Below are positions 1 through 64,000 of a stretch of 64,000 nucleotides of DNA, piece after piece; the stretch's first letter is position 1, and every line of letters begins with the position of its first letter. The translations under genes and the position numbers were made by a program. The notes beneath the pieces were generated by a model. The model ran no database searches, was not told where the DNA came from, and worked only from the letters and a program-made list of their open reading frames with translations. The stretch is from a virus (lineage: Duplodnaviria > Caudoviricetes). The stretch lies in IMG/VR virus record IMGVR_UViG_3300006752_000009. One strand, written 5' to 3'.

Positions 1-7
1 TCTACAA

Positions 8-889
8 ATGTTAATTATACTTTCCCCGACATCACAGTTAGCTACTGACACTCTTAGGCTGTCAAATCCTCCTGCACTATCGGTAGAAGCAGAATATGGT
101 GGGTTCGTCCTTGAGGGTACAAAATACACTGCCGCTCATCACCAACCACTCGGATCACCTTATGTCGGTCGCCATGTCACCCCCTTTGGTAGACCTGCAC
201 CTTGTAATGACTCCAATATACCAAAGCTCAATGATAATGAAGTAGCCATCATCTCACACCTCGACATCGACACTCTTGGTGGACTTATGAGAGCTACAGA
301 TCAGTTCGAGGATAACCCTGTCTTTTGGTTCTATGCTGAACATATCGACACCAATGGCATCCACAAGGCAAGACAAGACCACCCCTGTTGGGTTCTATAT
401 AATGGACTTAACGCATGGATCAATGAAAACTATCCAGAGATAGACACAAAGAGAAACAACGATGTGACCGATTTCTGCTACAAAGCATTCGACTTCATTA
501 AAGAAATGCTTAATGACGGTCTGCTTGCTACTCGAATGGGTAATGCTCACATCTATCTCCAAGAAAAGCTCGATGAGTCCTCCTTTGTAGAGATGAAACC
601 ATGTGGTCTGATCGTTAGACGAACAAGAGGTGAAAAGGTAAATCATCTCTATCGTGGAGAAAATGCGATCATCACTTACGATGAAAAATATAAGAAGATT
701 AGGATTTCTACTGCTGACCCCATTCCAAACCTATCTTGTAGACGACTCGTTCAAGAATGGTGGGGTGATAGAGCTGGTGGACACGATCAGATCGCAGGTT
801 CTGCAAGAGGCCAAATCATGTCCGAAGATCAGTTTAGGGAGGCAATAGAAAGGTTTGAAACTGAACTAACTAGAGCATTACAAAGGTAA
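8..889 (+). CDS. DHH/DHHA1-like phosphoesterase
   Basis: SHLDIDTLGG resembles the DHH metal-binding HxxxDxD motif; C-terminal GGH (GGHDQIAGS) is typical of DHHA1 domains. Confidence 0.5.
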   Translation: MLIILSPTSQLATDTLRLSNPPALSVEAEYGGFVLEGTKYTAAHHQPLGSPYVGRHVTPFGRPAPCNDSNIPKLNDNEVAIISHLDIDTLGGLMRATDQFEDNPVFWFYAEHIDTNGIHKARQDHPCWVLYNGLNAWINENYPEIDTKRNNDVTDFCYKAFDFIKEMLNDGLLATRMGNAHIYLQEKLDESSFVEMKPCGLIVRRTRGEKVNHLYRGENAIITYDEKYKKIRISTADPIPNLSCRRLVQEWWGDRAGGHDQIAGSARGQIMSEDQFREAIERFETELTRALQR

Positions 890-892
890 TAA

Positions 893-1933
893 ATGGCTTT
901 CACAGAAAAAGTAAACAACATTAGAAGGGCAAAAAGCCACATCGTTCAAACTTTCCATGAGATCTTTGAAGAGTTTGATGAACTTTGGGAAAAGAATCCT
1001 CACGAAACAGCCACAGGCATAATCAATGAGGTCTTAAAAGAAAGCGGATTTGATCAGTGGATCTGTGAACACATGAATAGGGATGTTTGGATCAGTGGAG
1101 CTGATCAATGCCTTATGGTGTGGGTAAAAACACGAAACTACAAGACCCATATTGATGTAACGATTGCCTGTCGTGGTTCAGCAAAGAACCTAAAACTAGA
1201 CACACACAAGCCTCTATGGAAAATGATTGATTTGCTCCTAAGTACGATTAGAGGATCTTACTTCAAAACTAGAGAGGTCGGATTTGAACAGCTTTTAGAA
1301 ATCTATTCATTAGAACGATTAGAGGGCATAAAAGAAGATCTAAAAGATCAAGTAGACAGGAAAGCAAGAGTCATCATCAATCAACAAAGCCAAGAGGTCA
1401 AAGATGAACTCAATGACTTGTTCACTGATGTTGAACTCGAAAAGAAGCTGAAGCACATCCAAAATAACATCCCAACACTCACAACATATTACGATTGGGA
1501 GATGGGTCAAAATGGAGTTACAAAAAGATACTACTCAAAGCAACTCTCGGACTTAGGGAAGAGGCTTTATAAAGAGTGCTTAGAAGATCGCTTACTTATG
1601 ATTAACTTCTTAGGGAGCGTTATTATGGAATGTGGGGCGAAGCGAGTTCGTTGCACTAGAAGAACCAAACCAACGAGTCCAGATCGAAGCCCTACTTTTC
1701 TGTTTGAAAAAAATGGAAAGACCCTCTATGTGCGTTTCTTTCCTGTGTGCATCAATCTCAGCCCAAGAGAAAACTCTTTTGATGACGAAAATGAGATTGA
1801 TCTGCCCGAAAATAACCCCGATAAATTCGATATACTCTCAAGCATCGAAAGTCATTGGGAACATCTATACGGAGAAAACAAAACTCCGTACCTCAACTGG
1901 ACAATCGAAAACCCATATGGTTGGGTAGATTAA
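893..1933 (+). CDS. hypothetical protein
   Basis: 346-aa ORF starting 3 nt after the upstream stop; no recognised motif. Confidence 0.6.
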   Translation: MAFTEKVNNIRRAKSHIVQTFHEIFEEFDELWEKNPHETATGIINEVLKESGFDQWICEHMNRDVWISGADQCLMVWVKTRNYKTHIDVTIACRGSAKNLKLDTHKPLWKMIDLLLSTIRGSYFKTREVGFEQLLEIYSLERLEGIKEDLKDQVDRKARVIINQQSQEVKDELNDLFTDVELEKKLKHIQNNIPTLTTYYDWEMGQNGVTKRYYSKQLSDLGKRLYKECLEDRLLMINFLGSVIMECGAKRVRCTRRTKPTSPDRSPTFLFEKNGKTLYVRFFPVCINLSPRENSFDDENEIDLPENNPDKFDILSSIESHWEHLYGENKTPYLNWTIENPYGWVD

Positions 1934-2655
1934 GAAGAAGCCATACCAAAGAAGTAATAACCCTCAACTTTACCTACCTTCTTTTGAATCCTCTTACCAC
2001 TTACAGTGTAAGTAGCAAGTTTAGAAGATTCAGCATAAGACATACCACCTTGATCTTGTACTTTTAAAATACGAACAACTTGACCAGGATCAATGTTGTT
2101 TGGGCTTTCAAGTAACTCTTTCGTAGAGGCAACAGCCTCTTTCTTTGTAGAATACTTTTTATTAGTATTGCTACTCCTAATATAAAAAACTTCACCATTT
2201 GGTTTATCTGTCGTGATCTTCCTTTTTCCCGCAGGAGTAGTTAAAACTACACCTCCGTTCCAAGGGATTTCAACCTCAATGACTGCTCCTGCTCTCTTCT
2301 TCCCACCCATCATTTTCTCTTGAACCATCTTTTTTGCTTCTTCTTTATTTCGTGCCTTCACCTTTACTTCAAATTCCTTTTCGGCAACAACCTTTTCTTC
2401 TCCGAAAGCAACACAACCAGCGTCATCCCACTTGCCATAGTCATCATAATGCTCGTCAGCATACTCTTGAGCTTTCTTCTTAGACATAACTTCACGAGTA
2501 GCCATAGTGAAACCGCCTTTTTCAGCAATGGTTCCAGTATAACCACCACTTCCATACTCGTATCGAGCTTCTTGTACGAGTTCAGCGAATACTCGGTTTG
2601 CGTTTGCACCATAGCCAGAATTGACAAAGCCATCTGCTCCTGCTTGTTTCTTCAT
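1930..2655 (-). CDS. phage hypothetical protein (YEYGSGGYTGTIAEK motif) with short KKQA leader
   Basis: Start moved from 2694 to ATG 2655 (AAGGAG RBS upstream); promoter-like class A box at 2703-2716. Confidence 0.65.
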   Translation of the reverse strand: MKKQAGADGFVNSGYGANANRVFAELVQEARYEYGSGGYTGTIAEKGGFTMATREVMSKKKAQEYADEHYDDYGKWDDAGCVAFGEEKVVAEKEFEVKVKARNKEEAKKMVQEKMMGGKKRAGAVIEVEIPWNGGVVLTTPAGKRKITTDKPNGEVFYIRSSNTNKKYSTKKEAVASTKELLESPNNIDPGQVVRILKVQDQGGMSYAESSKLATYTVSGKRIQKKVGKVEGYYFFGMASS

Positions 2656-2722
2656 AACATTTCTCCTTGTGTGCCGTGTTAAATCAACACCCATGAGGAG
2701 TTATAAAGAAACTACAAAAGCA

Positions 2723-2743
2723 CTAGGCGATCTCTGACCAATC
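2723..2743 (-). repeat. 21-nt direct repeat of the nrdB 3' end (GGATTGGTCAGA[A/G]ATCGCCTA)
   Basis: Other copy at about 3906-3926; both genes end DWSEIA*. Confidence 0.9.
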
Positions 2744-3820
2744 CAAATCCCTAGCCTTAATCGAATCATATCCTCGCCTACTACCTAACTCCCAATCAAC
2801 ACTCGCTAACAATAACCTCTTAGCTGTACCCCTACCCAAAAATACGGTCTGCTTCTTAAGGTTGTTCCTCAAAGTGATGTTCACACTCTTAAAGAGATAA
2901 CCCTCTTTGAGCTTGTTAATGTAGTCTTCACGACACACTTCCTCTACATCACCCTCTAAGTTGATTAACTTCACAGGCTTACTAGACCAACTGCTCACTT
3001 GACCGTTAGCCTTAGCCTCCTTGACTCCAGATAACTTAGAGATCACATCATAGTTCACACGCTCTAAATCAAAGTGCGTTCCAAACTTGAACCCATGATC
3101 CAAAACAAGATGCTTCACCACATCATGTTGACCACAACTATATATCCCAATGTCTTCTCTATGAATGTTCACAACTCCCTTAGAGCAAAGCGACCAACCC
3201 AACCTAAAGTAATCAGATAACTCACCTCTAGGGATCTCAACCTCTACACCTGTACGCACCATCGCTATCGTATCTGGTTTGTTCTTGCTATGTAGCTTTG
3301 CTCTTTTCTTCGGACAGTTTGCAGATGCTTTGATCCTAGCCCTCACCTCTGGATCTTTTAGAGCCTTTTTGTGCGAATCATGCCATCTTTGGCGAGGTTC
3401 ACCCTCTCTTGAAGCTAAAACACGCTCCCGATAACTCTCATCTTCCCATAGTTCCTTACCTCTTTTACTCATCTCCATCTTCACGATAGGATTAGAGCAA
3501 TAGTGTTTCAAAGCGTTAGAGGATGAACCCATGCCCCCACTGTTCATGTTCAAACAAAGTGGGTCATGGTCAGAACCCCCGATATATTTCTCACCAACCA
3601 ACTCGGCTTCATAAGCGTAAGCGTCATCCTCGTTCTCAAAGACCCTAATGATTTCTTTTTCAAACTCATTAGGGTGAGCTTTCATTTTACGCAAGAGCAA
3701 GAGTCCAGAGCCTTGATACTTACTCCCATCGGGATCACGATCTGAGTAAGTTCCTTTACCCAAGTAATACTCGCCTGTCCTCTTGTTGAACTGACGATAT
3801 ACATAATAACCTTTTGCCAT
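2723..3820 (-). mobile_element. free-standing GIY-YIG (Seg-like) homing endonuclease
   Basis: N-terminal YYVY...YYLG, YQGSG, E..L and LCLNM motifs of the GIY-YIG fold, followed by a basic DNA-binding region; directly downstream of nrdB; start placed at MAKG (3820). Confidence 0.85.
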
Positions 3821-3904
3821 TTCAATGCCTTTCAAAGAAGTTATTGAAAAGCGTACCAAAACGACAAATGTTAGTCAAGAACTAAAGGTCATAAATACCT
3901 ATTT

Positions 3905-4879
3905 TTAGGCGATTTCTGACCAATCCCATTCACCTACAAGACCGTTGGCGGAGTAGTCTGACACAACCCCCTCAAAGAAGTTCTTGAAAGAGTCACCACT
4001 TACGACCCAATCGAGCCATTGGAGTGGATTTTTCTTTTGTTTGAAGACGGGTTTAAGTCCGAGTTGTAGAAGTCTACGATCAGCGAGGTATCGGACATAG
4101 GTTTTGAGATCATCTGAAGTGAGATCATTGATAGCACCGTTATGATTATAAACGAGGTCAATGAGTTTATCTTCTAGTTCAACAGCCTTCTCATAGTTTG
4201 TGTAGATGTAGCTCTTAAGTTTATCGGTCACAACACGAGGGTGTTCTTCACAATAAGCATGAAAGAGCTTTGTCATACCCTCTACATGAGTAGATTCATC
4301 TCTAATGCTCCATTCCACGATCTCGCACATACCTTTCATCTTCCCGAACCGTTGGAAGTTGAGGAGCATAACGAAAGCAGAGAATAAGCTCATGCCCTCG
4401 TTACATACAGATCGGGCAAGCTCAAATGCGATGTTGGTGATACGACCTAAACCTTCTGGTGCTTGAGTCATAAACTCGATCTTCTCACGCATCTCATCAA
4501 ACTCTAGGAACGCAGAGTATTCTTTAACTGCAAGTCCTAGAGTGTCATTTAATAGTGCGTATGCTCTTTGATGTGTTCCTTCACGATTAGCGAAGGATAA
4601 GAGCATATTTCTGATCTCGTTGTTCTTGAACTCTTTGATAAAGATGTCGCAGTAGTTCCCACCGACAGCAACATCGGATTGAGTGAAGATCCGTAGGATT
4701 TGTGTGATGTGTTGTTTCTCCGAGTCAGAAATCTGACCACCTTTCCATTGGTTCACATCTTCCTGTAGCTTCGCCTCCCAAGTTCCCCAATGAATTTTCT
4801 CGTGTTCCTCTGCGATGTTCATCGCCCAAGGATACTGAAATGGCTTGTAAGTTGTACTGAACTCAAGTAGTCCTGCCAT
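3905..4879 (-). CDS. nrdB: ribonucleotide reductase class I beta subunit
   Basis: Di-iron motifs (D..V, E..H.RAY, E.MSLFS.F, RDES.H), C-terminal NFFE..V.DY. Confidence 0.97.
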   Translation of the reverse strand: MAGLLEFSTTYKPFQYPWAMNIAEEHEKIHWGTWEAKLQEDVNQWKGGQISDSEKQHITQILRIFTQSDVAVGGNYCDIFIKEFKNNEIRNMLLSFANREGTHQRAYALLNDTLGLAVKEYSAFLEFDEMREKIEFMTQAPEGLGRITNIAFELARSVCNEGMSLFSAFVMLLNFQRFGKMKGMCEIVEWSIRDESTHVEGMTKLFHAYCEEHPRVVTDKLKSYIYTNYEKAVELEDKLIDLVYNHNGAINDLTSDDLKTYVRYLADRRLLQLGLKPVFKQKKNPLQWLDWVVSGDSFKNFFEGVVSDYSANGLVGEWDWSEIA

Positions 4880-4945
4880 GTTCTTAACCTCTCGTTATAG
4901 AGTTGAATGTTATTGATACCACCCTACAATGAGAGAATATAAAAA

Positions 4946-5542
4946 CTACAAATCACCCATCTTCTCTTTGAGAACCTTCTTATACTCCGACCATGATCTC
5001 CTAAAGGTTCGCATGAAGCCCTCAAGATCATCGTAGAGGCTAGATGGATTGAGTACACCTGTGAGCTTCGGCAAGTTCCAACCCCCACTGAAGATGTTAT
5101 CAAGAAACTCCTGTGCATCTTTATGCCCTGTATGCTCTCGCTCATCGTTGAAGTTGATCAAATACTCGACTACATCTTCACCGTAGCTAAACTCTATGTC
5201 GATCTGTAAGCGATCTTCATCACAGAGCATCACCCCACAAAAGTCACACTCTTCCTCGACTGTTTCCTCGACTCTAAAGCCAAGCTCATGCAAGAGCTTA
5301 AGAAACGCTCCGATAGCGTAAAAGGTGTTTTGGTTTTCAAGCACCTCGTCTGAGACACCACGAACACCATTACGCTTCTCGGTCATCCGTTGCTCTATGA
5401 GATTTTGTCGAGCGTTTTCCTCGATAGCACACTCAAACATAAGTCCGTATGTGCGAAATGTGTCTTCAACACCTTTAAGTGCAGTGTCAGTTTCAAGAAA
5501 GTCTGCGAAGATGAACTTCTCGTCATCATGGATCTCATTCAT
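4946..5542 (-). CDS. hypothetical protein
   Basis: 198-aa ORF with AGGAGG RBS; class B box at 5567-5583. Confidence 0.6.
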   Translation of the reverse strand: MNEIHDDEKFIFADFLETDTALKGVEDTFRTYGLMFECAIEENARQNLIEQRMTEKRNGVRGVSDEVLENQNTFYAIGAFLKLLHELGFRVEETVEEECDFCGVMLCDEDRLQIDIEFSYGEDVVEYLINFNDEREHTGHKDAQEFLDNIFSGGWNLPKLTGVLNPSSLYDDLEGFMRTFRRSWSEYKKVLKEKMGDL

Positions 5543-5663
5543 ATTGTCCTCCTGTTCTAAGGGGCGATAGATAAGGGGTTACATCTGCAACCTCTAAACT
5601 ACTAACGCTTCCTAGAACACAAAACGGACAATTTTTCTTTTTCAAACTTAGAAAAAAGTTTTT

Positions 5664-6218
5664 TTACTGACCAAAGTCCCAAGGAAGGTCGTACATATCT
5701 TGACCCGAACGAGCGTCTTTCCAACCAACTCGTGCTTGGATAGAACCACGAGCAGGAATGATTTCTCCCTTAGCTAGAAGCTCGTTACTGTATTTAGCTC
5801 CGACACCATTAGTAGCAATCGTGATATGTGGGTCATCATTCTTAACAAGTCGAGCTAAAGGACCTTGAGGCTCAACAAGAACAGCCATACCCTTATCGTC
5901 ATGTGCGTAGCCCACGATGTTAAGAACAACATTCTTACCGATAAGATCAGCATAAGGCTCAAGGATGTTAGACTCAGCACGACCCTCTCTCTTGAGAGCT
6001 TTCTTTTCCTTCTTATCAAAGAACTCAATGGTCATGTGGTGAGCGGCTACTTTCCAACCCATAGCTTCTGGATCAAGACCCGATTGATCTTGGAACCAGT
6101 TAAGCAAATCTCTCTTATCAATAACAGCTTCGGCAAACATGACGCTTGCAGGTTTATCTTGGGCGAGCTTCCTCATGTGTACAGAAGCGACTCTTCGGAT
6201 CATGCGATTGTAGTTCAT
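5664..6218 (-). CDS. 2H phosphoesterase (cyclic phosphodiesterase) with an RRVAS-type N-terminal leader
   Basis: Two HxT motifs (HHMTI and PHITI) about 65 aa apart; AAGGAG RBS; class A box at 6267-6280. Confidence 0.7.
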   Translation of the reverse strand: MNYNRMIRRVASVHMRKLAQDKPASVMFAEAVIDKRDLLNWFQDQSGLDPEAMGWKVAAHHMTIEFFDKKEKKALKREGRAESNILEPYADLIGKNVVLNIVGYAHDDKGMAVLVEPQGPLARLVKNDDPHITIATNGVGAKYSNELLAKGEIIPARGSIQARVGWKDARSGQDMYDLPWDFGQ

Positions 6219-6285
6219 GTTAAACTCCTTTTAGAGATTGGTTAAACGCATATAAACTAGAGTCATATAAACAATCTACAAATCC

Positions 6286-6302
6286 TGTAACCCCTTATCT
6301 AT
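6286..6302 (+). promoter_or_regulatory. representative class B box TGTAACCCCTTATCTAT
   Basis: Copies at 5567-5583(-), 24638-24654(-), 24921-24936(-), 52458-52474(-), all in intergenic gaps upstream of a gene or the RNA. Confidence 0.65.
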
Positions 6303-6363
6303 GAGATTGTGTGGGAGAGGTATGTAAGCCTTGCCCAAGCCTTACTCCAACAAGGAGATCCAA

Positions 6364-8490
6364 ATGAGAGTTTTCAAGAACAAGTTCGCCAAAAAGTGTA
6401 ATGTCTGTAAGACCCCTGTAGCTGAGGGTGCAGGGTTCACATATCAGCCACAGGGTGGAGCGTACACCACCATCTGCAATAGCTCTGTATGTCTTGACGC
6501 AAGTCCTGCACAGGTCAAGGCTCTCCTTAACGCACCCTCTGTGCGTGAGATCAATGCACAAGGTGAGATCAAGATGCCTTATGAGGCAGACGCTTTACCT
6601 ATCTTGCGTGGGATGCCTGGAGCAAGGTGGAATGGCGATCTCAAGTGTTGGACTGTAAGTCTTGCACCGAAGGATCGTCAGCGTGTGATGGAGGGTGTGC
6701 GTAGGCTCAACCTCAGCTTCCCTATCGGCTTCGATGGAGTACAGCAAGATAGCTCTGTCTTAGATGCTATCAGTCGAGCCAAAGACGGTGGTGCTTACAC
6801 CTATCAACTTGATGGGGTCAAGTTCCTGTCAAGCCATGAGAACTGCTTGCTTGCAGATGACATGGGTCTTGGGAAGACCCTACAGGCACTCATGGCTATC
6901 GAGATGGGTGGTCGAGCTATCGTACTTTGCCCTGCAACTTTGAAGCTCAATTGGGCAAACGAGGTTCGCAAGTGGAGGTCTGACCTCTCTCCAGTGGTCT
7001 GTAAAGGTCGCAAGGGGTTCAAGCTCCCTCAAGCGAATGAGGTTGTCATCCTCAACTATGAGATCCTCCCTACAGAGATGACTCCTACTGACAAGTGGGG
7101 TGATGACTCTGAGAATGTACCTCAAGCATGGCGAGATGTGCTTGCTCAAACAACCCTTATCGCTGACGAGGCTCACCTCTGTAAGAGCCACAAGGCGATC
7201 CGTAGCAAGCGTACTAAGGTTCTCTCCAACCTCTGTAAGAGGAGTTGGGCGATGACTGGAACTCCCCTCTTGAGCAAAGGTTTTGACCTATGGGGTGTAG
7301 TCAGCACCTTCGGAATGGGTCGCACCATCTTCGGTGGCTTCAAGGGGTTCATCCGAGACATGAACGCTCATCAAAACTACTATGGTGGATGGGAGTTCGG
7401 CACACCTAACCCATGTGTACCAGAGAAGCTCCGTAGGGTCATGCTCCGTAGGACTAAGACTGAGGTCTTGACCAACCTCCCACCTAAGACCTACCAAGAT
7501 GTACTTGTCGAGGTAGGCTCAAAGCGACTCCTCAAGATGAGTGAGAAGATGCTTGAGGCAATGAAGGAGAATGGCTCAAACGCTATCCCCGACTTTAGCG
7601 AGTTCAGTCGCATCCGAGCCGAGCTTGCCGAGTCTCGTATCTCTGCCCTTGAAGAGATGGTTGAGAGCTTCGAGGAGGCTAACGAGCCTGTGGTCGTGTT
7701 CTCTGCACACCGATCACCAATCGAGGCTATGGCAAAGCGTGATGGTTGGGCTGTAATCATGGGGGATACCGACCAAGATGATCGTGAAGATGCTGTTATG
7801 GCTTTCCAAGCTGGAATGCTCAAAGGGATCGCCTGTACCATCAAAGCTGGTGGTGTCGGGATCACCCTCACCAAAGCAAGCAAGATGATCTTCTGTGATC
7901 AAGAGTGGAATCCTGCTCTTAATCTCCAAGCTGAGGATCGTATCTGTCGTATCGGTCAGACTGCTTCTAACTTGCAGTACATCCGACTCGTATCGGACTG
8001 TGCGATGGATCTTCATGTCCTCAAACTCATAGACAAGAAAAAGGCTCTTATCGAGGCATCAATCGAGAAAGAGTGTGGAGCGTTGACCTCAACTGCTACC
8101 ACTAAGGGTGTCGCTATCAAGCAAGAGACTCGTGAGGAGCGTGATGCTCGTATCGCTAAAGCTGTTCAGCGAGACGCTCAAAACGCTGTCTCTAACCAAC
8201 TTACAGAGTGGACTAAGGCAATCCCATCAAAGATCCTCAATCGTTCTGTAGACGCTAACCTACAAGCTCAAATCATCACAGCAAGTGAGTCTCTTGACGG
8301 TGCTTGTGATGGGGCAACCGATAAGGACGGAATGGGGTTCAACAAACCCGACAGCTATGTGATGAAGAACATCAACTCAAGTGGTCTACTCCATGACCTC
8401 GATCAGCAAGACTTGCTCAAGTTCGCTTGGTCAAAACTCCTCAAGTATCGGGGTCAAGTAGGAACTATCGCACCTAGCCTTTACCTATAA
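6364..8490 (+). CDS. SNF2-family helicase/ATPase
   Basis: LLADDMGLGKT, IADEAH, TGTP, MLRRTK, QAEDRICRIGQ; start placed at ATG 6364 after AAGGAG. Confidence 0.93.
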   Translation: MRVFKNKFAKKCNVCKTPVAEGAGFTYQPQGGAYTTICNSSVCLDASPAQVKALLNAPSVREINAQGEIKMPYEADALPILRGMPGARWNGDLKCWTVSLAPKDRQRVMEGVRRLNLSFPIGFDGVQQDSSVLDAISRAKDGGAYTYQLDGVKFLSSHENCLLADDMGLGKTLQALMAIEMGGRAIVLCPATLKLNWANEVRKWRSDLSPVVCKGRKGFKLPQANEVVILNYEILPTEMTPTDKWGDDSENVPQAWRDVLAQTTLIADEAHLCKSHKAIRSKRTKVLSNLCKRSWAMTGTPLLSKGFDLWGVVSTFGMGRTIFGGFKGFIRDMNAHQNYYGGWEFGTPNPCVPEKLRRVMLRRTKTEVLTNLPPKTYQDVLVEVGSKRLLKMSEKMLEAMKENGSNAIPDFSEFSRIRAELAESRISALEEMVESFEEANEPVVVFSAHRSPIEAMAKRDGWAVIMGDTDQDDREDAVMAFQAGMLKGIACTIKAGGVGITLTKASKMIFCDQEWNPALNLQAEDRICRIGQTASNLQYIRLVSDCAMDLHVLKLIDKKKALIEASIEKECGALTSTATTKGVAIKQETREERDARIAKAVQRDAQNAVSNQLTEWTKAIPSKILNRSVDANLQAQIITASESLDGACDGATDKDGMGFNKPDSYVMKNINSSGLLHDLDQQDLLKFAWSKLLKYRGQVGTIAPSLYL

Positions 8491-8502
8491 GGAAGAATAA
8501 CA

Positions 8503-9024
8503 ATGACAAAAGTAATGTATATACATGGACTAGAGGGAGAACCTAATGGAGTGAAAGGGTCGTACTGTCAGACCCATTACAACGCAGTCGCTCCACAGAT
8601 ACCAGCCACCTTAGAGTCTCTTATGAGGAGTCGTAAAGACTGTATCAAGACCTGCTATAAAATCGCTAAAAAAGCTGTCCTATCCCATAAGCCCGACATC
8701 ATCATCGGGTCGAGCTTTGGAGGAGGGATCACTATGGCTCTTATGCAGAACAATGTCCATAAAGGTAAGGCAATCTTACTCGCACCTGCTGGTGTTAAAT
8801 ATGGACTTCCAACCCTAATCCCAAAAGGAAACCGAGTGGTTATCCTCCATGACCCCACAGACGACATCGTACCTTTTAAGGACAGCGTTCGTATCTATGG
8901 AGACAATATACTTGATGGGTGTGATGTTAAGCTCATCAAAACAGATGGAGGACACCGACTCATCAACCTCACAACCGATGGTCTATTAGACCAAGTGGTT
9001 CTTAGTCTAAGCGAAGATCAATGA
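8503..9024 (+). CDS. alpha/beta hydrolase (YqiA/UPF0227-like esterase)
   Basis: YIHGL oxyanion motif, GSSFGG nucleophile elbow, D (HDPTDD) and H (GGH). Confidence 0.8.
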   Translation: MTKVMYIHGLEGEPNGVKGSYCQTHYNAVAPQIPATLESLMRSRKDCIKTCYKIAKKAVLSHKPDIIIGSSFGGGITMALMQNNVHKGKAILLAPAGVKYGLPTLIPKGNRVVILHDPTDDIVPFKDSVRIYGDNILDGCDVKLIKTDGGHRLINLTTDGLLDQVVLSLSEDQ

Positions 9025-9343
9025 TGCCACTGTGTTGCCTCTTAACATAATTAAGACCATCACTATAGAAAGAATCTTCTGAGTCAATCTCCACATCAAG
9101 GATCTCAACACTACTTCCATTTGCTTTGAAGGTAACAGCGGCCCAACCTTCCACACCTTCTCGTGGATTACCTTCACCATCGTACTGATAGTCATAACCC
9201 GCAAAGTCCTCTAACTCTGGCTCATCATCATCGTCTGACTCTTGCCACTCCTCATATGCCTCCTCATACTCCTGCACAGCGTTTTGATGGTCATCCCATT
9301 CCTCTGCACTTGTTTCTGAGTAAAGAGTTAAGTCAAATCCCAT
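9002..9343 (-). CDS. acidic hypothetical protein behind a leader-cassette-type upstream module
   Basis: 113-aa D/E-rich ORF; 9445-9500 matches the conserved cassette 5' module. Confidence 0.6.
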   Translation of the reverse strand: MGFDLTLYSETSAEEWDDHQNAVQEYEEAYEEWQESDDDDEPELEDFAGYDYQYDGEGNPREGVEGWAAVTFKANGSSVEILDVEIDSEDSFYSDGLNYVKRQHSGIIDLRLD

Positions 9344-9500
9344 GACAAAGTAATCTTCTCTTTGGCTGTAACCAAGATAACACTCTTGAGTCCAGTTTAT
9401 CTCAAGATCGTTATTAAAATTGAGATCAGATTTTTAAAGAAATCATATCCATTTGGTTTAAGGTTAATGTGATCACTTATGTGGGTTCATAAAGAAACTA

Positions 9501-11264
9501 TCAGCCTTGACAGCTCATACATTCATCAAGATCATAATCTTTTAATGCCTTACGCTCAATCTTCTCACTCACTTTATCGGCTACAACACCAGCGTTGGTG
9601 CGAAGATAGTACAAGCCCTTGAGCTTCTTCTTCCATGCACTCAAATGAACAGCGTTGACATAGTTCTTATCTGAACCAGCAGGGAAGAATAAGTTGACCG
9701 ACTGACCTTGGCAAACCCACTCTTGACGAACGGAAGCGTGTTCCACAATCCACATTTGGTCGATCTCAAAAGCAGTCTTGAATGTGTCCTTTTCAATCTG
9801 AGTTAAGAAATCTAAGTGCTGTACGCTCCCTTGATTGAGGATGATACTCTGACGCACTTCATCGAGATCAATGTCCTCTTTCTTCTCAAGCACAGCTTCA
9901 AGATACTTATTGAACTGCAAAAACGACCCTGCTCGTGTCCTATGCGTAAACGCATTTGACTTCCAAGGTTCGATACTTGGGCTTGTATCGAGAATGATAG
10001 CCGAGTTAGCGTTTGGGGCGATGGCGAGAAGATGGCTATTCCTCATGCCCGATCCGATACCGTCAAGGTACTCACCCTTGATTTCTGCTAAACGCTTAGA
10101 GGAAGCTACTGCTCGTTCTTTGATGGTTGAGTAAATCTTACGGTTAGCCGAGACAGCAAAGATCGACTCAAAGGGCAGACCCTTTTTTTGAAGATAGGCA
10201 TGAAAACCCATTGTACCTAAACCAAGAGAGCGTTCGGCTTCTGCACTCTTGATCGCCTTCTCAAGTTGAGGGGGAGCGTTTTCAATGAAATACTGTAGGA
10301 CATCATCTAAGAACTCGATCAAGTCCTCAACGATGGGGGTATCTTTCCATTCATCGAACATTTCAACATTGAGACTAGATAGACAACAGACTGCCGAGCG
10401 ATTAGGACCTGTGGGAAGATGAATTTCATTACAGAGATTTGAGCCATGTATCTCCAACCCCTTATCCTTGAGGGGCTGTGGGAGATGTCTATTGGCTTCA
10501 TCAATAAAGTTGAGGTAAGGCTCTCCTGTACGGAAGCGTACTTCAAGGATGCGTTGCCATAGTTCACGAGCATCTACGGTGTCTCTGACTGTATTATCGG
10601 CAGGGTCAATGAGATTCCAAGTTCCACCGCTCATCACAGCAGTCATAAACTCATCAGTAATGTTAAGGGCATTGTTAAGGTTGAAACACTTACGGTTAGT
10701 GTCTCCACCTGTAGGAAGTCGAAGGTTCATAAACTCAACGACATCGGGGTGGCTAATGTCGAGGTAAGCCGCATAACTACCTTTGCGTGTAGACCCTTGC
10801 CTATACGCAACCATATCCGAGTCTACGGTTTTGAGAAAAGGAATAGGTCCTGGTGCTTTTTTGCTAACTGAGCGAACATCATCCCAATGTCCACCGACAC
10901 CCCCTCCCATAACGCTCATCCACCGAAGCTCCTCTGTGTGTTCGATCAGACCCTCAACTGTGTCGGGTACATAAGTGAGGAAGCAAGAAATCGGCATACC
11001 TGTACTCTCAGCGTTCGAGAGTATAGGTGAACTGAACATGAACCAACCTTTGGTTGCGTACTCTAACACCCTCTCAGCAAGTTCTTTATTTGGGGTGTAT
11101 GCGTAAGCGGCTCTCCTAAATGCTTCCTGTGGTGATCCGTCCGACTCTTTCATGTAATAAGAGTTCAATAGTGTCAATGCGTGGTCTGAAAAAGGGAATC
11201 CCATGCCTTTTCCTTTCATTTTTTCAATCGGTTTTTTCTCATAGTTGCACTTGAGTTCTCTCAA
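9501..11264 (-). CDS. nrdA: ribonucleotide reductase class I alpha subunit (no ATP-cone seen)
   Basis: SSPIL, SCF, GGGVG, GEPY, SNLCNE, VCCL, IAPNA, KGLYY, C-terminal CMSCQG; exact start uncertain (11264 or ~11219). Confidence 0.97.
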   Translation of the reverse strand: MRELKCNYEKKPIEKMKGKGMGFPFSDHALTLLNSYYMKESDGSPQEAFRRAAYAYTPNKELAERVLEYATKGWFMFSSPILSNAESTGMPISCFLTYVPDTVEGLIEHTEELRWMSVMGGGVGGHWDDVRSVSKKAPGPIPFLKTVDSDMVAYRQGSTRKGSYAAYLDISHPDVVEFMNLRLPTGGDTNRKCFNLNNALNITDEFMTAVMSGGTWNLIDPADNTVRDTVDARELWQRILEVRFRTGEPYLNFIDEANRHLPQPLKDKGLEIHGSNLCNEIHLPTGPNRSAVCCLSSLNVEMFDEWKDTPIVEDLIEFLDDVLQYFIENAPPQLEKAIKSAEAERSLGLGTMGFHAYLQKKGLPFESIFAVSANRKIYSTIKERAVASSKRLAEIKGEYLDGIGSGMRNSHLLAIAPNANSAIILDTSPSIEPWKSNAFTHRTRAGSFLQFNKYLEAVLEKKEDIDLDEVRQSIILNQGSVQHLDFLTQIEKDTFKTAFEIDQMWIVEHASVRQEWVCQGQSVNLFFPAGSDKNYVNAVHLSAWKKKLKGLYYLRTNAGVVADKVSEKIERKALKDYDLDECMSCQG

Positions 11265-11304
11265 AGAAGAACCAAGCGACTCTTATGCTTGTGGTATTTA
11301 TTAT

Positions 11305-12237
11305 CTACAAAATACCAAGTACACCAACCTTAAACTTCAACCAACTGTCCCGACCACCAGAGACTACATTGTTCTCACACTCATAAAGCACATTCAGCAA
11401 CCTACGAAGGTTTTGCACACCTCCAAAGGAATAAATCTTGGGTGCGATAAAGTTTTTTATCGCATATGGATTTTTCCTCAGATCGCTTGCAATCTGCTCA
11501 AGGTTCATCTTGGCTTCTACTCGTAAACCTACTTCAAGTAGATTGATACAGTTCGACAATAAGATCCCATTACAGACAGCCATCGTCTGATCTGTCTTAG
11601 ATGAACGCTCAATCTTCTCACAGACCTTGATGAACGCTTTGTGGTTTCTCTCCATGATCGCATTGGACAAGTCAATGAAGCTCGCTTCGGTCAGATCAGA
11701 AATCAAGTTTACTACGATGTTTGGTGTGATCTGATCTTCATCTCCAACAGCATGGACATACTTCACCACTTCCCATCGCAAAGCACCTAAATCAATCCCG
11801 ACCCTGTTCACAACAGCACGACACAGAACAGGGTCGATCTTCTTTTCATATTTCTCTACATATTTATGCACCCAATCGCTCGCCCATTCTTTCTTTTGAT
11901 CCTCGTACTGTGGTTCATCAAGTTTTCTTGAAAGATAACCCTCTAAGGCTTTCGGTAGGCGATCATTTGTGTGTACGACTAAGACCTCACTCGCTCCTCT
12001 TGCTTTGAGATGTTGATCGAGCTTCTTGTTCTTGGTCGGGTTAGTTAGCACAACAAAGATTGGGTCTGTATCAAATAATCCAGACTCGAAGGCTGTCATG
12101 AGATCATCGGTCTTAGCGTCTACCTCACGAACATCATATCCATTAGCCCGATACTCAAGTGTGATGTCTCTTGCTGTTAGGTCAATCCACTGTTTTGATG
12201 ATCCGTATAAGACCATTACATTTTCGTCATTACTCAT
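11305..12237 (-). CDS. holA: DNA polymerase III delta-like clamp-loader subunit
   Basis: Size and the pattern G.DLGAL..E..K.....G....IT...V..L...., with a helical C-terminus, resemble HolA; coupled to the holB-like gene. Confidence 0.6.
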   Translation of the reverse strand: MSNDENVMVLYGSSKQWIDLTARDITLEYRANGYDVREVDAKTDDLMTAFESGLFDTDPIFVVLTNPTKNKKLDQHLKARGASEVLVVHTNDRLPKALEGYLSRKLDEPQYEDQKKEWASDWVHKYVEKYEKKIDPVLCRAVVNRVGIDLGALRWEVVKYVHAVGDEDQITPNIVVNLISDLTEASFIDLSNAIMERNHKAFIKVCEKIERSSKTDQTMAVCNGILLSNCINLLEVGLRVEAKMNLEQIASDLRKNPYAIKNFIAPKIYSFGGVQNLRRLLNVLYECENNVVSGGRDSWLKFKVGVLGIL

Positions 12238-12817
12238 TTTTTAACCCTAAGAAATAGCCATATACGCACACCTTGCGTACATGAGGTCTTTTAAGAACAG
12301 CCTTCAGATCATCGTCATAACGCTCTACTAATCCCTCATCAACTAACACATCCACATACGCTTCAAGAAAAGCTCTATGTTGCCCCTTCTCGATCTTTTT
12401 AAGGCAATCTGATACGAGGATAAGGTTTTCATCAGAAAGAGCCTTAGAGAGCGTTTTAGCGTCCTCATAAAGTGGGTGTTGAGGTTGGGGCTGATAATGA
12501 AACCTCTCCCCACACCTTGATCGGATCGTTTCGGGAACAGACCCATAGTCTCTAGCCCATAAGATCAGTTCGGGGGCAGAGGGATAAGGTTCTTCAATCC
12601 TCTTAAGTAAGATGTCTAGCGTTTGAGGGTTCGCTTCATCAAGAGGACCTGCTACTAAGAGTGGGTTATCTTGAGGCCAAACTTGAGAGTACATCTCCAC
12701 TAACTCTTTTACAGCGTCAGTCTTTAAGTCTCGGTAGGGGGGTTTAATGAGAGTCTTACCTTCCATGAGATCAGCTAAGGCTCTCTCAACTCCCGACCCA
12801 TGATGTATGAATAGCAT
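12230..12817 (-). CDS. holB: degenerate DNA polymerase III delta'-like subunit
   Basis: PLDEAN..TLDILLKRIEEP and PETIRSRC match the delta' DEA..LLK.LEEP and SRC motifs; only 195 aa, no Walker A. Confidence 0.65.
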   Translation of the reverse strand: MLFIHHGSGVERALADLMEGKTLIKPPYRDLKTDAVKELVEMYSQVWPQDNPLLVAGPLDEANPQTLDILLKRIEEPYPSAPELILWARDYGSVPETIRSRCGERFHYQPQPQHPLYEDAKTLSKALSDENLILVSDCLKKIEKGQHRAFLEAYVDVLVDEGLVERYDDDLKAVLKRPHVRKVCVYGYFLGLKNE

Positions 12818-12849
12818 ATAATCTCCTTTCTTTTACCCTTATAGATTTT

Positions 12850-13575
12850 TACCCTTTACATCTCCTCGTAAGTCTCATATAAGGGTTCTTGTGTTTCCCC
12901 TTTGGGGATTGTCTCTAGTCCTCTTAAGTGAGATCAAGACAGGAGATGGTTAATGACCATTAGGTGGGATAGTCTAGCTTCTAGTACGCACCTAACGACA
13001 CAAAATTAACTGTTCATACGCTGTGGCTTATATGTACCCTAACCTTTTAACCGAGATTGGGTATGCTCCTTGGGAGAAGAGCTGACTTAATACACTTGTT
13101 AAGTTTCATTCTAGGAATACCTCAACTAGATCAGCTTAGTCTCTTACTCGTAGCTTACATTAGATACTCTTTAGAGTAGATAAACTCTTAGAGGAGTATA
13201 CTCTAAGAGTTAGTAAGATACGAAGTATCGCTAGAGTTAAAAAGAATACTAAGAAAAAAACTACAACTACAACTTTAACTTCTACAAGTTCAAGTTCTAC
13301 ATCTACTACTACTAATAGTACACCTACAGGTACTAGTAGTTCTTCTTCAACTCATTCAGCTTCAGCTACTATATGTTCTACTCTATCTTAACCTACATCT
13401 TCTACATCATCTTATCTTATTATATCTTCCAGTATATCGTATTATCCATATATGCGATATGTGTATATAGAAGATACCTTATCAGTAAGGATAAGGTATC
13501 AAAAGATAGTATTTCCTCTTAGTTAAATAGAGGAAATATGGTATAATCTCTCTAAGATACTAAGAGAGAGATTAA
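12850..13575. other. long non-coding, AT-rich, hairpin-rich region (candidate replication origin/control region)
   Basis: No ATG-initiated ORF of 60 aa or more; perfect inverted repeats at 13183-13211, 13473-13500, 13510-13538, 13544-13574; G-poor tract ~13255-13445. Confidence 0.45.
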
Positions 13576-13580
13576 GAGAA

Positions 13581-13928
13581 ATGAAGTTAATAGAGATCAA
13601 CCTATCTGGAACAAATGAAAAGGATGTAAAGAGCTTATGTGAAGCTCTAAGCAGAAGGTTCTTAGGTTGTACTCTCTACAGGACTATCGGTTATTGGAGT
13701 GAAGAAGGTTATCAGTTTAAGAAATCTTATGAGGGGACCAAAGAGGAACAGGGGTATGGGATTAAGGTCTTAATAGAAGATGATCTCGATCAAGTGGAAA
13801 AGATTATAAGAACCTACTTATCGGAAACAGATCTGAACTGGGTTCAAGTAGTATCTTATGGGGTAGATACCCATCATGTAAACTTGAGGGGGGAGTTTAA
13901 AAGGGTAAGTTCATATAAGGGTAGGTGA
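13581..13928 (+). CDS. hypothetical protein
   Basis: 115-aa ORF, first of a co-directional trio. Confidence 0.5.
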   Translation: MKLIEINLSGTNEKDVKSLCEALSRRFLGCTLYRTIGYWSEEGYQFKKSYEGTKEEQGYGIKVLIEDDLDQVEKIIRTYLSETDLNWVQVVSYGVDTHHVNLRGEFKRVSSYKGR

Positions 13929-13958
13929 ACCAACCAACCTTAAAAGGAGACTCACCCT

Positions 13959-14303
13959 ATGAGTGAAGTAAAAGATTTAAAAGAGCAGATCGTTCGTATT
14001 CGGGAAAACACCAAGATCACTCAGATCATGGTTTCAAGGTGTGTGAAGATGCCTCGTGGTGGAGGAGATGTTTTCGTTTCCTTAACAGGAAACTACGGTG
14101 AGCCTAATGATGTGGAGGGAGGATTAAGCCTCGAAGATGCAAAAGTGGCGACCCATTTACTTGGGCTTGAAGCAAACATCATGGCTTTCCAACAAGCTAG
14201 ATCATCGGGTATCTTATCGGCACAACAATGTGATAGTGCCATAAAGCACACAAAGAACAACTTTGGTCAGCTCCTTATGAGCCTAGATGGAGACAAAAAA
14301 TAA
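13959..14303 (+). CDS. hypothetical protein
   Basis: 114-aa ORF with AAGGAG RBS. Confidence 0.65.
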   Translation: MSEVKDLKEQIVRIRENTKITQIMVSRCVKMPRGGGDVFVSLTGNYGEPNDVEGGLSLEDAKVATHLLGLEANIMAFQQARSSGILSAQQCDSAIKHTKNNFGQLLMSLDGDKK

Positions 14304-15142
14304 TGATTGAACAAGCGTATATTGATCGCATTTATGAGAGACTTACAGCTATGGATGTCCAACTTGATGCTGACCCTATTGAGTTTGGACCTAGTCGGCT
14401 TAACTACAAGACATCAGAGGTTCGAGGGCATCTTTCATCAACTGAAAAAATCTTCATGGAAGTCAGTCACAATCTTCAAAAGATCAAGCGTGATCTGTTG
14501 ATCCGACAGACCGAATATAACATCGAACAGACTCAGCTCATTGCTAATGATCCCCATGTGCGTTCGGGTCGCTCCCAAAAAGAGCGTGAAGCACTAGCGG
14601 CCACTAGACTCGTTCATATCCAATCAAAGATCAATGACCTCACTTTGTCGGCTCATGATCTTGAGGACTTGATGACGGTTATTAAGGCAAAGCGTACAGA
14701 CCTTAAAGACCTTCAAGGTCGATTACGAGATCAGTTGAAGTTATGCCAAGAGCAGATCGCTTTAGGTCAGCGTTGGGGGTCTAAGACCTTTACATCTAGG
14801 ACTTTTGATGACCCTAATGTGATCTCCACCGAAGTCAATACAGCTAAACTTGTGGATCAGTTTATCACTCAGCGTCAAAATGCTGAAGCGAAGGTTGATG
14901 AGCAAGCTGAACAAATGACTCAAGTCGAAGCAGAGACACCTAAGCGAGAAGTAATCTCTGTAGAGGACGAACTTAGTGTAGCTTTGTCTCAATCTCCTAA
15001 AGACAGTTCCCCCTTAAATGGAACAAACACTAAAGCGAATGAGGACGAGATTGAGGGCTTTGTAAAGACTCCGTTGGAGGAGATTGATACAAATGTTGAT
15101 GCGATTGATCTTGATGATCTTTTTGCTGAGTTTGGTGGTTAG
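14303..15142 (+). CDS. coiled-coil hypothetical protein with acidic tail
   Basis: TAATG coupling with the upstream gene; heptad-rich middle; ends DLDDLFAEFGG. Confidence 0.65.
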   Translation: MIEQAYIDRIYERLTAMDVQLDADPIEFGPSRLNYKTSEVRGHLSSTEKIFMEVSHNLQKIKRDLLIRQTEYNIEQTQLIANDPHVRSGRSQKEREALAATRLVHIQSKINDLTLSAHDLEDLMTVIKAKRTDLKDLQGRLRDQLKLCQEQIALGQRWGSKTFTSRTFDDPNVISTEVNTAKLVDQFITQRQNAEAKVDEQAEQMTQVEAETPKREVISVEDELSVALSQSPKDSSPLNGTNTKANEDEIEGFVKTPLEEIDTNVDAIDLDDLFAEFGG

Positions 15143-15282
15143 GTAGACAAGGGGCTGAGTCTTTCTGCATAGGGCAGAAAATACGAACGATACCACCGCA
15201 TTTATAACAGGAATGAGGAGACATACTAAGAGCCTTTGAGCGAGGGTTGAGAGGGTATTCTTTGATACCCATAAAAATACTA

Positions 15283-15444
15283 TTAAACAACCCTTACCAA
15301 AGAGACTCGATAAAGAAGGTTAAAGAGATCTCCTTTGTGCCTCTTTCTTTTATTTGTCTCTTCGATTTCTATTCGGACAGGTTTAGCCGAGTCCTCGCTA
15401 CAGCAAAGAGTACAGCATATCACTAATATAAAGGTCAGTCTCAT
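15283..15444 (-). CDS. small putative secreted/lipo-protein (MRLTFILVICCTLCCSED..., 53 aa), not in the ORF track
   Basis: AGGAGG RBS; hydrophobic N-terminus followed by Cys residues. Confidence 0.45.
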   Translation of the reverse strand: MRLTFILVICCTLCCSEDSAKPVRIEIEETNKRKRHKGDLFNLLYRVSLVRVV

Positions 15445-15500
15445 CGAAAAAATACCTCCTATTTAATCTTGGGAAACAGGGGGTATTTAATGACTATGAA

Positions 15501-16031
15501 TCAAAGTTTGAGAGGATCGCCATTATCGTCAAAAAGACGCTCAACATCGAATGTTCCGTCTTCGGATACTTTCATACTCCATAGGTCTTGGGTAGCCTTA
15601 TGTACTAGGGTAGACTCACCACCTGCTTGGCTCAAAAAGCTCGCTGAAAGGTTAGGTCCACTCAACACGATGAAGTGATCCTCAATGCTCGCAACTTTCA
15701 TGCTTGCTACACGCAAGAAGTTAGCAGGGATGCGATCAATCTTGTTGCGTCCGTCAAACTTTACAAACACCTCTCCGTCAAGAGAGGTAACGTCACCTGT
15801 TGCAGTCTTAACAGATACGACTGTTCCCTTTGTGCCAGCAGTCGGGAGCTGACCAGGTAAGATCACACCGTTATTAGTGTGTGAGACTACACGCATACCA
15901 TCTTCAAAGTTGAGTGCTTCTCTTTTATTCTTGCGACCCCGATCAGTTAAGTCAGAAATCTTAGTATCAAGAACAGCGTCCATGCTAGAGGTCTTTTGAA
16001 ACGAGCCAAATACAATGTCATTATCCCACAT
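15501..16031 (-). CDS. probable virion structural protein containing RVAS/KVAS motifs
   Basis: AGGAG RBS; class A box at 16077-16088; start codon inside a 13-bp hairpin. Confidence 0.6.
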   Translation of the reverse strand: MWDNDIVFGSFQKTSSMDAVLDTKISDLTDRGRKNKREALNFEDGMRVVSHTNNGVILPGQLPTAGTKGTVVSVKTATGDVTSLDGEVFVKFDGRNKIDRIPANFLRVASMKVASIEDHFIVLSGPNLSASFLSQAGGESTLVHKATQDLWSMKVSEDGTFDVERLFDDNGDPLKL

Positions 16032-16122
16032 AATCAGTCTCCTAGTGTGAATAAAGTGTCTGATTATGTGGGCGATATAAAGAAACTATTAAAGTAGATC
16101 TCTACCTGTGGATCATAAACGA

Positions 16123-16539
16123 TTACTTAGCAGGGATTGAGTTTGGCAGATTAGTGATTGTTTCACTAATCCAATCATGACCACTATCTAACAAGTCTTC
16201 ACCCCAAAAGCTAGGGTCAGAGATTTTCACTGTAATGCAAATGCAAGATTCACATTCCGATGTAGTTACAAAATCTTCAATCATCTGACTGTGGGGCCAC
16301 TGATTGATAGAGGTTTTAAAATCTTCTACAGATCTTTTTAGGATCGCCCTGTTCATGTGCATGAAACAAAGGTTAATTTTGTCTTCTTCATACTCACGAT
16401 CATCTACCATGATGATAGCACGAGCATTACTTAATTTTGCTGTCTTTGCGGCAGACTTCGTTCTTCTTGAGGTGCTGTTTTCAAGTCGAGCAATACGATC
16501 TTCAAGATTTCTGATGGTTTCGTTTGCTGATCTTCTCAT
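16123..16539 (-). CDS. MRRSA-leader cassette protein (payload unknown)
   Basis: Begins MRRSANETIRNLEDRIARLE; conserved 5' module at 16540-16602. Confidence 0.8.
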   Translation of the reverse strand: MRRSANETIRNLEDRIARLENSTSRRTKSAAKTAKLSNARAIIMVDDREYEEDKINLCFMHMNRAILKRSVEDFKTSINQWPHSQMIEDFVTTSECESCICITVKISDPSFWGEDLLDSGHDWISETITNLPNSIPAK

Positions 16540-16602
16540 AATGGTTCTCCATTTGGTTTAAGATTAAAGGGATCACTTATTGATAGGGGGATAAATAAAC
16601 TA

Positions 16603-17253
16603 TTAAACACGCTCGTACTTGATGACCTCATCAACCAAACCAAGCTCAAGACACTTCTTAGGGTTCATCCAAAGATCACGCTTTAGAAGATCTTTGAGTT
16701 GCTTCTTCTTCATGTTGGTGTTCTTGAGGTAAATGGACTCCAACATTTCCATGAGCGAGTCCATAGACTCTTTCTCATCAGTTAGGTTCTCGTATGTTCC
16801 CCATACACCTGTGCTGATTTGGTGGATGAGCATGAAACTATGCTCGGTGATGAAGCGTTTAGTTCCGACACAAGACATGATAGTCGCCGCTGACGCCGCC
16901 GACCCCTCGACATAAGTGAAAACAGGGATGTCCGAGTCTAAGATATGGCTCGCCCCTGCAAGACCACTAAAGGCACATCCTCCACCACTATTGATATGAA
17001 GGTGGATCGCAGGAGCTTGAGAGAGTCCAAGATCAGTGACCATATTAATGATCTGTTGACCGATGGACTTGATCGCAATCCCCATCTCCATGACAGACTT
17101 CGGAGAGATGCCTTGATAGAGGTAGATGTGATTGTCGCTTACGGTAATCTCACCATAGAAATCTGCTTGTGCGTTTTTGCGTTGAACATGAGCTTCTTCG
17201 TCATCATAAACTCTACGCATAGTGGGTGGGTGGTTAAAGTATTTCATAATCAT
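16603..17253 (-). CDS. clpP: ClpP-like serine protease
   Basis: LHINSGGG, GSAASAAT (catalytic Ser), MLIHQ (His), RDLWM, GLVDEV; start placed at 17253 by ATGA overlap with the upstream stop. Confidence 0.88.
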   Translation of the reverse strand: MIMKYFNHPPTMRRVYDDEEAHVQRKNAQADFYGEITVSDNHIYLYQGISPKSVMEMGIAIKSIGQQIINMVTDLGLSQAPAIHLHINSGGGCAFSGLAGASHILDSDIPVFTYVEGSAASAATIMSCVGTKRFITEHSFMLIHQISTGVWGTYENLTDEKESMDSLMEMLESIYLKNTNMKKKQLKDLLKRDLWMNPKKCLELGLVDEVIKYERV

Positions 17254-17672
17254 GCCCTTTCTCGGATTATGTGAAATCCTTCTAGCCAAGCTAGAACAAG
17301 AGGTCTAAGAGATTGAGTGGCGAGTGGGGAAAAACACTCTGGCATTTTCCGATGTCCTAAGATACAGTGGTCTTTCTTATACGACAGACAATGGTCTTTT
17401 TCATCACAGTCTTTGGGTACATCAAGGAGCTTTAGACAGCCTCTAGGCTCTCTAAGGTTTTGGTTCATCAGAGGGGTTGTGAACCCTCTCATTGCTTGGT
17501 CGAGTATGTCATGTGAGACTTCGGGGATTAAACGCTCTACAGGTGTTCCTACAAGGTCAGAGAACGCACCCCAATTTGTACTCTCATAAGGAAGGATCTT
17601 AGCGATCTTAGGGTTATTCCAATGACGATCAGTAAGGGTCATAAAGATTAACCCATCTCTACGGTACATCAT
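17250..17672 (-). CDS. hypothetical Cys-containing protein
   Basis: Reads ATG ATG TAC on the minus strand from 17672; overlaps both neighbours' start/stop codons. Confidence 0.65.
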   Translation of the reverse strand: MMYRRDGLIFMTLTDRHWNNPKIAKILPYESTNWGAFSDLVGTPVERLIPEVSHDILDQAMRGFTTPLMNQNLREPRGCLKLLDVPKDCDEKDHCLSYKKDHCILGHRKMPECFSPLATQSLRPLVLAWLEGFHIIRERA

Positions 17673-17992
17673 TAGTGGACGACCTCATCCTTCTTCATGA
17701 GTTCGATTTCTCTAAGGCATATATTAGCAAGATCTTCGGATATGATCTTTTCATCGGTGAGGTAATCTACAACTAAAGGGTGTAATGTGCCGATAAGAAG
17801 GATCGGTTGGCGATCATCATTTTTATCGGGGGTTACTAACACTTGCATTTCGGGGAAGATACGCTCTATCCCCATCATTCGCCCAACATAGAACCACATT
17901 TTAATCAGTTCTTCTTTTGAGTCTGACTGAGCTACTATATTGTTGAGTATTGCCTGCAATACTTCAACAGGATCTATTGAGTCGTTGTCCAT
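17672..17992 (-). CDS. hypothetical protein
   Basis: AAGGAG RBS inside a 12-bp hairpin (17993-18026). Confidence 0.65.
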   Translation of the reverse strand: MDNDSIDPVEVLQAILNNIVAQSDSKEELIKMWFYVGRMMGIERIFPEMQVLVTPDKNDDRQPILLIGTLHPLVVDYLTDEKIISEDLANICLREIELMKKDEVVH

Positions 17993-18040
17993 GATACATC
18001 TCTCCTTTTATATAGAGAGATGTATCTAAAGACTACAAAC

Positions 18041-18325
18041 TTAATGTTGTCTATGCAGACATCTCGCCCTAACCTCATTGAGCATAGATTCGATCTTATT
18101 AAACTTATCTAAAAATTCTTTATAGGGTCGAAGCACATCTTCATCACTGAGGTTATCGAGCATTTCAGCGGCATCATCAAAGATTCTTTTAAGATCACGA
18201 TTTTCACTTAGAAAGTCATGGTTTTCATACTTTTTTCTAAGGTCTACGAGCCTACCTAGATTGTCATCTAGGTTTTCTCTCACATCGTGAAACATCTTGG
18301 TTTTAGAGACTGCGTTTCTTACCAA
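18041..18325 (-). CDS. hypothetical protein
   Basis: 94-aa ORF overlapping the upstream stop. Confidence 0.5.
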   Translation of the reverse strand: MVRNAVSKTKMFHDVRENLDDNLGRLVDLRKKYENHDFLSENRDLKRIFDDAAEMLDNLSDEDVLRPYKEFLDKFNKIESMLNEVRARCLHRQH

Positions 18326-20049
18326 CTTTTTTTTTGATAAGAAGCTCTTCTACGACCACCACTCATAGCACCCTCAAGTTTACGGATGAGTTTCTGTAGA
18401 CCTGCAATGGCTTTACGAGTACGAACTTCAACAGGCTGACGACCTGCACGACCAGTTCCTTGAATACGATCAAGTGCGAGGCGAATGTCGTTCGCAGACT
18501 CTTGGGAAAGTTGATCTCGATTAGTGCCGAGTGAACGCTGTGTTGCCATGAGCTGTTGTACAGCTCGCTCATCAACGATACCGTTATCTTGGAATGAAGC
18601 AATCGCCGCACGAACAACAGAAACGGTATCTGTGATCATAGCTTGTGAGTAAGCAATGTCTTGGTTCTGCCACATTCCAGGATTTGAAGTAAGACCGATT
18701 GGATACGAGCCATAGAGAGGACCGCTCTTACGGTGTTCACCTCTCTGTGAATATGCAGAGACATAACCCTTCTTGAGCTTAGACTTGAGCTGTTTAACAA
18801 AGAAAGCCTGTGCTTCATAAGAGTCCATAAATGATTTATCGGCTCTACGACCCGAAGAACCAAGACGACCATAAAGGATTTCTACATCTGATCCGCTAAC
18901 GACCATCTCGTAGAATTTGCTTTTGTTCTCGGACTCACCGATGAGATAAAGCATACAAGAGGTAGCCTCTGCCATTGAGCGACCCTCATGATAAGCTGTG
19001 CTTGAGCGAACACCTGCGAGTTGTGGCTCACCTGCGGCTTCACGATTCATGCTTGCAGTGCGATTGAGGTTTGCCTCAAGACGAGCGATCCTCATCTCAA
19101 GGTTACGGATTACTTCACTAGCTGATCTTCTCATTTGAGATCCTTTCTTTAGAAGCCTTCTGACTTCATCTTTAGAGTAAGAGTTGTCGAGCTTACGCTC
19201 ATTACGATAGATGAGGTGACGCAAACGCTTACGCTCCTCATCATTGAGTGAATCAATGCCTCTACGCTGACCTTTATTGATAAGCATAAAGTCATCACGC
19301 TCAAGATAGGCATTGGATTTAAGGTCTGCAAGTAGCTTAGATGCTGGAGATGACTGACTAGCAATGATTTCTTCAACCACATTCATCTGTCTTTCAGAGA
19401 GCTGAATACGATCTTCAGCTTTAGACTTGAGTTGTGCCAAGAAACGATTACGAGGGTCGAGTTCAAGTGCCTTTTCAATACGGACAAGCTGATTACTTGT
19501 CTGATTACCAACCATTTGAGTTTGCATCAGTTTTTCGTCAAGCACTTCAATCTGTCTCTCGGAAAGCTCTCTACCACCCATAAACTGATCGTAGAGACTT
19601 CTGAAAAAACGATTAGTAGGTTGCATCGCAATCGCTTGGTTGAGCTTCGTTAAGATGTCTTGATCGGGATTCTCAATACGCTCTTCAGTTTCGATTAGGA
19701 TTTCCTCAACCCTGTAGTGAAGGGGATCTCCTTGTTGAAGCTCATTTAAGATGTCTTTCCACCAATCACTATTCGGATTAAGAGCAAGAACTGCTTGAAC
19801 ACGCTCAATGCTCTCTACATCTCTGAACTTACCTGGAAAGTCGATCTTGAGTTGGATGAGTCCATCACTGATGGACATATCTCCAAGACTCCTTAACAGA
19901 GACACAAGAACATCTGGTCCTTTTTTGTTGAGTTTAACTTCAAAATCGTCAAAGTTAATCATGGCATTGTCTCTACGAGACTCCATCTCAAGCATCTCTA
20001 GTGCTTCTTCTACTGTGGTATTGTAGAAATATATTTGATTGGCTTTCAT
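18319..20049 (-). CDS. fusion protein: three ~45-aa helical repeats + internal MRRSAS leader + WGR domain + C-terminal helical domain
   Basis: Internal MRRSASEVIRNLEMRIARLE at 19134; WGR-like segment NKSKFYEMVVSGSDVEILYGRLG...KLKKGY; start placed at 20049 after GAAGGAG. Confidence 0.75.
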   Translation of the reverse strand: MKANQIYFYNTTVEEALEMLEMESRRDNAMINFDDFEVKLNKKGPDVLVSLLRSLGDMSISDGLIQLKIDFPGKFRDVESIERVQAVLALNPNSDWWKDILNELQQGDPLHYRVEEILIETEERIENPDQDILTKLNQAIAMQPTNRFFRSLYDQFMGGRELSERQIEVLDEKLMQTQMVGNQTSNQLVRIEKALELDPRNRFLAQLKSKAEDRIQLSERQMNVVEEIIASQSSPASKLLADLKSNAYLERDDFMLINKGQRRGIDSLNDEERKRLRHLIYRNERKLDNSYSKDEVRRLLKKGSQMRRSASEVIRNLEMRIARLEANLNRTASMNREAAGEPQLAGVRSSTAYHEGRSMAEATSCMLYLIGESENKSKFYEMVVSGSDVEILYGRLGSSGRRADKSFMDSYEAQAFFVKQLKSKLKKGYVSAYSQRGEHRKSGPLYGSYPIGLTSNPGMWQNQDIAYSQAMITDTVSVVRAAIASFQDNGIVDERAVQQLMATQRSLGTNRDQLSQESANDIRLALDRIQGTGRAGRQPVEVRTRKAIAGLQKLIRKLEGAMSGGRRRASYQKKSW

Positions 20050-20114
20050 CACATCTCCTTCGGTTTGTTTCACAGCAAAGGAGGAGGTATAAATAAACTA
20101 TAAAAGGTAAAGAT

Positions 20115-20630
20115 ATGAACCCCATCTTAAAGATCTCTCCCGAAAACCAAGACCGATTAAACAAAGCACTAGAATCTATTCTGAACGAACACTTGATGCT
20201 CACACAGATGTACTCATTCGAGGGTTCGGATAAAGATTTGGTTCGAGTCGCAGAATTTTCGTCCACTTGCCTCGAACACCTTAGCAATGTCCTTATTAGT
20301 GATACTGACATCACATGGGATTGGGAGGCATACCAAAAGGCTCGCAAAGAGTTCATGGACAAGCCCACTCCTCAAACTAAAGAAAAGCTGATCCTCCATA
20401 TTCAGTTTAATCTTGGTGTGCATGAGTCGTCCCTTCACACAGGGGAGAAATGGGAACTAGTTGAAGATAAGAACGGATACTTGAAGTTCAAACCTGTTTA
20501 CCCGAACAAGTTCCACATTCGTTTAGGTCAGTTAGAGGACTTAAAGAAATCTTACACCTTTGTTGATGATGTGGTATACAACCAAGATGGGCTTTATGTT
20601 CAGTACAACGAGGTACAAAATGACACATGA
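20115..20630 (+). CDS. hypothetical protein
   Basis: 171-aa ORF. Confidence 0.6.
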   Translation: MNPILKISPENQDRLNKALESILNEHLMLTQMYSFEGSDKDLVRVAEFSSTCLEHLSNVLISDTDITWDWEAYQKARKEFMDKPTPQTKEKLILHIQFNLGVHESSLHTGEKWELVEDKNGYLKFKPVYPNKFHIRLGQLEDLKKSYTFVDDVVYNQDGLYVQYNEVQNDT

Positions 20631-20907
20631 CGAGTTGATCGCTAAGTGGAAGTCATTATTCACAGATGAATATGGGGATTCGACACTGACATATCTTGAA
20701 GTGCCTGATTCTTGGTATTTATTAGTCGATACACTATGTGATCAAATCCAAAGCCACCTAGTAAAAACACCCGAAGCTGGTTTCTTTTATGTAGTTCAGA
20801 TTAAAGAGAAGTTTGGTGGTTTAAGGTTTTATACTAACAGTCATGACTCAACTATAGAGGGTCTGATCCGAATGGCAGAAGCATATAGCTACCACATACC
20901 TCAATAG
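20620..20907 (+). CDS. phage hypothetical protein (QIKEKFGGLRFY motif)
   Basis: Motif recurrent in phage small proteins (from memory); start at ATG 20620 after GAGG. Confidence 0.65.
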   Translation: MTHDELIAKWKSLFTDEYGDSTLTYLEVPDSWYLLVDTLCDQIQSHLVKTPEAGFFYVVQIKEKFGGLRFYTNSHDSTIEGLIRMAEAYSYHIPQ

Positions 20908-20948
20908 TTGTTTTATATCCTCAACTAACAACAAAGGGGGGTATAAAT

Positions 20949-21215
20949 ATGTCATTACCTAGAGAACGAAAAAGAGCTGACTATCGAGTCATTGCTCGCA
21001 TCTTGCAACTGAGTCATGGACAAGCAGATCCAAAAGACTCATTGCTTGAAAAGATTTCTAATGTATTTAATCGTAATGGTGGCTCTTGGGTATTATTCTT
21101 TGAAGGACACCCAAAACACAGCAAGCTACTTAAAGTAGTGATAAAAGCTGTCGTAAAACATAAGAAGGATCAACATGAGCGAAGAACTAGAAGCCAAATC
21201 AGTTGGGAAGATTAA
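20949..21215 (+). CDS. hypothetical protein
   Basis: 88-aa ORF with GGGGG RBS; class A-like box at 20905-20916. Confidence 0.6.
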   Translation: MSLPRERKRADYRVIARILQLSHGQADPKDSLLEKISNVFNRNGGSWVLFFEGHPKHSKLLKVVIKAVVKHKKDQHERRTRSQISWED

Positions 21216-22851
21216 ACCCCGATCAAAAGCGATCACTCGTAAGCTCAATCCTGCCGAGATGAAATCGAGGGTCAAAGTGGCGATGACCACAGGAGGCTCT
21301 ATGATGGGGTCGGGTGGGAACTTCTACTCACCAGAGTTATCTACTGACTTTCTTGAACTACCTCAAAGTCAAGACGAACAACGCAACTACTTTAGGTTCT
21401 TTTATCGCACTGACCCCTTCGTAGGACAGGCGATTGATCTACATACAGAGCTTCCCCTCTCTAAGATCAGATTAGGGCTACCTAAAGCTCGCAACCGAGA
21501 CATGGCTTATGAAGCACTTAGGTTCTGTGAAAAATGGGCGAAGCGAGTCGGACTACTTCACCGACTCATAGAAATCTTACATGAGTTCAACCTGCTCGGT
21601 GAGGTTTTTGTTTTCTGTGAGGACAATAATCCAGATGTGCCTCAAGAGGTGACACATAGTGGTCGGAATGTTCTTAAAGAAGATGGCGAAGCGTTTACTG
21701 AGTGGACTGAGTATGAGGACTCCCATGAACGAGCTTACAAGTGGCTCAAGAGGAACTATAAAGGGTGGACAGGTGTTCGTATCCTCCCTCCCGAACAAGT
21801 TCACATGGAGAGTTTTCCTTTCACTAGTGAGAAGATCATTCAACTTATTCCCGATAGTAAAACTCGTGATGTAGTTGAACGAGCTTCGGTTAATGATCCC
21901 TCTGCTCTTCGTATTGTAGACTCAATGCCAGGAGATGTTGTAGAAGCTATTCGAGATGGTCGCAACATTGACCTCAATACTGATCCCGATCAAGGATCAT
22001 TCGTTTATTATATGGCTCGTAAGAAATCACAATATGAACCTCGTGGACACTCTATGCTTGAGCGTTGTCTTCGTATCCTCGTTTATCGAGATAAATTAAG
22101 ACAAGCCCAAACTTCTATCGCTTCAAGACACATGACTCCTATCCGACTCGTATATGCAGAGGATATGGATGCGTCTGATGTTGAAGAGTTGAGAGATCAA
22201 GTGGATCTTGCACTACAAGATCCAGACTATTCTATCATCGCTAACTTCCAAGTCTCTTGGGAAGAGATGGGTGCTGACTCTCGTTTGCTTGAACTATCGG
22301 GCGAATATGATATGACAGACCGACAGATGTATGCAGGTCTAGGTGTTACAGAATCTCTGTTATCTGGTGAGTCTAGTTATAGTGGCGATAGGATCAACTT
22401 AGAAGTCATCAACACACGCTATATGCTTATGCGTGAGGTTCTTCAAGAGATGGTTGAAGAGAACATCTTGAAGCCAATGTGTAGACGAATGGGTTTCGTT
22501 GAAATAGATGAAGATGGTGATGAGGTTGTAGTACACCCAACCCTTAGCTTCACTCGACTTGGATTGCGTGATAATCAAGATACCTTTGACGCTCTCTTTA
22601 ACCTGTATCAGAAGGGTTCATTGGACATTGATGTGATCCTAGAACTCCTCAATGTAGATCCTATGACAACTAAGGCTAAACTTGAGCGTGATATGTGGAC
22701 ACTCAATGACTCTCAGTTTAACGAAGTTCTGAGAGGGGTCTATGGTGAAGCAGGTCGTATGTTAGCCGAGAACACAGAAGCGATTGAGATCATCGCTAAG
22801 AATCTTGGATTAAAGTACAACCCACCAGAAGATGACGGTGGTCGTTTCTAA
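21175..22851 (+). CDS. probable portal protein
   Basis: 558 aa; segments FYRTDP.VGQAIDLHTELPLS, LLHRL.EI.HE..LLGE.F and YE.RG.S.L.RC resemble large-phage portals (from memory). Confidence 0.65.
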   Translation: MSEELEAKSVGKIKPRSKAITRKLNPAEMKSRVKVAMTTGGSMMGSGGNFYSPELSTDFLELPQSQDEQRNYFRFFYRTDPFVGQAIDLHTELPLSKIRLGLPKARNRDMAYEALRFCEKWAKRVGLLHRLIEILHEFNLLGEVFVFCEDNNPDVPQEVTHSGRNVLKEDGEAFTEWTEYEDSHERAYKWLKRNYKGWTGVRILPPEQVHMESFPFTSEKIIQLIPDSKTRDVVERASVNDPSALRIVDSMPGDVVEAIRDGRNIDLNTDPDQGSFVYYMARKKSQYEPRGHSMLERCLRILVYRDKLRQAQTSIASRHMTPIRLVYAEDMDASDVEELRDQVDLALQDPDYSIIANFQVSWEEMGADSRLLELSGEYDMTDRQMYAGLGVTESLLSGESSYSGDRINLEVINTRYMLMREVLQEMVEENILKPMCRRMGFVEIDEDGDEVVVHPTLSFTRLGLRDNQDTFDALFNLYQKGSLDIDVILELLNVDPMTTKAKLERDMWTLNDSQFNEVLRGVYGEAGRMLAENTEAIEIIAKNLGLKYNPPEDDGGRF

Positions 22852-22911
22852 TAGTTTATTTATACCCTCTCATAAGTGATCTCTTTAACCTTAAACCAAT
22901 GGAGAAAAACC
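22852..22911 (+). promoter_or_regulatory. representative cassette 5' module: class A box TAGTTTATTTAT, ATAAGTGATC, AACCAATGGAG RBS
   Basis: Near-identical copies at 9445-9500(-), 16540-16602(-), 34336-34397(+), 34745-34805(+); partial copy at 33177-33231(+). Confidence 0.75.
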
Positions 22912-23205
22912 ATGAGAAGATCTGCTAGTGAAACTATTAGAAATCTTGAAGATCGTATCGCTCGCCTTGAAGGTAAGACAGCGAAAATCAACCTCAAATC
23001 CCTTGCCAAGCACATAAGTAAAAAAAGAAGCGATGGTACTGGTACTGTTGGCTTTGTGGAATATGACGCACGAAGCCAAACAGTAATTTTCCTCAATGGG
23101 GACTATGAAGATATAGTAGTACCTGTAGACAAGTTGTTAGCTCAACTTATCCGAGAGGAGATGGGTAATGACCTGTATGACTTAGAGGGCAACACTATCA
23201 GTTAA
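22912..23205 (+). CDS. MRRSAS-leader cassette protein (payload unknown)
   Basis: MRRSASETIRNLEDRIARLE; 5' module 22852-22911 starts immediately after the portal stop. Confidence 0.8.
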   Translation: MRRSASETIRNLEDRIARLEGKTAKINLKSLAKHISKKRSDGTGTVGFVEYDARSQTVIFLNGDYEDIVVPVDKLLAQLIREEMGNDLYDLEGNTIS

Positions 23206-23714
23206 GAGGATAAAGCCTTATATAGCTTCTCCCACTGACGCACCTTTGAGTCCTCTAGCGATGAGAGCATATTGAACACCTCCCAATAGCGTAAGGTGTC
23301 CTCATAATCCTCTCTCCTAGAGGTTTTCTCGTTTAATAGACCCTCTACCCTACGCATTATCATTTCTTTGCGTGTAGGGTCTTCGTAGGTGTCCTCAAAG
23401 ATGTCTTTCTTTGGTTGGTACTTCCACACCTCAAGCCCATACTTGAGTTCTAGGGCTGTGCAAGCCCTACCAAAGTCAAGACCCTCTTTTTCCATTACCG
23501 TAGCGATGGAGTCTCGCACCTTACCACAGGCGAAACAGAACCAAGTGTTTGTCTCTGGATAAACACGAGCTGAGGGTGCGTTATCCGATCCATCCCCATG
23601 TAAGTCGCACCTAAACTGTTGTTGGTTGGTGTGTCCATGCACATCATAGTTATAAGCACTTAATACTGAGAGAATAGGTATCTTCTCTTTGATTCTTTCG
23701 GCTCTTTTGCTCAT
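23202..23714 (-). CDS. CHC2 zinc-finger protein (DnaG primase Zn-binding domain-like, stand-alone)
   Basis: FRCDLHGD....PSARVY....WFCFACG. Confidence 0.8.
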   Translation of the reverse strand: MSKRAERIKEKIPILSVLSAYNYDVHGHTNQQQFRCDLHGDGSDNAPSARVYPETNTWFCFACGKVRDSIATVMEKEGLDFGRACTALELKYGLEVWKYQPKKDIFEDTYEDPTRKEMIMRRVEGLLNEKTSRREDYEDTLRYWEVFNMLSSLEDSKVRQWEKLYKALSS

Positions 23715-23944
23715 TTACTGCCTCGCTTCATCACTTGTCGTAAGTGATGGTATCGTTCATTGACCATCACTTCTTCATGGCATTCCCCAAACGATAACTC
23801 TTGAGGGGGAGCGTTCACGCTCACATAAGTTGATACTCCGTCTGACTCACAAAGATGGACGGACACCTCTCTACTGCTGTCCATATAGATAAGCCCGAAG
23901 CATAGGGCAATAAAAGCGATCACAGCGATTCCGTCAGATGTCAT
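23711..23944 (-). CDS. small membrane protein
   Basis: N-terminal hydrophobic segment IAVIAFIALCFGLIY. Confidence 0.55.
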   Translation of the reverse strand: MTSDGIAVIAFIALCFGLIYMDSSREVSVHLCESDGVSTYVSVNAPPQELSFGECHEEVMVNERYHHLRQVMKRGSK

Positions 23945-24245
23945 ATTTAACTCCTAGTGCCTTCCATGAAGCGTAAGCGAACCAGTCCTCTTGAGAGAGT
24001 ATCATCTCATAGTCATGGGCGAGACCGATGCGAACATAGTTCTCATTGAACTCAAGACTTGGGGTGTACTTAAAGTCTCTCTCTGCCTCTAGGAAAGCCT
24101 CAAACTCACCATAGTAGAGGTTATATTTCTCATACTCCTCATATTCCTCATAGTCTGGAGTATTGAGGTCTGTCCTCACCAGCAACTTGCGAGTGGTGAA
24201 AGGCATGACTCTTTGTTCGGTAAAGTCGATGTCGTATTCAAGCAT
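23934..24245 (-). CDS. hypothetical protein
   Basis: Start moved to ATG 24245 (GAGG RBS, overlaps the upstream stop). Confidence 0.55.
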   Translation of the reverse strand: MLEYDIDFTEQRVMPFTTRKLLVRTDLNTPDYEEYEEYEKYNLYYGEFEAFLEAERDFKYTPSLEFNENYVRIGLAHDYEMILSQEDWFAYASWKALGVKYDI

Positions 24246-24456
24246 TGCTGTTTTCCTCTCGGTAGTGAAGCTCATCTCCGATAGAGATGTATAGATCTTC
24301 ATACTCGTTGGTTGGGTGGGTGGCGAGTATGTGCTTTTGGATCGCCACTAGAGTCTCGTTAGGTAAAGCGAGTTGATCATAAGGTGGGATCTCATCACCG
24401 TTAATGGTGATGGTGTGGTCGCCTTCAAGGTTTGGTAGTGAGACTGTGATGTTCAT
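24238..24456 (-). CDS. hypothetical protein
   Basis: AAGGAG RBS. Confidence 0.55.
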   Translation of the reverse strand: MNITVSLPNLEGDHTITINGDEIPPYDQLALPNETLVAIQKHILATHPTNEYEDLYISIGDELHYREENSNA

Positions 24457-24656
24457 AGAGTGTTCTCCTTTGGGAAGTTTTAGTATTGCTCCTCCACCAC
24501 CGAGTCAGAGGACTCAACTCCCATCTAAAGGTGCGTGGTGGTGTTAGGGTTCTTATGGGTAAAGAGTTCGATGAGGGCTAGGGTTAGAAGAATGTGTTTC
24601 AAGTTTCTCCTTTGGGAGTGAGTGGTTATACAATGTTATAGATAAGGGGTTACAAA

Positions 24657-24911
24657 CACCCCGACTCTCCTAAGAGAAGCCGAGGTGTCGGGCAAGTGAG
24701 CTGACCTCGCCAAGCATATCTGAGTCTGCGTAAAGCCCGTTTCTATAGGAAAGACGCAACATCTCACCTTATGTTGGCTCAAACCCCCCTTTTGAGATTG
24801 AACCTACGATGCGAGGTCAGAATCACCCACAACGACCACTACCCTTTCAATGGGTGGTTTACCTTTACAACAGCGTAAAGGCTTTGTTGGGCTAGTGGCA
24901 TCCCCCAACGA
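24657..24911 (-). ncRNA. stand-alone structured RNA candidate (~255 nt), family unknown
   Basis: No ORF; promoter-like TGTAACCCCTTAT...TATAAT at 24913-24936; 10-bp long-range helix 24701-24710/24811-24820; at least six local hairpins; terminator-like 3' hairpin at 24659-24685. Confidence 0.6.
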
Positions 24912-24984
24912 CATTATACAATAAATAAGGGGTTACAGTTGTAGTTTCTTTATCGCTCTCAATATAAAGAAAAAGGAGCTTACT

Positions 24985-26847
24985 ATGCAGAATATAACTA
25001 GTAGAATAAGACCACCAAGAGCAGTAGTCGAACAGATCGAAGAATACCTATTAAGCCAAGTCGGGGTATACGAAACCCTTAATCTAAATGTTAATGTTCC
25101 CCCACCTCCAAGAACTCGTGGTTATGTAGAGGACTTAGACTTGAGAGTGGAGATAATTCCTCCTCATGCGTCTGAAAAATATAATAGAGTTGAAGCTAAA
25201 TATGACTCTACGAACTCTGTTCTTTATGTGAACCTCCCCTACTTTGAAAAAAAATATGAGGGAAGGGAACTAGCAGAAGCTCTTTACAGAGTAGTCGCTC
25301 ACGAGCTAGTTCATGTATATCAAATCCTTTATACTAGATCACGAGATGGCGATCCGAGATCTGACTCTCCAACAGCAGGGCTTCCTGGACTTAGAGAGAG
25401 AACCCCACAATATAGACAGGAAACAGGTGAGATACTTGACCATCGTTTAGACGACAATGAGTTTTACCCACGCTTAGAGGACACCATCAATGCAATCAAC
25501 TTTGTAGCGAGAACAAGGCAAGATGAGATAGCGAGTATCATTTCTTATGTTGTAGGTGAGTCAAAACGACCAGCGTACCGTTCTAAGCACTTAAGAGAGC
25601 CTATGGCATGGCTTGAAGACTTAGGGAAGTACGCACCTAAAAAGTTCCTCAAAGCTGTGAGAAAGATCAAGAACGAGTTCCCCGAAACAGCAAAAATGCG
25701 TACTGCCGATTTCTTTAGGCAGGTTAGTCCTCCCGATGAGTTAAGTACCTTTAGTAATGGAACACCCACAGGTAAAGGAACAGACCTTAAAGACAAAGGT
25801 GAAGGCTCTCAAATGCCAAATGGAGATGGAGCTAGGAATATAGGTCGCCCTAGCCCCGACTCCCCTAACCTTAAATCAAGAAATCTTGATCGCTCTGAGT
25901 CTTATGGTCGTAAGCCTGCTGAGGGATTTGATGGAGGTTATGTGCATGATAGTGGTAGCGGTAGTGCTAGGGTTATCCCTTATGATAGTGGTTTTGCGAA
26001 CAACTCATCTCCTTTGAGAAAAGCGTCAAAGCGTGTTGCTCACAGATACTTAGATTCATTAAAAGCACCTTCGATGAAGACATCGGCAAGACCGATACGC
26101 ATTGATAAAGCTAAGATCAAAGAGATGACTAAGGATGCGATCAAAACCCTTGAGGACATAGTTAAGAAAACTAAGGAGGAAACCTTATCCAAAGCTATCA
26201 AACGCAAGACGAGAGACGGAACTATATTTCTAGGTAGCTACCTAGATTCTGGTTCCTCTATTGAGATTCAGATCATGGTCAAAGAAACGCACGAAAATGG
26301 GCAGTACATCTACAATCCACAAAGGGGTTTGCATGAGATCGAAATCTATCTTGCAGATAGAACCGTCAAAGAACTGACTCACCCTTATCTGTATAAAATG
26401 TCAATAAGACCAGCGATGGTTAAGCACATATACTCTATTCTCATACATGAGATTACTCATGCCGTTGAGCGAATCCGATACTTGCAGACTGACGAGGACT
26501 TGCTAGGCTTTGGTTTAAATCAAGGATCTAGGTTTGATAAGGCAAAGATCAAGACACGCAAAGACAAAGATAAGGTATTAAAGGCGTATTACAATGACCC
26601 TAGCGAGGTTAAGGCTTACCTCCAACAGATTGCTGATGAAGTAGAGGAATACCTTAACCAAAAGCATGGAGGGCTGTCTAAAGAATCCCTACAGTCTGGT
26701 TGGAGAGATTCTTTTGGTTATTACGGTTCTAAGACTTGGGATCAAGTTTCTAAATACCTCACCCCAAAGAACCAAAAGTATATCAAGAAAGCAGTGCTCT
26801 CACATCTCATAGAGACCATAGACTCAAAGGAATCAACCAATGGCTAA
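24985..26847 (+). CDS. polyprotein-like probable virion protein with two HExxH zincin-type domains
   Basis: HELVH at 25300 and HEITH at 26446; linkers KMRTAD, RKASKRVAHRYL, MKTSA; class A box at 24941. Confidence 0.7.
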   Translation: MQNITSRIRPPRAVVEQIEEYLLSQVGVYETLNLNVNVPPPPRTRGYVEDLDLRVEIIPPHASEKYNRVEAKYDSTNSVLYVNLPYFEKKYEGRELAEALYRVVAHELVHVYQILYTRSRDGDPRSDSPTAGLPGLRERTPQYRQETGEILDHRLDDNEFYPRLEDTINAINFVARTRQDEIASIISYVVGESKRPAYRSKHLREPMAWLEDLGKYAPKKFLKAVRKIKNEFPETAKMRTADFFRQVSPPDELSTFSNGTPTGKGTDLKDKGEGSQMPNGDGARNIGRPSPDSPNLKSRNLDRSESYGRKPAEGFDGGYVHDSGSGSARVIPYDSGFANNSSPLRKASKRVAHRYLDSLKAPSMKTSARPIRIDKAKIKEMTKDAIKTLEDIVKKTKEETLSKAIKRKTRDGTIFLGSYLDSGSSIEIQIMVKETHENGQYIYNPQRGLHEIEIYLADRTVKELTHPYLYKMSIRPAMVKHIYSILIHEITHAVERIRYLQTDEDLLGFGLNQGSRFDKAKIKTRKDKDKVLKAYYNDPSEVKAYLQQIADEVEEYLNQKHGGLSKESLQSGWRDSFGYYGSKTWDQVSKYLTPKNQKYIKKAVLSHLIETIDSKESTNG

Positions 26848-28801
26848 AAATGTACCTACCGATGAGAAGTTATGGACTGAGATACAATCTCTAGCTAAAG
26901 GTGAGTCTAGTAAGCCTGTTTCTAGGGGTAAAGAGTCTGTCAATCCTGTGAATGATGGGAAAGGGTTTGAAACTTTCCCATCGGCTTATGCTAACGGTTG
27001 GGCTTTGGCTCAGTACAAGCGACTAGGTGGTAAGTGGAAAAAGGAATCTAAAAAAGCAGGTCTGATAAGACCTCCAAAACATATTGTAGATAAAGTTTCA
27101 GAGATACTGACGGCAGGGTTTGCTTCTTATTGGGTTGGGAAGCAAAAGGAAATGGATAATAAACCGTATTTATCTATATCTCTTGAAAAGATCTCTAACT
27201 TTGAAAACCTTATCGAAGATTTAGATGAAGCGTATATGTCCGTAAGGATGAAACGAGCTACTTTTGATGAATTGGAAAGAGCTTTAAGAGCTTTGAGAGT
27301 ATCGACTCAAGAGCTTATAGATATGTTTAAAGGGCGAATACCTCCTACCCTTGAAAAGATGAGTCATATTTTAGAAAACATGAGTCCGATTAGTGTCTTT
27401 GAAGAACCTAAAAAATATAAAAAAGAATTTATGTTTTTAGGTAGGACATTCGGTTTAATTTCAGAGTTGAGATCTCTGAGACAAGATCCTGTTTCTTACA
27501 TCTCAGAGAAATCAAGGGCATTATATGAGGGTGAAGCTAATAAAGTTAAAAGGTTTGATAAATTCTTAGATCGACCTTCTCAATCGACATGGATTTTTCA
27601 AACAGAAGATTTAGGCACACTTCGGTTACAAGTAAGAGAATCTAAGGGTGCTAAGGGTTTAGCGTATTATCGTTATGATGAAATTGATGATCTACATACA
27701 ATAACCGTTAGGGTGTTTCCTAACTCCAATGACTTGAGTGGGGAAGATCTAGGTAAGATTAAAGATTATGTACGGCATGAGTTAGTTCATGCTATGCAAA
27801 AAAAAATGTCATTGGACTTCAATGTTGATCAAGCAGGTATTCCTTTCCAAAAGCGAGATATGACTTACTTGCAAGGACATAAATACAAAGAAAAAGACCT
27901 TAAAGCTCAATATGAAAGAGAGGGTCTTGACTCAGATTTGGTAAGTATCCATGCACTTGATGACATCGAGTTTTATACGAGACTTTTAGATGAAGTGGTG
28001 GAATTTCAGAGACTTAATGTGAGTGGTTCAGACCTTAATCAAGAGGTGCATGAGTGGGTGTCCAAAAGAAAATTTTTTGTAAGTTTAAAAAGGTTTAAGA
28101 AAAAGAATTGGAACAAGGCTGTTGGTATTTTCTTTGAAGCAGTCAGTTCTAATCGAAAGTATGCTCGTAAGTGGGACAAAGATCATTGTGAGTCTAAGAG
28201 TTGCGATGAGATGGGCTTCTCTGAAAAGGCTTCATGTCGCCCCTATAAGAACTGCTACGAGAAGTCAGCGTCCTCCAAAGTTAAACCCATGTACTTAGGT
28301 TCAGAAAGTGGAGCGATGGCTTACGATTTCTACTTTATGCGTGTGGAAAAGGATTACTATTACCACTACACATACAGAGATCGTGCCGAAGAAATAATAG
28401 AGGATGGTTATTTAAGACCCAATTTCTACAACGATCAACCAGGAGGACAAGGTGTTTTTGCCATCTCTGGATCTTATGGACAAGAGGTCACAGACCTTCA
28501 AGTCAGTGGTTCTAGGAAAAAACACATGGATAGGATAGTTGCCCTCAAGTTTAAGACTAAAACTGAGCCTAAGTATGGATACCCCGAAGAAATCATTTGG
28601 GATAAACCTGTGAAACTTATTCGACCAGAGATTGTTAGCTTTTCGGAAGCTGAGGCAGACATTAAGAGGAATGAGGACTTAGGAGAATACTTCAAGGTAT
28701 TTTACGACTTTAAGAAGGCTGTCGAGATTAAAAAAGAATATGGAACAGTGATCTCTAGGGTTGCTCACAGATACTTAAGGAATCTAAAAAATGAAACATA
28801 A
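26840..28801 (+). CDS. polyprotein-like probable virion protein: PSAYANGW module + LIRPPKH-zincin module + Cys motif + ART-like domain
   Basis: HELVH at 27776; YHYT...I.EDGYL.P...GVFAIS at ~28355-28720; linkers KKAG, EKSAS, SRVAHRYL. Confidence 0.7.
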   Translation: MAKNVPTDEKLWTEIQSLAKGESSKPVSRGKESVNPVNDGKGFETFPSAYANGWALAQYKRLGGKWKKESKKAGLIRPPKHIVDKVSEILTAGFASYWVGKQKEMDNKPYLSISLEKISNFENLIEDLDEAYMSVRMKRATFDELERALRALRVSTQELIDMFKGRIPPTLEKMSHILENMSPISVFEEPKKYKKEFMFLGRTFGLISELRSLRQDPVSYISEKSRALYEGEANKVKRFDKFLDRPSQSTWIFQTEDLGTLRLQVRESKGAKGLAYYRYDEIDDLHTITVRVFPNSNDLSGEDLGKIKDYVRHELVHAMQKKMSLDFNVDQAGIPFQKRDMTYLQGHKYKEKDLKAQYEREGLDSDLVSIHALDDIEFYTRLLDEVVEFQRLNVSGSDLNQEVHEWVSKRKFFVSLKRFKKKNWNKAVGIFFEAVSSNRKYARKWDKDHCESKSCDEMGFSEKASCRPYKNCYEKSASSKVKPMYLGSESGAMAYDFYFMRVEKDYYYHYTYRDRAEEIIEDGYLRPNFYNDQPGGQGVFAISGSYGQEVTDLQVSGSRKKHMDRIVALKFKTKTEPKYGYPEEIIWDKPVKLIRPEIVSFSEAEADIKRNEDLGEYFKVFYDFKKAVEIKKEYGTVISRVAHRYLRNLKNET

Positions 28802-31118
28802 GTCTTTAATCGAAAAGGTGGCCCAACGCTATTTAGAGTCTGTAAAGCGTGATGATCCTAAAAAAAAGAACACTGGTAAGGGTGGGTTAGGTACTTGGTT
28901 TGCAGGGCATGGTGGTGGAGATCCCGATGATCGTGCTACATGGGGCGATTGGATTGCTATAACACCTGTAAAACACACTATCAAAAAAGAAGATGGAGAG
29001 GACAAGACCTATGAACCAGGAGACATTGTTGGCCCATGTGCCATATCTAGTGAAAAAGAGTGGTCAGATGTTACAAGTGGGGGAAAAAAACCCCTCAAGT
29101 GTATGCCACGAGAAAAAGCATGGAAAATGCCCAAGAAAGACCGAGCCGAGATTGCCAAAAAGAAAAGGCGGGAAGAAGCGAAGCATCGTGGGAAGAAGCC
29201 TGTTAATACTCCGACTTTCTCTGATGAAGCTAAAGAGATCACAGAGAAAAAGAAGAAGACTTCTGGCTTAATCAGACCTCCAAAACACATTGTAGATCAA
29301 GTAGCAGAAATAGGTAAAGGATTACTCGCCCAATACTGGATTAAAAGGGAAAAAGAGGATAGCTCCAAAGGTGGACTAGATCCAGAGTCTGTTGAGGGTC
29401 TTGAGTGGATACTTGAGGATCTTGATTATCTGCCACTTGGGGTCAAAAGAGGTGAACATGATGAGGAAGAAGTGATCTTCCAAGTCAGAAATGTACAGAG
29501 AGCTTTTTCCGAGATAGATGAACAGATGGAATCTGCAAACCTCAAATACTCAGACTTCCACAAAATCAAGACAAAGATAGATCAGCTCGATGCACAGAGC
29601 ATCTTTAATGACCCAAGAGGGAATAAGGCTCTCATCGGGTCTATCTCGGATAGGGCATCTGATTTACTTCGTGAGTTTAAAAAATGGTCAACAGGGAGTA
29701 AACAATACATCCCCACCTTAATGCGTAATGACTACCTTGAAGCTGTCGAACGACTGTCAAAGTACAAGGTCAAGGACAGTGGTAGATACTATGTTGAAGA
29801 TGATGAGCTAGGCTTAGTGGCAGTACATCTTCAAGAGTCCTCACATGGTGCGGCTCAATACTATTGGGATGGTATTCACCACATCATATTTAATGTTCTC
29901 AAGAATATGACTGAACTCCCTCTCAAGTATTTAACAGATCGAGAAACGATAGCAGGACATGAGCTAGTTCATGCAATGCAACAACATTACGCTAATAAAG
30001 CGAACATAGAGGAAGCAGGATTACCAAGTCAGAAAAGAGATGAACAGTTTCGTTTTGACATGAAGGAGAAACAGAAAGAGCTGAGAGTCCAATATGCTAG
30101 AGAGGGGATGGATTTTGAGCTGATCTCTATCCATGCGTTAGATGACATAGAGTTTTACTCTCGCCTACTCGATGAGGTTACTGAGTTCAAAAGACGCAAT
30201 AAGGGTCTTAATGATGAAATACATAAATGGGTAAAAAAACGACCTTTTTTTGTAAGTCTTAAGAGATTTAAGCGTAGGAATTGGAAAAAAGCAGTAGGCA
30301 TCTTTGTTGATGCTGTGCAACTTAAAGCTAAGTCAGCTAGTCGGGTAGCTCATCTCTATTTGCAAGCGGCTGCTCAACCTGCACAAGACCTAGCAGGTGT
30401 CAAAACATGGGTCGATAAAACCCGACAAGACCAAATCAATAACGATACCTCTACCCCAAATAAATCGAGAGAAGATTATGAAGATGGTAAACCACAAAGA
30501 GATCGAGTTCTACCTTTACCTAGTGGACACCCCGAAGGTCGAGATGAGCAAAGAGTTGGACCAGGAGTCATTAACTCACCTCCCGACTCTAGTGGTCAAG
30601 GTGGAGCGAACCGTCCAAAGAAAGACCCAAGTGCATTAAACGATCACCCCAATGGGAAAGCCCTCCATGAGCGTCCTAGATCAAGTGGTATTCCTGGAGA
30701 TCAGTATGGAAACCCTTATATAGATCAATCCACATCTACAGGACTCAAGCGTAGAGTCATGGGTAGCTCAGAGGAGTTTGAGTTTTGGGATGTAGATGGA
30801 GATGATCTCGTCAAAGTCGCCTTGTTTCGATATAACCATCGACCACCGAGAGGGAACAAGAGACAGCGTTCTCAAAAAGGTCAAGCGAAACGCAAATCTC
30901 AAAAGTACAAGCGTAAGTATCGGGTTAAATACCGTAGAAATCTTTTAAAGCAGAAGAGACGCTACAAGCGTAAAAAACACAACCCAACTTACAAGAAGTA
31001 CAAGAAGAACTACGCTAAGAACCCAGAGAGGTACAAGCGTAGACCAGGTGGTGTGTCCACAGTTAAACAGAAAAACAAACGAACAGAAAATCGTAGGAAG
31101 AAGGCAGATCATGAGTGA
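28791..31118 (+). CDS. polyprotein-like probable virion protein: N-terminal module + LIRPPKH-zincin module + disordered region + K/R-rich tail
   Basis: HELVH at 29958; IHALDDIEFY.RLLDEV shared with the upstream gene; linkers EKVAQRYL, KKTSG, KSASRVAHLYL. Confidence 0.7.
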   Translation: MKHKSLIEKVAQRYLESVKRDDPKKKNTGKGGLGTWFAGHGGGDPDDRATWGDWIAITPVKHTIKKEDGEDKTYEPGDIVGPCAISSEKEWSDVTSGGKKPLKCMPREKAWKMPKKDRAEIAKKKRREEAKHRGKKPVNTPTFSDEAKEITEKKKKTSGLIRPPKHIVDQVAEIGKGLLAQYWIKREKEDSSKGGLDPESVEGLEWILEDLDYLPLGVKRGEHDEEEVIFQVRNVQRAFSEIDEQMESANLKYSDFHKIKTKIDQLDAQSIFNDPRGNKALIGSISDRASDLLREFKKWSTGSKQYIPTLMRNDYLEAVERLSKYKVKDSGRYYVEDDELGLVAVHLQESSHGAAQYYWDGIHHIIFNVLKNMTELPLKYLTDRETIAGHELVHAMQQHYANKANIEEAGLPSQKRDEQFRFDMKEKQKELRVQYAREGMDFELISIHALDDIEFYSRLLDEVTEFKRRNKGLNDEIHKWVKKRPFFVSLKRFKRRNWKKAVGIFVDAVQLKAKSASRVAHLYLQAAAQPAQDLAGVKTWVDKTRQDQINNDTSTPNKSREDYEDGKPQRDRVLPLPSGHPEGRDEQRVGPGVINSPPDSSGQGGANRPKKDPSALNDHPNGKALHERPRSSGIPGDQYGNPYIDQSTSTGLKRRVMGSSEEFEFWDVDGDDLVKVALFRYNHRPPRGNKRQRSQKGQAKRKSQKYKRKYRVKYRRNLLKQKRRYKRKKHNPTYKKYKKNYAKNPERYKRRPGGVSTVKQKNKRTENRRKKADHE

Positions 31119-32160
31119 TTTATTAGCTGAAATACTTGCAGACGATATTTTTGCCGAAGAGCTTCAAGCTGGACGAACTAAGCGTAGGACTAATCCTAAA
31201 ATCAAACGCAGAAGGCGAATGAGGACTCAGACAAAGAACCTACGCAAGCGTAATACTAATCAATCTCAAAGACGAAAGAATAGAAAGAAGCACAGGAAGA
31301 AAATGAGAACCGACCCTAACTACAGGAAAAATCGCCAAGACTATCGCAAGAAATACTACAAGAGGCACAAAAAAAGCTCTGTAGGCTATTCTTTACCTTT
31401 CAACCTAGAGTTCGCTTATGAAGGTAAGCCTGCTTACTTGATGTCTTTATCCGAGATGTTTGATGCCATCAACATCTATGTAGATGGTGAGACAGCCATC
31501 GTAGTAGATCTTAACGATTTCTTAGATAGGGTCGAATGGTATGAGAGAGAGGACATGGAAATGTTCTTCGATCTCATTGATGGATCTTACGCTGTCCTAG
31601 AAGAAGATCCCCAAGATGCTTGGGCTGAGTTCACTCTTGAGGAGAGTGATGCACCAGCCAAGAGAAAGATAGACAAGAAATCAAGTGTTTGTAATAGGAC
31701 TGACAATCTAGCTATCCTACAAATGCTATTAGCTGTTCTACGAGGTGCTCATTTCGCACACTGGACTAGTCATTGGCAGGTTAAAGGGTCAAACTTTTAT
31801 GGCGACCACGAGTTGATGGAGAGGGTTTACACATCTCTCATTGAAGAAATCGACACACTAGCCGAGAAGATTGTTGGTACATACGGAGTAGAAGCTGTTA
31901 ATGCTGTAGAACAGGCACAGCTTATGGCTAATCACCTCTTACCTTTAGCCGAGGCTCATAGTATGAATGACCCGATACGCAGAGCCTTCTTGATTGAGGA
32001 AGGTCTACAGGTCATCTTTAAGAATACTTATGATATGCTTAAGGAGCAGGGAGGTCTTACATTAGGTATGGACGACTTTATTATGTCTATGGCTAACGCA
32101 CACGAGACTAACCTTTACCTTTTAAGGCAGAGATGCGATACCCGACCAAAGATTAGATGA
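31111..32160 (+). CDS. basic N-terminus + Dps/ferritin-like C-terminal domain
   Basis: AHWTSHWQVKGSNFYGDHELMERVY....EEIDTLAEKI matches the Dps H..HW.V.G..F...H...E......D..AE motif; start placed at 31111. Confidence 0.75.
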   Translation: MSDLLAEILADDIFAEELQAGRTKRRTNPKIKRRRRMRTQTKNLRKRNTNQSQRRKNRKKHRKKMRTDPNYRKNRQDYRKKYYKRHKKSSVGYSLPFNLEFAYEGKPAYLMSLSEMFDAINIYVDGETAIVVDLNDFLDRVEWYEREDMEMFFDLIDGSYAVLEEDPQDAWAEFTLEESDAPAKRKIDKKSSVCNRTDNLAILQMLLAVLRGAHFAHWTSHWQVKGSNFYGDHELMERVYTSLIEEIDTLAEKIVGTYGVEAVNAVEQAQLMANHLLPLAEAHSMNDPIRRAFLIEEGLQVIFKNTYDMLKEQGGLTLGMDDFIMSMANAHETNLYLLRQRCDTRPKIR

Positions 32161-32338
32161 TTTTTCTCTATTTATTTCAGACACTTAGGTTTCCTCCGAA
32201 AGTTTTTTGAGAAAAGTTCGGCAACATCTTGTGTATATCGTATAAGAGTATGTGAGCAACAGAGCCAATCACTTCGGATGACTCGCTAACGCTCTTAACT
32301 TTAACTGCCGACAGGCAATATATACAGGAGAATGCCCT

Positions 32339-33055
32339 ATGGGTTTTTCAGACTTTACACTCGGTTCTACTTCACCAATCCTTTCAGGTGGTAAGGTTCG
32401 TTGGAAGCCACAGAAGGGAAAGTTTCGTGTGACTTTCGTGGCTCTTCCAGGTCTTGAAGATAACGCTGTTAAGTTCTCGGACGATAATGGTAATCCTACC
32501 AATCCTTCTTTCAAGGGTGGTCGTAGGCTCTACCACAAGGATGTCGGATACTTCTTGGATCATGGACCAGAGTATCAGAAGATCGCAGGTAATCCTTCAA
32601 AGACTTCAATCGCTACTACGCTCATCTTTTGGCCTACAGATGCCAATGGTACGCTTGATAAGGCTCGCTTCGCAAATGGTGAGTTCGAGATCAAGACTTG
32701 GGTGTTCTCACTCGACAAGTATCGTCAGCTTGAGTCCATCAACTCTGAGTTCCCTTTGAGTCAGCACGACATCTCAATCACTGTGACCGACCCACAGTTC
32801 CACAAGATGACATTCGCCCCTTGTAAAGAGTCTTTGTTCAAGACTTTGAGCGACAAGGGTTCTGATATGTTCAAGACTTGTATGGAAGCGGCAAAGCCTA
32901 TCCATCTGAACCTCCAAAATGACATCGCTCAAGACCTTACTCTCGATCAAATTCGTGAGAAGATGAGTGGTTCGGTTGGTTCGCCTACAGGCAACAGTGG
33001 TGGAGGTTTCAACTCGTCCTTTGACGCTGATGAGATCCTTGACGGTATGCTTTAA
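32339..33055 (+). CDS. probable single-stranded DNA-binding protein (gp32-like)
   Basis: 238 aa, beta-rich and aromatic, Gly/Ser linker and acidic-hydrophobic tail FDADEILDGML; AGGAG RBS. Confidence 0.55.
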   Translation: MGFSDFTLGSTSPILSGGKVRWKPQKGKFRVTFVALPGLEDNAVKFSDDNGNPTNPSFKGGRRLYHKDVGYFLDHGPEYQKIAGNPSKTSIATTLIFWPTDANGTLDKARFANGEFEIKTWVFSLDKYRQLESINSEFPLSQHDISITVTDPQFHKMTFAPCKESLFKTLSDKGSDMFKTCMEAAKPIHLNLQNDIAQDLTLDQIREKMSGSVGSPTGNSGGGFNSSFDADEILDGML

Positions 33056-33116
33056 GAAAAGCCTTGACCTTTGACTTAAGTCATGGTTGAATACGCTTAA
33101 TAGCCTGTAAAGGCTC

Positions 33117-33175
33117 AATGCCTCTTAGACCCCTCACCAAGCCACAGAGGGTGTTTAAGGGGCATTAATTTTTTT
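33117..33175 (+). terminator. Rho-independent terminator
   Basis: Long stem AATGCCTCTTAGAC-CCCTC / GAGGG-T-GTTTAAGGGGCATT followed by T7. Confidence 0.75.
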
Positions 33176-33231
33176 GTAGATCTTTTATAGGTTCTTCATT
33201 GGTAGCCATATTAACCAAATGGAGAATTATT

Positions 33232-34338
33232 ATGAGAAGATCAGCAAGTTTTGGTGACATCCTCGTTGATGTCATCGAAAAATATGAAGATGAGCTAATG
33301 GCTCTTGATTCAGAGTATATTGATGGTGGTGATGACTACGCTAACCGAAAACAAGATGCTCTTTTTGGAGGGGACCTAGATACAGCTCTTTTGTTCACTC
33401 GTGATCGCAGAGTCAAAGAAGTGTTGCTAACTATTCAATCAGATCTTGATCGTATCGAGAAAGGGGAGATTTCTATTAGAAGATCAGCATCCGATACCAT
33501 CAGAAATCTTGAGGCTCGTGTAGCCCGACTCGAATATAATCGAGGACAAGCCTATATCAACCTCGATCTTGTGGGAGAAAACTTTCGCACAGGAGTTAAT
33601 CTTGCTCACTATATTGTTGACGAAGGCTTTGATCATTTGATGGAGGGTAAGCTATTCATTAAGGATGGATTGAATCTTGTGGATTATCATATTGGTAGCA
33701 ACCTTGAAAGGTTCGAGACTCTGTTGAAACAAGAGATGGTAATGACTCTTGAAGATGTTTCAATCGGGAATCATAGAAGCACGAGTAATGCTGATCCAGA
33801 AGAACTTGAAGATCTGAACCTTCCCGATGTCCAAGACCTCAATCGTTCAAGAGTGAGTGTGGAGCGAGTAATTTCTCCAACATCGGGTACTCCTGGATAC
33901 CTTGTTAAAGTTAATGGTGGGTCGGGTATTAAAGTCGCTCGCTTTGAGAGGTCGGCAGGGACTATGGACTTTTTTAAGTCTTATAATCGCAGGGCAGGGG
34001 AGATCGTCAAAGAGATCAATGGTATCTTACCTATTGGTATCTTTGCGTCTAAGCCAGAGAAGGTAAGTAAGAAGTCTAGGCAAGCTAAGGCGATTTTCAG
34101 AGGTTATATTGGAACAGCCAACTCTCTTTCAGTTGATTTTGACTCAGACCGACATTATAGGATTGTGTTTCTTTCTGATGACGATTATCGGTCGCCTTTA
34201 GAATACGGACTCGATGACTTATATACTCAGAGTTCTTTTACTTTTTACCTTGATGGTAAAGCTGTGGCGACTGCAAAAAATGGGGAGATGGATCACACCT
34301 TTTTAAGTAAGGTTAAAAGAGCGTATAGATCTCAATAG
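33232..34338 (+). CDS. MRRSAS-leader cassette protein, tandem fusion of at least two cassettes
   Basis: Starts MRRSASF; internal IRRSASDTIRNLEARVARLE at 33475; later ERSAG and NRRAG motifs. Confidence 0.8.
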   Translation: MRRSASFGDILVDVIEKYEDELMALDSEYIDGGDDYANRKQDALFGGDLDTALLFTRDRRVKEVLLTIQSDLDRIEKGEISIRRSASDTIRNLEARVARLEYNRGQAYINLDLVGENFRTGVNLAHYIVDEGFDHLMEGKLFIKDGLNLVDYHIGSNLERFETLLKQEMVMTLEDVSIGNHRSTSNADPEELEDLNLPDVQDLNRSRVSVERVISPTSGTPGYLVKVNGGSGIKVARFERSAGTMDFFKSYNRRAGEIVKEINGILPIGIFASKPEKVSKKSRQAKAIFRGYIGTANSLSVDFDSDRHYRIVFLSDDDYRSPLEYGLDDLYTQSSFTFYLDGKAVATAKNGEMDHTFLSKVKRAYRSQ

Positions 34339-34397
34339 TCTTTTTATCTCTTATCAATAAGTGATCTCATTAACTACAAACCAAATGGAGAATACCC

Positions 34398-34715
34398 ATG
34401 AGAAGATCAGCATCAGAAACAATTCGTAATCTTGAATCAAGAATCGCTAAACTTGAGAAATCATCTAGCAGAACAGATCGCTTAGAGGAAAAGCAAGATC
34501 ACGCAAAGAAACTAGAACAAATCTTGAAGCCTGTTTTCGGTTCAAGTCTGCGAAGCGTGTACTTTGACTACAACAATAGTGATATGTTCATCGCAGAAGT
34601 AAGTGCAAGTTTTTGGGAGGAAACAGGTCTTAACAAAAATGGATTAAAGACACTTGCAAAGTACACAGAAGGATTTACCCTTGACGGAAACAGAGTTTAC
34701 TTAAACATTGATTGA
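34398..34715 (+). CDS. MRRSAS-leader cassette protein
   Basis: MRRSASETIRNLESRIAKLE; 5' module 34336-34397. Confidence 0.8.
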   Translation: MRRSASETIRNLESRIAKLEKSSSRTDRLEEKQDHAKKLEQILKPVFGSSLRSVYFDYNNSDMFIAEVSASFWEETGLNKNGLKTLAKYTEGFTLDGNRVYLNID

Positions 34716-34805
34716 TCGAAGCCTTTAGGGTTGGTAGTAATTTGTAGTTTATTTATACCCTATCAATAAGTGATCTCTTTAACCTTAAACCAATGGAGAA
34801 CTCCT

Positions 34806-35264
34806 ATGAGAAGATCAGCATCAGAAATTATCAGTGAACTTGAGACTCGGATTGCCCGTCTTGAAAGAAAAGCCTCACCCTACCGTCCAGACGGATATGA
34901 CGCATATGAAACTGGAGAGTCAGAGCGACCTCTTGACATCTTTGAGTCTCGGAGTCGAGATGATGAGAGATGGAGAGATTCTGTCTCAACAGGAGAGAGG
35001 GCTGACAAGCAGATTAAGTCTATCCTTAATAGTTCTCGTATTAAGTACACTAATAAATATGGTAGATTTATTTTTGCTGACAAAAGGACTTTGGTTAAAG
35101 CTCTTGAGGCTTTAGGTGAGAGTCGTTCAGACGCTCGGATTCTTGGTGAGAGAGGTACTGATCTTCAAGGAGACTTAATAAATCTGTTTGGTAAGTCTTA
35201 TGAGGTTGCTGTTCCCGATTTGGAAGATGAGCAGTATGAGTACTACTTAGTAGCATCTTACTAA
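34806..35264 (+). CDS. MRRSAS-leader cassette protein
   Basis: MRRSASEIISELETRIARLE; 5' module 34745-34805. Confidence 0.8.
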   Translation: MRRSASEIISELETRIARLERKASPYRPDGYDAYETGESERPLDIFESRSRDDERWRDSVSTGERADKQIKSILNSSRIKYTNKYGRFIFADKRTLVKALEALGESRSDARILGERGTDLQGDLINLFGKSYEVAVPDLEDEQYEYYLVASY

Positions 35265-36223
35265 GAAAAGAAGCCTTTAGGGTTGGAGGCGATTTTTGCG
35301 ATCAAGTCGAGATCATAACACCTAATCGCTTCCATCATTAGGCGACATTCAAACCACAGATCCCCATCAACAAGGGGCATGAACAGGTCATGGATGTTGT
35401 CTACACCTAACATAACATCGACCCCTCCCTCGATAAGCTCCATGACAGGGGCTATTGAGTTATGGATCGGTGCAAGTATATCAGAATGTTGTTTCATACT
35501 GATTGCCGCACTTGGGCAAACGACTACCCCGATCTCTGCTTCTTGTAGTTTAGAAATCACACGCTGACGATCTTCTTTTTGCTGACACGCAAGAGAGATC
35601 GCATGAACGAGCCTAACCCGACCCTCAAGACCATGTTCAAAGGTCTTATCTGCAACCATCTCAGACTCACGCTCTGAAGGGGTGTTGTTTTGCCCTACAT
35701 GAACATCAACTGGCTTGTTCATATCTTTGGCTAGGTTAAAGATAAAGTCCATGTGTGCGAGAGGATCTTCATCTCTGTCGGGGAGTCCACCGATCACATC
35801 TGCCATCTCACAGGCTTGTATAAACATTTTTTGAGCTTCGGGTTCAAGGACACCTTCAAGTGGTTGAACAGCAAGTTGGAGGTCAAACCCTTTCTTTGCG
35901 TATTCTCTTTTAAGATTGACAGCGACTTGCATAGGTAGGAGTCCAACGATTTGGTCAGCATCAATAAATGTACGACACTTAGAGACACCTTGATAGATCA
36001 GATGTTCAATACACCGAGCCATTCGAGAGTGGAGTGTGTATTCGGTGTATTCTTCTTTGAGCTTACGATAAAGTTTCCATTTTTCTTGGAGGCTCGACTG
36101 AGAGAGTTTTAGACCTTCTTCGCTGATTAGATATGCCTTGTCAAAGTGTGCGTGGTGGCAAGCAAACCCACCTAGTTCATCTACTTTGTCCAAAAAAAAA
36201 CTCTCAATGTGCCAATAGTTCAT
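35261..36223 (-). CDS. cytosine-deaminase-like metal-dependent amidohydrolase
   Basis: HAHFDKA (HxH), VDVHVGQ, HAISL, LGVDNIHD motifs of CodA-type enzymes; substrate not determinable. Confidence 0.8.
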   Translation of the reverse strand: MNYWHIESFFLDKVDELGGFACHHAHFDKAYLISEEGLKLSQSSLQEKWKLYRKLKEEYTEYTLHSRMARCIEHLIYQGVSKCRTFIDADQIVGLLPMQVAVNLKREYAKKGFDLQLAVQPLEGVLEPEAQKMFIQACEMADVIGGLPDRDEDPLAHMDFIFNLAKDMNKPVDVHVGQNNTPSERESEMVADKTFEHGLEGRVRLVHAISLACQQKEDRQRVISKLQEAEIGVVVCPSAAISMKQHSDILAPIHNSIAPVMELIEGGVDVMLGVDNIHDLFMPLVDGDLWFECRLMMEAIRCYDLDLIAKIASNPKGFFS

Positions 36224-36291
36224 GTGCAGACTCCTTTTGTTTTCTTTTTATACCCCGACATTTAATAGATATAAAAATAAAGGAGTTCACC

Positions 36292-39200
36292 ATGAGTTCA
36301 TTTGGTTCGGGTTCAACCACCACAGCAGGTGCGTCTATCACTCTTAGAAACTACACAGGCACAGATGGAAATCAAGCAGGAACAGACGGTCTTGTACCAG
36401 GGCCAGGCATTGCACAGGCAGGCTATGTTCTAGGTGCAGGGGGCGATTGGACACTTGATGTCCTAGCCATCAACGACCTCGCAGATGCTACTAATCGGAT
36501 TGCTACTACAGCTTTTGTTCAAAATCGAGTTGCACAGATTGTTGCAGGTGGTGGGGGTATTGTTCTTGGAGGACTCCAAGATGTTGATCTTGCAGGTCTA
36601 GCTGATGACCAACTCTTACAATACAATCTAGCTGATTTAGAGTGGCAACCTGTCACTCTCACTCTCTCTTTGATTTCAGATGTTGATCTTGCAGGACTCC
36701 AAGATGGAAACGCTCTTGTTTATGATGCAGCCGCTAATAATGGGAACGGTGGTTGGGTTCCTGGTGAGGGTGGTGGTGGAGGTGCAGGAAATCTTAATGA
36801 GTTGGGTGATGTGACGATCAATGGAGGTGCTGACAAGCATTTCCTAGTTCGGAACGCTCAAGGTCAATATGTAAACCGATTGATTTCTACTGCTGACCTT
36901 AGTGATGAGGCAGATCTCGTCTTAGAGACAAGAGGAGCTACCTTTGGAGCTTTTGACTATGACTTTACAGGTGCTAACTCTATTACAGTTAAAGCCCCTG
37001 TTGGAGCTAATGACGCTACTACTAAGACTTATGTCGATACACAAGTAGCTACGAAACAACCGATTGATGCCACTTTAACAGCTCTTGCTGGAGTGGTGAC
37101 TGTTGCTGATAAACTCATCTATGCGACAGGTGCTGATGTTTTTGCGACCACAGACTTTACAAACTTTGGTCGAACTCTTATAGCGAACGCAAACGCTGGT
37201 GAAGCTCGTACTGATCTAGGATTAGGTACTTCAGCAGTCGAGGATGTTGGGGTCTTTGCACAGGTAGCAAATAACCTCAATGATCTAGCTGATGCAGGTA
37301 CAGCCCGAACGAACTTAGGTTTAGGTACTTCTGCTGTAGAGCCTGTAGGCACATTCGCCCAAGTAGCAAATAATCTTAATGATCTAGCTGATGCAGGCAC
37401 AGCTCGTACTAATCTTGGCTTAGGTACAGCCGCTGAGAGTGAAGTTGGAGATTTCTTAGCTTCTAATGCTGACATAGACGATCTTGGTGGTATCTCGACA
37501 GCTGGTAAGGCCGAAGGCAAAATCCTTAAGTTCAACGCTCAAAATAATCTTGTAGTTGCTGATGATGAGGGCAAGACTCAAGAAGAAATCGAGGACATCG
37601 TTGGAGGTATGGTTGATGGTAATACTGAGACAGGTATTACTGTAACCTATCAAGGTGCTGATAATACTCTTGACTTTGTGGTCGATAACACAGTTGTGGG
37701 CTTCCTCGCAGGTAATCAAACCTTCAATGGAGACAAGACTTTCACAGGTGCTGTCGATCTTACAGGTGCTACAGCGACTGGTGCTACTCAAAACGCTTCG
37801 GACAACTCTACAAGTTTAGCGACTACAGCCTATGTCGATGCTCAGATCGACACCGACATAACTGCTCTTGATCTCCCTAATAACTATCAAGGGCTAAATA
37901 CAAACCTCACAAGTATATCGGGACTCAACATTGTTGATGGGTCAATGGTGATAGGTGATGGGAATAACTCTTTTGAGATCTTAACCATTCAACTTGGGGT
38001 TGAGAACTTCTTAAAGAGTACAGGTCGTGTAGCCGCTCTTTCTGATGTGACTGTTAATAACGATGCACTGAACAACGCTAATCATATTCTCGTTAGTACA
38101 GGAGCAGGTGGTTTTGAAAGTCAGACGATTTCTACAACTAATCTCTCTAACAGTGGGGATATAGTCTTAGAGACTGCCGATGCGACCTTTGGAGCTAACA
38201 CCTATGACTTTACAGGTGCTACAGCGATTACAGTTCCTGCACCTAATAATGCTTCCGATGCTACAACCAAGACTTATGTAGACACTCAAGTCGCTACAAA
38301 GCAAACTTCAGATGCTACTTTAACTGCCCTTGCAGGACTTGCAACAGGAGCTAAAAAGCTCATCTACTCTAATACAGGGGATGACGACTTAGAGATGATT
38401 GGTCTTTCAGATAATGCCAAGACCTTCATCTCCTCAGATGCAGAGCTTGGTGATCTTGATAAAGTCACTATCGCTGGAGACATTGGGAATGGAAATGATG
38501 GTGAAACACTAAGATGGGATGGTGCTAACCTCGAATGGAAGAACTCGAAACTCGCTTTTGGCGATCTAAATCAGAATGTTGCTTCGACTCAGAATGTTGC
38601 TCTTTTAAATGGAGAGCAAACATTCAGTAATAACATCACATTTACAGCAGAGGTAGACCTTACAGGGGCGACAGCGACAGCAGAAACAGTAGCTAATAAT
38701 AATGTCGAGGGTAACTCAACTAGGATCGCTACTACAGCATTTGTTAAAAATGTAGTTAATCAAGTAGGTGGGGTTTCAGACCTTGCCGACCTTACAGATG
38801 TGGCTCTTGGTGCAGACAATGGGAATGGTGTCGCAGAAGAGGTAGGTCAGGTTTTAAGGGTAAGTGCTGTTGTAAACAATGTCGCTACCTTCAGAAATGC
38901 TTCGTTGTCATTTGATGACTTGTCCGACACAGGAAATGTAGTTGAGACAGATGCGAACGCTACTTTCGGTGCTTTCTCATACGACTTTACAGGGGCTACG
39001 ATTACAGTACCAGCTCCACAAAATGGAGCAGAGGCCACAACTAAGACTTATGTTGATACTGAAGTCGGCGGTAAGCAAGACTCCAATGCCCGTCTTGATG
39101 ACATCGCTGGTCTTGGGGTTGATAACAACCACTTTATTGTTGCTGATGGTGCGAACTTTACTCTTGAAAGCCCGACAGATGCTATTACGAGCTTGGGTAT

Positions 39201-42200
39201 GGGGGTCGGTAATAACGATCTCTTGATTGGTACAGGGGCGAACACTTTTGGAACGATTGCTACCACAGCAAATGGTAGATCTTTCCTTGCTTCCGAAGCA
39301 GGTGTGAATGACCTTTCAGATGTTTTGATTGCAGGTGTCGCAAACGCTCAGATCCTTGTCTATGATGCAGATGGTGGAGCGAACGATAACCAATGGAAGA
39401 ATGTCTCGTTATCGGGAGACATCACAATCAGTAATGCAGGTGTCGCAACGATTGGTGCTCTTGCTGTTGAAGAAGGTATGATTGCCAACAATGCGATCAC
39501 TACTGATAAAATCAATAACGGTGCTGTAACCAATGCCAAGCTAGAAAACAGCTATGTTTCGATTACTGATGGTGCGAATACGGACACCCTTCCTCTTGGT
39601 CAGACCTTTACATTCAACAATGTGGAGAATGAGACAACCGTTGTTGTTTCAGCAGATCAAGGTGCTGGTGCAGACGGAGTTGAGATCACCATTGGGCTTC
39701 CCGATGATGTGACGATTGCTCAAGACCTCACAGTAACAAGAAATCTTATCGTCAATGGAACGACAACGACTCTTAATACTGCGACTCTTGATGTTGAAGA
39801 TACAATCATTCGACTCAATAAAGGTGTGATGGATCTTAATGATGGTGCAGGTGGTGCTAACCCTAACGACATCGGATTGTTCTTTGAGAGAGGTACTACA
39901 GGAGATGACGCTATCTTCTATTGGGATGAAGGGGATGATTTCTTTAAACTTGGTCTAACAACCAATGACGACCATGAAGCTACAGATTTCGGAGCGACTA
40001 CAACTCCAGGTGGATTACAGATCGGCTCGCTTGAGCTTAGAGATAATCTCGCAACTTCATTAGTAGTTAAAGAGGGAGCGAACGCTTATCTCACATTCGA
40101 TACCTCTGATGGAACAGAGAAGGTTGTATTTGGTAAGGTCTTTGAAGCAGTTTCAGCTTCTAAGATTGGTAATGTAGAGATTTCAGATGGTCAGATCCAA
40201 ACGACTGCTGGAAATAACAACCTCTCATTCAATGATAATAACTTAACCACAACAGGTACAGCGAACTTCGGGGCGACCACAGTTGACTCCCTTGATGCTT
40301 CAAATGGTGGGATTACACAAGCAGGGGCGATCAGTGGGATTACAAGTCTTGCTGGTGCTTCGATGGATCTCCTACTAACAGATAATGATGCTGACGCACT
40401 TGACATTCGAGAAGCAGGTCTTGGTTCATATCTGACTTTTGATACTACCGATGCTCAAGGGCAAGTTGTTGTAAATGAGGGTGGGGCTGACATCGACTTT
40501 AGAGTCGAGGGCGATAACTCCGACCACTTGATCTTTACTCAAGCGAGTACAGATCGTGTGGGTATCAACACGAATAACCCGACAGCTCTTTTCCATGTAA
40601 ACGGAAATAGCATACTTGTAGGAGACTTAACTCAAAGTGGTGGTGCTGTTGTTTTCAACAATGACCTTGGAGACAATGACTTCCGAGTAGCAGGCGACAA
40701 TCAAGCCAATCTTTTATTTGTAGACGCTTCTGCCGACTCTGTTGGTATTGGTAAAAACAACCCAAGTAAGACCCTTGACATATCGGGTACTGTTGCGATT
40801 TCTAGCACTCTTGAGGTGGCAGGAAAGACAACTCTTGCAGGATCACTTGATCTCACAACAGGTTCAGCAACAGGTATTACCTTTAGGTCTGAGATTGCCG
40901 ATGGTGGGGTAGATGCCGACCAAATTCTTCTAAGAGTAAATCAAGGGGGTGGAGGACCAGCATATAAGAGCATCAAGTGGGTAGCCGCTGACGATAGGTT
41001 CTCTGTTGAAAGCTCTCTCAAGTCCGAAGGCAACTTCATAGTGGGTGATAATCAGTTTATCGCCAACGCTACAAACGGAAATCTTACGGTTGGCGGTACA
41101 GCTACCATTAATAATGCCGATGGTACAGCCGACCTTATCGTACAGAACAATGGGGTTGATGTCCTTAATGTAGATGCTTCGGCAGGTACAACCACAGTCA
41201 CAGGTCAGCTCAAGACTGATGATCTAAGAGCTAAGACTGCTGACGGTGGTGGAGATGACTTCAAGATTCGCATTGAAGATAATGTTCCGAACGCTCTTGA
41301 GATTTCTGATGCTACCAACGCATTGTCCTTCATGGTGTTTGACACCTCAGACAATGCAGAACTTATTAACCTTAATCAAGATACCTCATTCACGCTTGAT
41401 GCTACTTTTAAGCGTGAGATTTCGATTGAGAATACGAACTCTAATGGTTTGTTTTTCAACTCAAATCGGGCAGGGGTTGCTTCGGAAGACGCTACCCTCA
41501 TTACGATTGAGGGTGGTAATAACAAGAATGATGCAGTCCTTATTTGGGACACATCAGATAACGCTCTTAACCTCAATGCAGAAGCACAGGTTCACCTACA
41601 AGGTCTAAATGGATCAAACGCTCTAACGATTGGTGGTGCGTTGGTTGCCAATGCGACCATCGTTATGACGACAGCAGGTGCAATCACTCTTGATGGTACG
41701 CTTGATTCCCCAACGATCAATACAGATAAGATCACAGATAAAACAGCAGATGGTCTTGTCATTGAACTTGCTGATGGTCTAAATGGTAGTGCCCTTTTAG
41801 TAAGTGATGCAGGTGGGGCTAACTATCTCACTATCAATACAGATGCACAGACCCTTACATTTAATGAGGACGCAAACTTTGATGCTTCGGCTACCTTTGA
41901 CACCACAGTAGAGGTCACAGGGATTACGACTCTTAATGACTCGCTCAAGGTCAACAAGGCAGGTTCTGATACAGGTATCATCTTCAATGCTGATCGTGGA
42001 GCAGGGGAGGACATCAACGCTCAAGACTTTGACGCACTCCTTCTCCATGTTGAGAATGGTGGGTCTAACGCTACAGATGCTTACTTCAAGTGGGATGACT
42101 CTGAAAGCTCATTCAAGATTGAGGGTGGTAAGCTATTCTCAGCGACCGAGATTTCTATTGGGTCAGAAGCAGGTAATGCTCTCACCAAGAACCTCACGAT

Positions 42201-43227
42201 TGGAACTGATGGTGCTGTCGGCACATCGGGTGCGATTACTACTAGCTCAGTAGTCAACTTTAGTACAGCTTCTCAAGGTGCGATTGTCTTTAACTCTGAT
42301 CTTGGTGGAGGTGCTAATCCAGCTGACGATGATGACTTTGGTCTTACAGTTAATCGTGGTGCAGAAGCAGACGCTAAACTTTATTGGGACGAGTCAGCAA
42401 CCACATGGCAGTTTGAGACAGGTAATGTACAGGTTCAGAACTCGCTTGTGGTTGACTCAGATGCTAATGGTGCGATCACAGTATCAGATGGTTCTATCGT
42501 ATCAGCTAGTGGTTCTATCAGCTTTGGTGATGACAACCTAACAACTACAGGTTCAATCACTTCTGCGAGTCCTGCCAACGCTACAGATGACACAACCGTA
42601 GCTACAACTGAGTGGGTTCGTGATCGTAGTATTGGCGATTTCTCTGATGTTAATCTTGCCGACTTTGATGCCAACGATCAGATCCTCGTATGGGATCAAG
42701 TTAACCAAGAGTTTAAAAAGGGAACATCGGTCTATAACGCTGAACTGGCGAGAGATGATGTCGGTTCGGCTCTAGCAGGTGGTACACATACTTTCACAGG
42801 TGCAGATGGAACAATCGCATTTACGAATGATGACGCTAATGATGTGATTAATCTCGCTCTAGGCATCACCACTGAAAACTTGAAAGATGTCTCGGCAGAC
42901 CAAGCAACCAACAATCAAGTCTTGAGGTTTACGACAGCAGAGGGTGCGAACCAAAACAAGTATGTTCCTACTACACTTGGTACAGCGGCTGATGCAGACA
43001 CAGGGCTTGATAATGGAGAAATACCAACACTAACAACTCACTATCTCTCAAATCAAAGCGAGACAGCAGACCTTATCCTAACAGGTAGAGTTCTTGAGAC
43101 TATTGACTATGGATTAGTATCCGAAGCCTTTGATGATGCTACCGATTACTCCATTGACATGAATGGTACAGGTTTAGGTGATACCGTTATTTATGGCTCG
43201 GAGGATTATGGGATGCTTGTAGTTTAA
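36292..43227 (+). CDS. giant (~2,311 aa) fibre/adhesin-like virion protein
   Basis: A/G/T/D/N-rich beta repeats, NNLNDL..ARTNLGLG repeats, AT(T)K.YVD motifs, C-terminal DYG motifs; start placed at 36292 after AAGGAG. Confidence 0.85.
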   Translation: MSSFGSGSTTTAGASITLRNYTGTDGNQAGTDGLVPGPGIAQAGYVLGAGGDWTLDVLAINDLADATNRIATTAFVQNRVAQIVAGGGGIVLGGLQDVDLAGLADDQLLQYNLADLEWQPVTLTLSLISDVDLAGLQDGNALVYDAAANNGNGGWVPGEGGGGGAGNLNELGDVTINGGADKHFLVRNAQGQYVNRLISTADLSDEADLVLETRGATFGAFDYDFTGANSITVKAPVGANDATTKTYVDTQVATKQPIDATLTALAGVVTVADKLIYATGADVFATTDFTNFGRTLIANANAGEARTDLGLGTSAVEDVGVFAQVANNLNDLADAGTARTNLGLGTSAVEPVGTFAQVANNLNDLADAGTARTNLGLGTAAESEVGDFLASNADIDDLGGISTAGKAEGKILKFNAQNNLVVADDEGKTQEEIEDIVGGMVDGNTETGITVTYQGADNTLDFVVDNTVVGFLAGNQTFNGDKTFTGAVDLTGATATGATQNASDNSTSLATTAYVDAQIDTDITALDLPNNYQGLNTNLTSISGLNIVDGSMVIGDGNNSFEILTIQLGVENFLKSTGRVAALSDVTVNNDALNNANHILVSTGAGGFESQTISTTNLSNSGDIVLETADATFGANTYDFTGATAITVPAPNNASDATTKTYVDTQVATKQTSDATLTALAGLATGAKKLIYSNTGDDDLEMIGLSDNAKTFISSDAELGDLDKVTIAGDIGNGNDGETLRWDGANLEWKNSKLAFGDLNQNVASTQNVALLNGEQTFSNNITFTAEVDLTGATATAETVANNNVEGNSTRIATTAFVKNVVNQVGGVSDLADLTDVALGADNGNGVAEEVGQVLRVSAVVNNVATFRNASLSFDDLSDTGNVVETDANATFGAFSYDFTGATITVPAPQNGAEATTKTYVDTEVGGKQDSNARLDDIAGLGVDNNHFIVADGANFTLESPTDAITSLGMGVGNNDLLIGTGANTFGTIATTANGRSFLASEAGVNDLSDVLIAGVANAQILVYDADGGANDNQWKNVSLSGDITISNAGVATIGALAVEEGMIANNAITTDKINNGAVTNAKLENSYVSITDGANTDTLPLGQTFTFNNVENETTVVVSADQGAGADGVEITIGLPDDVTIAQDLTVTRNLIVNGTTTTLNTATLDVEDTIIRLNKGVMDLNDGAGGANPNDIGLFFERGTTGDDAIFYWDEGDDFFKLGLTTNDDHEATDFGATTTPGGLQIGSLELRDNLATSLVVKEGANAYLTFDTSDGTEKVVFGKVFEAVSASKIGNVEISDGQIQTTAGNNNLSFNDNNLTTTGTANFGATTVDSLDASNGGITQAGAISGITSLAGASMDLLLTDNDADALDIREAGLGSYLTFDTTDAQGQVVVNEGGADIDFRVEGDNSDHLIFTQASTDRVGINTNNPTALFHVNGNSILVGDLTQSGGAVVFNNDLGDNDFRVAGDNQANLLFVDASADSVGIGKNNPSKTLDISGTVAISSTLEVAGKTTLAGSLDLTTGSATGITFRSEIADGGVDADQILLRVNQGGGGPAYKSIKWVAADDRFSVESSLKSEGNFIVGDNQFIANATNGNLTVGGTATINNADGTADLIVQNNGVDVLNVDASAGTTTVTGQLKTDDLRAKTADGGGDDFKIRIEDNVPNALEISDATNALSFMVFDTSDNAELINLNQDTSFTLDATFKREISIENTNSNGLFFNSNRAGVASEDATLITIEGGNNKNDAVLIWDTSDNALNLNAEAQVHLQGLNGSNALTIGGALVANATIVMTTAGAITLDGTLDSPTINTDKITDKTADGLVIELADGLNGSALLVSDAGGANYLTINTDAQTLTFNEDANFDASATFDTTVEVTGITTLNDSLKVNKAGSDTGIIFNADRGAGEDINAQDFDALLLHVENGGSNATDAYFKWDDSESSFKIEGGKLFSATEISIGSEAGNALTKNLTIGTDGAVGTSGAITTSSVVNFSTASQGAIVFNSDLGGGANPADDDDFGLTVNRGAEADAKLYWDESATTWQFETGNVQVQNSLVVDSDANGAITVSDGSIVSASGSISFGDDNLTTTGSITSASPANATDDTTVATTEWVRDRSIGDFSDVNLADFDANDQILVWDQVNQEFKKGTSVYNAELARDDVGSALAGGTHTFTGADGTIAFTNDDANDVINLALGITTENLKDVSADQATNNQVLRFTTAEGANQNKYVPTTLGTAADADTGLDNGEIPTLTTHYLSNQSETADLILTGRVLETIDYGLVSEAFDDATDYSIDMNGTGLGDTVIYGSEDYGMLVV
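37204..37434 (+). repeat. 99-nt (33-aa) in-frame tandem repeat, ~2.3 copies
   Basis: Units start at 37204, 37303, 37402: ARTxLGLGTSAVExVGxFAQVANNLNDLADAGT. Confidence 0.9.
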
Positions 43228-43285
43228 TAGTCTATTTATACCTAACCAATATAGAAACAGATAGTCCGATTTAAGGAGTCCAATC

Positions 43286-46200
43286 ATGGCTGTAAGAAGA
43301 GTCCAACTAAGAAGAGGCACTACCAATGACCACACAAATGGTGGTGGCTTTACTGGTGCTGTAGGTGAGATCACCATAGACACAACCACTAAATCCATTC
43401 GTGTTCACGATGGTGGTCAAGCAGGTGGCTTCGACCTCATGCGAGCAGATATGTCTAACAACCTCGCAGTCACCGGGGACATCAACTTCACTGATGATGC
43501 CCATGTGATTGGAGGGGCAATCAACACAGGTGGAGATGCCACACACATTCTCGATCTTGGTGCGGCTAATACCACTGTTCGTGTTCGAGGTACATTAAGT
43601 GTTGCGAACCAAACAACGCAAAATGACCTCCTTATCGAAAATAAGGTTATCGTTCTCGCTGATGGCGATGAGGGTGAACCAAACAGCAATGACTCTATTG
43701 GTATCCTCTTTACTAGAACCTTAGATACTCAAGATCCTGCTCAAGCCCAAGACCCTGCATTGCTTTATTGGGACGAAGCGGCTGATCGCTTTAGGCTTGA
43801 AACCAACGATGTTACCGAAGCAGACGCGGATTGGAGAGCAGGAGCAACTGGTGCCGATTTAACTCTTAGGACTCTATATGCTCAGACTTCGGTTGATGTT
43901 AATGACGGAAACATCACCAATGTTGGACAGATTTCTTTGGCCTCAATCACTTTTGCTGACGCAGGTGCTTTCATTACGGTTACTGCCGAAGATGCTCTTG
44001 ATGGTAAGGCATTTAATCTAAATGATGGAGGTGGTACTGAATACCTCACTATCAACACAAATGCTGAGTCTACCACTCTAGGTGTACCTGCTAAGACAAC
44101 GACTATTAGATCGAATACTGTAGATTTAGGAACAGACGCCGCTAATGATGTCGCTTTAGGTGTTGTAGCTCGAACAGGGGCTAATAATGCAGGTCAGTCT
44201 TTAACCATCTCAGCAGGTTCTGCTCCTACAGGTGGAGGTGAGAACCTTGATGGTGGTGATCTTATCCTTGCAACAGGTGCAGGTGATGGAACAGGTACAG
44301 CTTCTATTCAGTTCCAAACTAAAGTTTCTGGTACTGATACTGTAGCCGAGCGTATGCGTGTCCACACTAATGGTAATGTGGGTATCGGTGAAAATGCACC
44401 CGATACTCTCTTACACATTTCTGGTGCTGATACAGCGACTCTCACTCTTGAGAATACTACAGGTGGTAATGCTCAAGATGATGATCCCTCGACTATCTCA
44501 TTTAAGGGTAATGCTCAAGTTAAGGCTCTAGCACAGATTGTAGGTGCTCACGATGGGGTGGCAGATGACGATAAGGGTGTTCTTATCTTCAAGCCAAATA
44601 ATGATGCCGACCCCACAGAAGCTCTTAGACTCGACTCGGCTCTTAAGGCTACTTTTGCAGGTGCTGTAGAAATCGCTACCTCTCTCGATCTGACTGATGG
44701 TGCGATCAACAATGTGACTACTATTGATCTCGATAAAATTACAGATCGGGCGAATGATGGTATTGAGATTGAACTCCAAAACGGACAAGCTAGTGCGTTA
44801 GTTATTGATGACACAAATGGTGATACATTCTTAACAATTAACGCAGACGCTAATACGATTACGCTTGGTCAAGCGACTACGCTTTCTTCGACACTCCAAG
44901 TGGACGGTGGTACTGCTACCATTCAAGGTGTTGAGGGTGGAACTGCTTCTCTTTTCCTCAATGCTGATGAAAGTGATGATGCAGGTGATAATTGGAGAGT
45001 CCAAGCTACAGATCATGCTACGAGAACTCTTGCCTTTGCAGGTGAGAATGACGCTGGTAATGGTTATGTAGATGTTCTTACTCTTACAGGTGCGAATACA
45101 GAAGCGACTTCCTCTGCTACTGTTAAGGGAACACTTATTGTAAATGGAGAAATCCAATCTGCGACAGACCTTGTTTTCCAAGTAGACAACGACAATAATG
45201 GAGACAACAAGTTCTCTTTCCAAGATGGTGATAACTCAGAGGTCGCTTCACTTACAGAAGCAGGTATCCTTACAGTCACAGGGTTATCCAACCTTAATGG
45301 TGGCATTGCAGTTGATACCAATAAGTTCACTGTTGCAGGTGATGACACTGGTAATACAGCGACTAAAGGAACGCTCACAGTTAGTGGCAATACAGTAGTT
45401 GGTGTTCAAGGTGAAGGTAGCCCGAACCTAAGCGTTATAAACAACGGAGGAACGACCACCTTTAGCGTAACAGGTGCGACAGGGAATACGGCTGTCGCAG
45501 GTACGACTACTCTAAGCAACACCCTTAACATCGTTCAAGGTGTTGCTAGTGGTATCGTGTTCAACTCTGATCGTGCTAACGAGGCTGACCAAGATGCCTC
45601 TCTGATCTTAGTTAAAGACGCAGATGGTGGTACTGATGGTGCTTTTGCTTGGGATGATGGGTTAAACACCTTCTCATTCAGTGGTAGTAAGCTCAACTCT
45701 GTACTCGACTTTAGCGTTGGTACTCTCGCTACACCATCGACTACTATCAGTGCTACAACAGGTGCGATTGCTACAGCAGGTACAGCACCTGTTCTTACAC
45801 TAAAGAACACTACAGGTGGTAATGGTGACGCTGATAGTCCAACACTAATTAACTTCCAAGATGACGATGGTGCAGACCTCGCTCGTATTCAAGGCTCTCA
45901 CGATGGTGGGGTTGACGATACTAAGGGTGATTTGATCTTCTCTACCAATGGTGGTGGGGGTCTTTCAGAAGCTCTTAGACTTGACTCGGCTAATCTTGCA
46001 ACTTTTGCAGGGAACATCACAGCTCAAGACATCACAGCGAGTAATGGCACAATCACTGTAGGTGCTAGTGGAGCTTCGATTGTAGCGACTGACGCTGATA
46101 CACTTACGATCACAGAAACTACCATCGTAGCCGCAGGCAATCTCCAAGTTAATGGAAACATTACAGGTGCTAATGAGGCTAAAGAAATCTTTGTGGCGAG

Positions 46201-49200
46201 TGTGGCTGAAGCAAGCACCATTACACTTGGTGGAGGTGGTACAGTCGTTTCGGGTGGTAAACTACGACTCGGTTCAAACATCATCGAGAACTCTGCTTCG
46301 GAGACTACGATCACTCTTGATGCCAATCAGAGAACTACTCTATCGGGTGATCTTGCTGTAGTCGGTGGTGCTAATGGTGGTTTAGGGGCGACCACAATCT
46401 TACTTGGTGCAGATGCGGCTAGACACTCAGCGATTAAAGTTGTGGCTCGTACAGGGGCTAATGATGGTCAAGACCTCACTATCGAAGCAGGTTCAAGTGC
46501 TACCAATCAAGTAGACCAAGATGGTGGTGATCTCATCCTTTCATCTGGTGGCGGTGATGGTACAGGTACATCAGATATGGTCTTTAAGACTAAGATTACC
46601 AATGTAGACGCACCGACTACAAAGATGACTCTCAAGGGTAGTGGTAGATTGGGTCTTGGAGAGACAGCTCCAGACACTCTCTTACACTTGTCTAACGCAT
46701 CTTCTCCAACCATCACTTTACAGAACCTCACAGCTTCTCAAGCAGAAGATGGTCGTTCGAGTGTGATTAAGTTTGTTGGTCAGAACAATGCAAACACAGA
46801 GGGCGAACTCGGAAACATTACCACAGCTCACGATGTGGGTAATGCGACAGCCGCAGGTAAGATGGTCTTTAGCTTGTTCAACAGTGTTGATAATGCTGTA
46901 GGCTCGGTCTTGACCCTCGACTCTGCTAAGAAAGCTACCTTTGCTAAAGATGTTGAGATCACAGGTGACCTCATCGTACAGGGGGATACCACTACGATTA
47001 ATACTGCAACTCTCGATGTTGAGGATGCAGTTATTCGTATTAACAAGGGTGTAGCAGGTGGGGCTAATGCCAACGACATCGGTATCTTCTTTGAGAGAGG
47101 TACTGATGGAAATGACGGTATCTTCTTTTGGGGTGATGATGAGAGCTATTTCATTCTCGGTACGACTACAGCCGCTCACACAGCAGTAGACTTTGCAGGT
47201 TCTACAACACCTAGTGGGTTGCAGATTGCTTCTCTTGAACTAAGAGATGATAACGCAACCTCCCTCGTCATTAAAGAGGGAGCGAACGCATACATTACCT
47301 TTAACACACTCAATGCCGATCCGGGTGCAGGTAATGAGCAAGTAGAGTTCGGAAAGATCTTCACAGCCATTACAGGCTCAAAGATTGGTAATCTTACTCT
47401 TGCTAATGGGTCAATCACAGATAGTGGCAGTGCTATCAGCTTCGGTGATAACACACTAACCACAAGTGGTCTTGCGAGTCTTGACGGTGGTATTGATGTC
47501 AATGGTGAAGTGTTCACAGTATCAAATCTTGGTGCGACTGTTATCAAGAATACTTTGACGCTTAACAACGCAGGGTCTACCTCTGACCTTGATGTTCAAG
47601 CTAACGGAACATCAGTCTTTAAGGTAGATGTGTCAGCACTAGACGCTATTGTTGGTGCAACTTCAACGCTCTTTACGAATAAGATCCAAGCTACCTCAGA
47701 TGCTGACGATTCGCTCCAACTTTACCTCAAAGACAATACAGCTCTTGGTCTTGTTGTTTCAAATGTGAGCGACGATGTTGACTTTATCACAGTTAAGACA
47801 ACGACAAACTCGGAGCTTATCACTCTTGTTCAAGCAACCTCTATCAGCGAGACTTTAGAAGTTGTTGGTAATGCGACCTTTGATGCTGAAGTAAACATCG
47901 AGCAGGCGAATACCAATGGTATCTTCTTCAACTCGGATCTTGGAGCGAACCCTTCAATAGACGCTACTCTTATTACAGTTGAGGGTGGTAATAACAAGGG
48001 TGATGTGGTTCTCGCTTGGGACACATCAGATAACGCTCTTAACCTTAACGGGAACTCACAGGTTCACCTACAAGGTCTGAATGGATCAAATGCTCTAACG
48101 ATTGGTGGTGCGTTGGTAGCTAACGCTACAATCACTATGACTACAGCCGGTGCGATTACAGCGACCTCAGCGACTTCGGCTTTTGCTTCGGGAACTACCA
48201 TTGGTAATGTGACTTACAGCAATAATGAGATTGCAGGTGCGACTGATACCACTCTAACGATTAAAGCTGAGACTGATCTGATCTTCCAGATTGACTCTGA
48301 CAACGATGGTGGAGATGTTCAAAAGTTCTCGTTCCTAGATGGTGCAGGAACAGAAATCGCTAACCTCAGTGAAGTTGGTGATCTTCAGATTGATGGCGAT
48401 CTTAGTGTTGATGGTGGAGACATTACCCTTACAGGTGGTCAAGACACCAACGCTGAGATTGAACTTAAGTCTGATGCAGGTGATGACGCTGGTGATAGTT
48501 GGAACATTTTAGCGACAGCTAATAGCGATCAACTCACCATTGGTAATGACAAGGCAGATAAGGGTACTTACGAACCAATTCTTACCCTTGTTGGCAATGC
48601 GACAGCGACTGACACTACAGCGACTTTTGCAGGTGATGTACTACTTAATGGTGGTGATCTTACTGTAAGGAACAAAGTAAACGCAGGTCATGCTGTAATC
48701 ACTTTGATCGCTGACTCAGCAGGTGACGCTGACGGTGATGATAACGGAGATGTTTGGAAACTTGATGCCTCAGATGACTCGCAAACTCTTACAGTTTTCA
48801 ATAACATTTCGGGTGGTGATGTTGCACAGCTTACCCTTGTTGGTAATGGGACAGCGACATCGGGTCTAGCAACCTTCGCAGGTGATGTAACGCTCAATGG
48901 TAGTGATCTCACAATCACTTCACCAGACGCTACAGCGATTATCAACATTCAATCACACTTAGGTGATGCGAATGGTGATAGTTGGAAGATTACAGGTTCA
49001 GATGAGAATAATCGTACTTTGACCTTTAGTGGTCAGAATACAGGTAATGCGAACTATCAAAATGTACTTGTTTTAACTGCTAACGACACCTTGACTGACT
49101 CATTGGCTACCTTTGGTGGTGAGGTGACGATTTCGGGTACAGGCACTAACGCACTTGATTTCTCGGCTAATAACATCACCATCGGTAATGCGATTGCAGG

Positions 49201-50245
49201 TAATACTCTTACTCTCGGTGCGAGTGCTTCGACAGTTGCTATCCCAGGTGATCTTACTGTAGCGACTACTAAGAGCATTACGCTCAATAATGGAGTCGCA
49301 AACGCGGCTGCTGATGTTGACGCTTATATCTATGTAGATCGTGGTGCTGATGACGATGTGGCTATCCGATGGGATGAGGGTACTGATCGTTGGATGCACA
49401 CTCTTGATGGCACTAACTATTATAACATTGTCAATGAGAACGATGTCCTATTCATCATAAATGGTGATAAGGCAGGTACAGACACGATCTCTATTAAAGA
49501 GACTGACGAGAGAACAGTTCAGTTCAAGGGTCTGACCGTTGGTACAAATCGTGGGTTCCAGTTCGATGTTGATAATGCCAATAACACTGTCGAGTTGAGC
49601 TTTGAAGATCAAGTTATCATGCCCGACTCTCTCACAGTAAAGGGCATCTCGACAATTGAGGGTCAGCTTTTTGTCGAGTCAAATGACATTGACTTTGACT
49701 CGGAAAACGCAACTATCGGTGCTAGTATTGGTGCAAATACGATTACCCTCGGTGGTGCTAACTCTACTGTGGCTGTTGCAGGTTCACTCGTAGTTAATGG
49801 AACATCTATTGATGTAGATGGAGCTTCGGCTCTTACTGTTGGTGCAACCGTAGGTGCGAATGATCTTACACTTGGTGGTGCGACTTCTACTGTTGTTTCA
49901 GCAGGTGATCTCAAGGTTGAGGGTAATCTCGTATATGACTCATCAACTCTTACGCTTGACGGTAATGGTGAGATTACAGTAACGAAGCCTTACCATAAGG
50001 TTGAGGTTAACAACCAAGCTAATAACTCTGAGGATCTTGTATCAATCAACGCCGCAGGTGTGGTTGCAGGTACTGTTTTGGTCTTACAAGCTAACCATAC
50101 GGATCGCTCTGTTGTGGTAAAGAACACCAACTTCAAGTTAGCAGGTGATGCAGACTTTACCCTCGATAATACTGAGGACACCATTTCGTTGATCTATAAC
50201 GGAACTCATTGGTGTGAGTTGACTCGATCAAGCAATAACGCTTAA
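43286..50245 (+). CDS. giant (2,319 aa) fibre protein with an Mtd_N-like N-terminus
   Basis: VQLRRGT......FTGAVGEIT.DT....IRVHDG...GG is the major-tropism-determinant N-terminal-type motif; AAGGAG RBS; class A box at 43228. Confidence 0.85.
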   Translation: MAVRRVQLRRGTTNDHTNGGGFTGAVGEITIDTTTKSIRVHDGGQAGGFDLMRADMSNNLAVTGDINFTDDAHVIGGAINTGGDATHILDLGAANTTVRVRGTLSVANQTTQNDLLIENKVIVLADGDEGEPNSNDSIGILFTRTLDTQDPAQAQDPALLYWDEAADRFRLETNDVTEADADWRAGATGADLTLRTLYAQTSVDVNDGNITNVGQISLASITFADAGAFITVTAEDALDGKAFNLNDGGGTEYLTINTNAESTTLGVPAKTTTIRSNTVDLGTDAANDVALGVVARTGANNAGQSLTISAGSAPTGGGENLDGGDLILATGAGDGTGTASIQFQTKVSGTDTVAERMRVHTNGNVGIGENAPDTLLHISGADTATLTLENTTGGNAQDDDPSTISFKGNAQVKALAQIVGAHDGVADDDKGVLIFKPNNDADPTEALRLDSALKATFAGAVEIATSLDLTDGAINNVTTIDLDKITDRANDGIEIELQNGQASALVIDDTNGDTFLTINADANTITLGQATTLSSTLQVDGGTATIQGVEGGTASLFLNADESDDAGDNWRVQATDHATRTLAFAGENDAGNGYVDVLTLTGANTEATSSATVKGTLIVNGEIQSATDLVFQVDNDNNGDNKFSFQDGDNSEVASLTEAGILTVTGLSNLNGGIAVDTNKFTVAGDDTGNTATKGTLTVSGNTVVGVQGEGSPNLSVINNGGTTTFSVTGATGNTAVAGTTTLSNTLNIVQGVASGIVFNSDRANEADQDASLILVKDADGGTDGAFAWDDGLNTFSFSGSKLNSVLDFSVGTLATPSTTISATTGAIATAGTAPVLTLKNTTGGNGDADSPTLINFQDDDGADLARIQGSHDGGVDDTKGDLIFSTNGGGGLSEALRLDSANLATFAGNITAQDITASNGTITVGASGASIVATDADTLTITETTIVAAGNLQVNGNITGANEAKEIFVASVAEASTITLGGGGTVVSGGKLRLGSNIIENSASETTITLDANQRTTLSGDLAVVGGANGGLGATTILLGADAARHSAIKVVARTGANDGQDLTIEAGSSATNQVDQDGGDLILSSGGGDGTGTSDMVFKTKITNVDAPTTKMTLKGSGRLGLGETAPDTLLHLSNASSPTITLQNLTASQAEDGRSSVIKFVGQNNANTEGELGNITTAHDVGNATAAGKMVFSLFNSVDNAVGSVLTLDSAKKATFAKDVEITGDLIVQGDTTTINTATLDVEDAVIRINKGVAGGANANDIGIFFERGTDGNDGIFFWGDDESYFILGTTTAAHTAVDFAGSTTPSGLQIASLELRDDNATSLVIKEGANAYITFNTLNADPGAGNEQVEFGKIFTAITGSKIGNLTLANGSITDSGSAISFGDNTLTTSGLASLDGGIDVNGEVFTVSNLGATVIKNTLTLNNAGSTSDLDVQANGTSVFKVDVSALDAIVGATSTLFTNKIQATSDADDSLQLYLKDNTALGLVVSNVSDDVDFITVKTTTNSELITLVQATSISETLEVVGNATFDAEVNIEQANTNGIFFNSDLGANPSIDATLITVEGGNNKGDVVLAWDTSDNALNLNGNSQVHLQGLNGSNALTIGGALVANATITMTTAGAITATSATSAFASGTTIGNVTYSNNEIAGATDTTLTIKAETDLIFQIDSDNDGGDVQKFSFLDGAGTEIANLSEVGDLQIDGDLSVDGGDITLTGGQDTNAEIELKSDAGDDAGDSWNILATANSDQLTIGNDKADKGTYEPILTLVGNATATDTTATFAGDVLLNGGDLTVRNKVNAGHAVITLIADSAGDADGDDNGDVWKLDASDDSQTLTVFNNISGGDVAQLTLVGNGTATSGLATFAGDVTLNGSDLTITSPDATAIINIQSHLGDANGDSWKITGSDENNRTLTFSGQNTGNANYQNVLVLTANDTLTDSLATFGGEVTISGTGTNALDFSANNITIGNAIAGNTLTLGASASTVAIPGDLTVATTKSITLNNGVANAAADVDAYIYVDRGADDDVAIRWDEGTDRWMHTLDGTNYYNIVNENDVLFIINGDKAGTDTISIKETDERTVQFKGLTVGTNRGFQFDVDNANNTVELSFEDQVIMPDSLTVKGISTIEGQLFVESNDIDFDSENATIGASIGANTITLGGANSTVAVAGSLVVNGTSIDVDGASALTVGATVGANDLTLGGATSTVVSAGDLKVEGNLVYDSSTLTLDGNGEITVTKPYHKVEVNNQANNSEDLVSINAAGVVAGTVLVLQANHTDRSVVVKNTNFKLAGDADFTLDNTEDTISLIYNGTHWCELTRSSNNA

Positions 50246-50709
50246 TAGCTAATAGATCCTAGCAGGAAGATTGAAGCACTTAGTCCTACAAGCAACAGTT
50301 GAGCGTTTCTGACATGGGGATAGCTTAATCCCCAAGCATCACAGTATCTCTTGATGTCGCTTGTAGGACTAAAGATAAATGAGCCTCTGATTGTATCGAC
50401 CAAACCACCTCCGACCAAGATGATCCAAAAGATGTTGAGGTCGGCTGTGAAAGGTAATGCGATCAGAGCTATTGCGTCTGGTATTCGTGGTGCAAAAGAA
50501 ATCCATGCCCTTTGGTCTAGGGTGATGGTTTCTTTTTCATATTCGTAGCTCACAGAGGCGAACACAAAGCCGAGTCTTGGGTGGTTATGAGGATAGATCC
50601 TCATGGAGTAAGATTTGACACCCACGAGCTTTTTAGCAGTTAGTAGGTGAGCGTACTCATGTATGTAAGCCCAGACGAAATAGGATAGGATAGCGTACAA
50701 AACGAACAT
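50242..50709 (-). CDS. membrane protein with HExxH (M50-like zinc metalloprotease-type)
   Basis: HEYAH after the first hydrophobic segment; further TM segments; SD.KR motif near the C-terminus. Confidence 0.55.
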   Translation of the reverse strand: MFVLYAILSYFVWAYIHEYAHLLTAKKLVGVKSYSMRIYPHNHPRLGFVFASVSYEYEKETITLDQRAWISFAPRIPDAIALIALPFTADLNIFWIILVGGGLVDTIRGSFIFSPTSDIKRYCDAWGLSYPHVRNAQLLLVGLSASIFLLGSISY

Positions 50710-50824
50710 GGGATCTCCTTTTTGTTTGGTTTTGTAGATATGATGGTAATATGGGGTGCGATTTTTAGTTTGTTTATAGGTAGAGTATAGACAACACTAA
50801 TCTACACCAATGGAGTATAAATAA

Positions 50825-51760
50825 ATGAGTGACTTTACATTCAAAAAAGGAACATTCGTTCAACTCAAGGCAAACTCAACCATTCATCTCGGTCGCCTTG
50901 AGAGGAACATCTATGAGGGAGACATCGTTGAGTTTGACGGTTTTTCACTCAAGTTCAATGGTCAGCAGACAGATATGCCAGAGCTTAAGGCAGGTTTAAA
51001 GCGAGGTTGGTTGGCTCTTGTCGAGGGTGATGTGAGTGAGCCTGTAGCAGAAGTCGCTCCTGCTCCTGTCCCTGCTAAGAAAGAGATGCCTGTTCAGACT
51101 GTTTATGACGAGGAGAGAGCAGTTGCAGAGGTTAAACCAAAGGCAGTGAAAGCCCCTAAGAAGTTCCCTCTCGTGGTCGAAAACCAAGATAACGACATTC
51201 GTCCTGTCGCTAAGGTAGAAAACAAGTCTGGTGCTGACATTGCTGGTGCTTCTAGTGCAGGCGATGGAATTGCTGAGTCTCAAGGAGCAGAGTCTGTAAG
51301 CACAATCAAGCTCAAGACAGCGGCTAATACTAAGACTGTGATCTCAGACGGTTCACAGGCGAGTGAAGAGATTTCTAAACTCGACAATATACAAGTTCCT
51401 GTGACCAAGACTGCTAATGAAGATCCTGTGGTTGAGGAAGAAGAAGCTGACGATCTTTTTGAAATCGAGATTGAGGAAGAAGATGAGCAAGATGAGCAAG
51501 ACTTAGAAAACGCTCAAATCCTTCAAGCGATTGATGGGGATGTTGATCCTGCACAGGGAGCTGTTGCTGTCGGTAAGGACAACTCAAAGATCAAAGTTCT
51601 TCCTGGTGGGATCGAGTGGGATACCTCTAAGCATTGGAGCAAGAGAGCGAAGATTGCCCTAGAGATGTACGGTGATGACCAAGCAACTCTTGAAGCAATC
51701 ATGGCTGTTGAGACTAAGGGAGTCATCACAGCGATCCAAAAAGGCATCGAAGAAGGCTAA
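50825..51760 (+). CDS. acidic hypothetical protein, probably virion-associated
   Basis: Class A box at 50766; ACCAATGGAG RBS like the cassette module; E/D-rich linker. Confidence 0.6.
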   Translation: MSDFTFKKGTFVQLKANSTIHLGRLERNIYEGDIVEFDGFSLKFNGQQTDMPELKAGLKRGWLALVEGDVSEPVAEVAPAPVPAKKEMPVQTVYDEERAVAEVKPKAVKAPKKFPLVVENQDNDIRPVAKVENKSGADIAGASSAGDGIAESQGAESVSTIKLKTAANTKTVISDGSQASEEISKLDNIQVPVTKTANEDPVVEEEEADDLFEIEIEEEDEQDEQDLENAQILQAIDGDVDPAQGAVAVGKDNSKIKVLPGGIEWDTSKHWSKRAKIALEMYGDDQATLEAIMAVETKGVITAIQKGIEEG

Positions 51761-52152
51761 ACTCCTGTGTCTGCTCTGTATTGTTTATACCATACATCCC
51801 TTATGTTCCTTAAAAACTCTTGGAAATAAGGGATGTGGAGATCGGACTCTTGAGCGTTAAGAGATACCCAATCATGTTTTGCTGATTGGCATCTTATTTT
51901 AGTCTTGACAGCTTTAGGGTCTGAGTAATCAACGGTGATCTCGACTCCATGCATGGAGCATGAGATCACTTGAGAGATGTCATCAAAGAGTGGTGGGTCG
52001 GGTGATCCACACTCTTTGCATATTTTCTCTAATACATCCTTAAAGGAAGGGCTTTCCATTTGCCACCAACGATAATATGAGTGTTCACATATAACCCTCT
52101 TCTTGTCCTCTACTGTAGTTATGTTCATTCCACCCCTCTCTATAAGTTTCAA
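51757..52152 (-). CDS. hypothetical protein
   Basis: ORF with CxxC; start uncertain. Confidence 0.45.
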   Translation of the reverse strand: MKLIERGGMNITTVEDKKRVICEHSYYRWWQMESPSFKDVLEKICKECGSPDPPLFDDISQVISCSMHGVEITVDYSDPKAVKTKIRCQSAKHDWVSLNAQESDLHIPYFQEFLRNIRDVWYKQYRADTGV

Positions 52153-52435
52153 TGAATTTGTTTAGAGTATCTTTCATTGAACCCTTATATGACACACGCT
52201 TGTCAAGGACGCTTAGGGTGATGTTTTCGTAGGTGTTGAAAGTTGCAGAGACATGAACCCCATGTAAATTTCCTTTGATGTACCAAGGGTCGTTGCCCCT
52301 TAGAGGTTCGACCCCTTCCGAATCTTCCATCCCTAGCTCGTAAAAGAGCTGTTCTGCATAAGCGTACTTAAAGCAGTCCGAGTCTAGTAAATCGCTATCA
52401 ATAAGTGTTTTTCCATTTTTCTTCGTGGTAATCAT
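52085..52435 (-). CDS. hypothetical protein
   Basis: Start moved to 52435 (AAGGAGG RBS); class B box at 52458-52474. Confidence 0.6.
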   Translation of the reverse strand: MITTKKNGKTLIDSDLLDSDCFKYAYAEQLFYELGMEDSEGVEPLRGNDPWYIKGNLHGVHVSATFNTYENITLSVLDKRVSYKGSMKDTLNKFIETYREGWNEHNYSRGQEEGYM

Positions 52436-52477
52436 GTGTACCTCCTTATGATTTATTATAGATAAAGGGTTACACAC

Positions 52478-53752
52478 ATGATAGCTCGATATGCTTGTCC
52501 TCAGATTGAAAACATCTTCAGCCCGATCCATCGTTTGAGGGTCTTTGTCGAAATCGAAAGACTTTTTTGTTCAAGTCAAGGGTGTACAGACTCAATTCTT
52601 GAGGACTTCTCGAAGGTAGACCTTGATCTTCTCCTTAAAGATTTGGCTGTTAAAGAAAAAGAGACTAGGCATGAGACTGTTGCCTTCATACAGGCTCTAG
52701 GGCTTCAGATGAGTGAGGGGTCTTTGCCTTATCTTCATAAGGGAGCGACCTCATCTGATATACTAGACACCTGTCTTGCAACACAGATGTCCACAGCTTC
52801 TGATGTTGTTATTCAAAAGATTGGGTCTCTACTTGAAACGCTCAAAAATAAGGCGATTGAGCATAAAGACACACCGATACTAGGTCGCTCTCATGGGATG
52901 TCGGGAGAGATCACGAGTTTTGGGGTTATCCTGCTTGGTTTTTATTCTGAGTGGACTCGAAACTTAGAACGCATGAAGAGAGCCAAAGAAGAAATATCTT
53001 TTGGGAAGTTTTCGGGAGCGATGGGGAACTATGTTCATGTAGACCCAAAAATAGAACACACTATATGTAAGTCTTTAGGGCTTGATTTTGAGCCTGTTTC
53101 GACACAAGTAGTACCAAGAGATAGACACGCATACTTTATGAGCGTGTTAGGCATTTTAGGGGCTTCTATGGAGCGTCTGTCTATAGAGGTGAGAAACTTA
53201 TCTCAATCTCTCATACAAGAAGTGGCAGAAGGGTTCGGTAAAGACCAAACAGGATCATCAGCTATGCCTCATAAAAGAAATCCAATCTTGTCCGAGAACT
53301 TAACAGGATTAGCTCGTATGATCCGATCTTATGTTCAGCCTAGCCTTGAGAATGTGTCTCTTTGGTATGAGCGAGACATGAGTCATTCGTCAGTAGAGCG
53401 TATCGCCATAGAGGACTCACTGCATCTTGTTTGCTTCGGCTTGAGCAGACTTAATGGGGTTATCGAGAACCTTTATGTAGATACAGACCGAATGGCTCAT
53501 AACATAGACCAAGTTAAAGGGTCTTATTTGAGTCAGACTTGCCTACTGTTCCTCATGGAAAAAGGGTACGCTAGAAATGATGCGTATAAAGTAGTCCAAG
53601 AGATGACATTGTATGGGAAGAAAGACCTCTTTGATGTTTTACAAGGGATCAAAGAGGCAGGTCATTTGACGCAAGAGGAGTTGGATCAAATCACTTCGAG
53701 AGATCGCTTTTTAGCTAGGACTAGTTTGATCTTTTCTAGGTTCGGTCTTTGA
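52478..53752 (+). CDS. purB: adenylosuccinate lyase
   Basis: RHETVAF, H.GATSSD..D, GRSHG, GSSAMPHKRNP, ERDMSHSSVER. Confidence 0.95.
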   Translation: MIARYACPQIENIFSPIHRLRVFVEIERLFCSSQGCTDSILEDFSKVDLDLLLKDLAVKEKETRHETVAFIQALGLQMSEGSLPYLHKGATSSDILDTCLATQMSTASDVVIQKIGSLLETLKNKAIEHKDTPILGRSHGMSGEITSFGVILLGFYSEWTRNLERMKRAKEEISFGKFSGAMGNYVHVDPKIEHTICKSLGLDFEPVSTQVVPRDRHAYFMSVLGILGASMERLSIEVRNLSQSLIQEVAEGFGKDQTGSSAMPHKRNPILSENLTGLARMIRSYVQPSLENVSLWYERDMSHSSVERIAIEDSLHLVCFGLSRLNGVIENLYVDTDRMAHNIDQVKGSYLSQTCLLFLMEKGYARNDAYKVVQEMTLYGKKDLFDVLQGIKEAGHLTQEELDQITSRDRFLARTSLIFSRFGL

Positions 53753-53909
53753 CTCCTCTTCTTTTTTTGGCACCTCTTCTTTTTTAGGTTTGTTCATGTG
53801 CTTAATAACTTCAAGACACCACATAACGACCTCTTTTCTTCAGATTGGTTCTCTGTCTTTAAATACAGATTATAAATGAGTTATAGATTATAAAAGACTT
53901 ATAAGGATC

Positions 53910-56414
53910 TTACTTTAAGAATCCGAATGAATAGACACCATGCTCAAGGCTAATAGCAAGTTGTTGATGTTTTACTCTTAAGGACTCCCACTTTGCTTTA
54001 AGTGTTGGGTCAGTGTACCACATCTTTTTGTGTTGATAGACACTCGCATCCCAAGCGTTGAGATGGAGATAAATCTCCTTACCTTTCTCAATGACTTTTG
54101 ATGTCTTAGACCTTAACTCAAAGCTCTCAACAAAAAGATCGTTTAGATCGCTCATGATCTCTTGAGCAAGAGGTGAAAGGTTAAGTGAGGGTAAGACATG
54201 GGAAAAGTAAGGGTCGCCATTTTTTGCCCATTCTGATGCGTCTACGAGATCTCCCTCATGGTGGTAGGGGATCGGATTACTCTTAGCATCTCGATAGAGG
54301 CTTCTAGCACTCTTATGCGAACCATAAAGATCAAGAGCTTCTTTACGAGTCAGCCAGAAGAAGTGATTGTGAATGTTATGGTTCTTACCTTTGTATTCAA
54401 CACCCCTCATAGCAGTCATGTTATTCTTATTATCAAGGAGGGCGTAAATGTGGCAATCATCAACCCATTGTCTATAACCTTCTTTCTCAGTCTGAGGAAC
54501 TAGATACTCATCATTATGGGTGATCCATGTGTCTTTACTTAATTTACGAGCAGAGTAAAGAGATATAGATCTTCTCCACCCCTCTCCTACTAAGACTGAA
54601 ATGCCATGAGCATTAGAGAATGTAGTTGAAAAAAGTCCTGTCATTTGACTAGAGTTTTGAAGACTATTACCTCCACTAAGCATATAGCAGATACCCTCTT
54701 TGGCTCTATTACCACATCCTTTTTGTGCTATGGATAGTCCAGACTTCATCTGTGGCAGATCAAAGTTCTTCAACCCCTTAACTGGTTCTCGTACCCATTC
54801 AGAAGCCTTTCTTTTATCTGATGAATACAGGTATTTCTCCCCAAGAGAAACAACTGTCTCCCCTACAGTATCTTTCAGAGTGAATTGTAGGCTTTGATTA
54901 GATTCCGTAGTACCCTCATTCCAAAGAGTAAAACTAATAGCCCAAGACCCCTTAACATCTGCAAAATGAGATGCTTGTAGCATAAATCCTCTAGCATAAG
55001 AATAACGAGCATACCAAAAAGGGCGAAACTTAGCGTAAGAACCACTCACCATATAAAGAATGGGTGAGAACACACCCACGCTCTTTTGCTTGAAATCGTA
55101 CTCCGAAGCTACCTGCTCACATTGATAGAGAAACTGAGCATACAATTGTTGAGAACAAGCCCCTAACTTAGAACCTTTCATTGCTTGATTTACAGTCGTT
55201 CTCGCTACTCCCTTTCGGGAACTCGATCCTTTTATACAAGATGTAGCATAAGGAGGGTTGACAAGAAAAACTAATCGCTTCCCACTCTCTGCACCCTCTT
55301 TTAAGAGTTTCTTAACTGAAAGTGGAAGCACATTGTCTGTGCCTTCAAAGAATGGACTATCCGATTCGGGATTCAGAAAGTCATACTGAAAGACCTCTGC
55401 TCCATTATTGTAATCTTCTCTTTTCATTGCCTTTACATCTGATTCTTCAGCAGTGGATAAGATCAGATCCTTAAAGTCATAGTCTCTAGTTAAGTTACCT
55501 GTACCTGCACAACAATCCCATACGATACAGTCATCTCTCCAGTTTGATCCTAGAGCCTCTTCGATAGATTTATGAGCTTCATCTACCCATAAAGTAGGTG
55601 TATAGAACGCACCTTGCCTCCTGCGTGTGTCATCTTCAATAATGCGATCTCTCATTGATAATAACTTATCAATGTCTTTTGCAGATAAACCACGCTCTCT
55701 ACGCTCAAAGAATGCCCTCATAGAAGAAAGTTTTAAGGTGTACTCTTTACCTCCCAAGATGATGGTGTCTTTCTTTGAAGGATGTTCATAAGCATAGTTG
55801 CCATCTTCCTCAGAGTAAAACACACACCCAAAGAAAAGGTCTATCATCTCTACAGGCTGATAACGATCTTTAGGGAAGATATGATCAACCCAATACTGAT
55901 ACATCGCACTGATGTTCTTCTCCGAAGGCTTTACCTTAATAATAGCCCCCTCAGATAGTTGCTCACAAAGTTGTTTGAGCTTCTTCCCATCTACTTCAAA
56001 AACAGACTCAAGATGCACATCAACAGATACCTTTAGATCGGGATCGGGTGAACTAGGCCGCCTCCCCCAATCTATGTTAGCGTCTAAGAAACTTTTGATA
56101 GACTCAAAACTCACCACAAAGCAAAACTTTTCATCTCCAATGAAAATGACGCTAGGTAGATCATGCCCATTTTCTTCAAACCTCTTGCAGTAATAGAGAG
56201 CTTGAGCAAGAACACTTGATCGAGCAGTTTCAATCGTTAAGTCTGTGCCATACTTAGCCTCAAGTAAAACCCTTACAGGTGTCTTACTTGGTGTTTCCCA
56301 ATCTAAAACACCATCCGTAGCCCAATTTTGACCAGAGATTGTTGTGAAGCTATCTCCGACCTCTTTTTCAAGAATGCCTCTTAGGAACGCATTTACATCT
56401 TGTTCTTTTCTCAT
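53910..56414 (-). CDS. fused restriction endonuclease-N6-adenine methyltransferase (Type IIG-like)
   Basis: N-terminal D...LLEAK...AQALYY nuclease-like motif; WDCCAGTGNL (motif I); VNPPY (motif IV); long C-terminal specificity region. Confidence 0.75.
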   Translation of the reverse strand: MRKEQDVNAFLRGILEKEVGDSFTTISGQNWATDGVLDWETPSKTPVRVLLEAKYGTDLTIETARSSVLAQALYYCKRFEENGHDLPSVIFIGDEKFCFVVSFESIKSFLDANIDWGRRPSSPDPDLKVSVDVHLESVFEVDGKKLKQLCEQLSEGAIIKVKPSEKNISAMYQYWVDHIFPKDRYQPVEMIDLFFGCVFYSEEDGNYAYEHPSKKDTIILGGKEYTLKLSSMRAFFERRERGLSAKDIDKLLSMRDRIIEDDTRRRQGAFYTPTLWVDEAHKSIEEALGSNWRDDCIVWDCCAGTGNLTRDYDFKDLILSTAEESDVKAMKREDYNNGAEVFQYDFLNPESDSPFFEGTDNVLPLSVKKLLKEGAESGKRLVFLVNPPYATSCIKGSSSRKGVARTTVNQAMKGSKLGACSQQLYAQFLYQCEQVASEYDFKQKSVGVFSPILYMVSGSYAKFRPFWYARYSYARGFMLQASHFADVKGSWAISFTLWNEGTTESNQSLQFTLKDTVGETVVSLGEKYLYSSDKRKASEWVREPVKGLKNFDLPQMKSGLSIAQKGCGNRAKEGICYMLSGGNSLQNSSQMTGLFSTTFSNAHGISVLVGEGWRRSISLYSARKLSKDTWITHNDEYLVPQTEKEGYRQWVDDCHIYALLDNKNNMTAMRGVEYKGKNHNIHNHFFWLTRKEALDLYGSHKSARSLYRDAKSNPIPYHHEGDLVDASEWAKNGDPYFSHVLPSLNLSPLAQEIMSDLNDLFVESFELRSKTSKVIEKGKEIYLHLNAWDASVYQHKKMWYTDPTLKAKWESLRVKHQQLAISLEHGVYSFGFLK

Positions 56415-56463
56415 CTTGCTTTTCCTTATATCTCGTAATCATACCCTGTCGGTCTTTATATGA

Positions 56464-57804
56464 TTACGAAAGGAAACTCTGCACACCCTCAATCACAGAC
56501 TCCTCGTCTGAACGAATCTCCCCCTCCCAAATCACAAGGCAATCAAGCCCGACCTCTGCATAAGCCTCTATCGTATTACGCTCATGCTCCTCTTTACTCA
56601 TCCCCGTCTTAGACTCACCATGCCAATAATCGCCAAAACACTCCACCACCTTTGTAGCACCCCTATAAGGATGTTCGGGATCATCACTCACACAAACTAC
56701 AAAGTCTGGGTTCTTATAGCCACCAATCGAACCGTCAAAGTTCTTCTTGCTTGGAAGAAATCTCCAATATGCCCCATTACCTGTAAAAGTGAGTTTGTCG
56801 GTATATGTGGCTACCCTTGACTCAAATCCGTTCATGTCATTTGCAACTAGACCCAAGAAAGGTGTGCCATACCTTTCCATGTTGGTTGCGTACTGCTTCT
56901 CTCTAAACTCTTGGAGTTGTAGTGGATGTTCGACACCATAACGCTCAAGGTTGGTTTTCTTGACTTTATCCCAATGATCATCAATAGCACCAGAAAACTC
57001 AACACCATATCTGTCCATCATCGTATCCCTAATCTCCCTCTTGCCTTGCTCGGACGCAAAATAGTGGCTTCCATAGTTCTCGATCATCGTCTTGAGTTGC
57101 TTCTGCCTAAACTCCTCTACAGCACTTGTGTAAGGCACACCATATCTCTCCATGTTAGTCGCTACAATCTTCTCCATTATTTCTTCACTCATACTAGGAA
57201 TAGGCACACCATAACGCTCTATATTTGTTGCCTCAATCTTAGCCCTAATCTCTGGTGATCCCAATAGCGTTCCACCATACCTCTCAAGATTAGTAGCCTC
57301 TGTCTTAGCCTTGACCTCATCATTCTGTTGAGGGTTGACCACACCATATATCTCAAGGTTCGTCTGCTTGATCTTATCCTGTACGCTCTCCCAAGCAAAA
57401 GGATTATCCTTACCCTTTAATATAGGACGCTTACCCTCAAGGGCATCTTGTACCTTTTCAAAGACACTACTCTCTTTTGAAAAAGGGTTTTCAGCACCAT
57501 AACGCTTGAGGTTAGTCTGTTTACGCTTCTCTACCGACTCTTTGTTGTGAGCAGGGTTCTCAACCCCATAACGCTTGAGGTAAGTATTCTTCCTCCTCGC
57601 ATTAGCGATAGCTTTTTTATCCCGACCTTGCCATACCTCACACCCACTCTTATGTCTTTTCATCTGTGTGCTTGATGTAGCTTGATGTCCACAGATACAT
57701 GGTGAGATTGGTTCGGGTTTCCAATCTGGCCAACAAACCTTGCGATGCCGACCACTAATTGTTGCTGTTTTGAACACTCTTTTACAATGAGGGCAAGTAG
57801 CCAT
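56464..57804 (-). mobile_element. free-standing homing endonuclease-like gene: Zn-finger N-terminus, TNLERYG repeats, Vsr/PD-(D/E)xK-type nuclease C-terminus
   Basis: About ten [T/K]N[L/M]ERYGVxxP repeats; NPDF...VECFGDYWH...LVIWE.EI nuclease domain; RBS inside an 11-bp hairpin. Confidence 0.8.
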
Positions 57805-57934
57805 AAGTTAATCCTTTCTGCTTGAGTTGGGATTAACTTACACCACAGCCTACATTAAGTCCAAATGTTTTTTGGGCTTTTACTAACACCAACCCCCCAT
57901 ACTTTCGCTGTTTGAGGGAGGTATTTGAGGGTTC

Positions 57935-58900
57935 TCAGATGACCCCTTGAGCCACATTCAAAAAGCTCGAAATCATCTCGTAACTACCTATAAATAAAGG
58001 CAAAACCAGAAAGTTTCTGGGTGCGAGAACGCCCCGACCAACATGAGGTCCGAAGGCACTCCTTATCCCCACACCATACTTGGGTTGTTTTAATCCACGC
58101 ATATACTTTGTAGTTCTTGCTTTAGCTTCAACAGACATCGACCACATCTGCTCGGCAGAGGATTTGAGTCCTTCATACTTGCCTGACCTGTCAATGTTAA
58201 GAGAAATACCTCCAATGGAGTAATCGAACTCATCAACAATCCAATTTGCTTGTAGAGCCATAGCCGCAAACTGTATTGCACCTTGAAGAATAGGAGTTCT
58301 CCAAGCAGGTTTCTGATTTACGAGTGAATCTAGGTTTTGTAGTTCTTCGGTTTCGGGTGGTTGCATATTCCACCAATCTAAAGCTCTTTCAAGATACTCT
58401 AGGAACTCCTCGTCCTCCCACACTTGACCGAAGACTCTGTTGTACGAACCAATGTTAGCTTCATGCTCTGGTGGTCTAAAGTGATAATACTTGTCTGGAT
58501 TTTGATCTCTAAGGAGCATACGCAACTTGTAGATCATAGACTTCTGACCCTCTGTAAGTTGTAGTCCAAGTACAGCGTTCTCTGCGACTACCCCAAACTC
58601 TTGAACGACAGTTTGGGGTTGGCTGTTGACTAGCTCTTTGAGAGTCCATCTGATCCGATAGCGACCATAGGTAGCTGTGGTAGGTATACGAACAGAGGCA
58701 TAGTATTCACCGACCGATGGGTTTTCGGGTATGCGAGCAGGATCACCGATGAGTACATCAGTTTCGGGTGGACCAGGATCGACATAATATAGTGCGTAAG
58801 TGATCTCAGCGGCGTTTGCGACATTTCCATTTGAGTTTGTGAGGAAGATGTCAAGATCGCCACGAGAGAGGATCTGATTTCTTTTAAATGCTACAGCCAT
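57935..58900 (-). CDS. probable head-tail connector/neck structural protein
   Basis: AAGGAGG RBS; class A-like box at 58932-58943; Ig-like N-terminus and a helical adaptor-like C-terminus with F.YSIGGISL.IDRS..Y (from memory of large-phage neck proteins). Confidence 0.5.
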   Translation of the reverse strand: MAVAFKRNQILSRGDLDIFLTNSNGNVANAAEITYALYYVDPGPPETDVLIGDPARIPENPSVGEYYASVRIPTTATYGRYRIRWTLKELVNSQPQTVVQEFGVVAENAVLGLQLTEGQKSMIYKLRMLLRDQNPDKYYHFRPPEHEANIGSYNRVFGQVWEDEEFLEYLERALDWWNMQPPETEELQNLDSLVNQKPAWRTPILQGAIQFAAMALQANWIVDEFDYSIGGISLNIDRSGKYEGLKSSAEQMWSMSVEAKARTTKYMRGLKQPKYGVGIRSAFGPHVGRGVLAPRNFLVLPLFIGSYEMISSFLNVAQGVI

Positions 58901-58987
58901 AGTGTGAGCCTCCTTTATATAGAGTGGGGATATAAACGACTTAATACTTTTTTTATACTCATGTAGGTAAACGAAGGAGAATGACTT

Positions 58988-60367
58988 ATGAAAATACTTG
59001 TAGGAGGAGATGTCAGCTTTGGGAGAATCTATGAAGGTCAGAGGATTTCTTATTCAGCACCTTTGTGTTTAGCTTCCATAGGTGAGTTAGAGCGAGATTA
59101 TTGTATCTTTAACCTTGAGAGCCTTTTTTGCGATGATTGGAAAGCAAATAAAAGGGATGTGGATGATAAGTGGGGTACGAGTTACACTCATGCTAATCCA
59201 GAAGATGTGAAGCATCTCATTGAGTGTGATGTAGATCATGTTTCCCTAGCTAACAACCACACACTTGATTGGGGCGATGTAGGGGTCGAACAGACCTGTA
59301 AAGTCCTCAACGAGTTTGGTATTTCACATTCGGGGTGTGGTTCTGATGATAGGACGCATATAGATAAAGAGAAGAAATTAATTGTATTTTCGATAGATAC
59401 GGTTGAGTGCCACTACAAAAAAGAAGATCCATTAAACTGCAAAGAGGACATTAAAGACTTCTTTAAAGAGGTTAAAGAGTTTAGAGCAAAGTATGATGAC
59501 TACCTTCTGATCTGTTGTGTTCATTGGGGTCGATTTAGGGTGAGTCCGAACAAAGGTCAGAAATCTATGGGTCGGAAGCTCATCGACTGTGGCATTGATG
59601 TTGTTTTAGGTAATCACTCACATAAGGTTCAATACTTCGAGATGTATAAGGGTAGACCTTTATTTTACTCGTTAGGGAACTTGTACTTTACTCACAGAAA
59701 TCCCGAATATAATAAACTCCCAAATGTTCATTACGCTTACCTTTCAACTCTTATCTTTGAGGGGCGAGACTTTAAGGGTGTAGATCACCATCAAACTTGG
59801 TGTGATGATAAAAAGGTGATTCTTAAAGATGAGAAGGCTTCTCATCTTGGTTTAGAAGCGTTGAGATTTGCTCGGAGCTATATTGGATTCGGTGAGTCAG
59901 AGCATACAACTAATGTTGGTTGGTTTATGAAGCACATAGACGCTCCCAATGTAGAGACAGCGGCCTGGTGTGCAAGGTTTGTATTTTTCTGTATCAAGAA
60001 AGCCTGTGAGGAGAATGGCATTGATCCTGTTTTGAAGAAGAATGAAGGAACAGGATACGCTAAAGAGATTTATAAGCAGATTGCAGAGATCGGGTATGTG
60101 TCTTTAAACCCGATGGCAGGAGACATTATTGTTTGGGATAGGAAAGAGGAAGGAAACAAGAATGGACACATTGGGATAATAGAGTATGTAGAGGGAGATA
60201 AGATCACAGTGATTGAAGGAAATAGAGCACCAAATCCTGGTTCAAAGGTTGATCGCTTTACTTACTCTTTGAATGATCTTTTAAACTACAAAAATTGGGA
60301 CACAAGCGATCCACACTTCCATCTCTTTGAAGGGTTTGCTCGGTTGCCTCATATAAAGGGTTTCTAG
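58988..60367 (+). CDS. CapA/PGA_cap metallophosphoesterase-fold domain fused to a CHAP amidase domain
   Basis: GDVSFGR, NLES, LANNH, HWG, GNHSH, YSLGN (CapA); AWCA.FV, GDI.V, GHIGI, IEGN (CHAP). Confidence 0.85.
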   Translation: MKILVGGDVSFGRIYEGQRISYSAPLCLASIGELERDYCIFNLESLFCDDWKANKRDVDDKWGTSYTHANPEDVKHLIECDVDHVSLANNHTLDWGDVGVEQTCKVLNEFGISHSGCGSDDRTHIDKEKKLIVFSIDTVECHYKKEDPLNCKEDIKDFFKEVKEFRAKYDDYLLICCVHWGRFRVSPNKGQKSMGRKLIDCGIDVVLGNHSHKVQYFEMYKGRPLFYSLGNLYFTHRNPEYNKLPNVHYAYLSTLIFEGRDFKGVDHHQTWCDDKKVILKDEKASHLGLEALRFARSYIGFGESEHTTNVGWFMKHIDAPNVETAAWCARFVFFCIKKACEENGIDPVLKKNEGTGYAKEIYKQIAEIGYVSLNPMAGDIIVWDRKEEGNKNGHIGIIEYVEGDKITVIEGNRAPNPGSKVDRFTYSLNDLLNYKNWDTSDPHFHLFEGFARLPHIKGF

Positions 60368-60476
60368 TATGTGGCTTTTGCCCTTAATAATAGCTTTGAC
60401 CTTTTTCTTACCTGTTCCTGTGGAAGATCCAGACGATAAAAGGGAGCGTTGGTATAACAAGTATTAAGGAGTTTAT

Positions 60477-60704
60477 ATGAGTAAAAAGCAAAAGTTTGAG
60501 AAAGTAGACCACCCCGACCATTATCAAGCAACGGGGATGGAAGCGATTGATGTGATCGAGGCTTATAACCTCAACTTTTCGCTCGGATCAGCGATTAAGT
60601 ATATTTTACGAGCAGGTAAAAAGCCTGGTGAGAGTTCTATTGAGGATCTCAATAAAGCGATTTGGTATCTTCAACGAGAGGTAGAGAGAAACGCAGAGGG
60701 ATGA
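60477..60704 (+). CDS. DUF3310-like small phage protein
   Basis: VDHPDHY...EAIDVI...NF.LG.AIKY..RAG.K...EDL.KA.WYL. Confidence 0.85.
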   Translation: MSKKQKFEKVDHPDHYQATGMEAIDVIEAYNLNFSLGSAIKYILRAGKKPGESSIEDLNKAIWYLQREVERNAEG

Positions 60705-60753
60705 TTTCATATAAGGGGTTATTATCTGACCTCTTTTTATGAAAGGACTGCTC

Positions 60754-61206
60754 ATGTCTAATATGGAGACATCTCGTGAAGCACTTGAGTCTATTGAGCC
60801 TCAAATCACAAACATAACAGATCGGGTCTACCGACACATACTCTCTAAAGGCGAACAAGGTATTACAGACGATGAAGGATTTAGATCTTTGGGTATGAAT
60901 CCAAACACATATCGCCCTTGTCGTATCAACCTTATGGATAAGGGTCTTGTCCTTAATACCAATACAAAGGGCATTACCGATTCTGGTCGTAAAGCATGGA
61001 GATGGAGGGCTGTTCCTGCATCAGAAGCTATTCCACCAAAGCGTGTTAAGAAGAGGCAAAGAAAGACGCTACCCTCAGTTGATCCTATACCTTTACCCGA
61101 AGGATATAACATCAGTCTTAGAGATGCGAGGGATCGTATGTTAGCTAAATTAAATGAGGTAGATGAGTGTCGTTGTCCATGTTGTGGAGTGAGCGTCACC
61201 AAATAA
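60754..61206 (+). CDS. putative winged-helix DNA-binding protein
   Basis: GITD.E....L.M..NT...C...L...GLV pattern; start placed at 60754 after AAAGGA. Confidence 0.55.
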   Translation: MSNMETSREALESIEPQITNITDRVYRHILSKGEQGITDDEGFRSLGMNPNTYRPCRINLMDKGLVLNTNTKGITDSGRKAWRWRAVPASEAIPPKRVKKRQRKTLPSVDPIPLPEGYNISLRDARDRMLAKLNEVDECRCPCCGVSVTK

Positions 61207-61215
61207 GGATCACAA

Positions 61216-61389
61216 ATGAACCATAAGCTCTATTGTTCTTTAGTTAGCCTCGCCTGTTTTTTCTACGCTAGGTATCTGAACTCTTTACCTAAAAAAGATC
61301 TCACAGAAGATGAGCTTAGGGGTAGGGTGAATGACATTACATTCTATTCCCTGTTTGGGGTCACTGCTTTGTTAATGAGCTACTTTTAA
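61216..61389 (+). CDS. small two-TM membrane protein (57 aa), not in the ORF track
   Basis: AAGGA RBS; hydrophobic segments CSLVSLACFFYARYL and FYSLFGVTALLMSYF. Confidence 0.45.
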   Translation: MNHKLYCSLVSLACFFYARYLNSLPKKDLTEDELRGRVNDITFYSLFGVTALLMSYF

Positions 61390-62129
61390 GGTAGGGGTGG
61401 GATCTTGCCATGCTTCACAAAGTTAGCGTGAGCTAGGGGCCAGAGCTTTTGGATTTGCCTAGAAATCTCACGAGCGAGTAGTTTAATCTCCCACTGAGCA
61501 TCGGGATGATCTCGCTTTGCGATGAAGCTATTGATCCAGTTATGTAGAGAACCTGTAGCCCAATAAGTGGTATAAAGGTTCTGTGGGAGAACCATACGAG
61601 CTTGATCCCTTGCTACCCCTTTTTCGACTAACTCATTGTAGAGTCGGATAGAGTCTGTAGCGTGGCTCTTGATGGCAGATACTGCATCGAGTTTGATGTG
61701 TTTAGGGAAGTCAGTTGGGTCGAACTCAACTACGGGGTTGAAAGTATCATCAAGACTAGCTTGTCGGTTCTTGGTGTCCTGCTTACGCATTTCGCTTGGG
61801 AAATAAAACTCAATGTCAGAGCTTGTGTATCTTCGAGAAATCTCATTGTAAGAGAATGTCCTGTGCCTCATCTGCTGTCTAGCTACGAACAGAGGTGCTT
61901 TGATCCAAAATGATACGACATTGTGTTCTGTGGTAGAGGTATGTCCTTCTTTGATGAGGAAGTTGCAGAGTCGTTCCTCTCGCTCTCCCATCTCAGTGCT
62001 GACTTGCCCTAGACTCGCTCTAGCACTGTTGACGATAGTAAGGTCATCGCCCATAGCTTGAATGAGGGCTACCCCTCCGATACCATCCTCATAAATACTG
62101 ACCATCTCAGATCTAAAGTCATTCGTCAT
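61386..62129 (-). CDS. thyX: flavin-dependent thymidylate synthase
   Basis: FVARQQMRHRTFSYNEISRRY ThyX motif; ARMVLP; AQWEI. Confidence 0.96.
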   Translation of the reverse strand: MTNDFRSEMVSIYEDGIGGVALIQAMGDDLTIVNSARASLGQVSTEMGEREERLCNFLIKEGHTSTTEHNVVSFWIKAPLFVARQQMRHRTFSYNEISRRYTSSDIEFYFPSEMRKQDTKNRQASLDDTFNPVVEFDPTDFPKHIKLDAVSAIKSHATDSIRLYNELVEKGVARDQARMVLPQNLYTTYWATGSLHNWINSFIAKRDHPDAQWEIKLLAREISRQIQKLWPLAHANFVKHGKIPPLP

Positions 62130-62200
62130 AAGTCCACGATCCTTTCGCTATTTGTGGTATTCTTATCTATACCGACAGACCATAAAAAGGAAAGTGAATA

Positions 62201-62380
62201 ATGCCTTGTTTTTATCCAGACTTAGACAAACGAAATATAGATCTTAAATGTAAAAGATGTAAGTCGCCTTTGCCTTTAAAGGGAGACTTTGCTATTTGCC
62301 AAGAGAGTGGGTTTACAGTTCCTTGTTTGTCTCGTTGTAATCGAACACATCAGAAGGAAACGCAGGTTGAGTCGGTTTGA
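62201..62380 (+). CDS. small Cys-rich protein (59 aa), not in the ORF track
   Basis: AAGGAAAG RBS; CKRC...C...C; overlaps the 3' end of the opposite ORF. Confidence 0.3.
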   Translation: MPCFYPDLDKRNIDLKCKRCKSPLPLKGDFAICQESGFTVPCLSRCNRTHQKETQVESV

Positions 62381-62570
62381 GGATGCTCTTGACAGCCGAC
62401 AGTCTTTTTTCATAGAGCTTCTTGAACTGAACCTTTGATAGAGGTACAGGTGTCTTCCTCTCACAATCAGTTGGAGAACATTCAATGCAAATGTTTTCTT
62501 TAAAATCTTGAACCAAGTAGTACAATCTGCAAGACGCACAACGCTCATAACCAAACATATATAACTCCAA
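62313..62570 (-). CDS. small Zn-ribbon protein
   Basis: CASC...CIEC; start probably MFG. Confidence 0.5.
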   Translation of the reverse strand: MELYMFGYERCASCRLYYLVQDFKENICIECSPTDCERKTPVPLSKVQFKKLYEKRLSAVKSILKPTQPAFPSDVFDYNETNKEL

Positions 62571-62577
62571 AGGACAA

Positions 62578-63159
62578 ATGATGCGAAGAGATGGAACAGG
62601 GAAGTGTCCTGTAAAGTGGTATATAGATGATCTAGGGAAAAAGAGGTGGGTGTGCTTTGTCCACCTTGCCCCTTACACAAAACATATTGAAACATCGGAG
62701 CAGTGTTGGTACACAAACTGTCCAGGTAGGAGCATGGTCGGATACCCTTTGACCGACCAAGAGATTGAGGATCAAAAAGCAGAGCAAGCCCGAAAGACCA
62801 TCAAAGAGGTCGAAGAGGTCATTCAGATTGATGACCTTAAGAAATCGACTAAGGAGTGTGCTAACTATGGATGCACAAACGAGGTCGCTTTAGGACGCAA
62901 GAGGTACTGTTCGGACAAATGTCGTATGCAAAAGGCTCGTGCTGACTATGAGGCACGAAACCCTAAGCGAACTCGCAAAGTGAAGACATCAGAGAAGAAG
63001 CAAACTCCGATCACTCCACCCCGACCTGTTGCACCAGAGCCGAGTAATATATGTACCTCGATCACTTGCTCGAACGAAGTACCTAAGAACCGAAAGGCTT
63101 ATTGCTCAGATCCATGTAGGAAGAGAGCATATGTGCAGAGGAAGAGAGGACTACTTTAA
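62578..63159 (+). CDS. Cys-rich protein with two C4 finger repeats (C...C......R..YCSD.CR)
   Basis: CANYGCTN...RKRYCSDKCR and CTSITCSN...RKAYCSDPCR. Confidence 0.7.
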   Translation: MMRRDGTGKCPVKWYIDDLGKKRWVCFVHLAPYTKHIETSEQCWYTNCPGRSMVGYPLTDQEIEDQKAEQARKTIKEVEEVIQIDDLKKSTKECANYGCTNEVALGRKRYCSDKCRMQKARADYEARNPKRTRKVKTSEKKQTPITPPRPVAPEPSNICTSITCSNEVPKNRKAYCSDPCRKRAYVQRKRGLL

Positions 63160-63357
63160 CCAAGGTTTGGGTCTTTGAGACTCATCTCCCCTCTTATATG
63201 CTTTATATGCTTCTATAAAGTAAACTGAATAGATGAAGACGGTACAAGTGATAGCAATAACTGTCATTTTAAGCTCCTTTGATGTATTTAAGGGAGCGTA
63301 TATACCACTGACAGTACCCCCTAGCAAAAAAAAAGTTAGGTTTGAACTATGCTTCAT
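63151..63357 (-). CDS. small membrane protein
   Basis: Hydrophobic segments; start uncertain. Confidence 0.35.
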   Translation of the reverse strand: MKHSSNLTFFLLGGTVSGIYAPLNTSKELKMTVIAITCTVFIYSVYFIEAYKAYKRGDESQRPKPWLK

Positions 63358-64000
63358 CTTTTAGATCCCATTACAGCTCATAAAATAGCTATTTCTTTAC
63401 TAAAAAGACCTTTTCCGTACCCGAAAATCTTCGACCCACATAAGGTCTTTGGGTTAGAATTCCCAAACCGATTAGGTATTAGTGCTGGCTTCGATAAAGA
63501 CGCTGTTGCTTTGAGGGGTCTAAAATCCTTTGGCTTCGGTCATGTAGAGGTCGGCACAGTGACTCTTGCTATGCAGAGAGGGCATAACCCTCAGTACATA
63601 GAGAGACAACCTAACGCTCTCGTCAACAAGCTAGGACTCCCTAATGTCGGAGTAAATCAGATGGTTCGGAACATCAAAAGATACCGACCTAAAGGATTAG
63701 TTCTTGGAGGCTCTATCGCTTATGGGGATATGGGAAATCCAAGCTATTGTCTCACCGAGATATATGAGACATTTGTCCGCTTGCGTAAGAGTGTAGATTA
63801 CATCGTTCTAAATGGATCTTGCCCAAATGTAGAGACACCAGAGAACATCTATAAATGCTTAAACCTTATAGAGCATACCGATACACCTGTTCTTGTTAAG
63901 CTCCACATCATGGAGGACAAGATGAAGTTGAAGTCCACTCTAAGTGTTCTCAAGGAGAGTGGAGTTAAGGGGGTAATCTGTAGCAACACCTTACCTACAG
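63349..64000 (+). CDS. pyrD: quinone-type dihydroorotate dehydrogenase, 3'-truncated by the window edge (not in the ORF track)
   Basis: My translation: LDP.TAH, F.N.LG.SAGFDK, GFG.VEVGTVT, NKLGLPN.G, LNGSCPN, PVLVKL, G...SNT. Confidence 0.9.
   Translation, partial: MLHLLDPITAHKIAISLLKRPFPYPKIFDPHKVFGLEFPNRLGISAGFDKDAVALRGLKSFGFGHVEVGTVTLAMQRGHNPQYIERQPNALVNKLGLPNVGVNQMVRNIKRYRPKGLVLGGSIAYGDMGNPSYCLTEIYETFVRLRKSVDYIVLNGSCPNVETPENIYKCLNLIEHTDTPVLVKLHIMEDKMKLKSTLSVLKESGVKGVICSNTLPT

Follow-up and report, generated by a model that had tools for sequence, protein, structure and literature searches.

A shared promoter-UTR-leader module on otherwise unrelated, putatively late genes of a marine giant phage: a recombination joint and candidate head-targeting propeptide

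Why should one short peptide begin a series of phage proteins that otherwise have nothing in common? The question is raised by a 64,000-nt stretch of DNA (the window) from an uncultured marine giant phage (Caudoviricetes, IMG/VR record IMGVR_UViG_3300006752_000009), in which the leader MRRSASExIRNLExRIARLE occurs six times in full and once in part. A six-frame search for RRSAS-E-x-I-R-N-L-E-x-R-I-A-R-L-E, with at most 4 of the 19 positions substituted, gave six matches, at 16536(-), 19131(-), 22915(+), 33478(+), 34401(+), and 34809(+), and the list of ORFs supplies the partial copy, an ORF at 33232 that starts with MRRSAS and diverges thereafter, so that all seven copies picked out in the first-pass annotation are recovered. 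Two of the six matches are internal, that at 19131(-) lying at residue 315 of a 584-aa ORF and that at 33478(+) being preceded by Ile. The profile places the end of the leader at 24 residues, where conservation drops sharply past [KR]-Q-[SA]-[SAG]. Its layout would suit a propeptide, with M-R-R-S-A-S followed by an amphipathic helix, E-[IV]-I-R-N-L-E-x-R-[IV]-A-R-L-E, which has a conserved hydrophobic face (I9, L12, I16, and L19), and then by the small-residue boundary, the consensus being MRRSASEIIRNLEMRIARLEKQ[SA][SA]. A short linker joins the leader to an unrelated, fast-evolving payload.

The four stand-alone leader genes are each preceded by a two-part module, as had been noticed from the sequence, consisting of a generic late-type promoter box, TAGTTTATTTAT, and a leader-specific 5'UTR with a strong Shine-Dalgarno sequence. 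Common to all four are TAGTTTATTTAT, a 7-9 nt spacer, ATAAGTGATC(T/C)C..TTAAC..AAACCAA(A)TGGAGAA, 5-6 nt, and ATG. With up to three mismatches, ATAAGTGATCYCTTAA occurs six times against 1.68 expected, a count reached in none of 100 shuffles. In cassette 1, on the minus strand, the box TAGTTTATTTAT (16591..16602) abuts the stop codon of a ClpP-type serine protease gene (16603..17289(-); Pfam CLP_protease 8.5e-26, phrog_94 2.6e-43), a module search places the 5'UTR ATAAGTGATCCCTTTAATCTTAAACCAAATGGAGAACCATT at 16540..16580, and the ORF and six-frame searches give a 138-aa gene (16123..16539) with the leader at 16468-16539 and an ORFan payload. Cassette 2 begins on the plus strand at the stop codon of the portal gene (21175..22851(+); phrog_16240 8.3e-32), whose product is 26.5% identical to phage G gp14 and 71% to LR745208; its module (22852..22911) comprises the box at 22852-22863 and the 5'UTR at 22872-22911, and the same searches give a 97-aa gene (22912..23205) with the leader at 22912-22983. 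Three further leader genes, all on the plus strand, follow a gene at 32339-33055; the array itself is as first described, while the label "ssb" given to that gene finds no support in Pfam or PHROGs. Module comparison shows that cassette 3 does have a module, TAGATCTTTTAT ... TTAACCAAATGGAGAA (33177..33231), which had been taken for a partial one and is in fact full and diverged. It precedes a 368-aa protein (33232..34338) consisting of MRRSAS (33232-33249), a domain of ~75 aa, a full internal leader in which Ile replaces Met (33475-33546), and an ORFan payload. Cassette 4 (34336..34715) has its promoter at 34336-34347, UTR at 34357-34397, and a 105-aa gene at 34398-34715 with the leader at 34398-34469; in cassette 5 (34745..35264) the promoter is at 34745-34756, the UTR at 34766-34805, and a 152-aa gene at 34806-35264 with the leader at 34806-34877. 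A decayed module without a leader (9440..9500(-)) lies directly after nrdA, with promoter and UTR intact and GGAT as its Shine-Dalgarno sequence, and is followed by a 113-aa ORF (9002-9343). The stop codons of clpP, portal, and nrdA all abut a promoter box, in agreement with the earlier observation that modules begin at the preceding stop.

The two parts of the module differ in their reach. The promoter cannot be called cassette-specific, as the first-pass annotation had it, since ~12 other genes in the window carry the box. It was found 51 times against 2-4 by chance, precedes the decoration and major capsid protein (MCP) operon of a relative, G001, and drives at least 15 leader genes among 45 promoter-driven ORFs; from this distribution we take it to be a generic late promoter that also drives the G001 capsid operon. 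The leader 5'UTR is itself under selection, with an identity of 0.76 compared with 0.47 in the spacer, and its conservation exceeds that of the synonymous sites of the leader. Together with the nearly invariant first four leader codons, which partly reflect search bias, this is what would be expected if only a translation-initiation or regulatory region were conserved and the peptide had no function. We regard that reading as very improbable, and the codon data already contradict it. Identity at leader codon positions 1, 2, and 3 is 0.77, 0.83, and 0.54, respectively, and several synonymous codon families are used for the invariant Ser6, Arg15, Arg18, and Leu; this synonymous turnover means that selection acts on the peptide itself, so the codon comparison establishes constraint at the amino-acid level. 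Moreover, internal leader copies keep the peptide without the 5'UTR, some leaders are preceded by other UTRs, and no consensus RNA structure was predicted for the leader 5'UTR.

What follows the leader is far more varied than the leader itself. The first-pass annotation had held that the payloads share nothing, and BLASTP indeed detected no similarity among those of the window, for which Pfam and PHROGs recognized only the WGR domain of the 584-aa protein. The payloads are small globular ORFans of ~70-250 aa, and for that of the 368-aa protein 5.8 billion proteins yielded a single homologue. Among the ~443 ORFs of a complete 375.7-kb relative, 27-31 leader copies were counted, or ~30 otherwise unrelated small, putatively late proteins tagged per genome, and 1096 protein clusters (50% identity) from metagenomes match the 32-position leader profile, nearly all at residue 1 and 152 of the cluster representatives at E<=1e-10. 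No cultured relative bearing the tag was found. For the wider payload set Pfam returned WGR plus marginal matches and nothing more, and 187 payloads fall into 137 BLAST clusters, so the copy number and payload diversity that the annotation proposed to look for are both high. It might be argued that all these genes are plain paralogues, descended from one small ancestral protein whose C-terminal part diverged while structural demands preserved its N-terminus. Relatedness does exist among some payload clusters, and because the payloads are ORFans remote homology is possible for some of them. Yet payload lengths and predicted folds differ (WGR, and the two dissimilar domains of protein P0012 described below), and no whole-length homology was found among the leader proteins, in which homology ends at the leader. 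One payload occurs behind both N-terminal and internal leaders, one N-terminal domain precedes different payloads, and homology breakpoints coincide with the leader. We consider a paralogue family quite improbable.

Comparison with relatives shows how such an assortment arises. Those at ~88% nucleotide identity are without cassettes after clpP, portal, and nrdA, and the leader protein that follows their SSB-like gene is a different one, so orthologous loci do carry different payloads, as the first-pass annotation had suggested checking; still other relatives have cassettes at places that are free of them in the window. G001 is without the whole of cassette 1 (16094-16590), its next conserved gene directly following clpP, and without cassette 2 (22855-23202), while the segment with the decayed module (9010-9495) is missing from both L008 and G001. 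The adjacency of cassettes to clpP and portal is not conserved, so it carries no functional weight and is, on this comparison, incidental. Where cassettes have been gained, lost, or given another payload, homology breaks off within the promoter box or the leader. Specifically, a 17-nt promoter-box repeat flanks cassette 1 (16077-16093 and 16591-16607), and two extra cassettes of L008 are bounded by GATTTGTAGTTTnTTTAT repeats. Homology of the 33232 protein to G001 ends at 33245, within MRRSA, and L050 matches it over residues 1-101 and then differs. The 584-aa protein (18319..20073(-)) consists of a conserved N-terminal domain of ~310 aa, a full internal leader (19063-19134), and the WGR domain; it is 59% identical to P0130 up to a point just after the leader, from which P0130 has a different payload, one N-terminal domain thus being joined via an internal leader to different payloads. 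Two 26-nt copies of the 3' end of a convergent gene (35261-36223(-)), at 34718..34743 and 35270-35295 with 85% identity, bracket cassette 5 and look like the scar of an insertion or unequal crossover. The presence and absence of cassettes, the payload swaps, and the positions of the breakpoints strongly support a recombinable 5' module, and the genome comparisons show that payloads are inserted, deleted, fused, and exchanged between co-infecting relatives with the conserved 5' module of ~120 nt and the promoter box as homology patches.

The fusions also bear on what the second half of the leader may do. The half-motif R[IV]ARLE + [KR]Q[SA][SA] occurs at 15 internal junctions in 198 proteins compared with 0.04 in shuffles. 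In the predicted structure of P0012 a helix containing it stands between a beta-rich domain A and an alpha/beta domain B, each of which folds on its own, and ahead of a disordered linker; both domains are also found singly behind an N-terminal leader. [KR][KQ]AS is enriched ~5-fold in a relative's proteome (25 versus 5.2 expected) and occurs at junctions in the protein at the scaffold position, in a 1064-aa head-module protein, and in polyprotein homologues. Internal half-motifs could also be relics of cassette fusion and not selected sites, which we count against their being cleavage sites. A prohead protease is available in the lineage; the 482-aa enzyme of G001 (37.5% identity to phage G gp19; phrog_18299 at 4.9e-14) is separate from the ClpP-type protease of the window. 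The leader is not a clean fit to the cleavage consensus of T4 (L/I-x-E) or to that of phiKZ (S/A/G-x-E), and in its NLE and RLE the L/I is not at P3, unlike at the end of the T4 capsid-targeting sequence (CTS). Could the leader instead mark proteins for timed removal, as a degron or an adaptor signal at the N-terminus that is read by the ClpP-type protease with ClpX? A ClpP-type gene adjoins one cassette, and phage G encodes ClpP and ClpX, both of which were detected in virion preparations (PMC12484599). However, the adjacency is the one that relatives do not keep, and the window yielded no ClpX. The leader is not known to resemble the established N-terminal ClpX motifs, and making ~30 late proteins just for degradation would be unparsimonious. 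A degron therefore seems a poor prospect.

We now put forward a hypothetical role for the leader, to which we give about even odds: that of a cleavable propeptide that targets proteins to the head, comparable to the T4 CTS and internal-protein (IP) loci and unrelated to them in sequence. Each cassette would be a self-contained late gene, in which the generic late promoter and a 5'UTR of its own kind precede an N-terminal propeptide of 24 residues. The first half of this propeptide would dock the protein to some part of the prohead during assembly, and the second half, R[IV]ARLE[KR]Q[SA][SA], would be recognized and cut by a head protease, for which the gp19-like prohead protease and the ClpP-like enzyme are candidates. 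With a docking half and a cleavage half, payloads may be loaded into the head, freed from the tag, and delivered along with the DNA, and fused multi-domain versions may be cut at every junction. Such a role fits the anatomy, namely the exact N-terminal tag, the sharp small-residue boundary, the half-motif at junctions, and the promoter of the capsid operon. Alternatively, the leader could be a docking helix for a cytoplasmic hub (a chaperone, host target, or phage regulator) and the payloads late intracellular effectors that are never packaged, a reading that we consider unlikely. The helix with its conserved hydrophobic face would suit such a hub, as would cassettes that are accessory, hypervariable, and scattered among non-structural genes, and complex prediction of the MCP with the leader, which gave no verdict, detected no binding. 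A hub would nevertheless not account for three things: that conservation stops sharply at small residues, that domain junctions repeat the second half of the leader and not the first, and that head-module proteins are enriched in [KR][KQ]AS. The late timing would also be odd for host takeover. Less likely still is attachment elsewhere on the virion, as decoration or fibres outside the capsid, or at the neck or tail. Cassettes and structural genes do have the late promoter in common, and fibres and decoration proteins typically have a short N-terminal adaptor that is conserved and a distal part that varies. The payloads, being small and globular, are not fibre-like, a single site would be contested by ~30 different proteins, and the cleavage-like junction motif would have no explanation.

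The essence of the head-targeting proposal is that marine phage G-like megaphages load ~30 interchangeable effectors per virion, drawn from a pool of >1000 families, by a bipartite, protease-removed tag whose DNA is a recombination joint; in this extended form it is a tentative possibility. It should be noted that ~30 packaged proteins, all accessory and variably present, would be a large load, and that the cassettes are scattered among replication genes without clustering in the head module; we count both points against head loading. If the tag is a head-loading signal, >1000 uncharacterised protein families of abundant, not yet culturable marine megaphages become candidate injected effectors, which could counter defences, take over the host, or protect DNA, and "ORFan" genes become a testable class. 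The ~30 effectors would then exceed every known set of phage proteins delivered by the virion, and the leader, with targeting and processing halves that can be separated, would be a short tag that could be transferred to other proteins to package them into an HK97-type capsid. Whatever the function of the tag, the cassettes are a clear natural example of exon-like shuffling in phages that keeps the reading frame, and the module acts as a homology patch independently of that function.

Several known systems offer partial parallels. Encapsulin cargo-loading peptides are likewise short and conserved on diverse cargo, loading of an HK97-fold shell being the feature of encapsulins, but they are usually C-terminal and uncleaved and bind the shell protein directly, whereas the present tag is N-terminal. 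In T4-like phages, small accessory genes are flanked by the PeSL (promoter-early stem-loop), a short and conserved regulatory motif that serves as a homology patch when related phages insert, delete, or swap such genes (PMC4122927), much as indels here are bounded by short regulatory-motif repeats (those of L008 and of cassette 1). In contrast to PeSL, the patch here combines late promoter, UTR, and coding leader with no predicted stem-loop, the box is of the class common to late structural genes and not an early promoter, and exchange also occurs within the reading frame, giving fusions. Giant-phage heads take many proteins from which a prohead protease removes N-terminal propeptides, as with the substrates of SPN3US gp245 and phiKZ gp175, and those of SPN3US include propeptides of 20 and 24 residues (PMC10052503). 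The present lineage too encodes a prohead protease, the gp19-like enzyme; the SPN3US/phiKZ propeptides, however, are individually different and cut at S/A/G-x-E, whereas here one conserved tag ending in [KR]-Q-[SA]-[SAG] is found on hundreds of families. The closest analogy is with T4, whose CTS is a 10-residue N-terminal propeptide with a targeting N-terminal part and a processed C-terminal part and whose IP genes vary between relatives (PMC9026906); the passage of that paper citing Repoila et al. (1994) gives conserved 5' sequences as the recombination points of T-even IP genes. Like the CTS of IPI, IPII, and IPIII, the present leader is a short N-terminal sequence on otherwise unrelated small, putatively late proteins, for which we propose the same division into targeting and processing parts, and its loci are hypervariable between close relatives with breakpoints at conserved 5' sequences. 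The 24-residue leader has no sequence similarity to the 10-residue MKTYQEFIAE, in line with the earlier view of an independent, different leader. The present lineage is phage G-like, with an HK97-type MCP of 292 aa, a separate scaffold, and different proteases, and its tag recurs at internal domain junctions. Finally, T4 has ~3 such genes in one locus, whereas here ~30 are dispersed over each genome.

The leader, a 24-residue N-terminal peptide, is a functional tag fused to hundreds of unrelated payloads, the genes that begin with it have a dedicated 5′ UTR and a late-type promoter, and recombination occurs both at this promoter and within the leader. The first-pass annotation had claimed the leader from the sequence, and it is present as described: a six-frame search for RRSASExIRNLExRIARLE, with up to 4 substitutions in 19 positions, gave stand-alone leaders at 16536 (-), 22915 (+), 34401 (+) and 34809 (+), and internal leaders at 19131 (-), at residue 315 of a 584-aa ORF, and at 33478 (+), where Ile replaces the Met before it. 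The ORF at 33232 starts with MRRSAS and diverges afterwards. The common upstream block that had been claimed for the four stand-alone leader genes was found in all four, and a leaderless, decayed copy lies 3′ of nrdA at 9500-9440 (-).

This 5′ block has two layers, a promoter-like box, TAGTTTATTTAT, and a leader-specific stretch, ATAAGTGATCTCTTTAACCTTAAACCAAATGGAGAA. The box also lies 5′ of about a dozen other window genes, among them the portal operon, a polyprotein gene, a giant tail-fibre-like gene and a lysozyme-like gene, and ATAAGTGATCTCTTTAACCTTAAACCAAATGGAGAA was seen only 5′ of leader genes. We term the cassette promoter late because a perfect copy of the TAATAGTTTATTTAT box precedes the decoration and major capsid protein (MCP) genes of G001, a complete relative from IMG/VR (375,691 bp; CheckV 100%) with about 87-90% nucleotide identity to the window across shared genes. 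The UTR has a mean pairwise identity of 0.76, above that of the preceding spacer (0.47) and of third positions in the leader codons (0.54), and is therefore under selection of its own. A hairpin locking the RBS was considered but dropped for this module, since the consensus structure of the promoter-UTR-leader region contained 0 predicted pairs over 33 cassettes. The UTR core TTTAACCTTAA (22872-22911 and other cassette UTRs) resembles TTAACTTTA, the "epsilon" translational enhancer of T7 gene 10, and if this resemblance holds the leader-gene UTR would strongly enhance translation. No RNA sequencing runs containing the locus were found.

A DNA pattern combining the RBS and start retrieved 53 IMG/VR loci encoding 48 distinct leader proteins, whose payloads form 35 BLAST-unrelated clusters. 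A 32-position profile built from 40 leaders and searched against 1.84 billion cluster representatives matched 1096 proteins (median length 132 aa) at E≤1e-3, of which 152 reached E≤1e-10, and nearly every match was at residue 1. In BLAST, 187 pooled payloads formed 137 clusters. Plain paralogy of the tagged proteins, one of the main alternatives, has to be weighed against these cluster counts. G001 alone has 31 profile matches, the strict motif occurs in 27 of its about 443 ORFs, and leader genes account for at least 15 of its 45 ORFs driven by the promoter box. The family is probably wider than counted with the profile, because some promoter-driven G001 ORFs, at 67291, 197421, 211578 and 367064, start with looser variants (MYLKRALLNLERRVADLEADLQ, MKKASEIIRGLERRLARLEKQAS, MNDLRYRIASLMRRVAELEQAQSA and ...MERIAGLEMKVAAMEYQAG). 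Against Pfam and PHROGs, the payloads of the window, 40 large members of the family and the full set of 27 from G001 gave only WGR and marginal matches. LXG-like feature matches to window payloads (0.88) were under the lead threshold, ESM Atlas gave low-confidence models and no usable match for two window payloads, and a homologue search with the payload of the 368-aa window protein, which has an internal leader, found a single relative. For P0012, a member of the leader family, the AF2 model (pLDDT 71) had no significant match in PDB or BFVD, the search giving weak nucleotidyltransferase-like rows (E about 0.04-0.1).

The consensus of the tag is M-R-R-S-A-S-E-[IV]-I-R-N-L-E-[M/x]-R-[IV]-A-R-L-E-[KR]-[QKS]-[SA]-[SAG], and conservation collapses past residue 24. 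Ser6 is encoded by TCA, AGT or AGC and Arg15 by AGG, CGT, AGA, CGG or CGC; invariant residues thus use different synonymous codon families, which indicates selection on the peptide and rules out conservation of the leader at the nucleotide level only. A helix is predicted at residues 5-22 in the P0012 model. The half-motif (M)R[IV]ARLE[KR]Q[SA][SA] recurs alone at domain junctions in longer members, with 15 internal occurrences in 198 proteins versus 0.04 in shuffles. In the P0012 model a long helix ends at the junction, after which a disordered linker leads to a second folded domain, and domains A and B of this protein are each also found alone behind an N-terminal leader. The tetrapeptide [KR][KQ]AS is enriched about five-fold in the G001 proteome (25 versus 5.2 expected) and lies at plausible boundaries in the scaffold-position protein (EKKAS/YRPR), in a 1064-aa head protein (KKQAS/RVASKYMK) and in the polyprotein homologues. 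We propose, with about an even chance of being right, that the tag is a putative cleavable propeptide that would bring payloads into the prohead, in which the first half would be responsible for targeting and the second half would form the protease site.

The cassettes were also claimed to have a recombinable 5′ module, and this is what the relatives show, as they differ by cassette presence and payload with breaks at the promoter or leader. Three elements are missing from G001, where their flanks are contiguous: the cassette after clpP (16094-16590), that after portal (22855-23202) and the decayed cassette after nrdA (9010-9495). The adjacency to clpP and portal, stressed earlier, is therefore incidental, and a functional link to either gene based on it is rejected, because G001, a relative at about 88% identity, has neither cassette. 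Past the SSB-like gene, the window and G001 are homologous up to 33245, within MRRSA, and beyond this breakpoint G001 has a different, 141-aa leader protein; orthologous loci do carry different payloads. Between the genes at window 4936/4955, a site free of cassettes in the window, another relative, L008, carries two, with GATTTGTAGTTTnTTTAT starting each cassette unit and also the next gene. In further relatives window 889-2766 is replaced, by two cassettes in L009 and by one in L036. Cassette 5, in the array after the SSB-like gene, lies between two copies of a 26-nt segment from the end of the convergent gene downstream of it, a pattern that fits unequal crossing-over between genomes with different cassettes at one locus. 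Residues 9-336 of the 584-aa protein match the leader protein P0130 (59%), the match ending with the internal leader and not extending beyond, and the payload of P0130 is the one that P0073, another leader protein, carries directly behind its N-terminal leader. Similarly, a protein of the relative L050 has its first 101 residues in common with the 368-aa protein and then differs.

The window belongs to a 347,814-bp sequence from marine metagenomes, and its portal is 71% identical to that of LR745208 (an uncultured 485-kb phage), 37% to that of Tunturi_5 (a Tunturiibacter phage) and 26.5% to the phage G portal. The leader profile has no match in LR745208, phage G or Tunturi_5, and a tblastn search with the leader gave none at E≤10 in 50,697 GenBank phage records. 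In G001 the head module (10888-18781 (-) of L058, which is G001:38000-57000) encodes, in coding-strand order, the 1064-aa protein, a 482-aa protein homologous to gp19, which is the head-maturation protease of phage G, an acidic protein of 513 aa that occupies the scaffold position, a decoration-like protein and a 292-aa HK97-type MCP (39% identity with phage G gp27). The MCP of this lineage has 2097 homologues. Because the head module of the lineage has a gp19 homologue, the ClpP-type protein of the window is a second protease, much as in phage G, where ClpP and ClpX occur alongside gp19 (PMC12484599). That the tag is a Clp degron is a main alternative to the cleavable propeptide, as are a docking signal for a non-virion hub and attachment elsewhere on the virion. 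A complex prediction for the G001 MCP monomer with the leader scored 0.00, which weighs neither for nor against binding. The scaffold-position protein has loosely leader-like segments, RRASQREIEDLALRMMDL and, at the C-terminus, ...REASSASDELSKLWE, which the leader profile did not match at E≤0.01, and we regard the resemblance as a lead only. The same protein also contains an EF-hand motif, together with two ARLADNAVQVGT repeats.

Three adjacent polyprotein-like genes (620, 653 and 775 aa; 24985-31118) contain HExxH motifs and repeated segments (GLIRPPKHIVD...), their junctions have K-x-[AS]-[SG] and then RVAHRYL-type motifs, and the 775-aa protein ends with an extremely basic tail. The neighboring gene at 31048-32160 encodes a basic N-terminal region and a Dps/ferritin-like DNA-binding domain (phrog_3636, 1e-12). 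Segments of these genes vary between the window and G001, and their products look like processed, DNA-associated head proteins. The motif RVA(S/H)(K/R)Y(M/L) is also found in the C-terminal region of the G001 gp19-like protease (MSASKYMSLL) and in the 1064-aa protein, and RVARVYM is within the MCP itself. The conserved 176-aa late protein encoded after the clpP cassette (15501-16031 (-)), with homologues in G001 and LR745208, has RVASMKVAS between its two halves as a candidate junction motif. Giant ORFs of 2364 aa (36133-43227) and 2319 aa (43286-50245) have tail-fibre or tail-protein PHROG matches, the latter behind a cassette-type promoter box at 43228. Close relatives have an insertion of about 950 nt in nrdA (L059 15215-16169, L008 7707-8661) that the window lacks (10431-10434), and this could be an intron or intein with an endonuclease. 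Homing-endonuclease-like genes at 2723-3859 (-) (phrog_314, 1.9e-15) and 56464-57804 (-) (phrog_3339, 3.5e-36) lie amid the nucleotide-metabolism genes nrdB, nrdA and thymidylate synthase (61386-62129).

No prior description of the tag was found in Pfam/PHROG models, GenBank phages or the literature searched. For the tagging principle, T4 offers a clear precedent; its CTS has been dissected into parts (PMC9026906), in parallel to the proposed halves of the tag. The variability of the T-even IP genes parallels that of the tagged cassettes (PMC9026906), and the short propeptides of SPN3US head proteins parallel the proposed tag propeptide (PMC10052503). What is remarkable about the tagged cassettes is their scale and the junction half-motif.

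Follow-up and report, generated by a model that had tools for sequence, protein, structure and literature searches.

Phage T4 encodes two stable RNAs, C and D (also called species 1 and 2), which lie in its tRNA cluster and whose function is unknown. The RNA described here, from an uncultured marine megaphage, resembles this pair by description only, all being phage-encoded, ORF-free small RNAs with an apparent relation to tRNAs, and the T4 ones being stable. The T4 pair sits inside the tRNA cluster and is processed with it, whereas the megaphage RNA lies ∼100 kb from the tRNA cluster and has a promoter and a hairpin of its own.

YrlA (bacterial Y RNA-like) RNAs, which occur with a Ro/TROVE protein, are also present in some jumbo phages (PMC7824862). 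Like them, the megaphage RNA is non-coding and joins a long closing helix to a tRNA-like module, but it has no Rfam match and mimics neither a T-arm nor a D-arm. TROVE and RtcB are also missing from a 100%-complete 375-kb relative (G001): the Ro/TROVE profile (PF05731) gave 0 matches there, in a search whose control matched 2 of 14 control genomes, and no RtcB gene was found. Phage tRNAs with altered anticodon loops answer tRNA-cleaving host defenses, as does the T5 tRNA-Lys against PARIS (PMC11455837, which cites PMC11464382 and PMC10264068). The megaphage RNA would likewise be a phage-borne tRNA derivative with a changed anticodon stem-loop, but T5-type tRNAs are working, chargeable molecules that replace the cleaved host tRNA, whereas this RNA cannot decode; any putative anti-defense role would therefore be that of a decoy or inhibitor.

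In layout, the locus is also like a terminator-type riboswitch: a promoter precedes a 250-nt helix-closed domain, the 3′ strand of which abuts a terminator-like hairpin followed by genes, and the domain combines conserved junctions, one variable stem and competing folds. Unlike such riboswitches, it matches no known class, has a promoter between hairpin and genes in most variants, offers a weak candidate antiterminator and precedes genes that suggest no ligand.

The RNA unit lies on the minus strand of the window, the 64,000-nt stretch of IMG/VR record IMGVR_UViG_3300006752_000009 that was analyzed, and with its predicted ends occupies positions 24655–24909 (∼250 nt). Its body is bounded by a class B box with a perfect TATAAT on one side and a 15-bp hairpin on the other (Table 1). 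The 255-nt stretch has a minimum free energy of −100 kcal/mol (z −4.46), equaled by 0 of 200 shuffled sequences, and holds the sole long inverted repeat in the region, a perfect 10-nt pair (24811–24820 and 24701–24710). Box, TATAAT, inverted repeat, GC-rich hairpin and second box were all present where the original prediction had placed them.

Rfam 15 contains no family that the RNA matches at the gathering score, and relaxing the search to E ≤ 10, on 1 kb and on 271 nt, returned chance matches of 12–13 bits. At default settings, ARAGORN called neither a tRNA nor a tmRNA in the unit, and a description of the RNA was not found in literature searches. Several of the checks proposed with the original prediction came out in its favor: folding is better than that of shuffled controls, no Rfam family removes the novelty, and the homologue search with covariation analysis yielded seven variants with compensatory changes in four helices. 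With the non-coding status and the 51-nt invariant run presented below, these results support its description as an undescribed phage structured RNA. We conclude that it is a genuine, previously undescribed, clade-specific structured non-coding RNA gene, an orphan family that belongs among the known class of orphan phage non-coding RNAs and is not a new kind of system.

Table 1. Features of the RNA unit and its immediate flanks (positions in the window)
Feature	Position	Strand	Remarks
Promoter	24913–24936	−	class B box TAACCCCTTAT at 24925–24935, then perfect TATAAT at 24913–24918
H1 (GTTGGG/CCCAAC)	24886–24909	−	12-nt loop with CCACTA
H2	24861–24882	−	9 bp, 4-nt loop; 63/63 cells paired
H3	24835–24858	−	invariant CCC/GGG core, variable 6–7-nt loop
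Anticodon-arm-like hairpin	24810–24831	−	24831–24826 with 24815–24810; 10-nt loop TGATTCTGAC, almost invariant
P3	24776–24804	−	11 bp, invariant loop AAAAGGG
Variable region	24739–24775	−	length changes: deletion in L002, 26-nt insertion in L190
51-nt invariant run	24686–24736	−	5′ part apparently without pairing; next come the 3′ strands of the long-range helices and the foot of the terminal hairpin
Long-range helices P2 / P1, 3′ strands	24701–24708 / 24693–24699	−	partners 24813–24820 / 24823–24829
Terminal hairpin, terminator-like	24655–24689	−	15 bp; weak U tract TGTTTGT
Second class B box	24638–24654	−	directly after the terminal hairpin; direct repeat of 24921–24937; motif copy at 24642–24652

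Seven distinct variants, 84–95% identical, were collected from IMG/VR and marine metagenomes. Five IMG/VR contigs with the RNA gave two distinct sequences, and a metagenome scan with a 19-mer from a conserved loop gave four further variants; chance loci (L131, L187, L189, L191 and L192) were dropped, as were ∼119 loci from a 14-mer scan, most of them probably tRNA T-arms. The invariant run of 51 nt is identical in all seven variants and the next longest such run is 9 nt; with 34% of the other ungapped columns varying, the probability of a run of this length is ∼4e-10. In the adjacent Zn-ribbon gene, synonymous third positions differ by 19–34% between most variants, the exception being the closest pair (L002 and L190, 7%).

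The statement that no ORF is present needs qualifying. Short ORFs exist, among them one of 30 aa with an ATG at 24762, but none is conserved, as indels of 1–2 nt place them in three frames across the variants and two variants have no start. The 30-aa candidate, which follows a Shine–Dalgarno-like AAGGTGAG, was rejected since it falls in three frames, lacks its ATG in L190 and stops after one codon in L002. Given the frame-breaking indels and missing starts, the unit is non-coding, and judged from its alignment it is under selection as an RNA.

In the model-fitted alignment, 95.8% of cells are paired, against ∼40% when partners are slid, and six pairs carry double changes, against 2.4 in shuffles. 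To judge by the aligned variants, compensatory changes back four helices: H2, P3, the anticodon-arm-like hairpin and the terminal hairpin. The predicted CCTTTAC/GTAAAGG stem (H2) has two pairs changed on both sides (U-A/C-G and C-G/U-G/U-A). P3 has four such pairs, and in L185 a change of AAT to TTA is matched by one of TT(G) to TAA. The predicted CTCAAA/TTTGAG stem does pair but is only part of this longer hairpin, and what had been read as a T-loop-like GGTTCAAT is its 5′ strand, which reads GGTTCTTA in L185, where the opposite strand has changed to match; a conserved T-loop (TTCRANY) on a 5-bp stem was rejected on the same covariation. The GC-rich terminal hairpin is confirmed as a covarying element: over the seven variants 83 of 84 cells pair, and of the changes seen one is double and five are single; in L188 its 3′ arm is rebuilt and perfectly paired, with the tail TGTTCGT.

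The remaining stems fared unevenly. Pairing in H1 is retained in all variants (with an A-to-G wobble, and a 2-nt bulge in L002) but is uninformative, and the CCACTA of its loop can pair with TAGTGG at 24835–24840 (48 of 49 cells), a possible alternative fold. The H3 loop varies in nearly every variant between invariant flanks, and an outer extension of this helix, broken in L002 and L186, is doubtful. Two predicted stems do not hold across the variants, namely CAACAT/ATGTTG (deleted in L002, broken in L188) and GCGT..TTTC/GAAA..ACGC (failing in L190 and L002), and a TGCGT/ACGCA helix proposed by alifold was dropped because it fails in L190. A conserved A(A/T)GTGAGAT motif (24761–24770) is complementary to CTCACTT and pairs with 24694–24700 in 42 of 42 cells, with no covariation.

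The core had been predicted as a single long-range helix (CTGACCTC/GAGGTCAG plus GGGTGA/TCACTT). The P1 and P2 parts of it are paired in 105 of 105 cells with four one-sided, wobble-compatible changes, but the last two pairs, a GC/GC extension, are paired in 9 of 14 cells and in only two of the seven variants, and we discarded them; these bases covary instead with bases just upstream. The anticodon-arm-like hairpin, of 6 bp (9 bp in four variants), is paired in 42 of 42 cells, five of its six pairs vary, one by a G-C to A-U double change, and its covariation score is the top one among all 6-bp helices scanned (column-shuffle p ∼0.01). Its stem is mutually exclusive with the full long-range helix (P1 plus P2), so the single-helix fold is incomplete and has a covarying local hairpin as its competitor.

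With the hairpin forced, the folds of three variants lie within 0.6–1.6 kcal/mol of the minimum in predicted energy, the freed 3′ segment is predicted to fold into a small hairpin (GGCGAG/CTTGCC), the loops of the two hairpins stay complementary (CTGAC/GTCAG) and the terminal hairpin still forms in every variant. For these seven sequences, the modeled core would fit either a two-fold switch or a single fold with kissing hairpins; a simple duplex alone does not fit. The RNA also contains an 11-nt direct repeat, GTCGTTGGGGG and GTCGTTGTGGG at 24902–24912 and 24826–24836. Its copies open H1 and the anticodon-arm-like hairpin, both of which have 6-bp stems and loops of 10–12 nt with GAT near their start, and by sequence one may have been duplicated from the other.

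The center of the RNA is collinear with the tRNA-Tyr of the 375-kb relative over the D-loop, the anticodon region, the start of the variable arm and the T-loop, with TCTGACCTCG and AGGTTCAA as common segments. Among the nine phage tRNAs, tRNA-Tyr was the best in each comparison (z 4.3, p 0.002 for variant L002; z 2.0, p 0.045 for the window's own variant). Correction for 27 comparisons leaves this similarity modest, though coherent, and in the case of the window's own variant it is weak. The covarying anticodon-arm-like hairpin maps to the anticodon region and a P3 strand to the T-loop.

A cloverleaf, by contrast, was rejected, as neither an acceptor nor a D or T stem persists through the variants: the acceptor-like pairing is mismatched in six of seven, a D stem is found only in L002 and L190, and a T stem is absent. 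The tRNA model RF00005 had no match in the window at E ≤ 10, nor at this locus in G001 at E ≤ 0.01, and ARAGORN needed a lowered threshold (-ps80) to call any tRNA, which was then a poor 'tRNA-His'. The claim that tRNA consensus features are lacking therefore stands for every cloverleaf test but misses the collinear center. The RNA shares with phage tRNA-Tyr a collinear sequence and, at the anticodon-arm position, a hairpin that still covaries; unlike a tRNA, it has no acceptor stem or conserved D and T stems, its T-loop strand forms one side of a new hairpin, and it extends to 250 nt with extra domains. We consider it probably tRNA-derived, on the strength of this alignment, but not a tRNA. 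Since no cloverleaf is conserved, whole-tRNA mimicry is excluded, and what remains is an anticodon-arm-like hairpin with a loop of 10 nt, not 7 nt.

The core of the promoter box and the TATAAT are invariant in all variants that extend that far. Class B boxes occur seven times in the window (0.8 expected) and in ∼50 copies in the 375-kb relative, where no other part of the RNA is repeated. From their placement in the window, 20–60 nt upstream of gene starts such as that of an SNF2 helicase gene, they appear to behave as a phage promoter element. At 24913–24950 the RNA promoter stands back to back with a plus-strand TAGTTTCTTTAT, a putative second promoter type, in a 70-nt divergent spacer. A box at 60711 (minus strand) was considered as the start of a second ORF-free unit and rejected, as it overlies a plus-strand ORF of ∼75 aa and the folding there does not exceed that of shuffled sequences (z −1.6). 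This ORF (∼60480–60705), below the 100-aa threshold for listing, has a good ribosome-binding site and occupies an apparent 370-nt gap; the box lies antisense at its 3′ end.

The original prediction gave the RNA its own promoter and terminator, with a second box restarting transcription, and called it stand-alone. Promoter and hairpin are both there, and of the features of an intrinsic terminator the GC-rich, covarying 15-bp hairpin is present, but the U tract falls below the scanner's rule and the hairpin was not called. Box plus TTGTATAA recur at 24626–24654. This second box is full in four of the seven variants, where its position behind the hairpin fits a stand-alone unit, and degenerate in L002, L190 and L185; with no promoter box after the hairpin in these three, the RNA may there be the 5′ leader of the next genes, so that stand-alone status is not certain. 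An oligo-dT marine run (X24) yielded two 151-nt contigs, covering only 24619–24738 and 24772–24906, with none on the flanks. They are at most a weak hint of an abundant RNA with a 5′ end near 24906, at a depth of 3, with DNA carry-over possible, one contig crossing the hairpin and the bare flanks not counting as evidence.

Comparison with other RNA classes bore out the prediction that the RNA matches neither tmRNA nor RNase P. For tmRNA, ARAGORN was negative, no family matched at E ≤ 10 and there is no conserved reading frame; the bacterial, archaeal and minimal RNase P models gave no match at E ≤ 10. The 3′ region bears what we take to be a resemblance to the 3′ end of Escherichia coli M1 RNA, which we rejected because no model matched and the covarying H2 leaves no compatible partner strand for P4. 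Motifs that we presumed to be SRP-, 6S- or T-box-like were set aside as well, with no model match behind any of them.

In G001, a reverse transcriptase search (PF00078) gave 0 matches and BLAST found no second copy of the RNA body, so neither of the features looked for in a retron or DGR, a reverse transcriptase and a repeated RNA body, is present. There are no tandem repeats of the kind expected for a type III toxin–antitoxin RNA, and the downstream protein is a 77-aa membrane protein. As for antisense targets, BLAST of the RNA against the whole 375-kb relative returned promoter boxes only, and a good second site for the complement of a 17-nt loop is absent from the window.

The genomic context is fixed in all variants, with a divergent virion-protein gene (p620) on one side and, co-oriented downstream, the gene for the 77-aa membrane protein (p77), then one for a DnaG-type Zn-ribbon (CHC2) protein. 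Between the RNA and p77 lie 0–2 accessory genes, with insertions in three variants. In the window, 23955–24610 holds the second class B box, a 25-aa mini-ORF and genes of 72 and 122 aa; this segment is absent in L001/L002-type relatives, where the RNA abuts the 77-aa gene, whereas L188 carries both genes and L186 has the 72-aa gene alone. The segment has the look of moron-type cassettes that entered where hairpin and promoter meet. In three seawater DNA runs, contigs fuse 24462 to 24605, dropping 142 nt with the mini-ORF; the skip of 24463–24604 is an indel polymorphism within the accessory cassette.

A neighboring 558-aa ORF (21175–22851), ∼2 kb from the RNA, encodes a portal protein (PHROG 16240, E 8e-32; no Pfam match) and is the best-conserved nearby gene, at 97–99% in the RNA-bearing clade. 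Used as an anchor, it retrieved 52 IMG/VR relatives on contigs of up to 619 kb. The RNA had no blastn or megablast match in the GenBank phage collection, and a 21-mer from the invariant run had 0 matches in 185,579 prokaryote genomes, which revealed neither a copy in a host nor a twin at an attachment site. The conserved part of the stretch, or more of it, is contained in >20 marine or seawater runs; in ∼20 seawater runs it is this conserved fifth alone.

The whole records of 18 more distant relatives, of which six are ≥90% complete, yielded no copy when searched with covariance models based on three and on seven variants. Since none of these matched, we conclude that, within reach of the models, the RNA is restricted to a narrow clade of uncultured marine megaphages (350–375 kb). 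It is absent even from relatives with an 88% identical portal and is thus dispensable for the wider group. These relatives have no recognizable p77 either and keep the Zn-ribbon gene, but on the other side of the portal and behind a short spacer with no match to the RNA models (three spacers were read directly). In L136–L140 and L179, which belong to them, Zn-ribbon and p620/p653-like genes lie upstream of the portal (∼4100–5700), the opposite arrangement, which points to a local rearrangement associated with the RNA having been gained or lost.

As to function, for which the original prediction offered ribozyme, decoy or scaffold as conjectures, we tentatively favor, at somewhat less than even confidence, a decoy or scaffold that mimics part of a tRNA and acts in trans, over a leader or attenuator acting in cis. 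Transcription would start from the repeated phage promoter box, reinforced by the perfect TATAAT, and end at the 15-bp hairpin. The center would be a remodeled tRNA, closest to the phage tRNA-Tyr, in which the former anticodon region survives as a covarying hairpin, the T-arm strand has been rebuilt into the 11-bp hairpin and the acceptor and D arms have been lost. Part of the 51-nt invariant segment is complementary to the tRNA-like hairpin in its loop and 3′ arm, and the core may alternate between two hairpins, possibly kissing, and one long-range duplex. Once terminated, the RNA would act in trans, its anticodon-arm-like hairpin and the invariant segment, which looks like a recognition surface, binding a tRNA-handling host or phage factor. 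Transcript ends, trans action, partner and timing are the parts of this proposal that we infer. An independent unit fits because a second box follows the hairpin in four variants and accessory genes stand between the RNA and the next conserved gene; the neighbors (small membrane protein, DnaG-type Zn-ribbon protein, virion proteins) suggest no partner protein.

A cis-acting, riboswitch-like 5′ leader or attenuator is possible, at a probability that we put well short of even. Its domain would set whether transcription stops at the terminal hairpin or reads through into p77, the Zn-ribbon gene and, where present, the accessory genes, and the short RNA would be a by-product. Such a role is suggested by the constant position of the RNA, co-oriented and directly upstream of the same genes, and by its co-occurrence with p77, both being missing in the relatives with an 88% identical portal; accessory genes with a promoter of their own are, however, tolerated between the two. 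Read-through and a cis role are conceivable given the weak U tract and the three variants without an intact box after the hairpin, in which the genes have no other recognizable promoter, but the full box right after the hairpin in the other four would bypass attenuation.

The closing helix, conserved junctions, variable stem and terminator resemble an OFF riboswitch, although no known riboswitch class matches, and two near-isoenergetic competing folds engage the closing helix. A candidate antiterminator exists, CGAGGT in the 3′ strand pairing with ACCTCG in the 5′ arm of the terminal hairpin in 42 of 42 cells. Only 6 bp long, it has no covariation of its own, and chance alone would supply pairings of this kind many times over within 260 nt. 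The terminal hairpin is retained in all variants when the alternative hairpin is forced.

We hold it unlikely that a tRNA-Tyr paralogue has been rebuilt as a bistable device, in which the anticodon-arm hairpin would toggle against the ultra-conserved 3′ segment. Such a device might be a nuclease decoy or inhibitor, with a host tRNA-targeting immune nuclease as its target, or a new class of riboswitch or RNA sensor gating early transcription.

A part in replication, as a primer or R-loop transcript or as a single-strand priming site tied to the primase-type Zn-ribbon gene, is very improbable. The RNA adjoins that DnaG-type CHC2 gene, but relatives that have lost or never had the RNA retain it, and the other neighbors encode portal and virion proteins, with no replisome among them. 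A promoter and a structured transcript do stand at a divergent junction, near which (18–24 kb) the cumulative GC skew turns, but the turn is not sharp and the skew tracks gene orientation. Still less probable is a packaging-associated RNA acting with the portal, by analogy with the phi29 pRNA: the RNA has self-complementary loops, diverges from virion cargo genes and lies 2 kb from the gene for the portal, but it matches neither Phage_pRNA nor any other Rfam family, its promoter type drives helicase and other non-structural genes, and its absence where the portal is 88% identical means that it cannot be a core part of the motor. That it is a pseudo-tRNA in decay, functionless today and with its promoter left over, as its tRNA-like remnants without a cloverleaf and its narrow distribution might suggest, is the least probable reading, set against a 51-nt invariant run, compensatory changes that maintain four helices, an invariant promoter and the divergence of neighboring synonymous sites.

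The giant phages of the ocean are uncultured and, to our knowledge, almost nothing is known of their RNA biology. The narrow distribution of this RNA and the lack of an identified partner limit its present importance, but it offers a clear-cut example of a non-coding RNA gene that is conserved, has its own promoter, falls outside all curated families and is seemingly part-built from a tRNA gene, and it combines two competing conserved folds in one molecule. Were the favored tRNA-mimicking decoy correct, the phage response to tRNA-cleaving defenses would be extended by an RNA-only arm; a leader switch would be a new class of regulatory RNA. If neither holds, the RNA would still offer a defined object for structure probing and a model of tRNA-gene reuse in the making of new RNAs.

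Follow-up and report, generated by a model that had tools for sequence, protein, structure and literature searches.

In polyvalent proteins, zincin-like peptidase modules, frequently several and scattered along the chain, occur together with ADP-ribosyltransferase (ART), GNAT and other effector domains; joint delivery with the DNA has been proposed for them, and processing by zincins predicted (Iyer, Burroughs, Anand, de Souza and Aravind, 2017; PMC5512222). The word 'linker' does not occur in the main text of that study. In T4, the capsid targeting sequence (CTS) loads the internal proteins IPI-III and Alt into the prohead core, and this leader is cut by gp21 (PMC9026906), and multi-site cleavage of head proteins is described for SPN3US gp245 (PMC10052503).

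Here, we analyzed a window of 64 kb (the whole stretch of DNA under study, 64,000 nucleotides) from an uncultured phage with a genome of about 348-350 kb, in which three adjacent genes, A, B and C, encode mosaic polyvalent proteins of a huge phage. Like the polyvalent proteins described previously, these are multidomain, join zincin-like modules with ART-like and other domains, and have variable architectures. They differ in that their modules are linked by a conserved peptide grammar, RVAxRYL and [KR]xA[SG], and in putative cargo that includes Dps-like and SOD domains as well as protamine-like tails.

Organization of the operon

The three open reading frames were confirmed at the positions given in Table 1. 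With a fourth, Dps-like gene they form one translationally coupled operon, in which A and B share 8 nt, B and C 11 nt, and C and the fourth gene 8 nt. The DUF5856 domain of the fourth gene is fused to the same zincin modules in homologues. The 13-mer of the promoter-like motif ahead of gene A has nine copies in the window, against 1.2 expected.

The genomic context would suit packaging in the virion, with the portal gene upstream, portal adjacency kept in other contigs, and basic tails on the proteins. Portal genes stand beside zincin polyvalent genes in L003, a close relative, and in four related viral contigs (L019, L020, L022 and L025), there directly in front; in these four, the protein encoded directly 3' of the portal gene (3032 aa) carries four HExxH and RVAxRY-like motifs. 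No major capsid or scaffold protein was identified within the 64-kb window. A ClpP-family head protease, recognized by both phrog_94 and PF00574, is encoded in the window and is a candidate trans-acting processing enzyme.

Table 1. Positions of the operon, its modules and junctions, and neighboring features in the window (aa, residues of the gene product; bp, homology break-points, observed vs expected).
Feature	Nucleotides	Strand	Residues	Remarks
ClpP-family head maturation protease	16603..17289	-		phrog_94, E 2.6e-43; PF00574, 91 bits
Portal gene	21175..22851	+		2.1 kb from operon
Promoter-like motif TATACAAT..ATAAGGGGTTACA	24915..24937	+		~50 nt 5' of gene A
Gene A	24985..26847	+	620 aa	
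Leader MQNITSR, then zincin module A1			A 8-236 (module)	HELVH at aa 106
Junction KMRTAD	25693..25710	+	A 237-242	bp 21 vs 3.0
Module D1			A 241-344	conserved low-complexity
Junction RKAS-KRVAHRYL-DSLKAPS-MKTSA	26017..26088	+	A 345-368	bp 42 and 11 vs 4.0 and 2.9
Zincin module A2			A 369-620	HEITH at aa 488
Gene B	26840..28801	+	653 aa	
Small domain N1			B 1-70	weakly DUF5872-like
Junction KKAG	27050..27061	+	B 71-74	directly 5' of LIRPPKHIVD; bp 67 vs 8.8
Zincin module			B 75-442	HELVH at aa 313; four-helix-bundle insert
Cys4 knuckle			B 443-473	
Junction EKSAS	28259..28273	+	B 474-478	bp 36 vs 9.4
Putative ART-fold domain			B 479-638	
C-terminal tag SRVAHRYL	28754..28777	+	B 639-646	free helix in model, pLDDT <50
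Gene C	28791..31118	+	775 aa	
N-terminal tag EKVAQRYL			C 8-15	
Small domain N2			C 16-154	DUF5872-like by language-model features only, 0.88
Junction KKTSG	29253..29267	+	C 155-159	5' of LIRPPKHIVD; bp 47 vs 6.0
Zincin module			C 160-513	HELVH at aa 390
Junction KSAS-RVAHLYL	30330..30362	+	C 514-524	bp 53 vs 8.1
Module D2			C 525-775	conserved low-complexity; very basic K/R tail at end
Fourth operon gene	31111..32160	+	349 aa	protamine-like basic N-terminal region; Dps/ferritin-like DUF5856 domain

Domain composition of the A, B and C proteins

Each of the three proteins has several domains: two zincin modules and D1 in A; N1, a zincin, a Cys4 knuckle and a putative ART-fold domain in B; and N2, a zincin and D2 in C. 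The modules had been taken for small effectors, which most are not, four being zincin-like and two conserved low-complexity segments. Also missed originally was that the HExxH zincin-like module present in each of A, B and C represents a candidate alternative processing enzyme.

The four zincin-like modules have the form HExxHxxQ...E, with at least one per gene having intact catalytic motifs. In an alignment of 61 sequences, H313, E314, H317, Q320, G333, E377 and F378 (B numbering) are invariant, and HExxH and the downstream Glu ligand are conserved family-wide, as in zincin metallopeptidases of the gluzincin type. A1 and A2 match members of the same zincin superfamily (BLAST E 1e-7 to 1e-9), the invariant residues of A2-type modules being H, E, H ... 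Y, N and E. As had been noted, LIRPPKHIVD comes directly after KKAG in B and after KKTSG in C; B73-442 is 38% identical to C158-516 (E 1e-64).

The AlphaFold model of B66-450 (pLDDT 92, pTM 0.83) had the SprT, YgjP and ImmA zincins as its nearest named neighbors in the Atlas, with TM-scores of 0.50 for SprT-like, 0.45 for ImmA/IrrE and 0.26-0.28 for YgjP targets. Foldseek comparison of the model with the PDB gave no match at E <= 0.001, and the matches listed in a VIA search with it were taken up by the helical insert. No Pfam family, MPTase-PolyVal included, matched above cut-offs, which distinguishes these zincins from those of known polyvalent proteins; below the cut-offs, SprT-like matched A at E 0.016 and four of the 61 members at E >= 0.012. 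With the minimal zincins (SprT/Wss1, the WLM-like YgjP and the M78 ImmA/IrrE) the phage family would, judging from the predicted model, share an HExxH helix after a small beta-sheet and a third-ligand Glu on a later helix, whereas the invariant Q three residues past HExxH, the H-x-L-D-D-x-E-F-Y helix, the N-terminal AG-LIRPP element and the four-helix-bundle insert in B and C set it apart. The modules appear to constitute an undescribed zincin-like family.

The C-terminal domain of B was modeled at a pLDDT of 62. By VIA it matched 66 chains at Z >= 2, the top 50 being nearly all of the ADP-ribosyltransferase fold (Z of 5.5 for TreTu, 5.0 for KptA, 4.3 for DarT and 3.9 for pertussis and diphtheria toxins), and its Atlas neighbors were DUF952, DarT and DUF3990 (TM 0.43-0.51). 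No sequence-profile match was found for this domain; it conserves HYT, AISGS and PEE, an H, S, EE pattern.

Among 104 close homologues, the same modules are fused in shuffled orders with PAP2, Fe/Mn-SOD, GNAT, PARP/ART-PolyVal (PF18760, 37.6 bits, above cut-off), DUF5661 and the Dps-like DUF5856. Hub domains in variable architectures are what a polyvalent network contains, and the likeness to polyprotein-like, polyvalent mosaics that had been proposed is borne out.

Junction motifs and cassette exchange

Domain borders do coincide with short basic motifs, as originally noted. All nine strings are in place, i.e., KMRTAD, RKASKRVAHRYL and MKTSA in A, KKAG, EKSAS and SRVAHRYL in B, and EKVAQRYL, KKTSG and KSASRVAHLYL in C, and MRRSAS, MKKQAG, RRVAS, RVASMKVAS and NRTAS are likewise present in the window. 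When about 200 homologues were compared with A, B and C by BLAST, 302 of the 738 internal homology end-points (41%) fell within six residues of the nine strings, in 8.4% of the length, a five-fold enrichment. Individual sites had 21-67 break-points (3-9 expected; one of the two counts for the second junction of A is 11, vs 2.9), with the exception of the C-terminal SRVAHRYL in B (5 vs 11 expected), in line with its place at the protein end. Many were also found at the end of the B zincin module (residues ~426-448), 5' of the Cys-rich knuckle, a junction absent from the original list.

A cassette insertion or deletion separates this phage from L003, in which the C orthologue is 91% identical (BLASTP) and the B orthologue, of 254 aa, lacks exactly the 408 aa from KKAG to NCYEKSAS, both boundaries coinciding with junctions. 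In other homologues NCYEKSAS is followed instead by RVAHRYL, and in P0006, P0013 and P0014 the B ART domain is joined to N2 of C via a single RVAxRYL. The architecture is mosaic, its junction motifs are deeply conserved, and cassettes are exchanged at the junctions.

In these genes only the longer motifs were non-random. Strict [KR]xA[SG], whose lack of enrichment had been named beforehand as a refuting outcome, occurs 1, 2 and 1 times in A, B and C against 0.8, 0.8 and 1.3 expected (four seen, about three expected). Over the window its enrichment is modest (31 vs 19.8 expected), and that of [KR]SAS strong (8 vs 0.6). The pattern [KR][VI]Ax[RL]Y[LIM] has four copies in the six frames of the window, all in A, B and C, compared with an expectation of 0.07 (composition) to 0.16 (triplet shuffles). 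MRRSAS...ARLE is found on at least five genes of the window.

Homologue logos gave [RK]xAG-LIRPP and KKASAS-RVAxRYL. The former, as [KR]xAG-LIRPP, borders the zincin on its N-terminal side and is conserved there even in stand-alone proteins with leaders of 4-6 residues (MKYAG-LMKPPP, MDKRSG-LIRPP). As the stand-alone zincin genes P0009 and P0026 begin MRRSASEIIRSLESRVARLEGKNAG-LIKPP, the upstream modules in B and C hold the position of the genome's head-tag candidate. In the predicted models, pLDDT is low for KESKKAG and for the RVAHRYL tail, which adjoin well-ordered domains, KKAG being flexible (mean pLDDT 60 over the first ten residues and 97 over the next ten).

In 99 distant family representatives, RVAxxY lies no more than 22 residues upstream of 18 of the 46 G-hh-x-PP sites, a 23-fold enrichment over the background of 1.7%, and RVAxRYL and AG-(L/I)xxPP together make up a single leader at the N terminus of the zincin module. 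Given this single leader, the RVAxRYL and [KR]xA[SG] classes appear to be halves of one ancient element, and both probably descend from an ancestral zincin leader, RVAxRYL-x2-4-AG-(L/I)(L/F)xPP. RVAxRYL adjoins N2, D2, zincin, ART and PAP2-containing proteins, and its 71 sites in the homologue set are 8 N-terminal, 15 C-terminal and 48 internal, and so depart from the strict N-terminal position of the T4 CTS. Its behavior appears to be that of a portable address tag no less than that of a cut site.

Might the motifs have no function at the protein level? They would then be gene-fusion relics, with old starts M-[KR]-[KR]-x-[AS]-[SG] favored for translation initiation, together with recombination joints that do no more than show which positions tolerate an in-frame swap of cassettes. 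The cassette insertion or deletion at the joints is in keeping with this, as are the 18 identical nucleotides common to the two RVAHRYL sites and the internal Met at K-MRTAD, S-MKTSA and Q-MRRSAS, the exact starts of stand-alone homologues (MRRSADFY... and MKKIADFY... for KMRTAD). However, the four RVAxRYL sites otherwise use different codons, the motif is kept in families at only 25-30% identity and enriched 5' of G-hh-x-PP, KKAG and KKTSG have no Met, and contiguous R-V-A-x-R-Y-L conservation is unrelated to initiation. We consider this explanation very improbable; the different codons and the upstream enrichment suggest that RVAxRYL is under selection as a peptide.

Proposed packaging and processing of the cassettes

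We propose a model to which we give about an even chance of being right. Polyvalent cassettes would be linked by two conserved flexible elements, the [KR]-x-[AS]-[SG] joint and the contiguous (S-A-S)-R-V-A-x-R-Y-L, and A, B and C would be loaded into the prohead in the manner of T4 internal proteins and phiKZ/SPN3US ejection proteins. RVAxRYL would serve as an address that a shared partner reads, and a protease would separate at least some modules at the joints, so that fused and stand-alone versions would give equivalent products. The cargo travelling with the DNA would comprise zincins, an ART-fold enzyme, a protamine-like tail and a Dps-like protein, and in relatives also SOD, PAP2 and GNAT. 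We infer packaging, tag reading, cleavage and the identity of the acting protease; cleavage is plausible, with either the ClpP-type head protease or the embedded zincins as the enzyme, and an address tag that stays uncut is equally so.

Several observations count against this model. Minimal [KR]xA[SG] is no more frequent in A, B and C than chance would give, and the retention of [KR]xAG-hhxPP behind very short leaders suits a domain-edge or N-cap motif equally. RVAxRYL has seven contiguous residues, more than a prohead protease usually needs, and is often at the extreme C terminus, where cutting would free nothing useful. The internal Met at K-MRTAD and S-MKTSA is as simple gene-fusion relics would have it.

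Alternatively, RVAxRYL and the joints could be docking peptides or flexible tethers of proteins that remain whole, like beads on a string, in the head or in the cell, with internal tags arising from in-frame fusion of tagged cassettes. A binding peptide would tolerate N-terminal, C-terminal and internal positions better than a cut site would, seven contiguous conserved residues are typical of a docking motif, and the tail helix of B is free in the model. In addition, the polyvalent, zincin-bearing vRNAP of N4 is packaged without being cut (PMC5512222), and 42 SPN3US head proteins are uncleaved (PMC10052503). We regard this reading as possible but somewhat unlikely: it leaves unexplained the coexistence, in near-identical phages, of fused and free-standing forms of the same modules, and the presence of the [KR]x[AS][SG] joint on both sides of the helices.

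A further possibility is that the embedded HExxHxxQ...E zincins, and not the ClpP-type protease, recognize RVAxRYL and/or cut AG|LIRPP, acting in cis or trans and either ahead of ejection or following it. The intact catalytic motifs in at least one module of each of A, B and C would permit this. RVAxRYL...AG-hhxPP co-occurs with the zincin family across deep divergence, at the N-terminal edge of the module, and the motif pair stands between the units of P0204-type tandem arrays; a long specific motif per joint resembles viral polyprotein sites, and autoproteolysis has been proposed for polyvalent MPTase domains (Iyer et al., 2017; PMC5512222). Four paralogous copies, however, exceed what a processing enzyme needs, and the same joints occur on MRRSAS-tagged small genes that have no zincins. 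Self-processing seems to us doubtful.

Our proposed model, of loaded and at least partly cut cassettes, has counterparts in other systems. Like RVAxRYL and MRRSAS...ARLE, the T4 CTS is a short portable peptide common to otherwise unrelated proteins (PMC9026906). T4 Alt is an ADP-ribosyltransferase, comparable to the putative ART-fold domain in B, and the IP cargo set of T4 varies among related phages, as do the modules here. By contrast, the CTS is found strictly at the N terminus, where an assemblin-fold protease cuts after L/I-x-E, whereas the motif of this phage, unrelated in sequence, is also internal and C-terminal and is accompanied by a ClpP-fold head protease. In the phiKZ-like giant phages, abundant paralogous internal head proteins, among them head ejection and inner-body proteins (SPN3US gp53/gp54, protease gp245; PMC10052503, PMC5694885), undergo cuts at several sites sharing one short motif, and A, B and C would resemble these if they are loaded and cut. 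In those phages, however, the motif is AXE, N-terminal propeptides are removed rather than enzymatic modules parted, the protease is T4 gp21-like, and there is no sequence relationship to A, B or C.

Encapsulins, which are not phages, rely on short contiguous peptides to bring ferritin-like and peroxide-handling enzymes inside a shell of the HK97 fold. Their cargo-peptide consensus is unrelated to RVAxRYL; a short contiguous peptide and ferritin-like cargo would be common to both, the shell partner here being hypothetical. The junction peptides of A, B and C resemble tags for loading, sites for cutting, or both, in proteins that would be carried in the phage head.

Results

The three open reading frames A, B and C were present as claimed, and all nine linker strings that the original prediction placed at their domain boundaries were found (KMRTAD, RKAS-KRVAHRYL and MKTSA in A; KKAG, EKSAS and SRVAHRYL in B; EKVAQRYL, KKTSG and KSAS-RVAHLYL in C). 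LIRPPKHIVD was seen immediately after KKAG in B and KKTSG in C, within two paralogous modules (B73-442 and C158-516; 38% identity, E 1e-64). BLASTP alignments of about 200 homologues to A, B and C were then made and their ends tallied, an end being counted only if the homologue ran on for more than 15 residues. The nine strings make up 8.4% of the A-C sequence, yet 302 of the 738 alignment ends (41%) lay no more than six residues from them, with 21-67 homology ends seen at individual sites where 3-9 were expected. The observation that the modules are bounded by linker motifs is thereby confirmed. In a six-frame translation of the window, [KR][VI]Ax[RL]Y[LIM] was present in four copies (0.07-0.16 expected), all confined to A, B and C. 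The four-residue pattern [KR]xA[SG], in contrast, was not enriched in these proteins (1, 2 and 1 occurrences against 0.8, 0.8 and 1.3 expected); across the window it was found 31 times (19.8 expected), and [KR]SAS eight times (0.6 expected). Because the extended motifs are enriched within A-C while [KR]xA[SG] is not, the motif-border claim is restricted to the former and their position at borders, and is dropped for the short pattern by itself. A basophilic-kinase site (R-x-x-S) was also considered for RRSAS and RKAS and was rejected, since the acceptor pattern is missing from joints of the KKAG and KKTSG-L kind.

The 104 close homologues proved to be mosaics carrying the same modules in different orders, together with PAP2, Fe/Mn superoxide dismutase, GNAT, PARP, ART-PolyVal, DUF5661 and DUF5856 domains. 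Logos of the joints read [RK]-x-A-G-L-I-R-P-P and K-K-A-S-A-S-R-V-A-x-R-Y-L, and the RVAxRYL-type motif was N-terminal in 8, C-terminal in 15 and internal in 48 instances in the homologue set. Proteins P0002-P0037 come from marine or lake metagenomes in ENA and JGI. A close relative, L003, has a C orthologue that is 91% identical (BLASTP); at its syntenic locus the B orthologue has only 254 residues, comprising the N1 domain (B1-70), SYPLRKAS, the ART-fold domain and a RIVHRYL tail. Given this short orthologue, B of the window contains a 408-residue in-frame cassette (KKAG-LIRPP ... NCYEKSAS), the ends of which coincide exactly with joints. In other relatives, the ART-fold domain of B is joined to the N2 domain of C (C16-154) by one RVAxRYL. 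Stand-alone modules also exist, starting with MRRSASEIIRSLESRVARLEGKNAG-LIKPP, MDKRSG-LIRPP or MRRSADFYRDV; the internal methionines of K-MRTAD and S-MKTSA are therefore where separate genes begin. The 321,080-bp contig L004 holds the A-C module toolkit in altered order: the single gene of P0207 (629 aa) links a zincin module by a degenerate RVATRII motif to the basic tail of D2, the low-complexity module of C, and is followed by a Dps-like gene, while a PAP2 gene follows a B-like gene.

Judged by their sequences, the two motif classes, RVAxRYL and [KR]xAG before hhxPP, are one element. The N-terminus of distant family members (25-30% identity) reads (M...)RVAxRYL-x2-4-AG-(L/I)(L/F)xAPPxMV; P0161, for example, keeps the leader intact as RVAxRYL-AG-LLEAPP. 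Among 99 representatives, 18 of the 46 G-hh-x-PP sites had RVAxxY within 22 residues upstream (background 1.7%), and 31 of the 46 lay inside the first 40 residues. This N-terminal edge was also found in 33 IMG/VR loci, and in tandem arrays (e.g., P0204) the units are separated by the RVAxRYL...AG-hhxPP element, with the last copy truncated. In four of these contigs (L019, L020, L022 and L025), the gene directly downstream of the portal gene encodes a polyvalent protein of 3,032 aa in which HExxH and RVAxRY-like motifs each occur four times; the portal of these contigs matches that of the window at E 1e-123 to 1e-177. Within the window, the codons of the four RVAxRYL sites differ, except for one 18-nt identity, which argues for selection on the peptide. 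That the motifs are pure relics of fusion is considered highly improbable.

A leader, MRRSAS...ARLE, was found on several small genes of the window that have a promoter and 5' UTR in common, namely a promoter-like box, TAAGTGATCTC (9 copies against 3.3 expected), and a conserved 5' UTR with GGAG. The leader (MRRSAS-ETIRNLEDRIARLE) is usually followed by a [KR]xA[SG] joint. Internal copies occur at residue 316 of the 18319-20073 product and near residue 84 of the 33232-34338 product, and in the relatives P0009 and P0026 the leader is fused straight to the zincin module. For three MRRSAS ORFs, the true start is the methionine of MRRSAS and not an upstream GTG/TTG. In the 18319-20073 product (584 aa), NRTAS and a WGR domain (PF05406, E 7e-13) come after an internal MRRSASEVIRNLEMRIARLE tag, which makes it a further tag-segmented protein beyond A-C. 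The 33232-34338 product (368 aa) contains four [KR]xA[SG] sites where 0.47 would be expected, as well as two RRSAS elements, and gave no family match; it is possibly a scaffold-like or multiply processed head protein.

Each of A, B and C has a zincin-like module, with HExxH at A106, A488, B313 and C390. An exhaustive profile search yielded 119 clusters at 50% identity, and an alignment of 61 members showed invariant H, E, H, Q, G, E and F residues (HExxHxxQ ... H-x-L-D-D-x-E-F-Y). The two zincin modules of A, A1 and A2, match the same family set (BLAST E 1e-7 to 1e-9); A2-type modules have their own invariant set (H, E, H ... Y, N, E), and the RVAHRYL motif was not found in A2 homologues. The AlphaFold2 model of B66-450 (pLDDT 92.1, pTM 0.83) comprises a helical bundle (model residues 45-151), then a beta-sheet, then the HExxH helix; its first ten residues, KESKKAGLIR, have a mean pLDDT of 60 and the following ten of 97. 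The closest named Atlas models were SprT-like, YgjP-like and ImmA/IrrE zincins (TM 0.45-0.50 for SprT-like and ImmA/IrrE; lower for YgjP-like). Foldseek returned no PDB match to this model at E <= 0.001, and its VIA alignment rows were taken up by the four-helix insert. No Pfam family reached its cut-off in any of the 61 members. Since no Pfam cut-off was reached and Foldseek gave no significant PDB match, the module is best called a putative undescribed zincin-like family.

According to its predicted structure, which is of mediocre quality (pLDDT 62), B479-638 is most likely an ADP-ribosyltransferase (ART)-fold domain. VIA placed 66 of 48,161 chains at Z >= 2, the top 50 being nearly all ARTs, with the best scores for TreTu (5.5), KptA (5.0) and DarT (4.3); Atlas neighbours were DUF952, DarT and DUF3990, and HYT, AISGS and PEE are conserved. 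Foldseek gave no PDB match to the model at E <= 0.001, aligning the B C-terminal profile with the ART-PolyVal region of P0099 in hhalign gave a probability of 0.2%, and when PDB sequences were searched with profiles of the zincin module and of the ART-like domain, coiled-coil or chance rows alone came back. Two further stretches, B1-70 and C16-154, are small viral domains; the former weakly resembles DUF5872 by way of a homologue that scores 24 bits (under the cut-off), and the latter does so by language-model features only. A241-344 and C525-775 look disordered despite their conservation (65-92% identity in dozens of homologues), and the last part of C is a very basic K/R tail.

The A-C proteins sit on a 347,814-bp contig. 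The window comes from an uncultured huge phage and also encodes a helicase, a ribonucleotide reductase and two ORFs of about 2,300 aa. Its portal shares 71% identity with that of metagenomic phage LR745208.1 (485 kb), with distant relatives in Tunturiibacter phage Tunturi_5 and Bacillus phage G. Ranked by portal, the closest GenBank phage is LR745208.1, in which the zincin profile had no significant match (best E 0.0098; 13 bits), so that it supplies no annotated or cultured reference. The 6.1-kb A-C region had no blastn match among 50,697 phage records, and the sole tblastn match of B covered 65 residues of N1 in Synechococcus phage S-BM3. A overlaps B by 8 nt and B overlaps C by 11 nt, and the promoter-like motif ATAAGGGGTTACA lies ahead of A (9 copies in the window against 1.2 expected); A, B, C and the Dps-like gene look like one coupled operon behind this motif. 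Programmed frameshifting at the B/C overlap was rejected, as the site has plain ATG/stop coupling and no slippery sequence. The non-coding 530 bp 5' of A contain TTATACAAT..ATAAGGGGTTACA twice (24642 and 24925); the G+C-rich segment between the copies has a fold z of -2.85, with none of 200 shuffles as stable, and an Rfam search of the stretch gave no match. Among the neighbours, R[VI]A occurs five times in the first giant ORF (0.66 expected), and one homing-endonuclease-like gene (2723-3859) adjoins the ribonucleotide reductase small-subunit gene.

Table. Positions of the genes and other features discussed (window coordinates unless a contig is named)
Feature	Position	Strand	Remarks
Homing-endonuclease-like genes	2723-3859; 56464-57804	-; -	phrog_314, phrog_3339
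MRRSAS-leader cassette genes	16123-16539; 22912-23205; 33232-34338; 34398-34715; 34806-35264	-; +; +; +; +	
ClpP-family head maturation protease	16603-17289	-	phrog_94 E 2.6e-43; PF00574 91 bits
WGR-domain protein gene	18319-20073	-	
Portal	21175-22851	+	phrog_16240 E 8e-32
Non-coding stretch 5' of A	24457-24984		
A	24985-26847	+	620 aa
B	26840-28801	+	653 aa
C	28791-31118	+	775 aa
Basic region + Dps/ferritin-like DUF5856 domain gene	31111-32160	+	8-nt overlap with C
Giant ORFs	36133-43227; 43286-50245	+; +	2,364 and 2,319 aa; no family assignment
P0207 gene	L004 5425-7314		
3,032-aa polyvalent protein gene	L019 ~2844-11942		four HExxH motifs

Discussion

The architecture of A-C fits that of the polyvalent proteins. 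Zincin-like peptidases are the most frequent hub domain of that group, often in several interspersed copies, and have been proposed to process the polyvalent polypeptides (Iyer et al., 2017; PMC5512222). A-C differ from those proteins in their conserved junction grammar, which is a new feature. The original interpretation, that A-C are polyproteins of virion cargo cut after [KR]-x-A by a head protease, is partly supported. The most likely mechanism, which we hold with middling confidence, is that the A-C cargo would be loaded into the head and its modules at least partly separated by proteolysis. This reading is favoured by analogy with phage T4, in which CTS leaders are removed by gp21 (PMC9026906), and with SPN3US, in which head proteins are cleaved at multiple sites with the motif AXE (PMC10052503). 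If loading is followed by cleavage, there is little to choose between the ClpP-type protease and the embedded zincins as the cutting agent. The motifs might instead act as tags without any cleavage, and in line with this RVAxRYL is conserved over seven contiguous residues and is often C-terminal, and [KR]xAG before hhxPP persists in proteins with a leader of just 4-6 residues; we regard this as possible, if rather unlikely. In a true polyprotein strategy, SAS-RVAxRYL ... [KR]xAG/LIRPP (the slash marking the cut) would combine a loading label with a cut site, possibly cut by the zincins, a proposal that we consider doubtful. Were it true, cassettes such as the Dps-like, superoxide dismutase and protamine-like modules could be joined, separated and exchanged between phages with their function kept. 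Encapsulins load ferritin-like cargo by means of short peptides, and the proposed short-peptide loading of Dps-like cargo would resemble this.

Taken together, what is new is the putative undescribed zincin family and the conserved junction code; polyvalent and internal head proteins were already known. If the junction peptides are a loading or processing code, they would provide a sequence rule predicting the capsid-borne, host-entering proteins of uncultured huge phages. To our knowledge, such a cargo rule has so far been available only for T4-like and phiKZ-like phages, from mass spectrometry. The same code would offer a portable tag for packaging foreign proteins and would explain the quick reshuffling of cargo between near-identical phages. 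The zincin family, with its 119 clusters, would join the polyvalent-protein network, and the Dps-like, superoxide dismutase and protamine-like modules hint at protection or condensation of a very long packaged genome.
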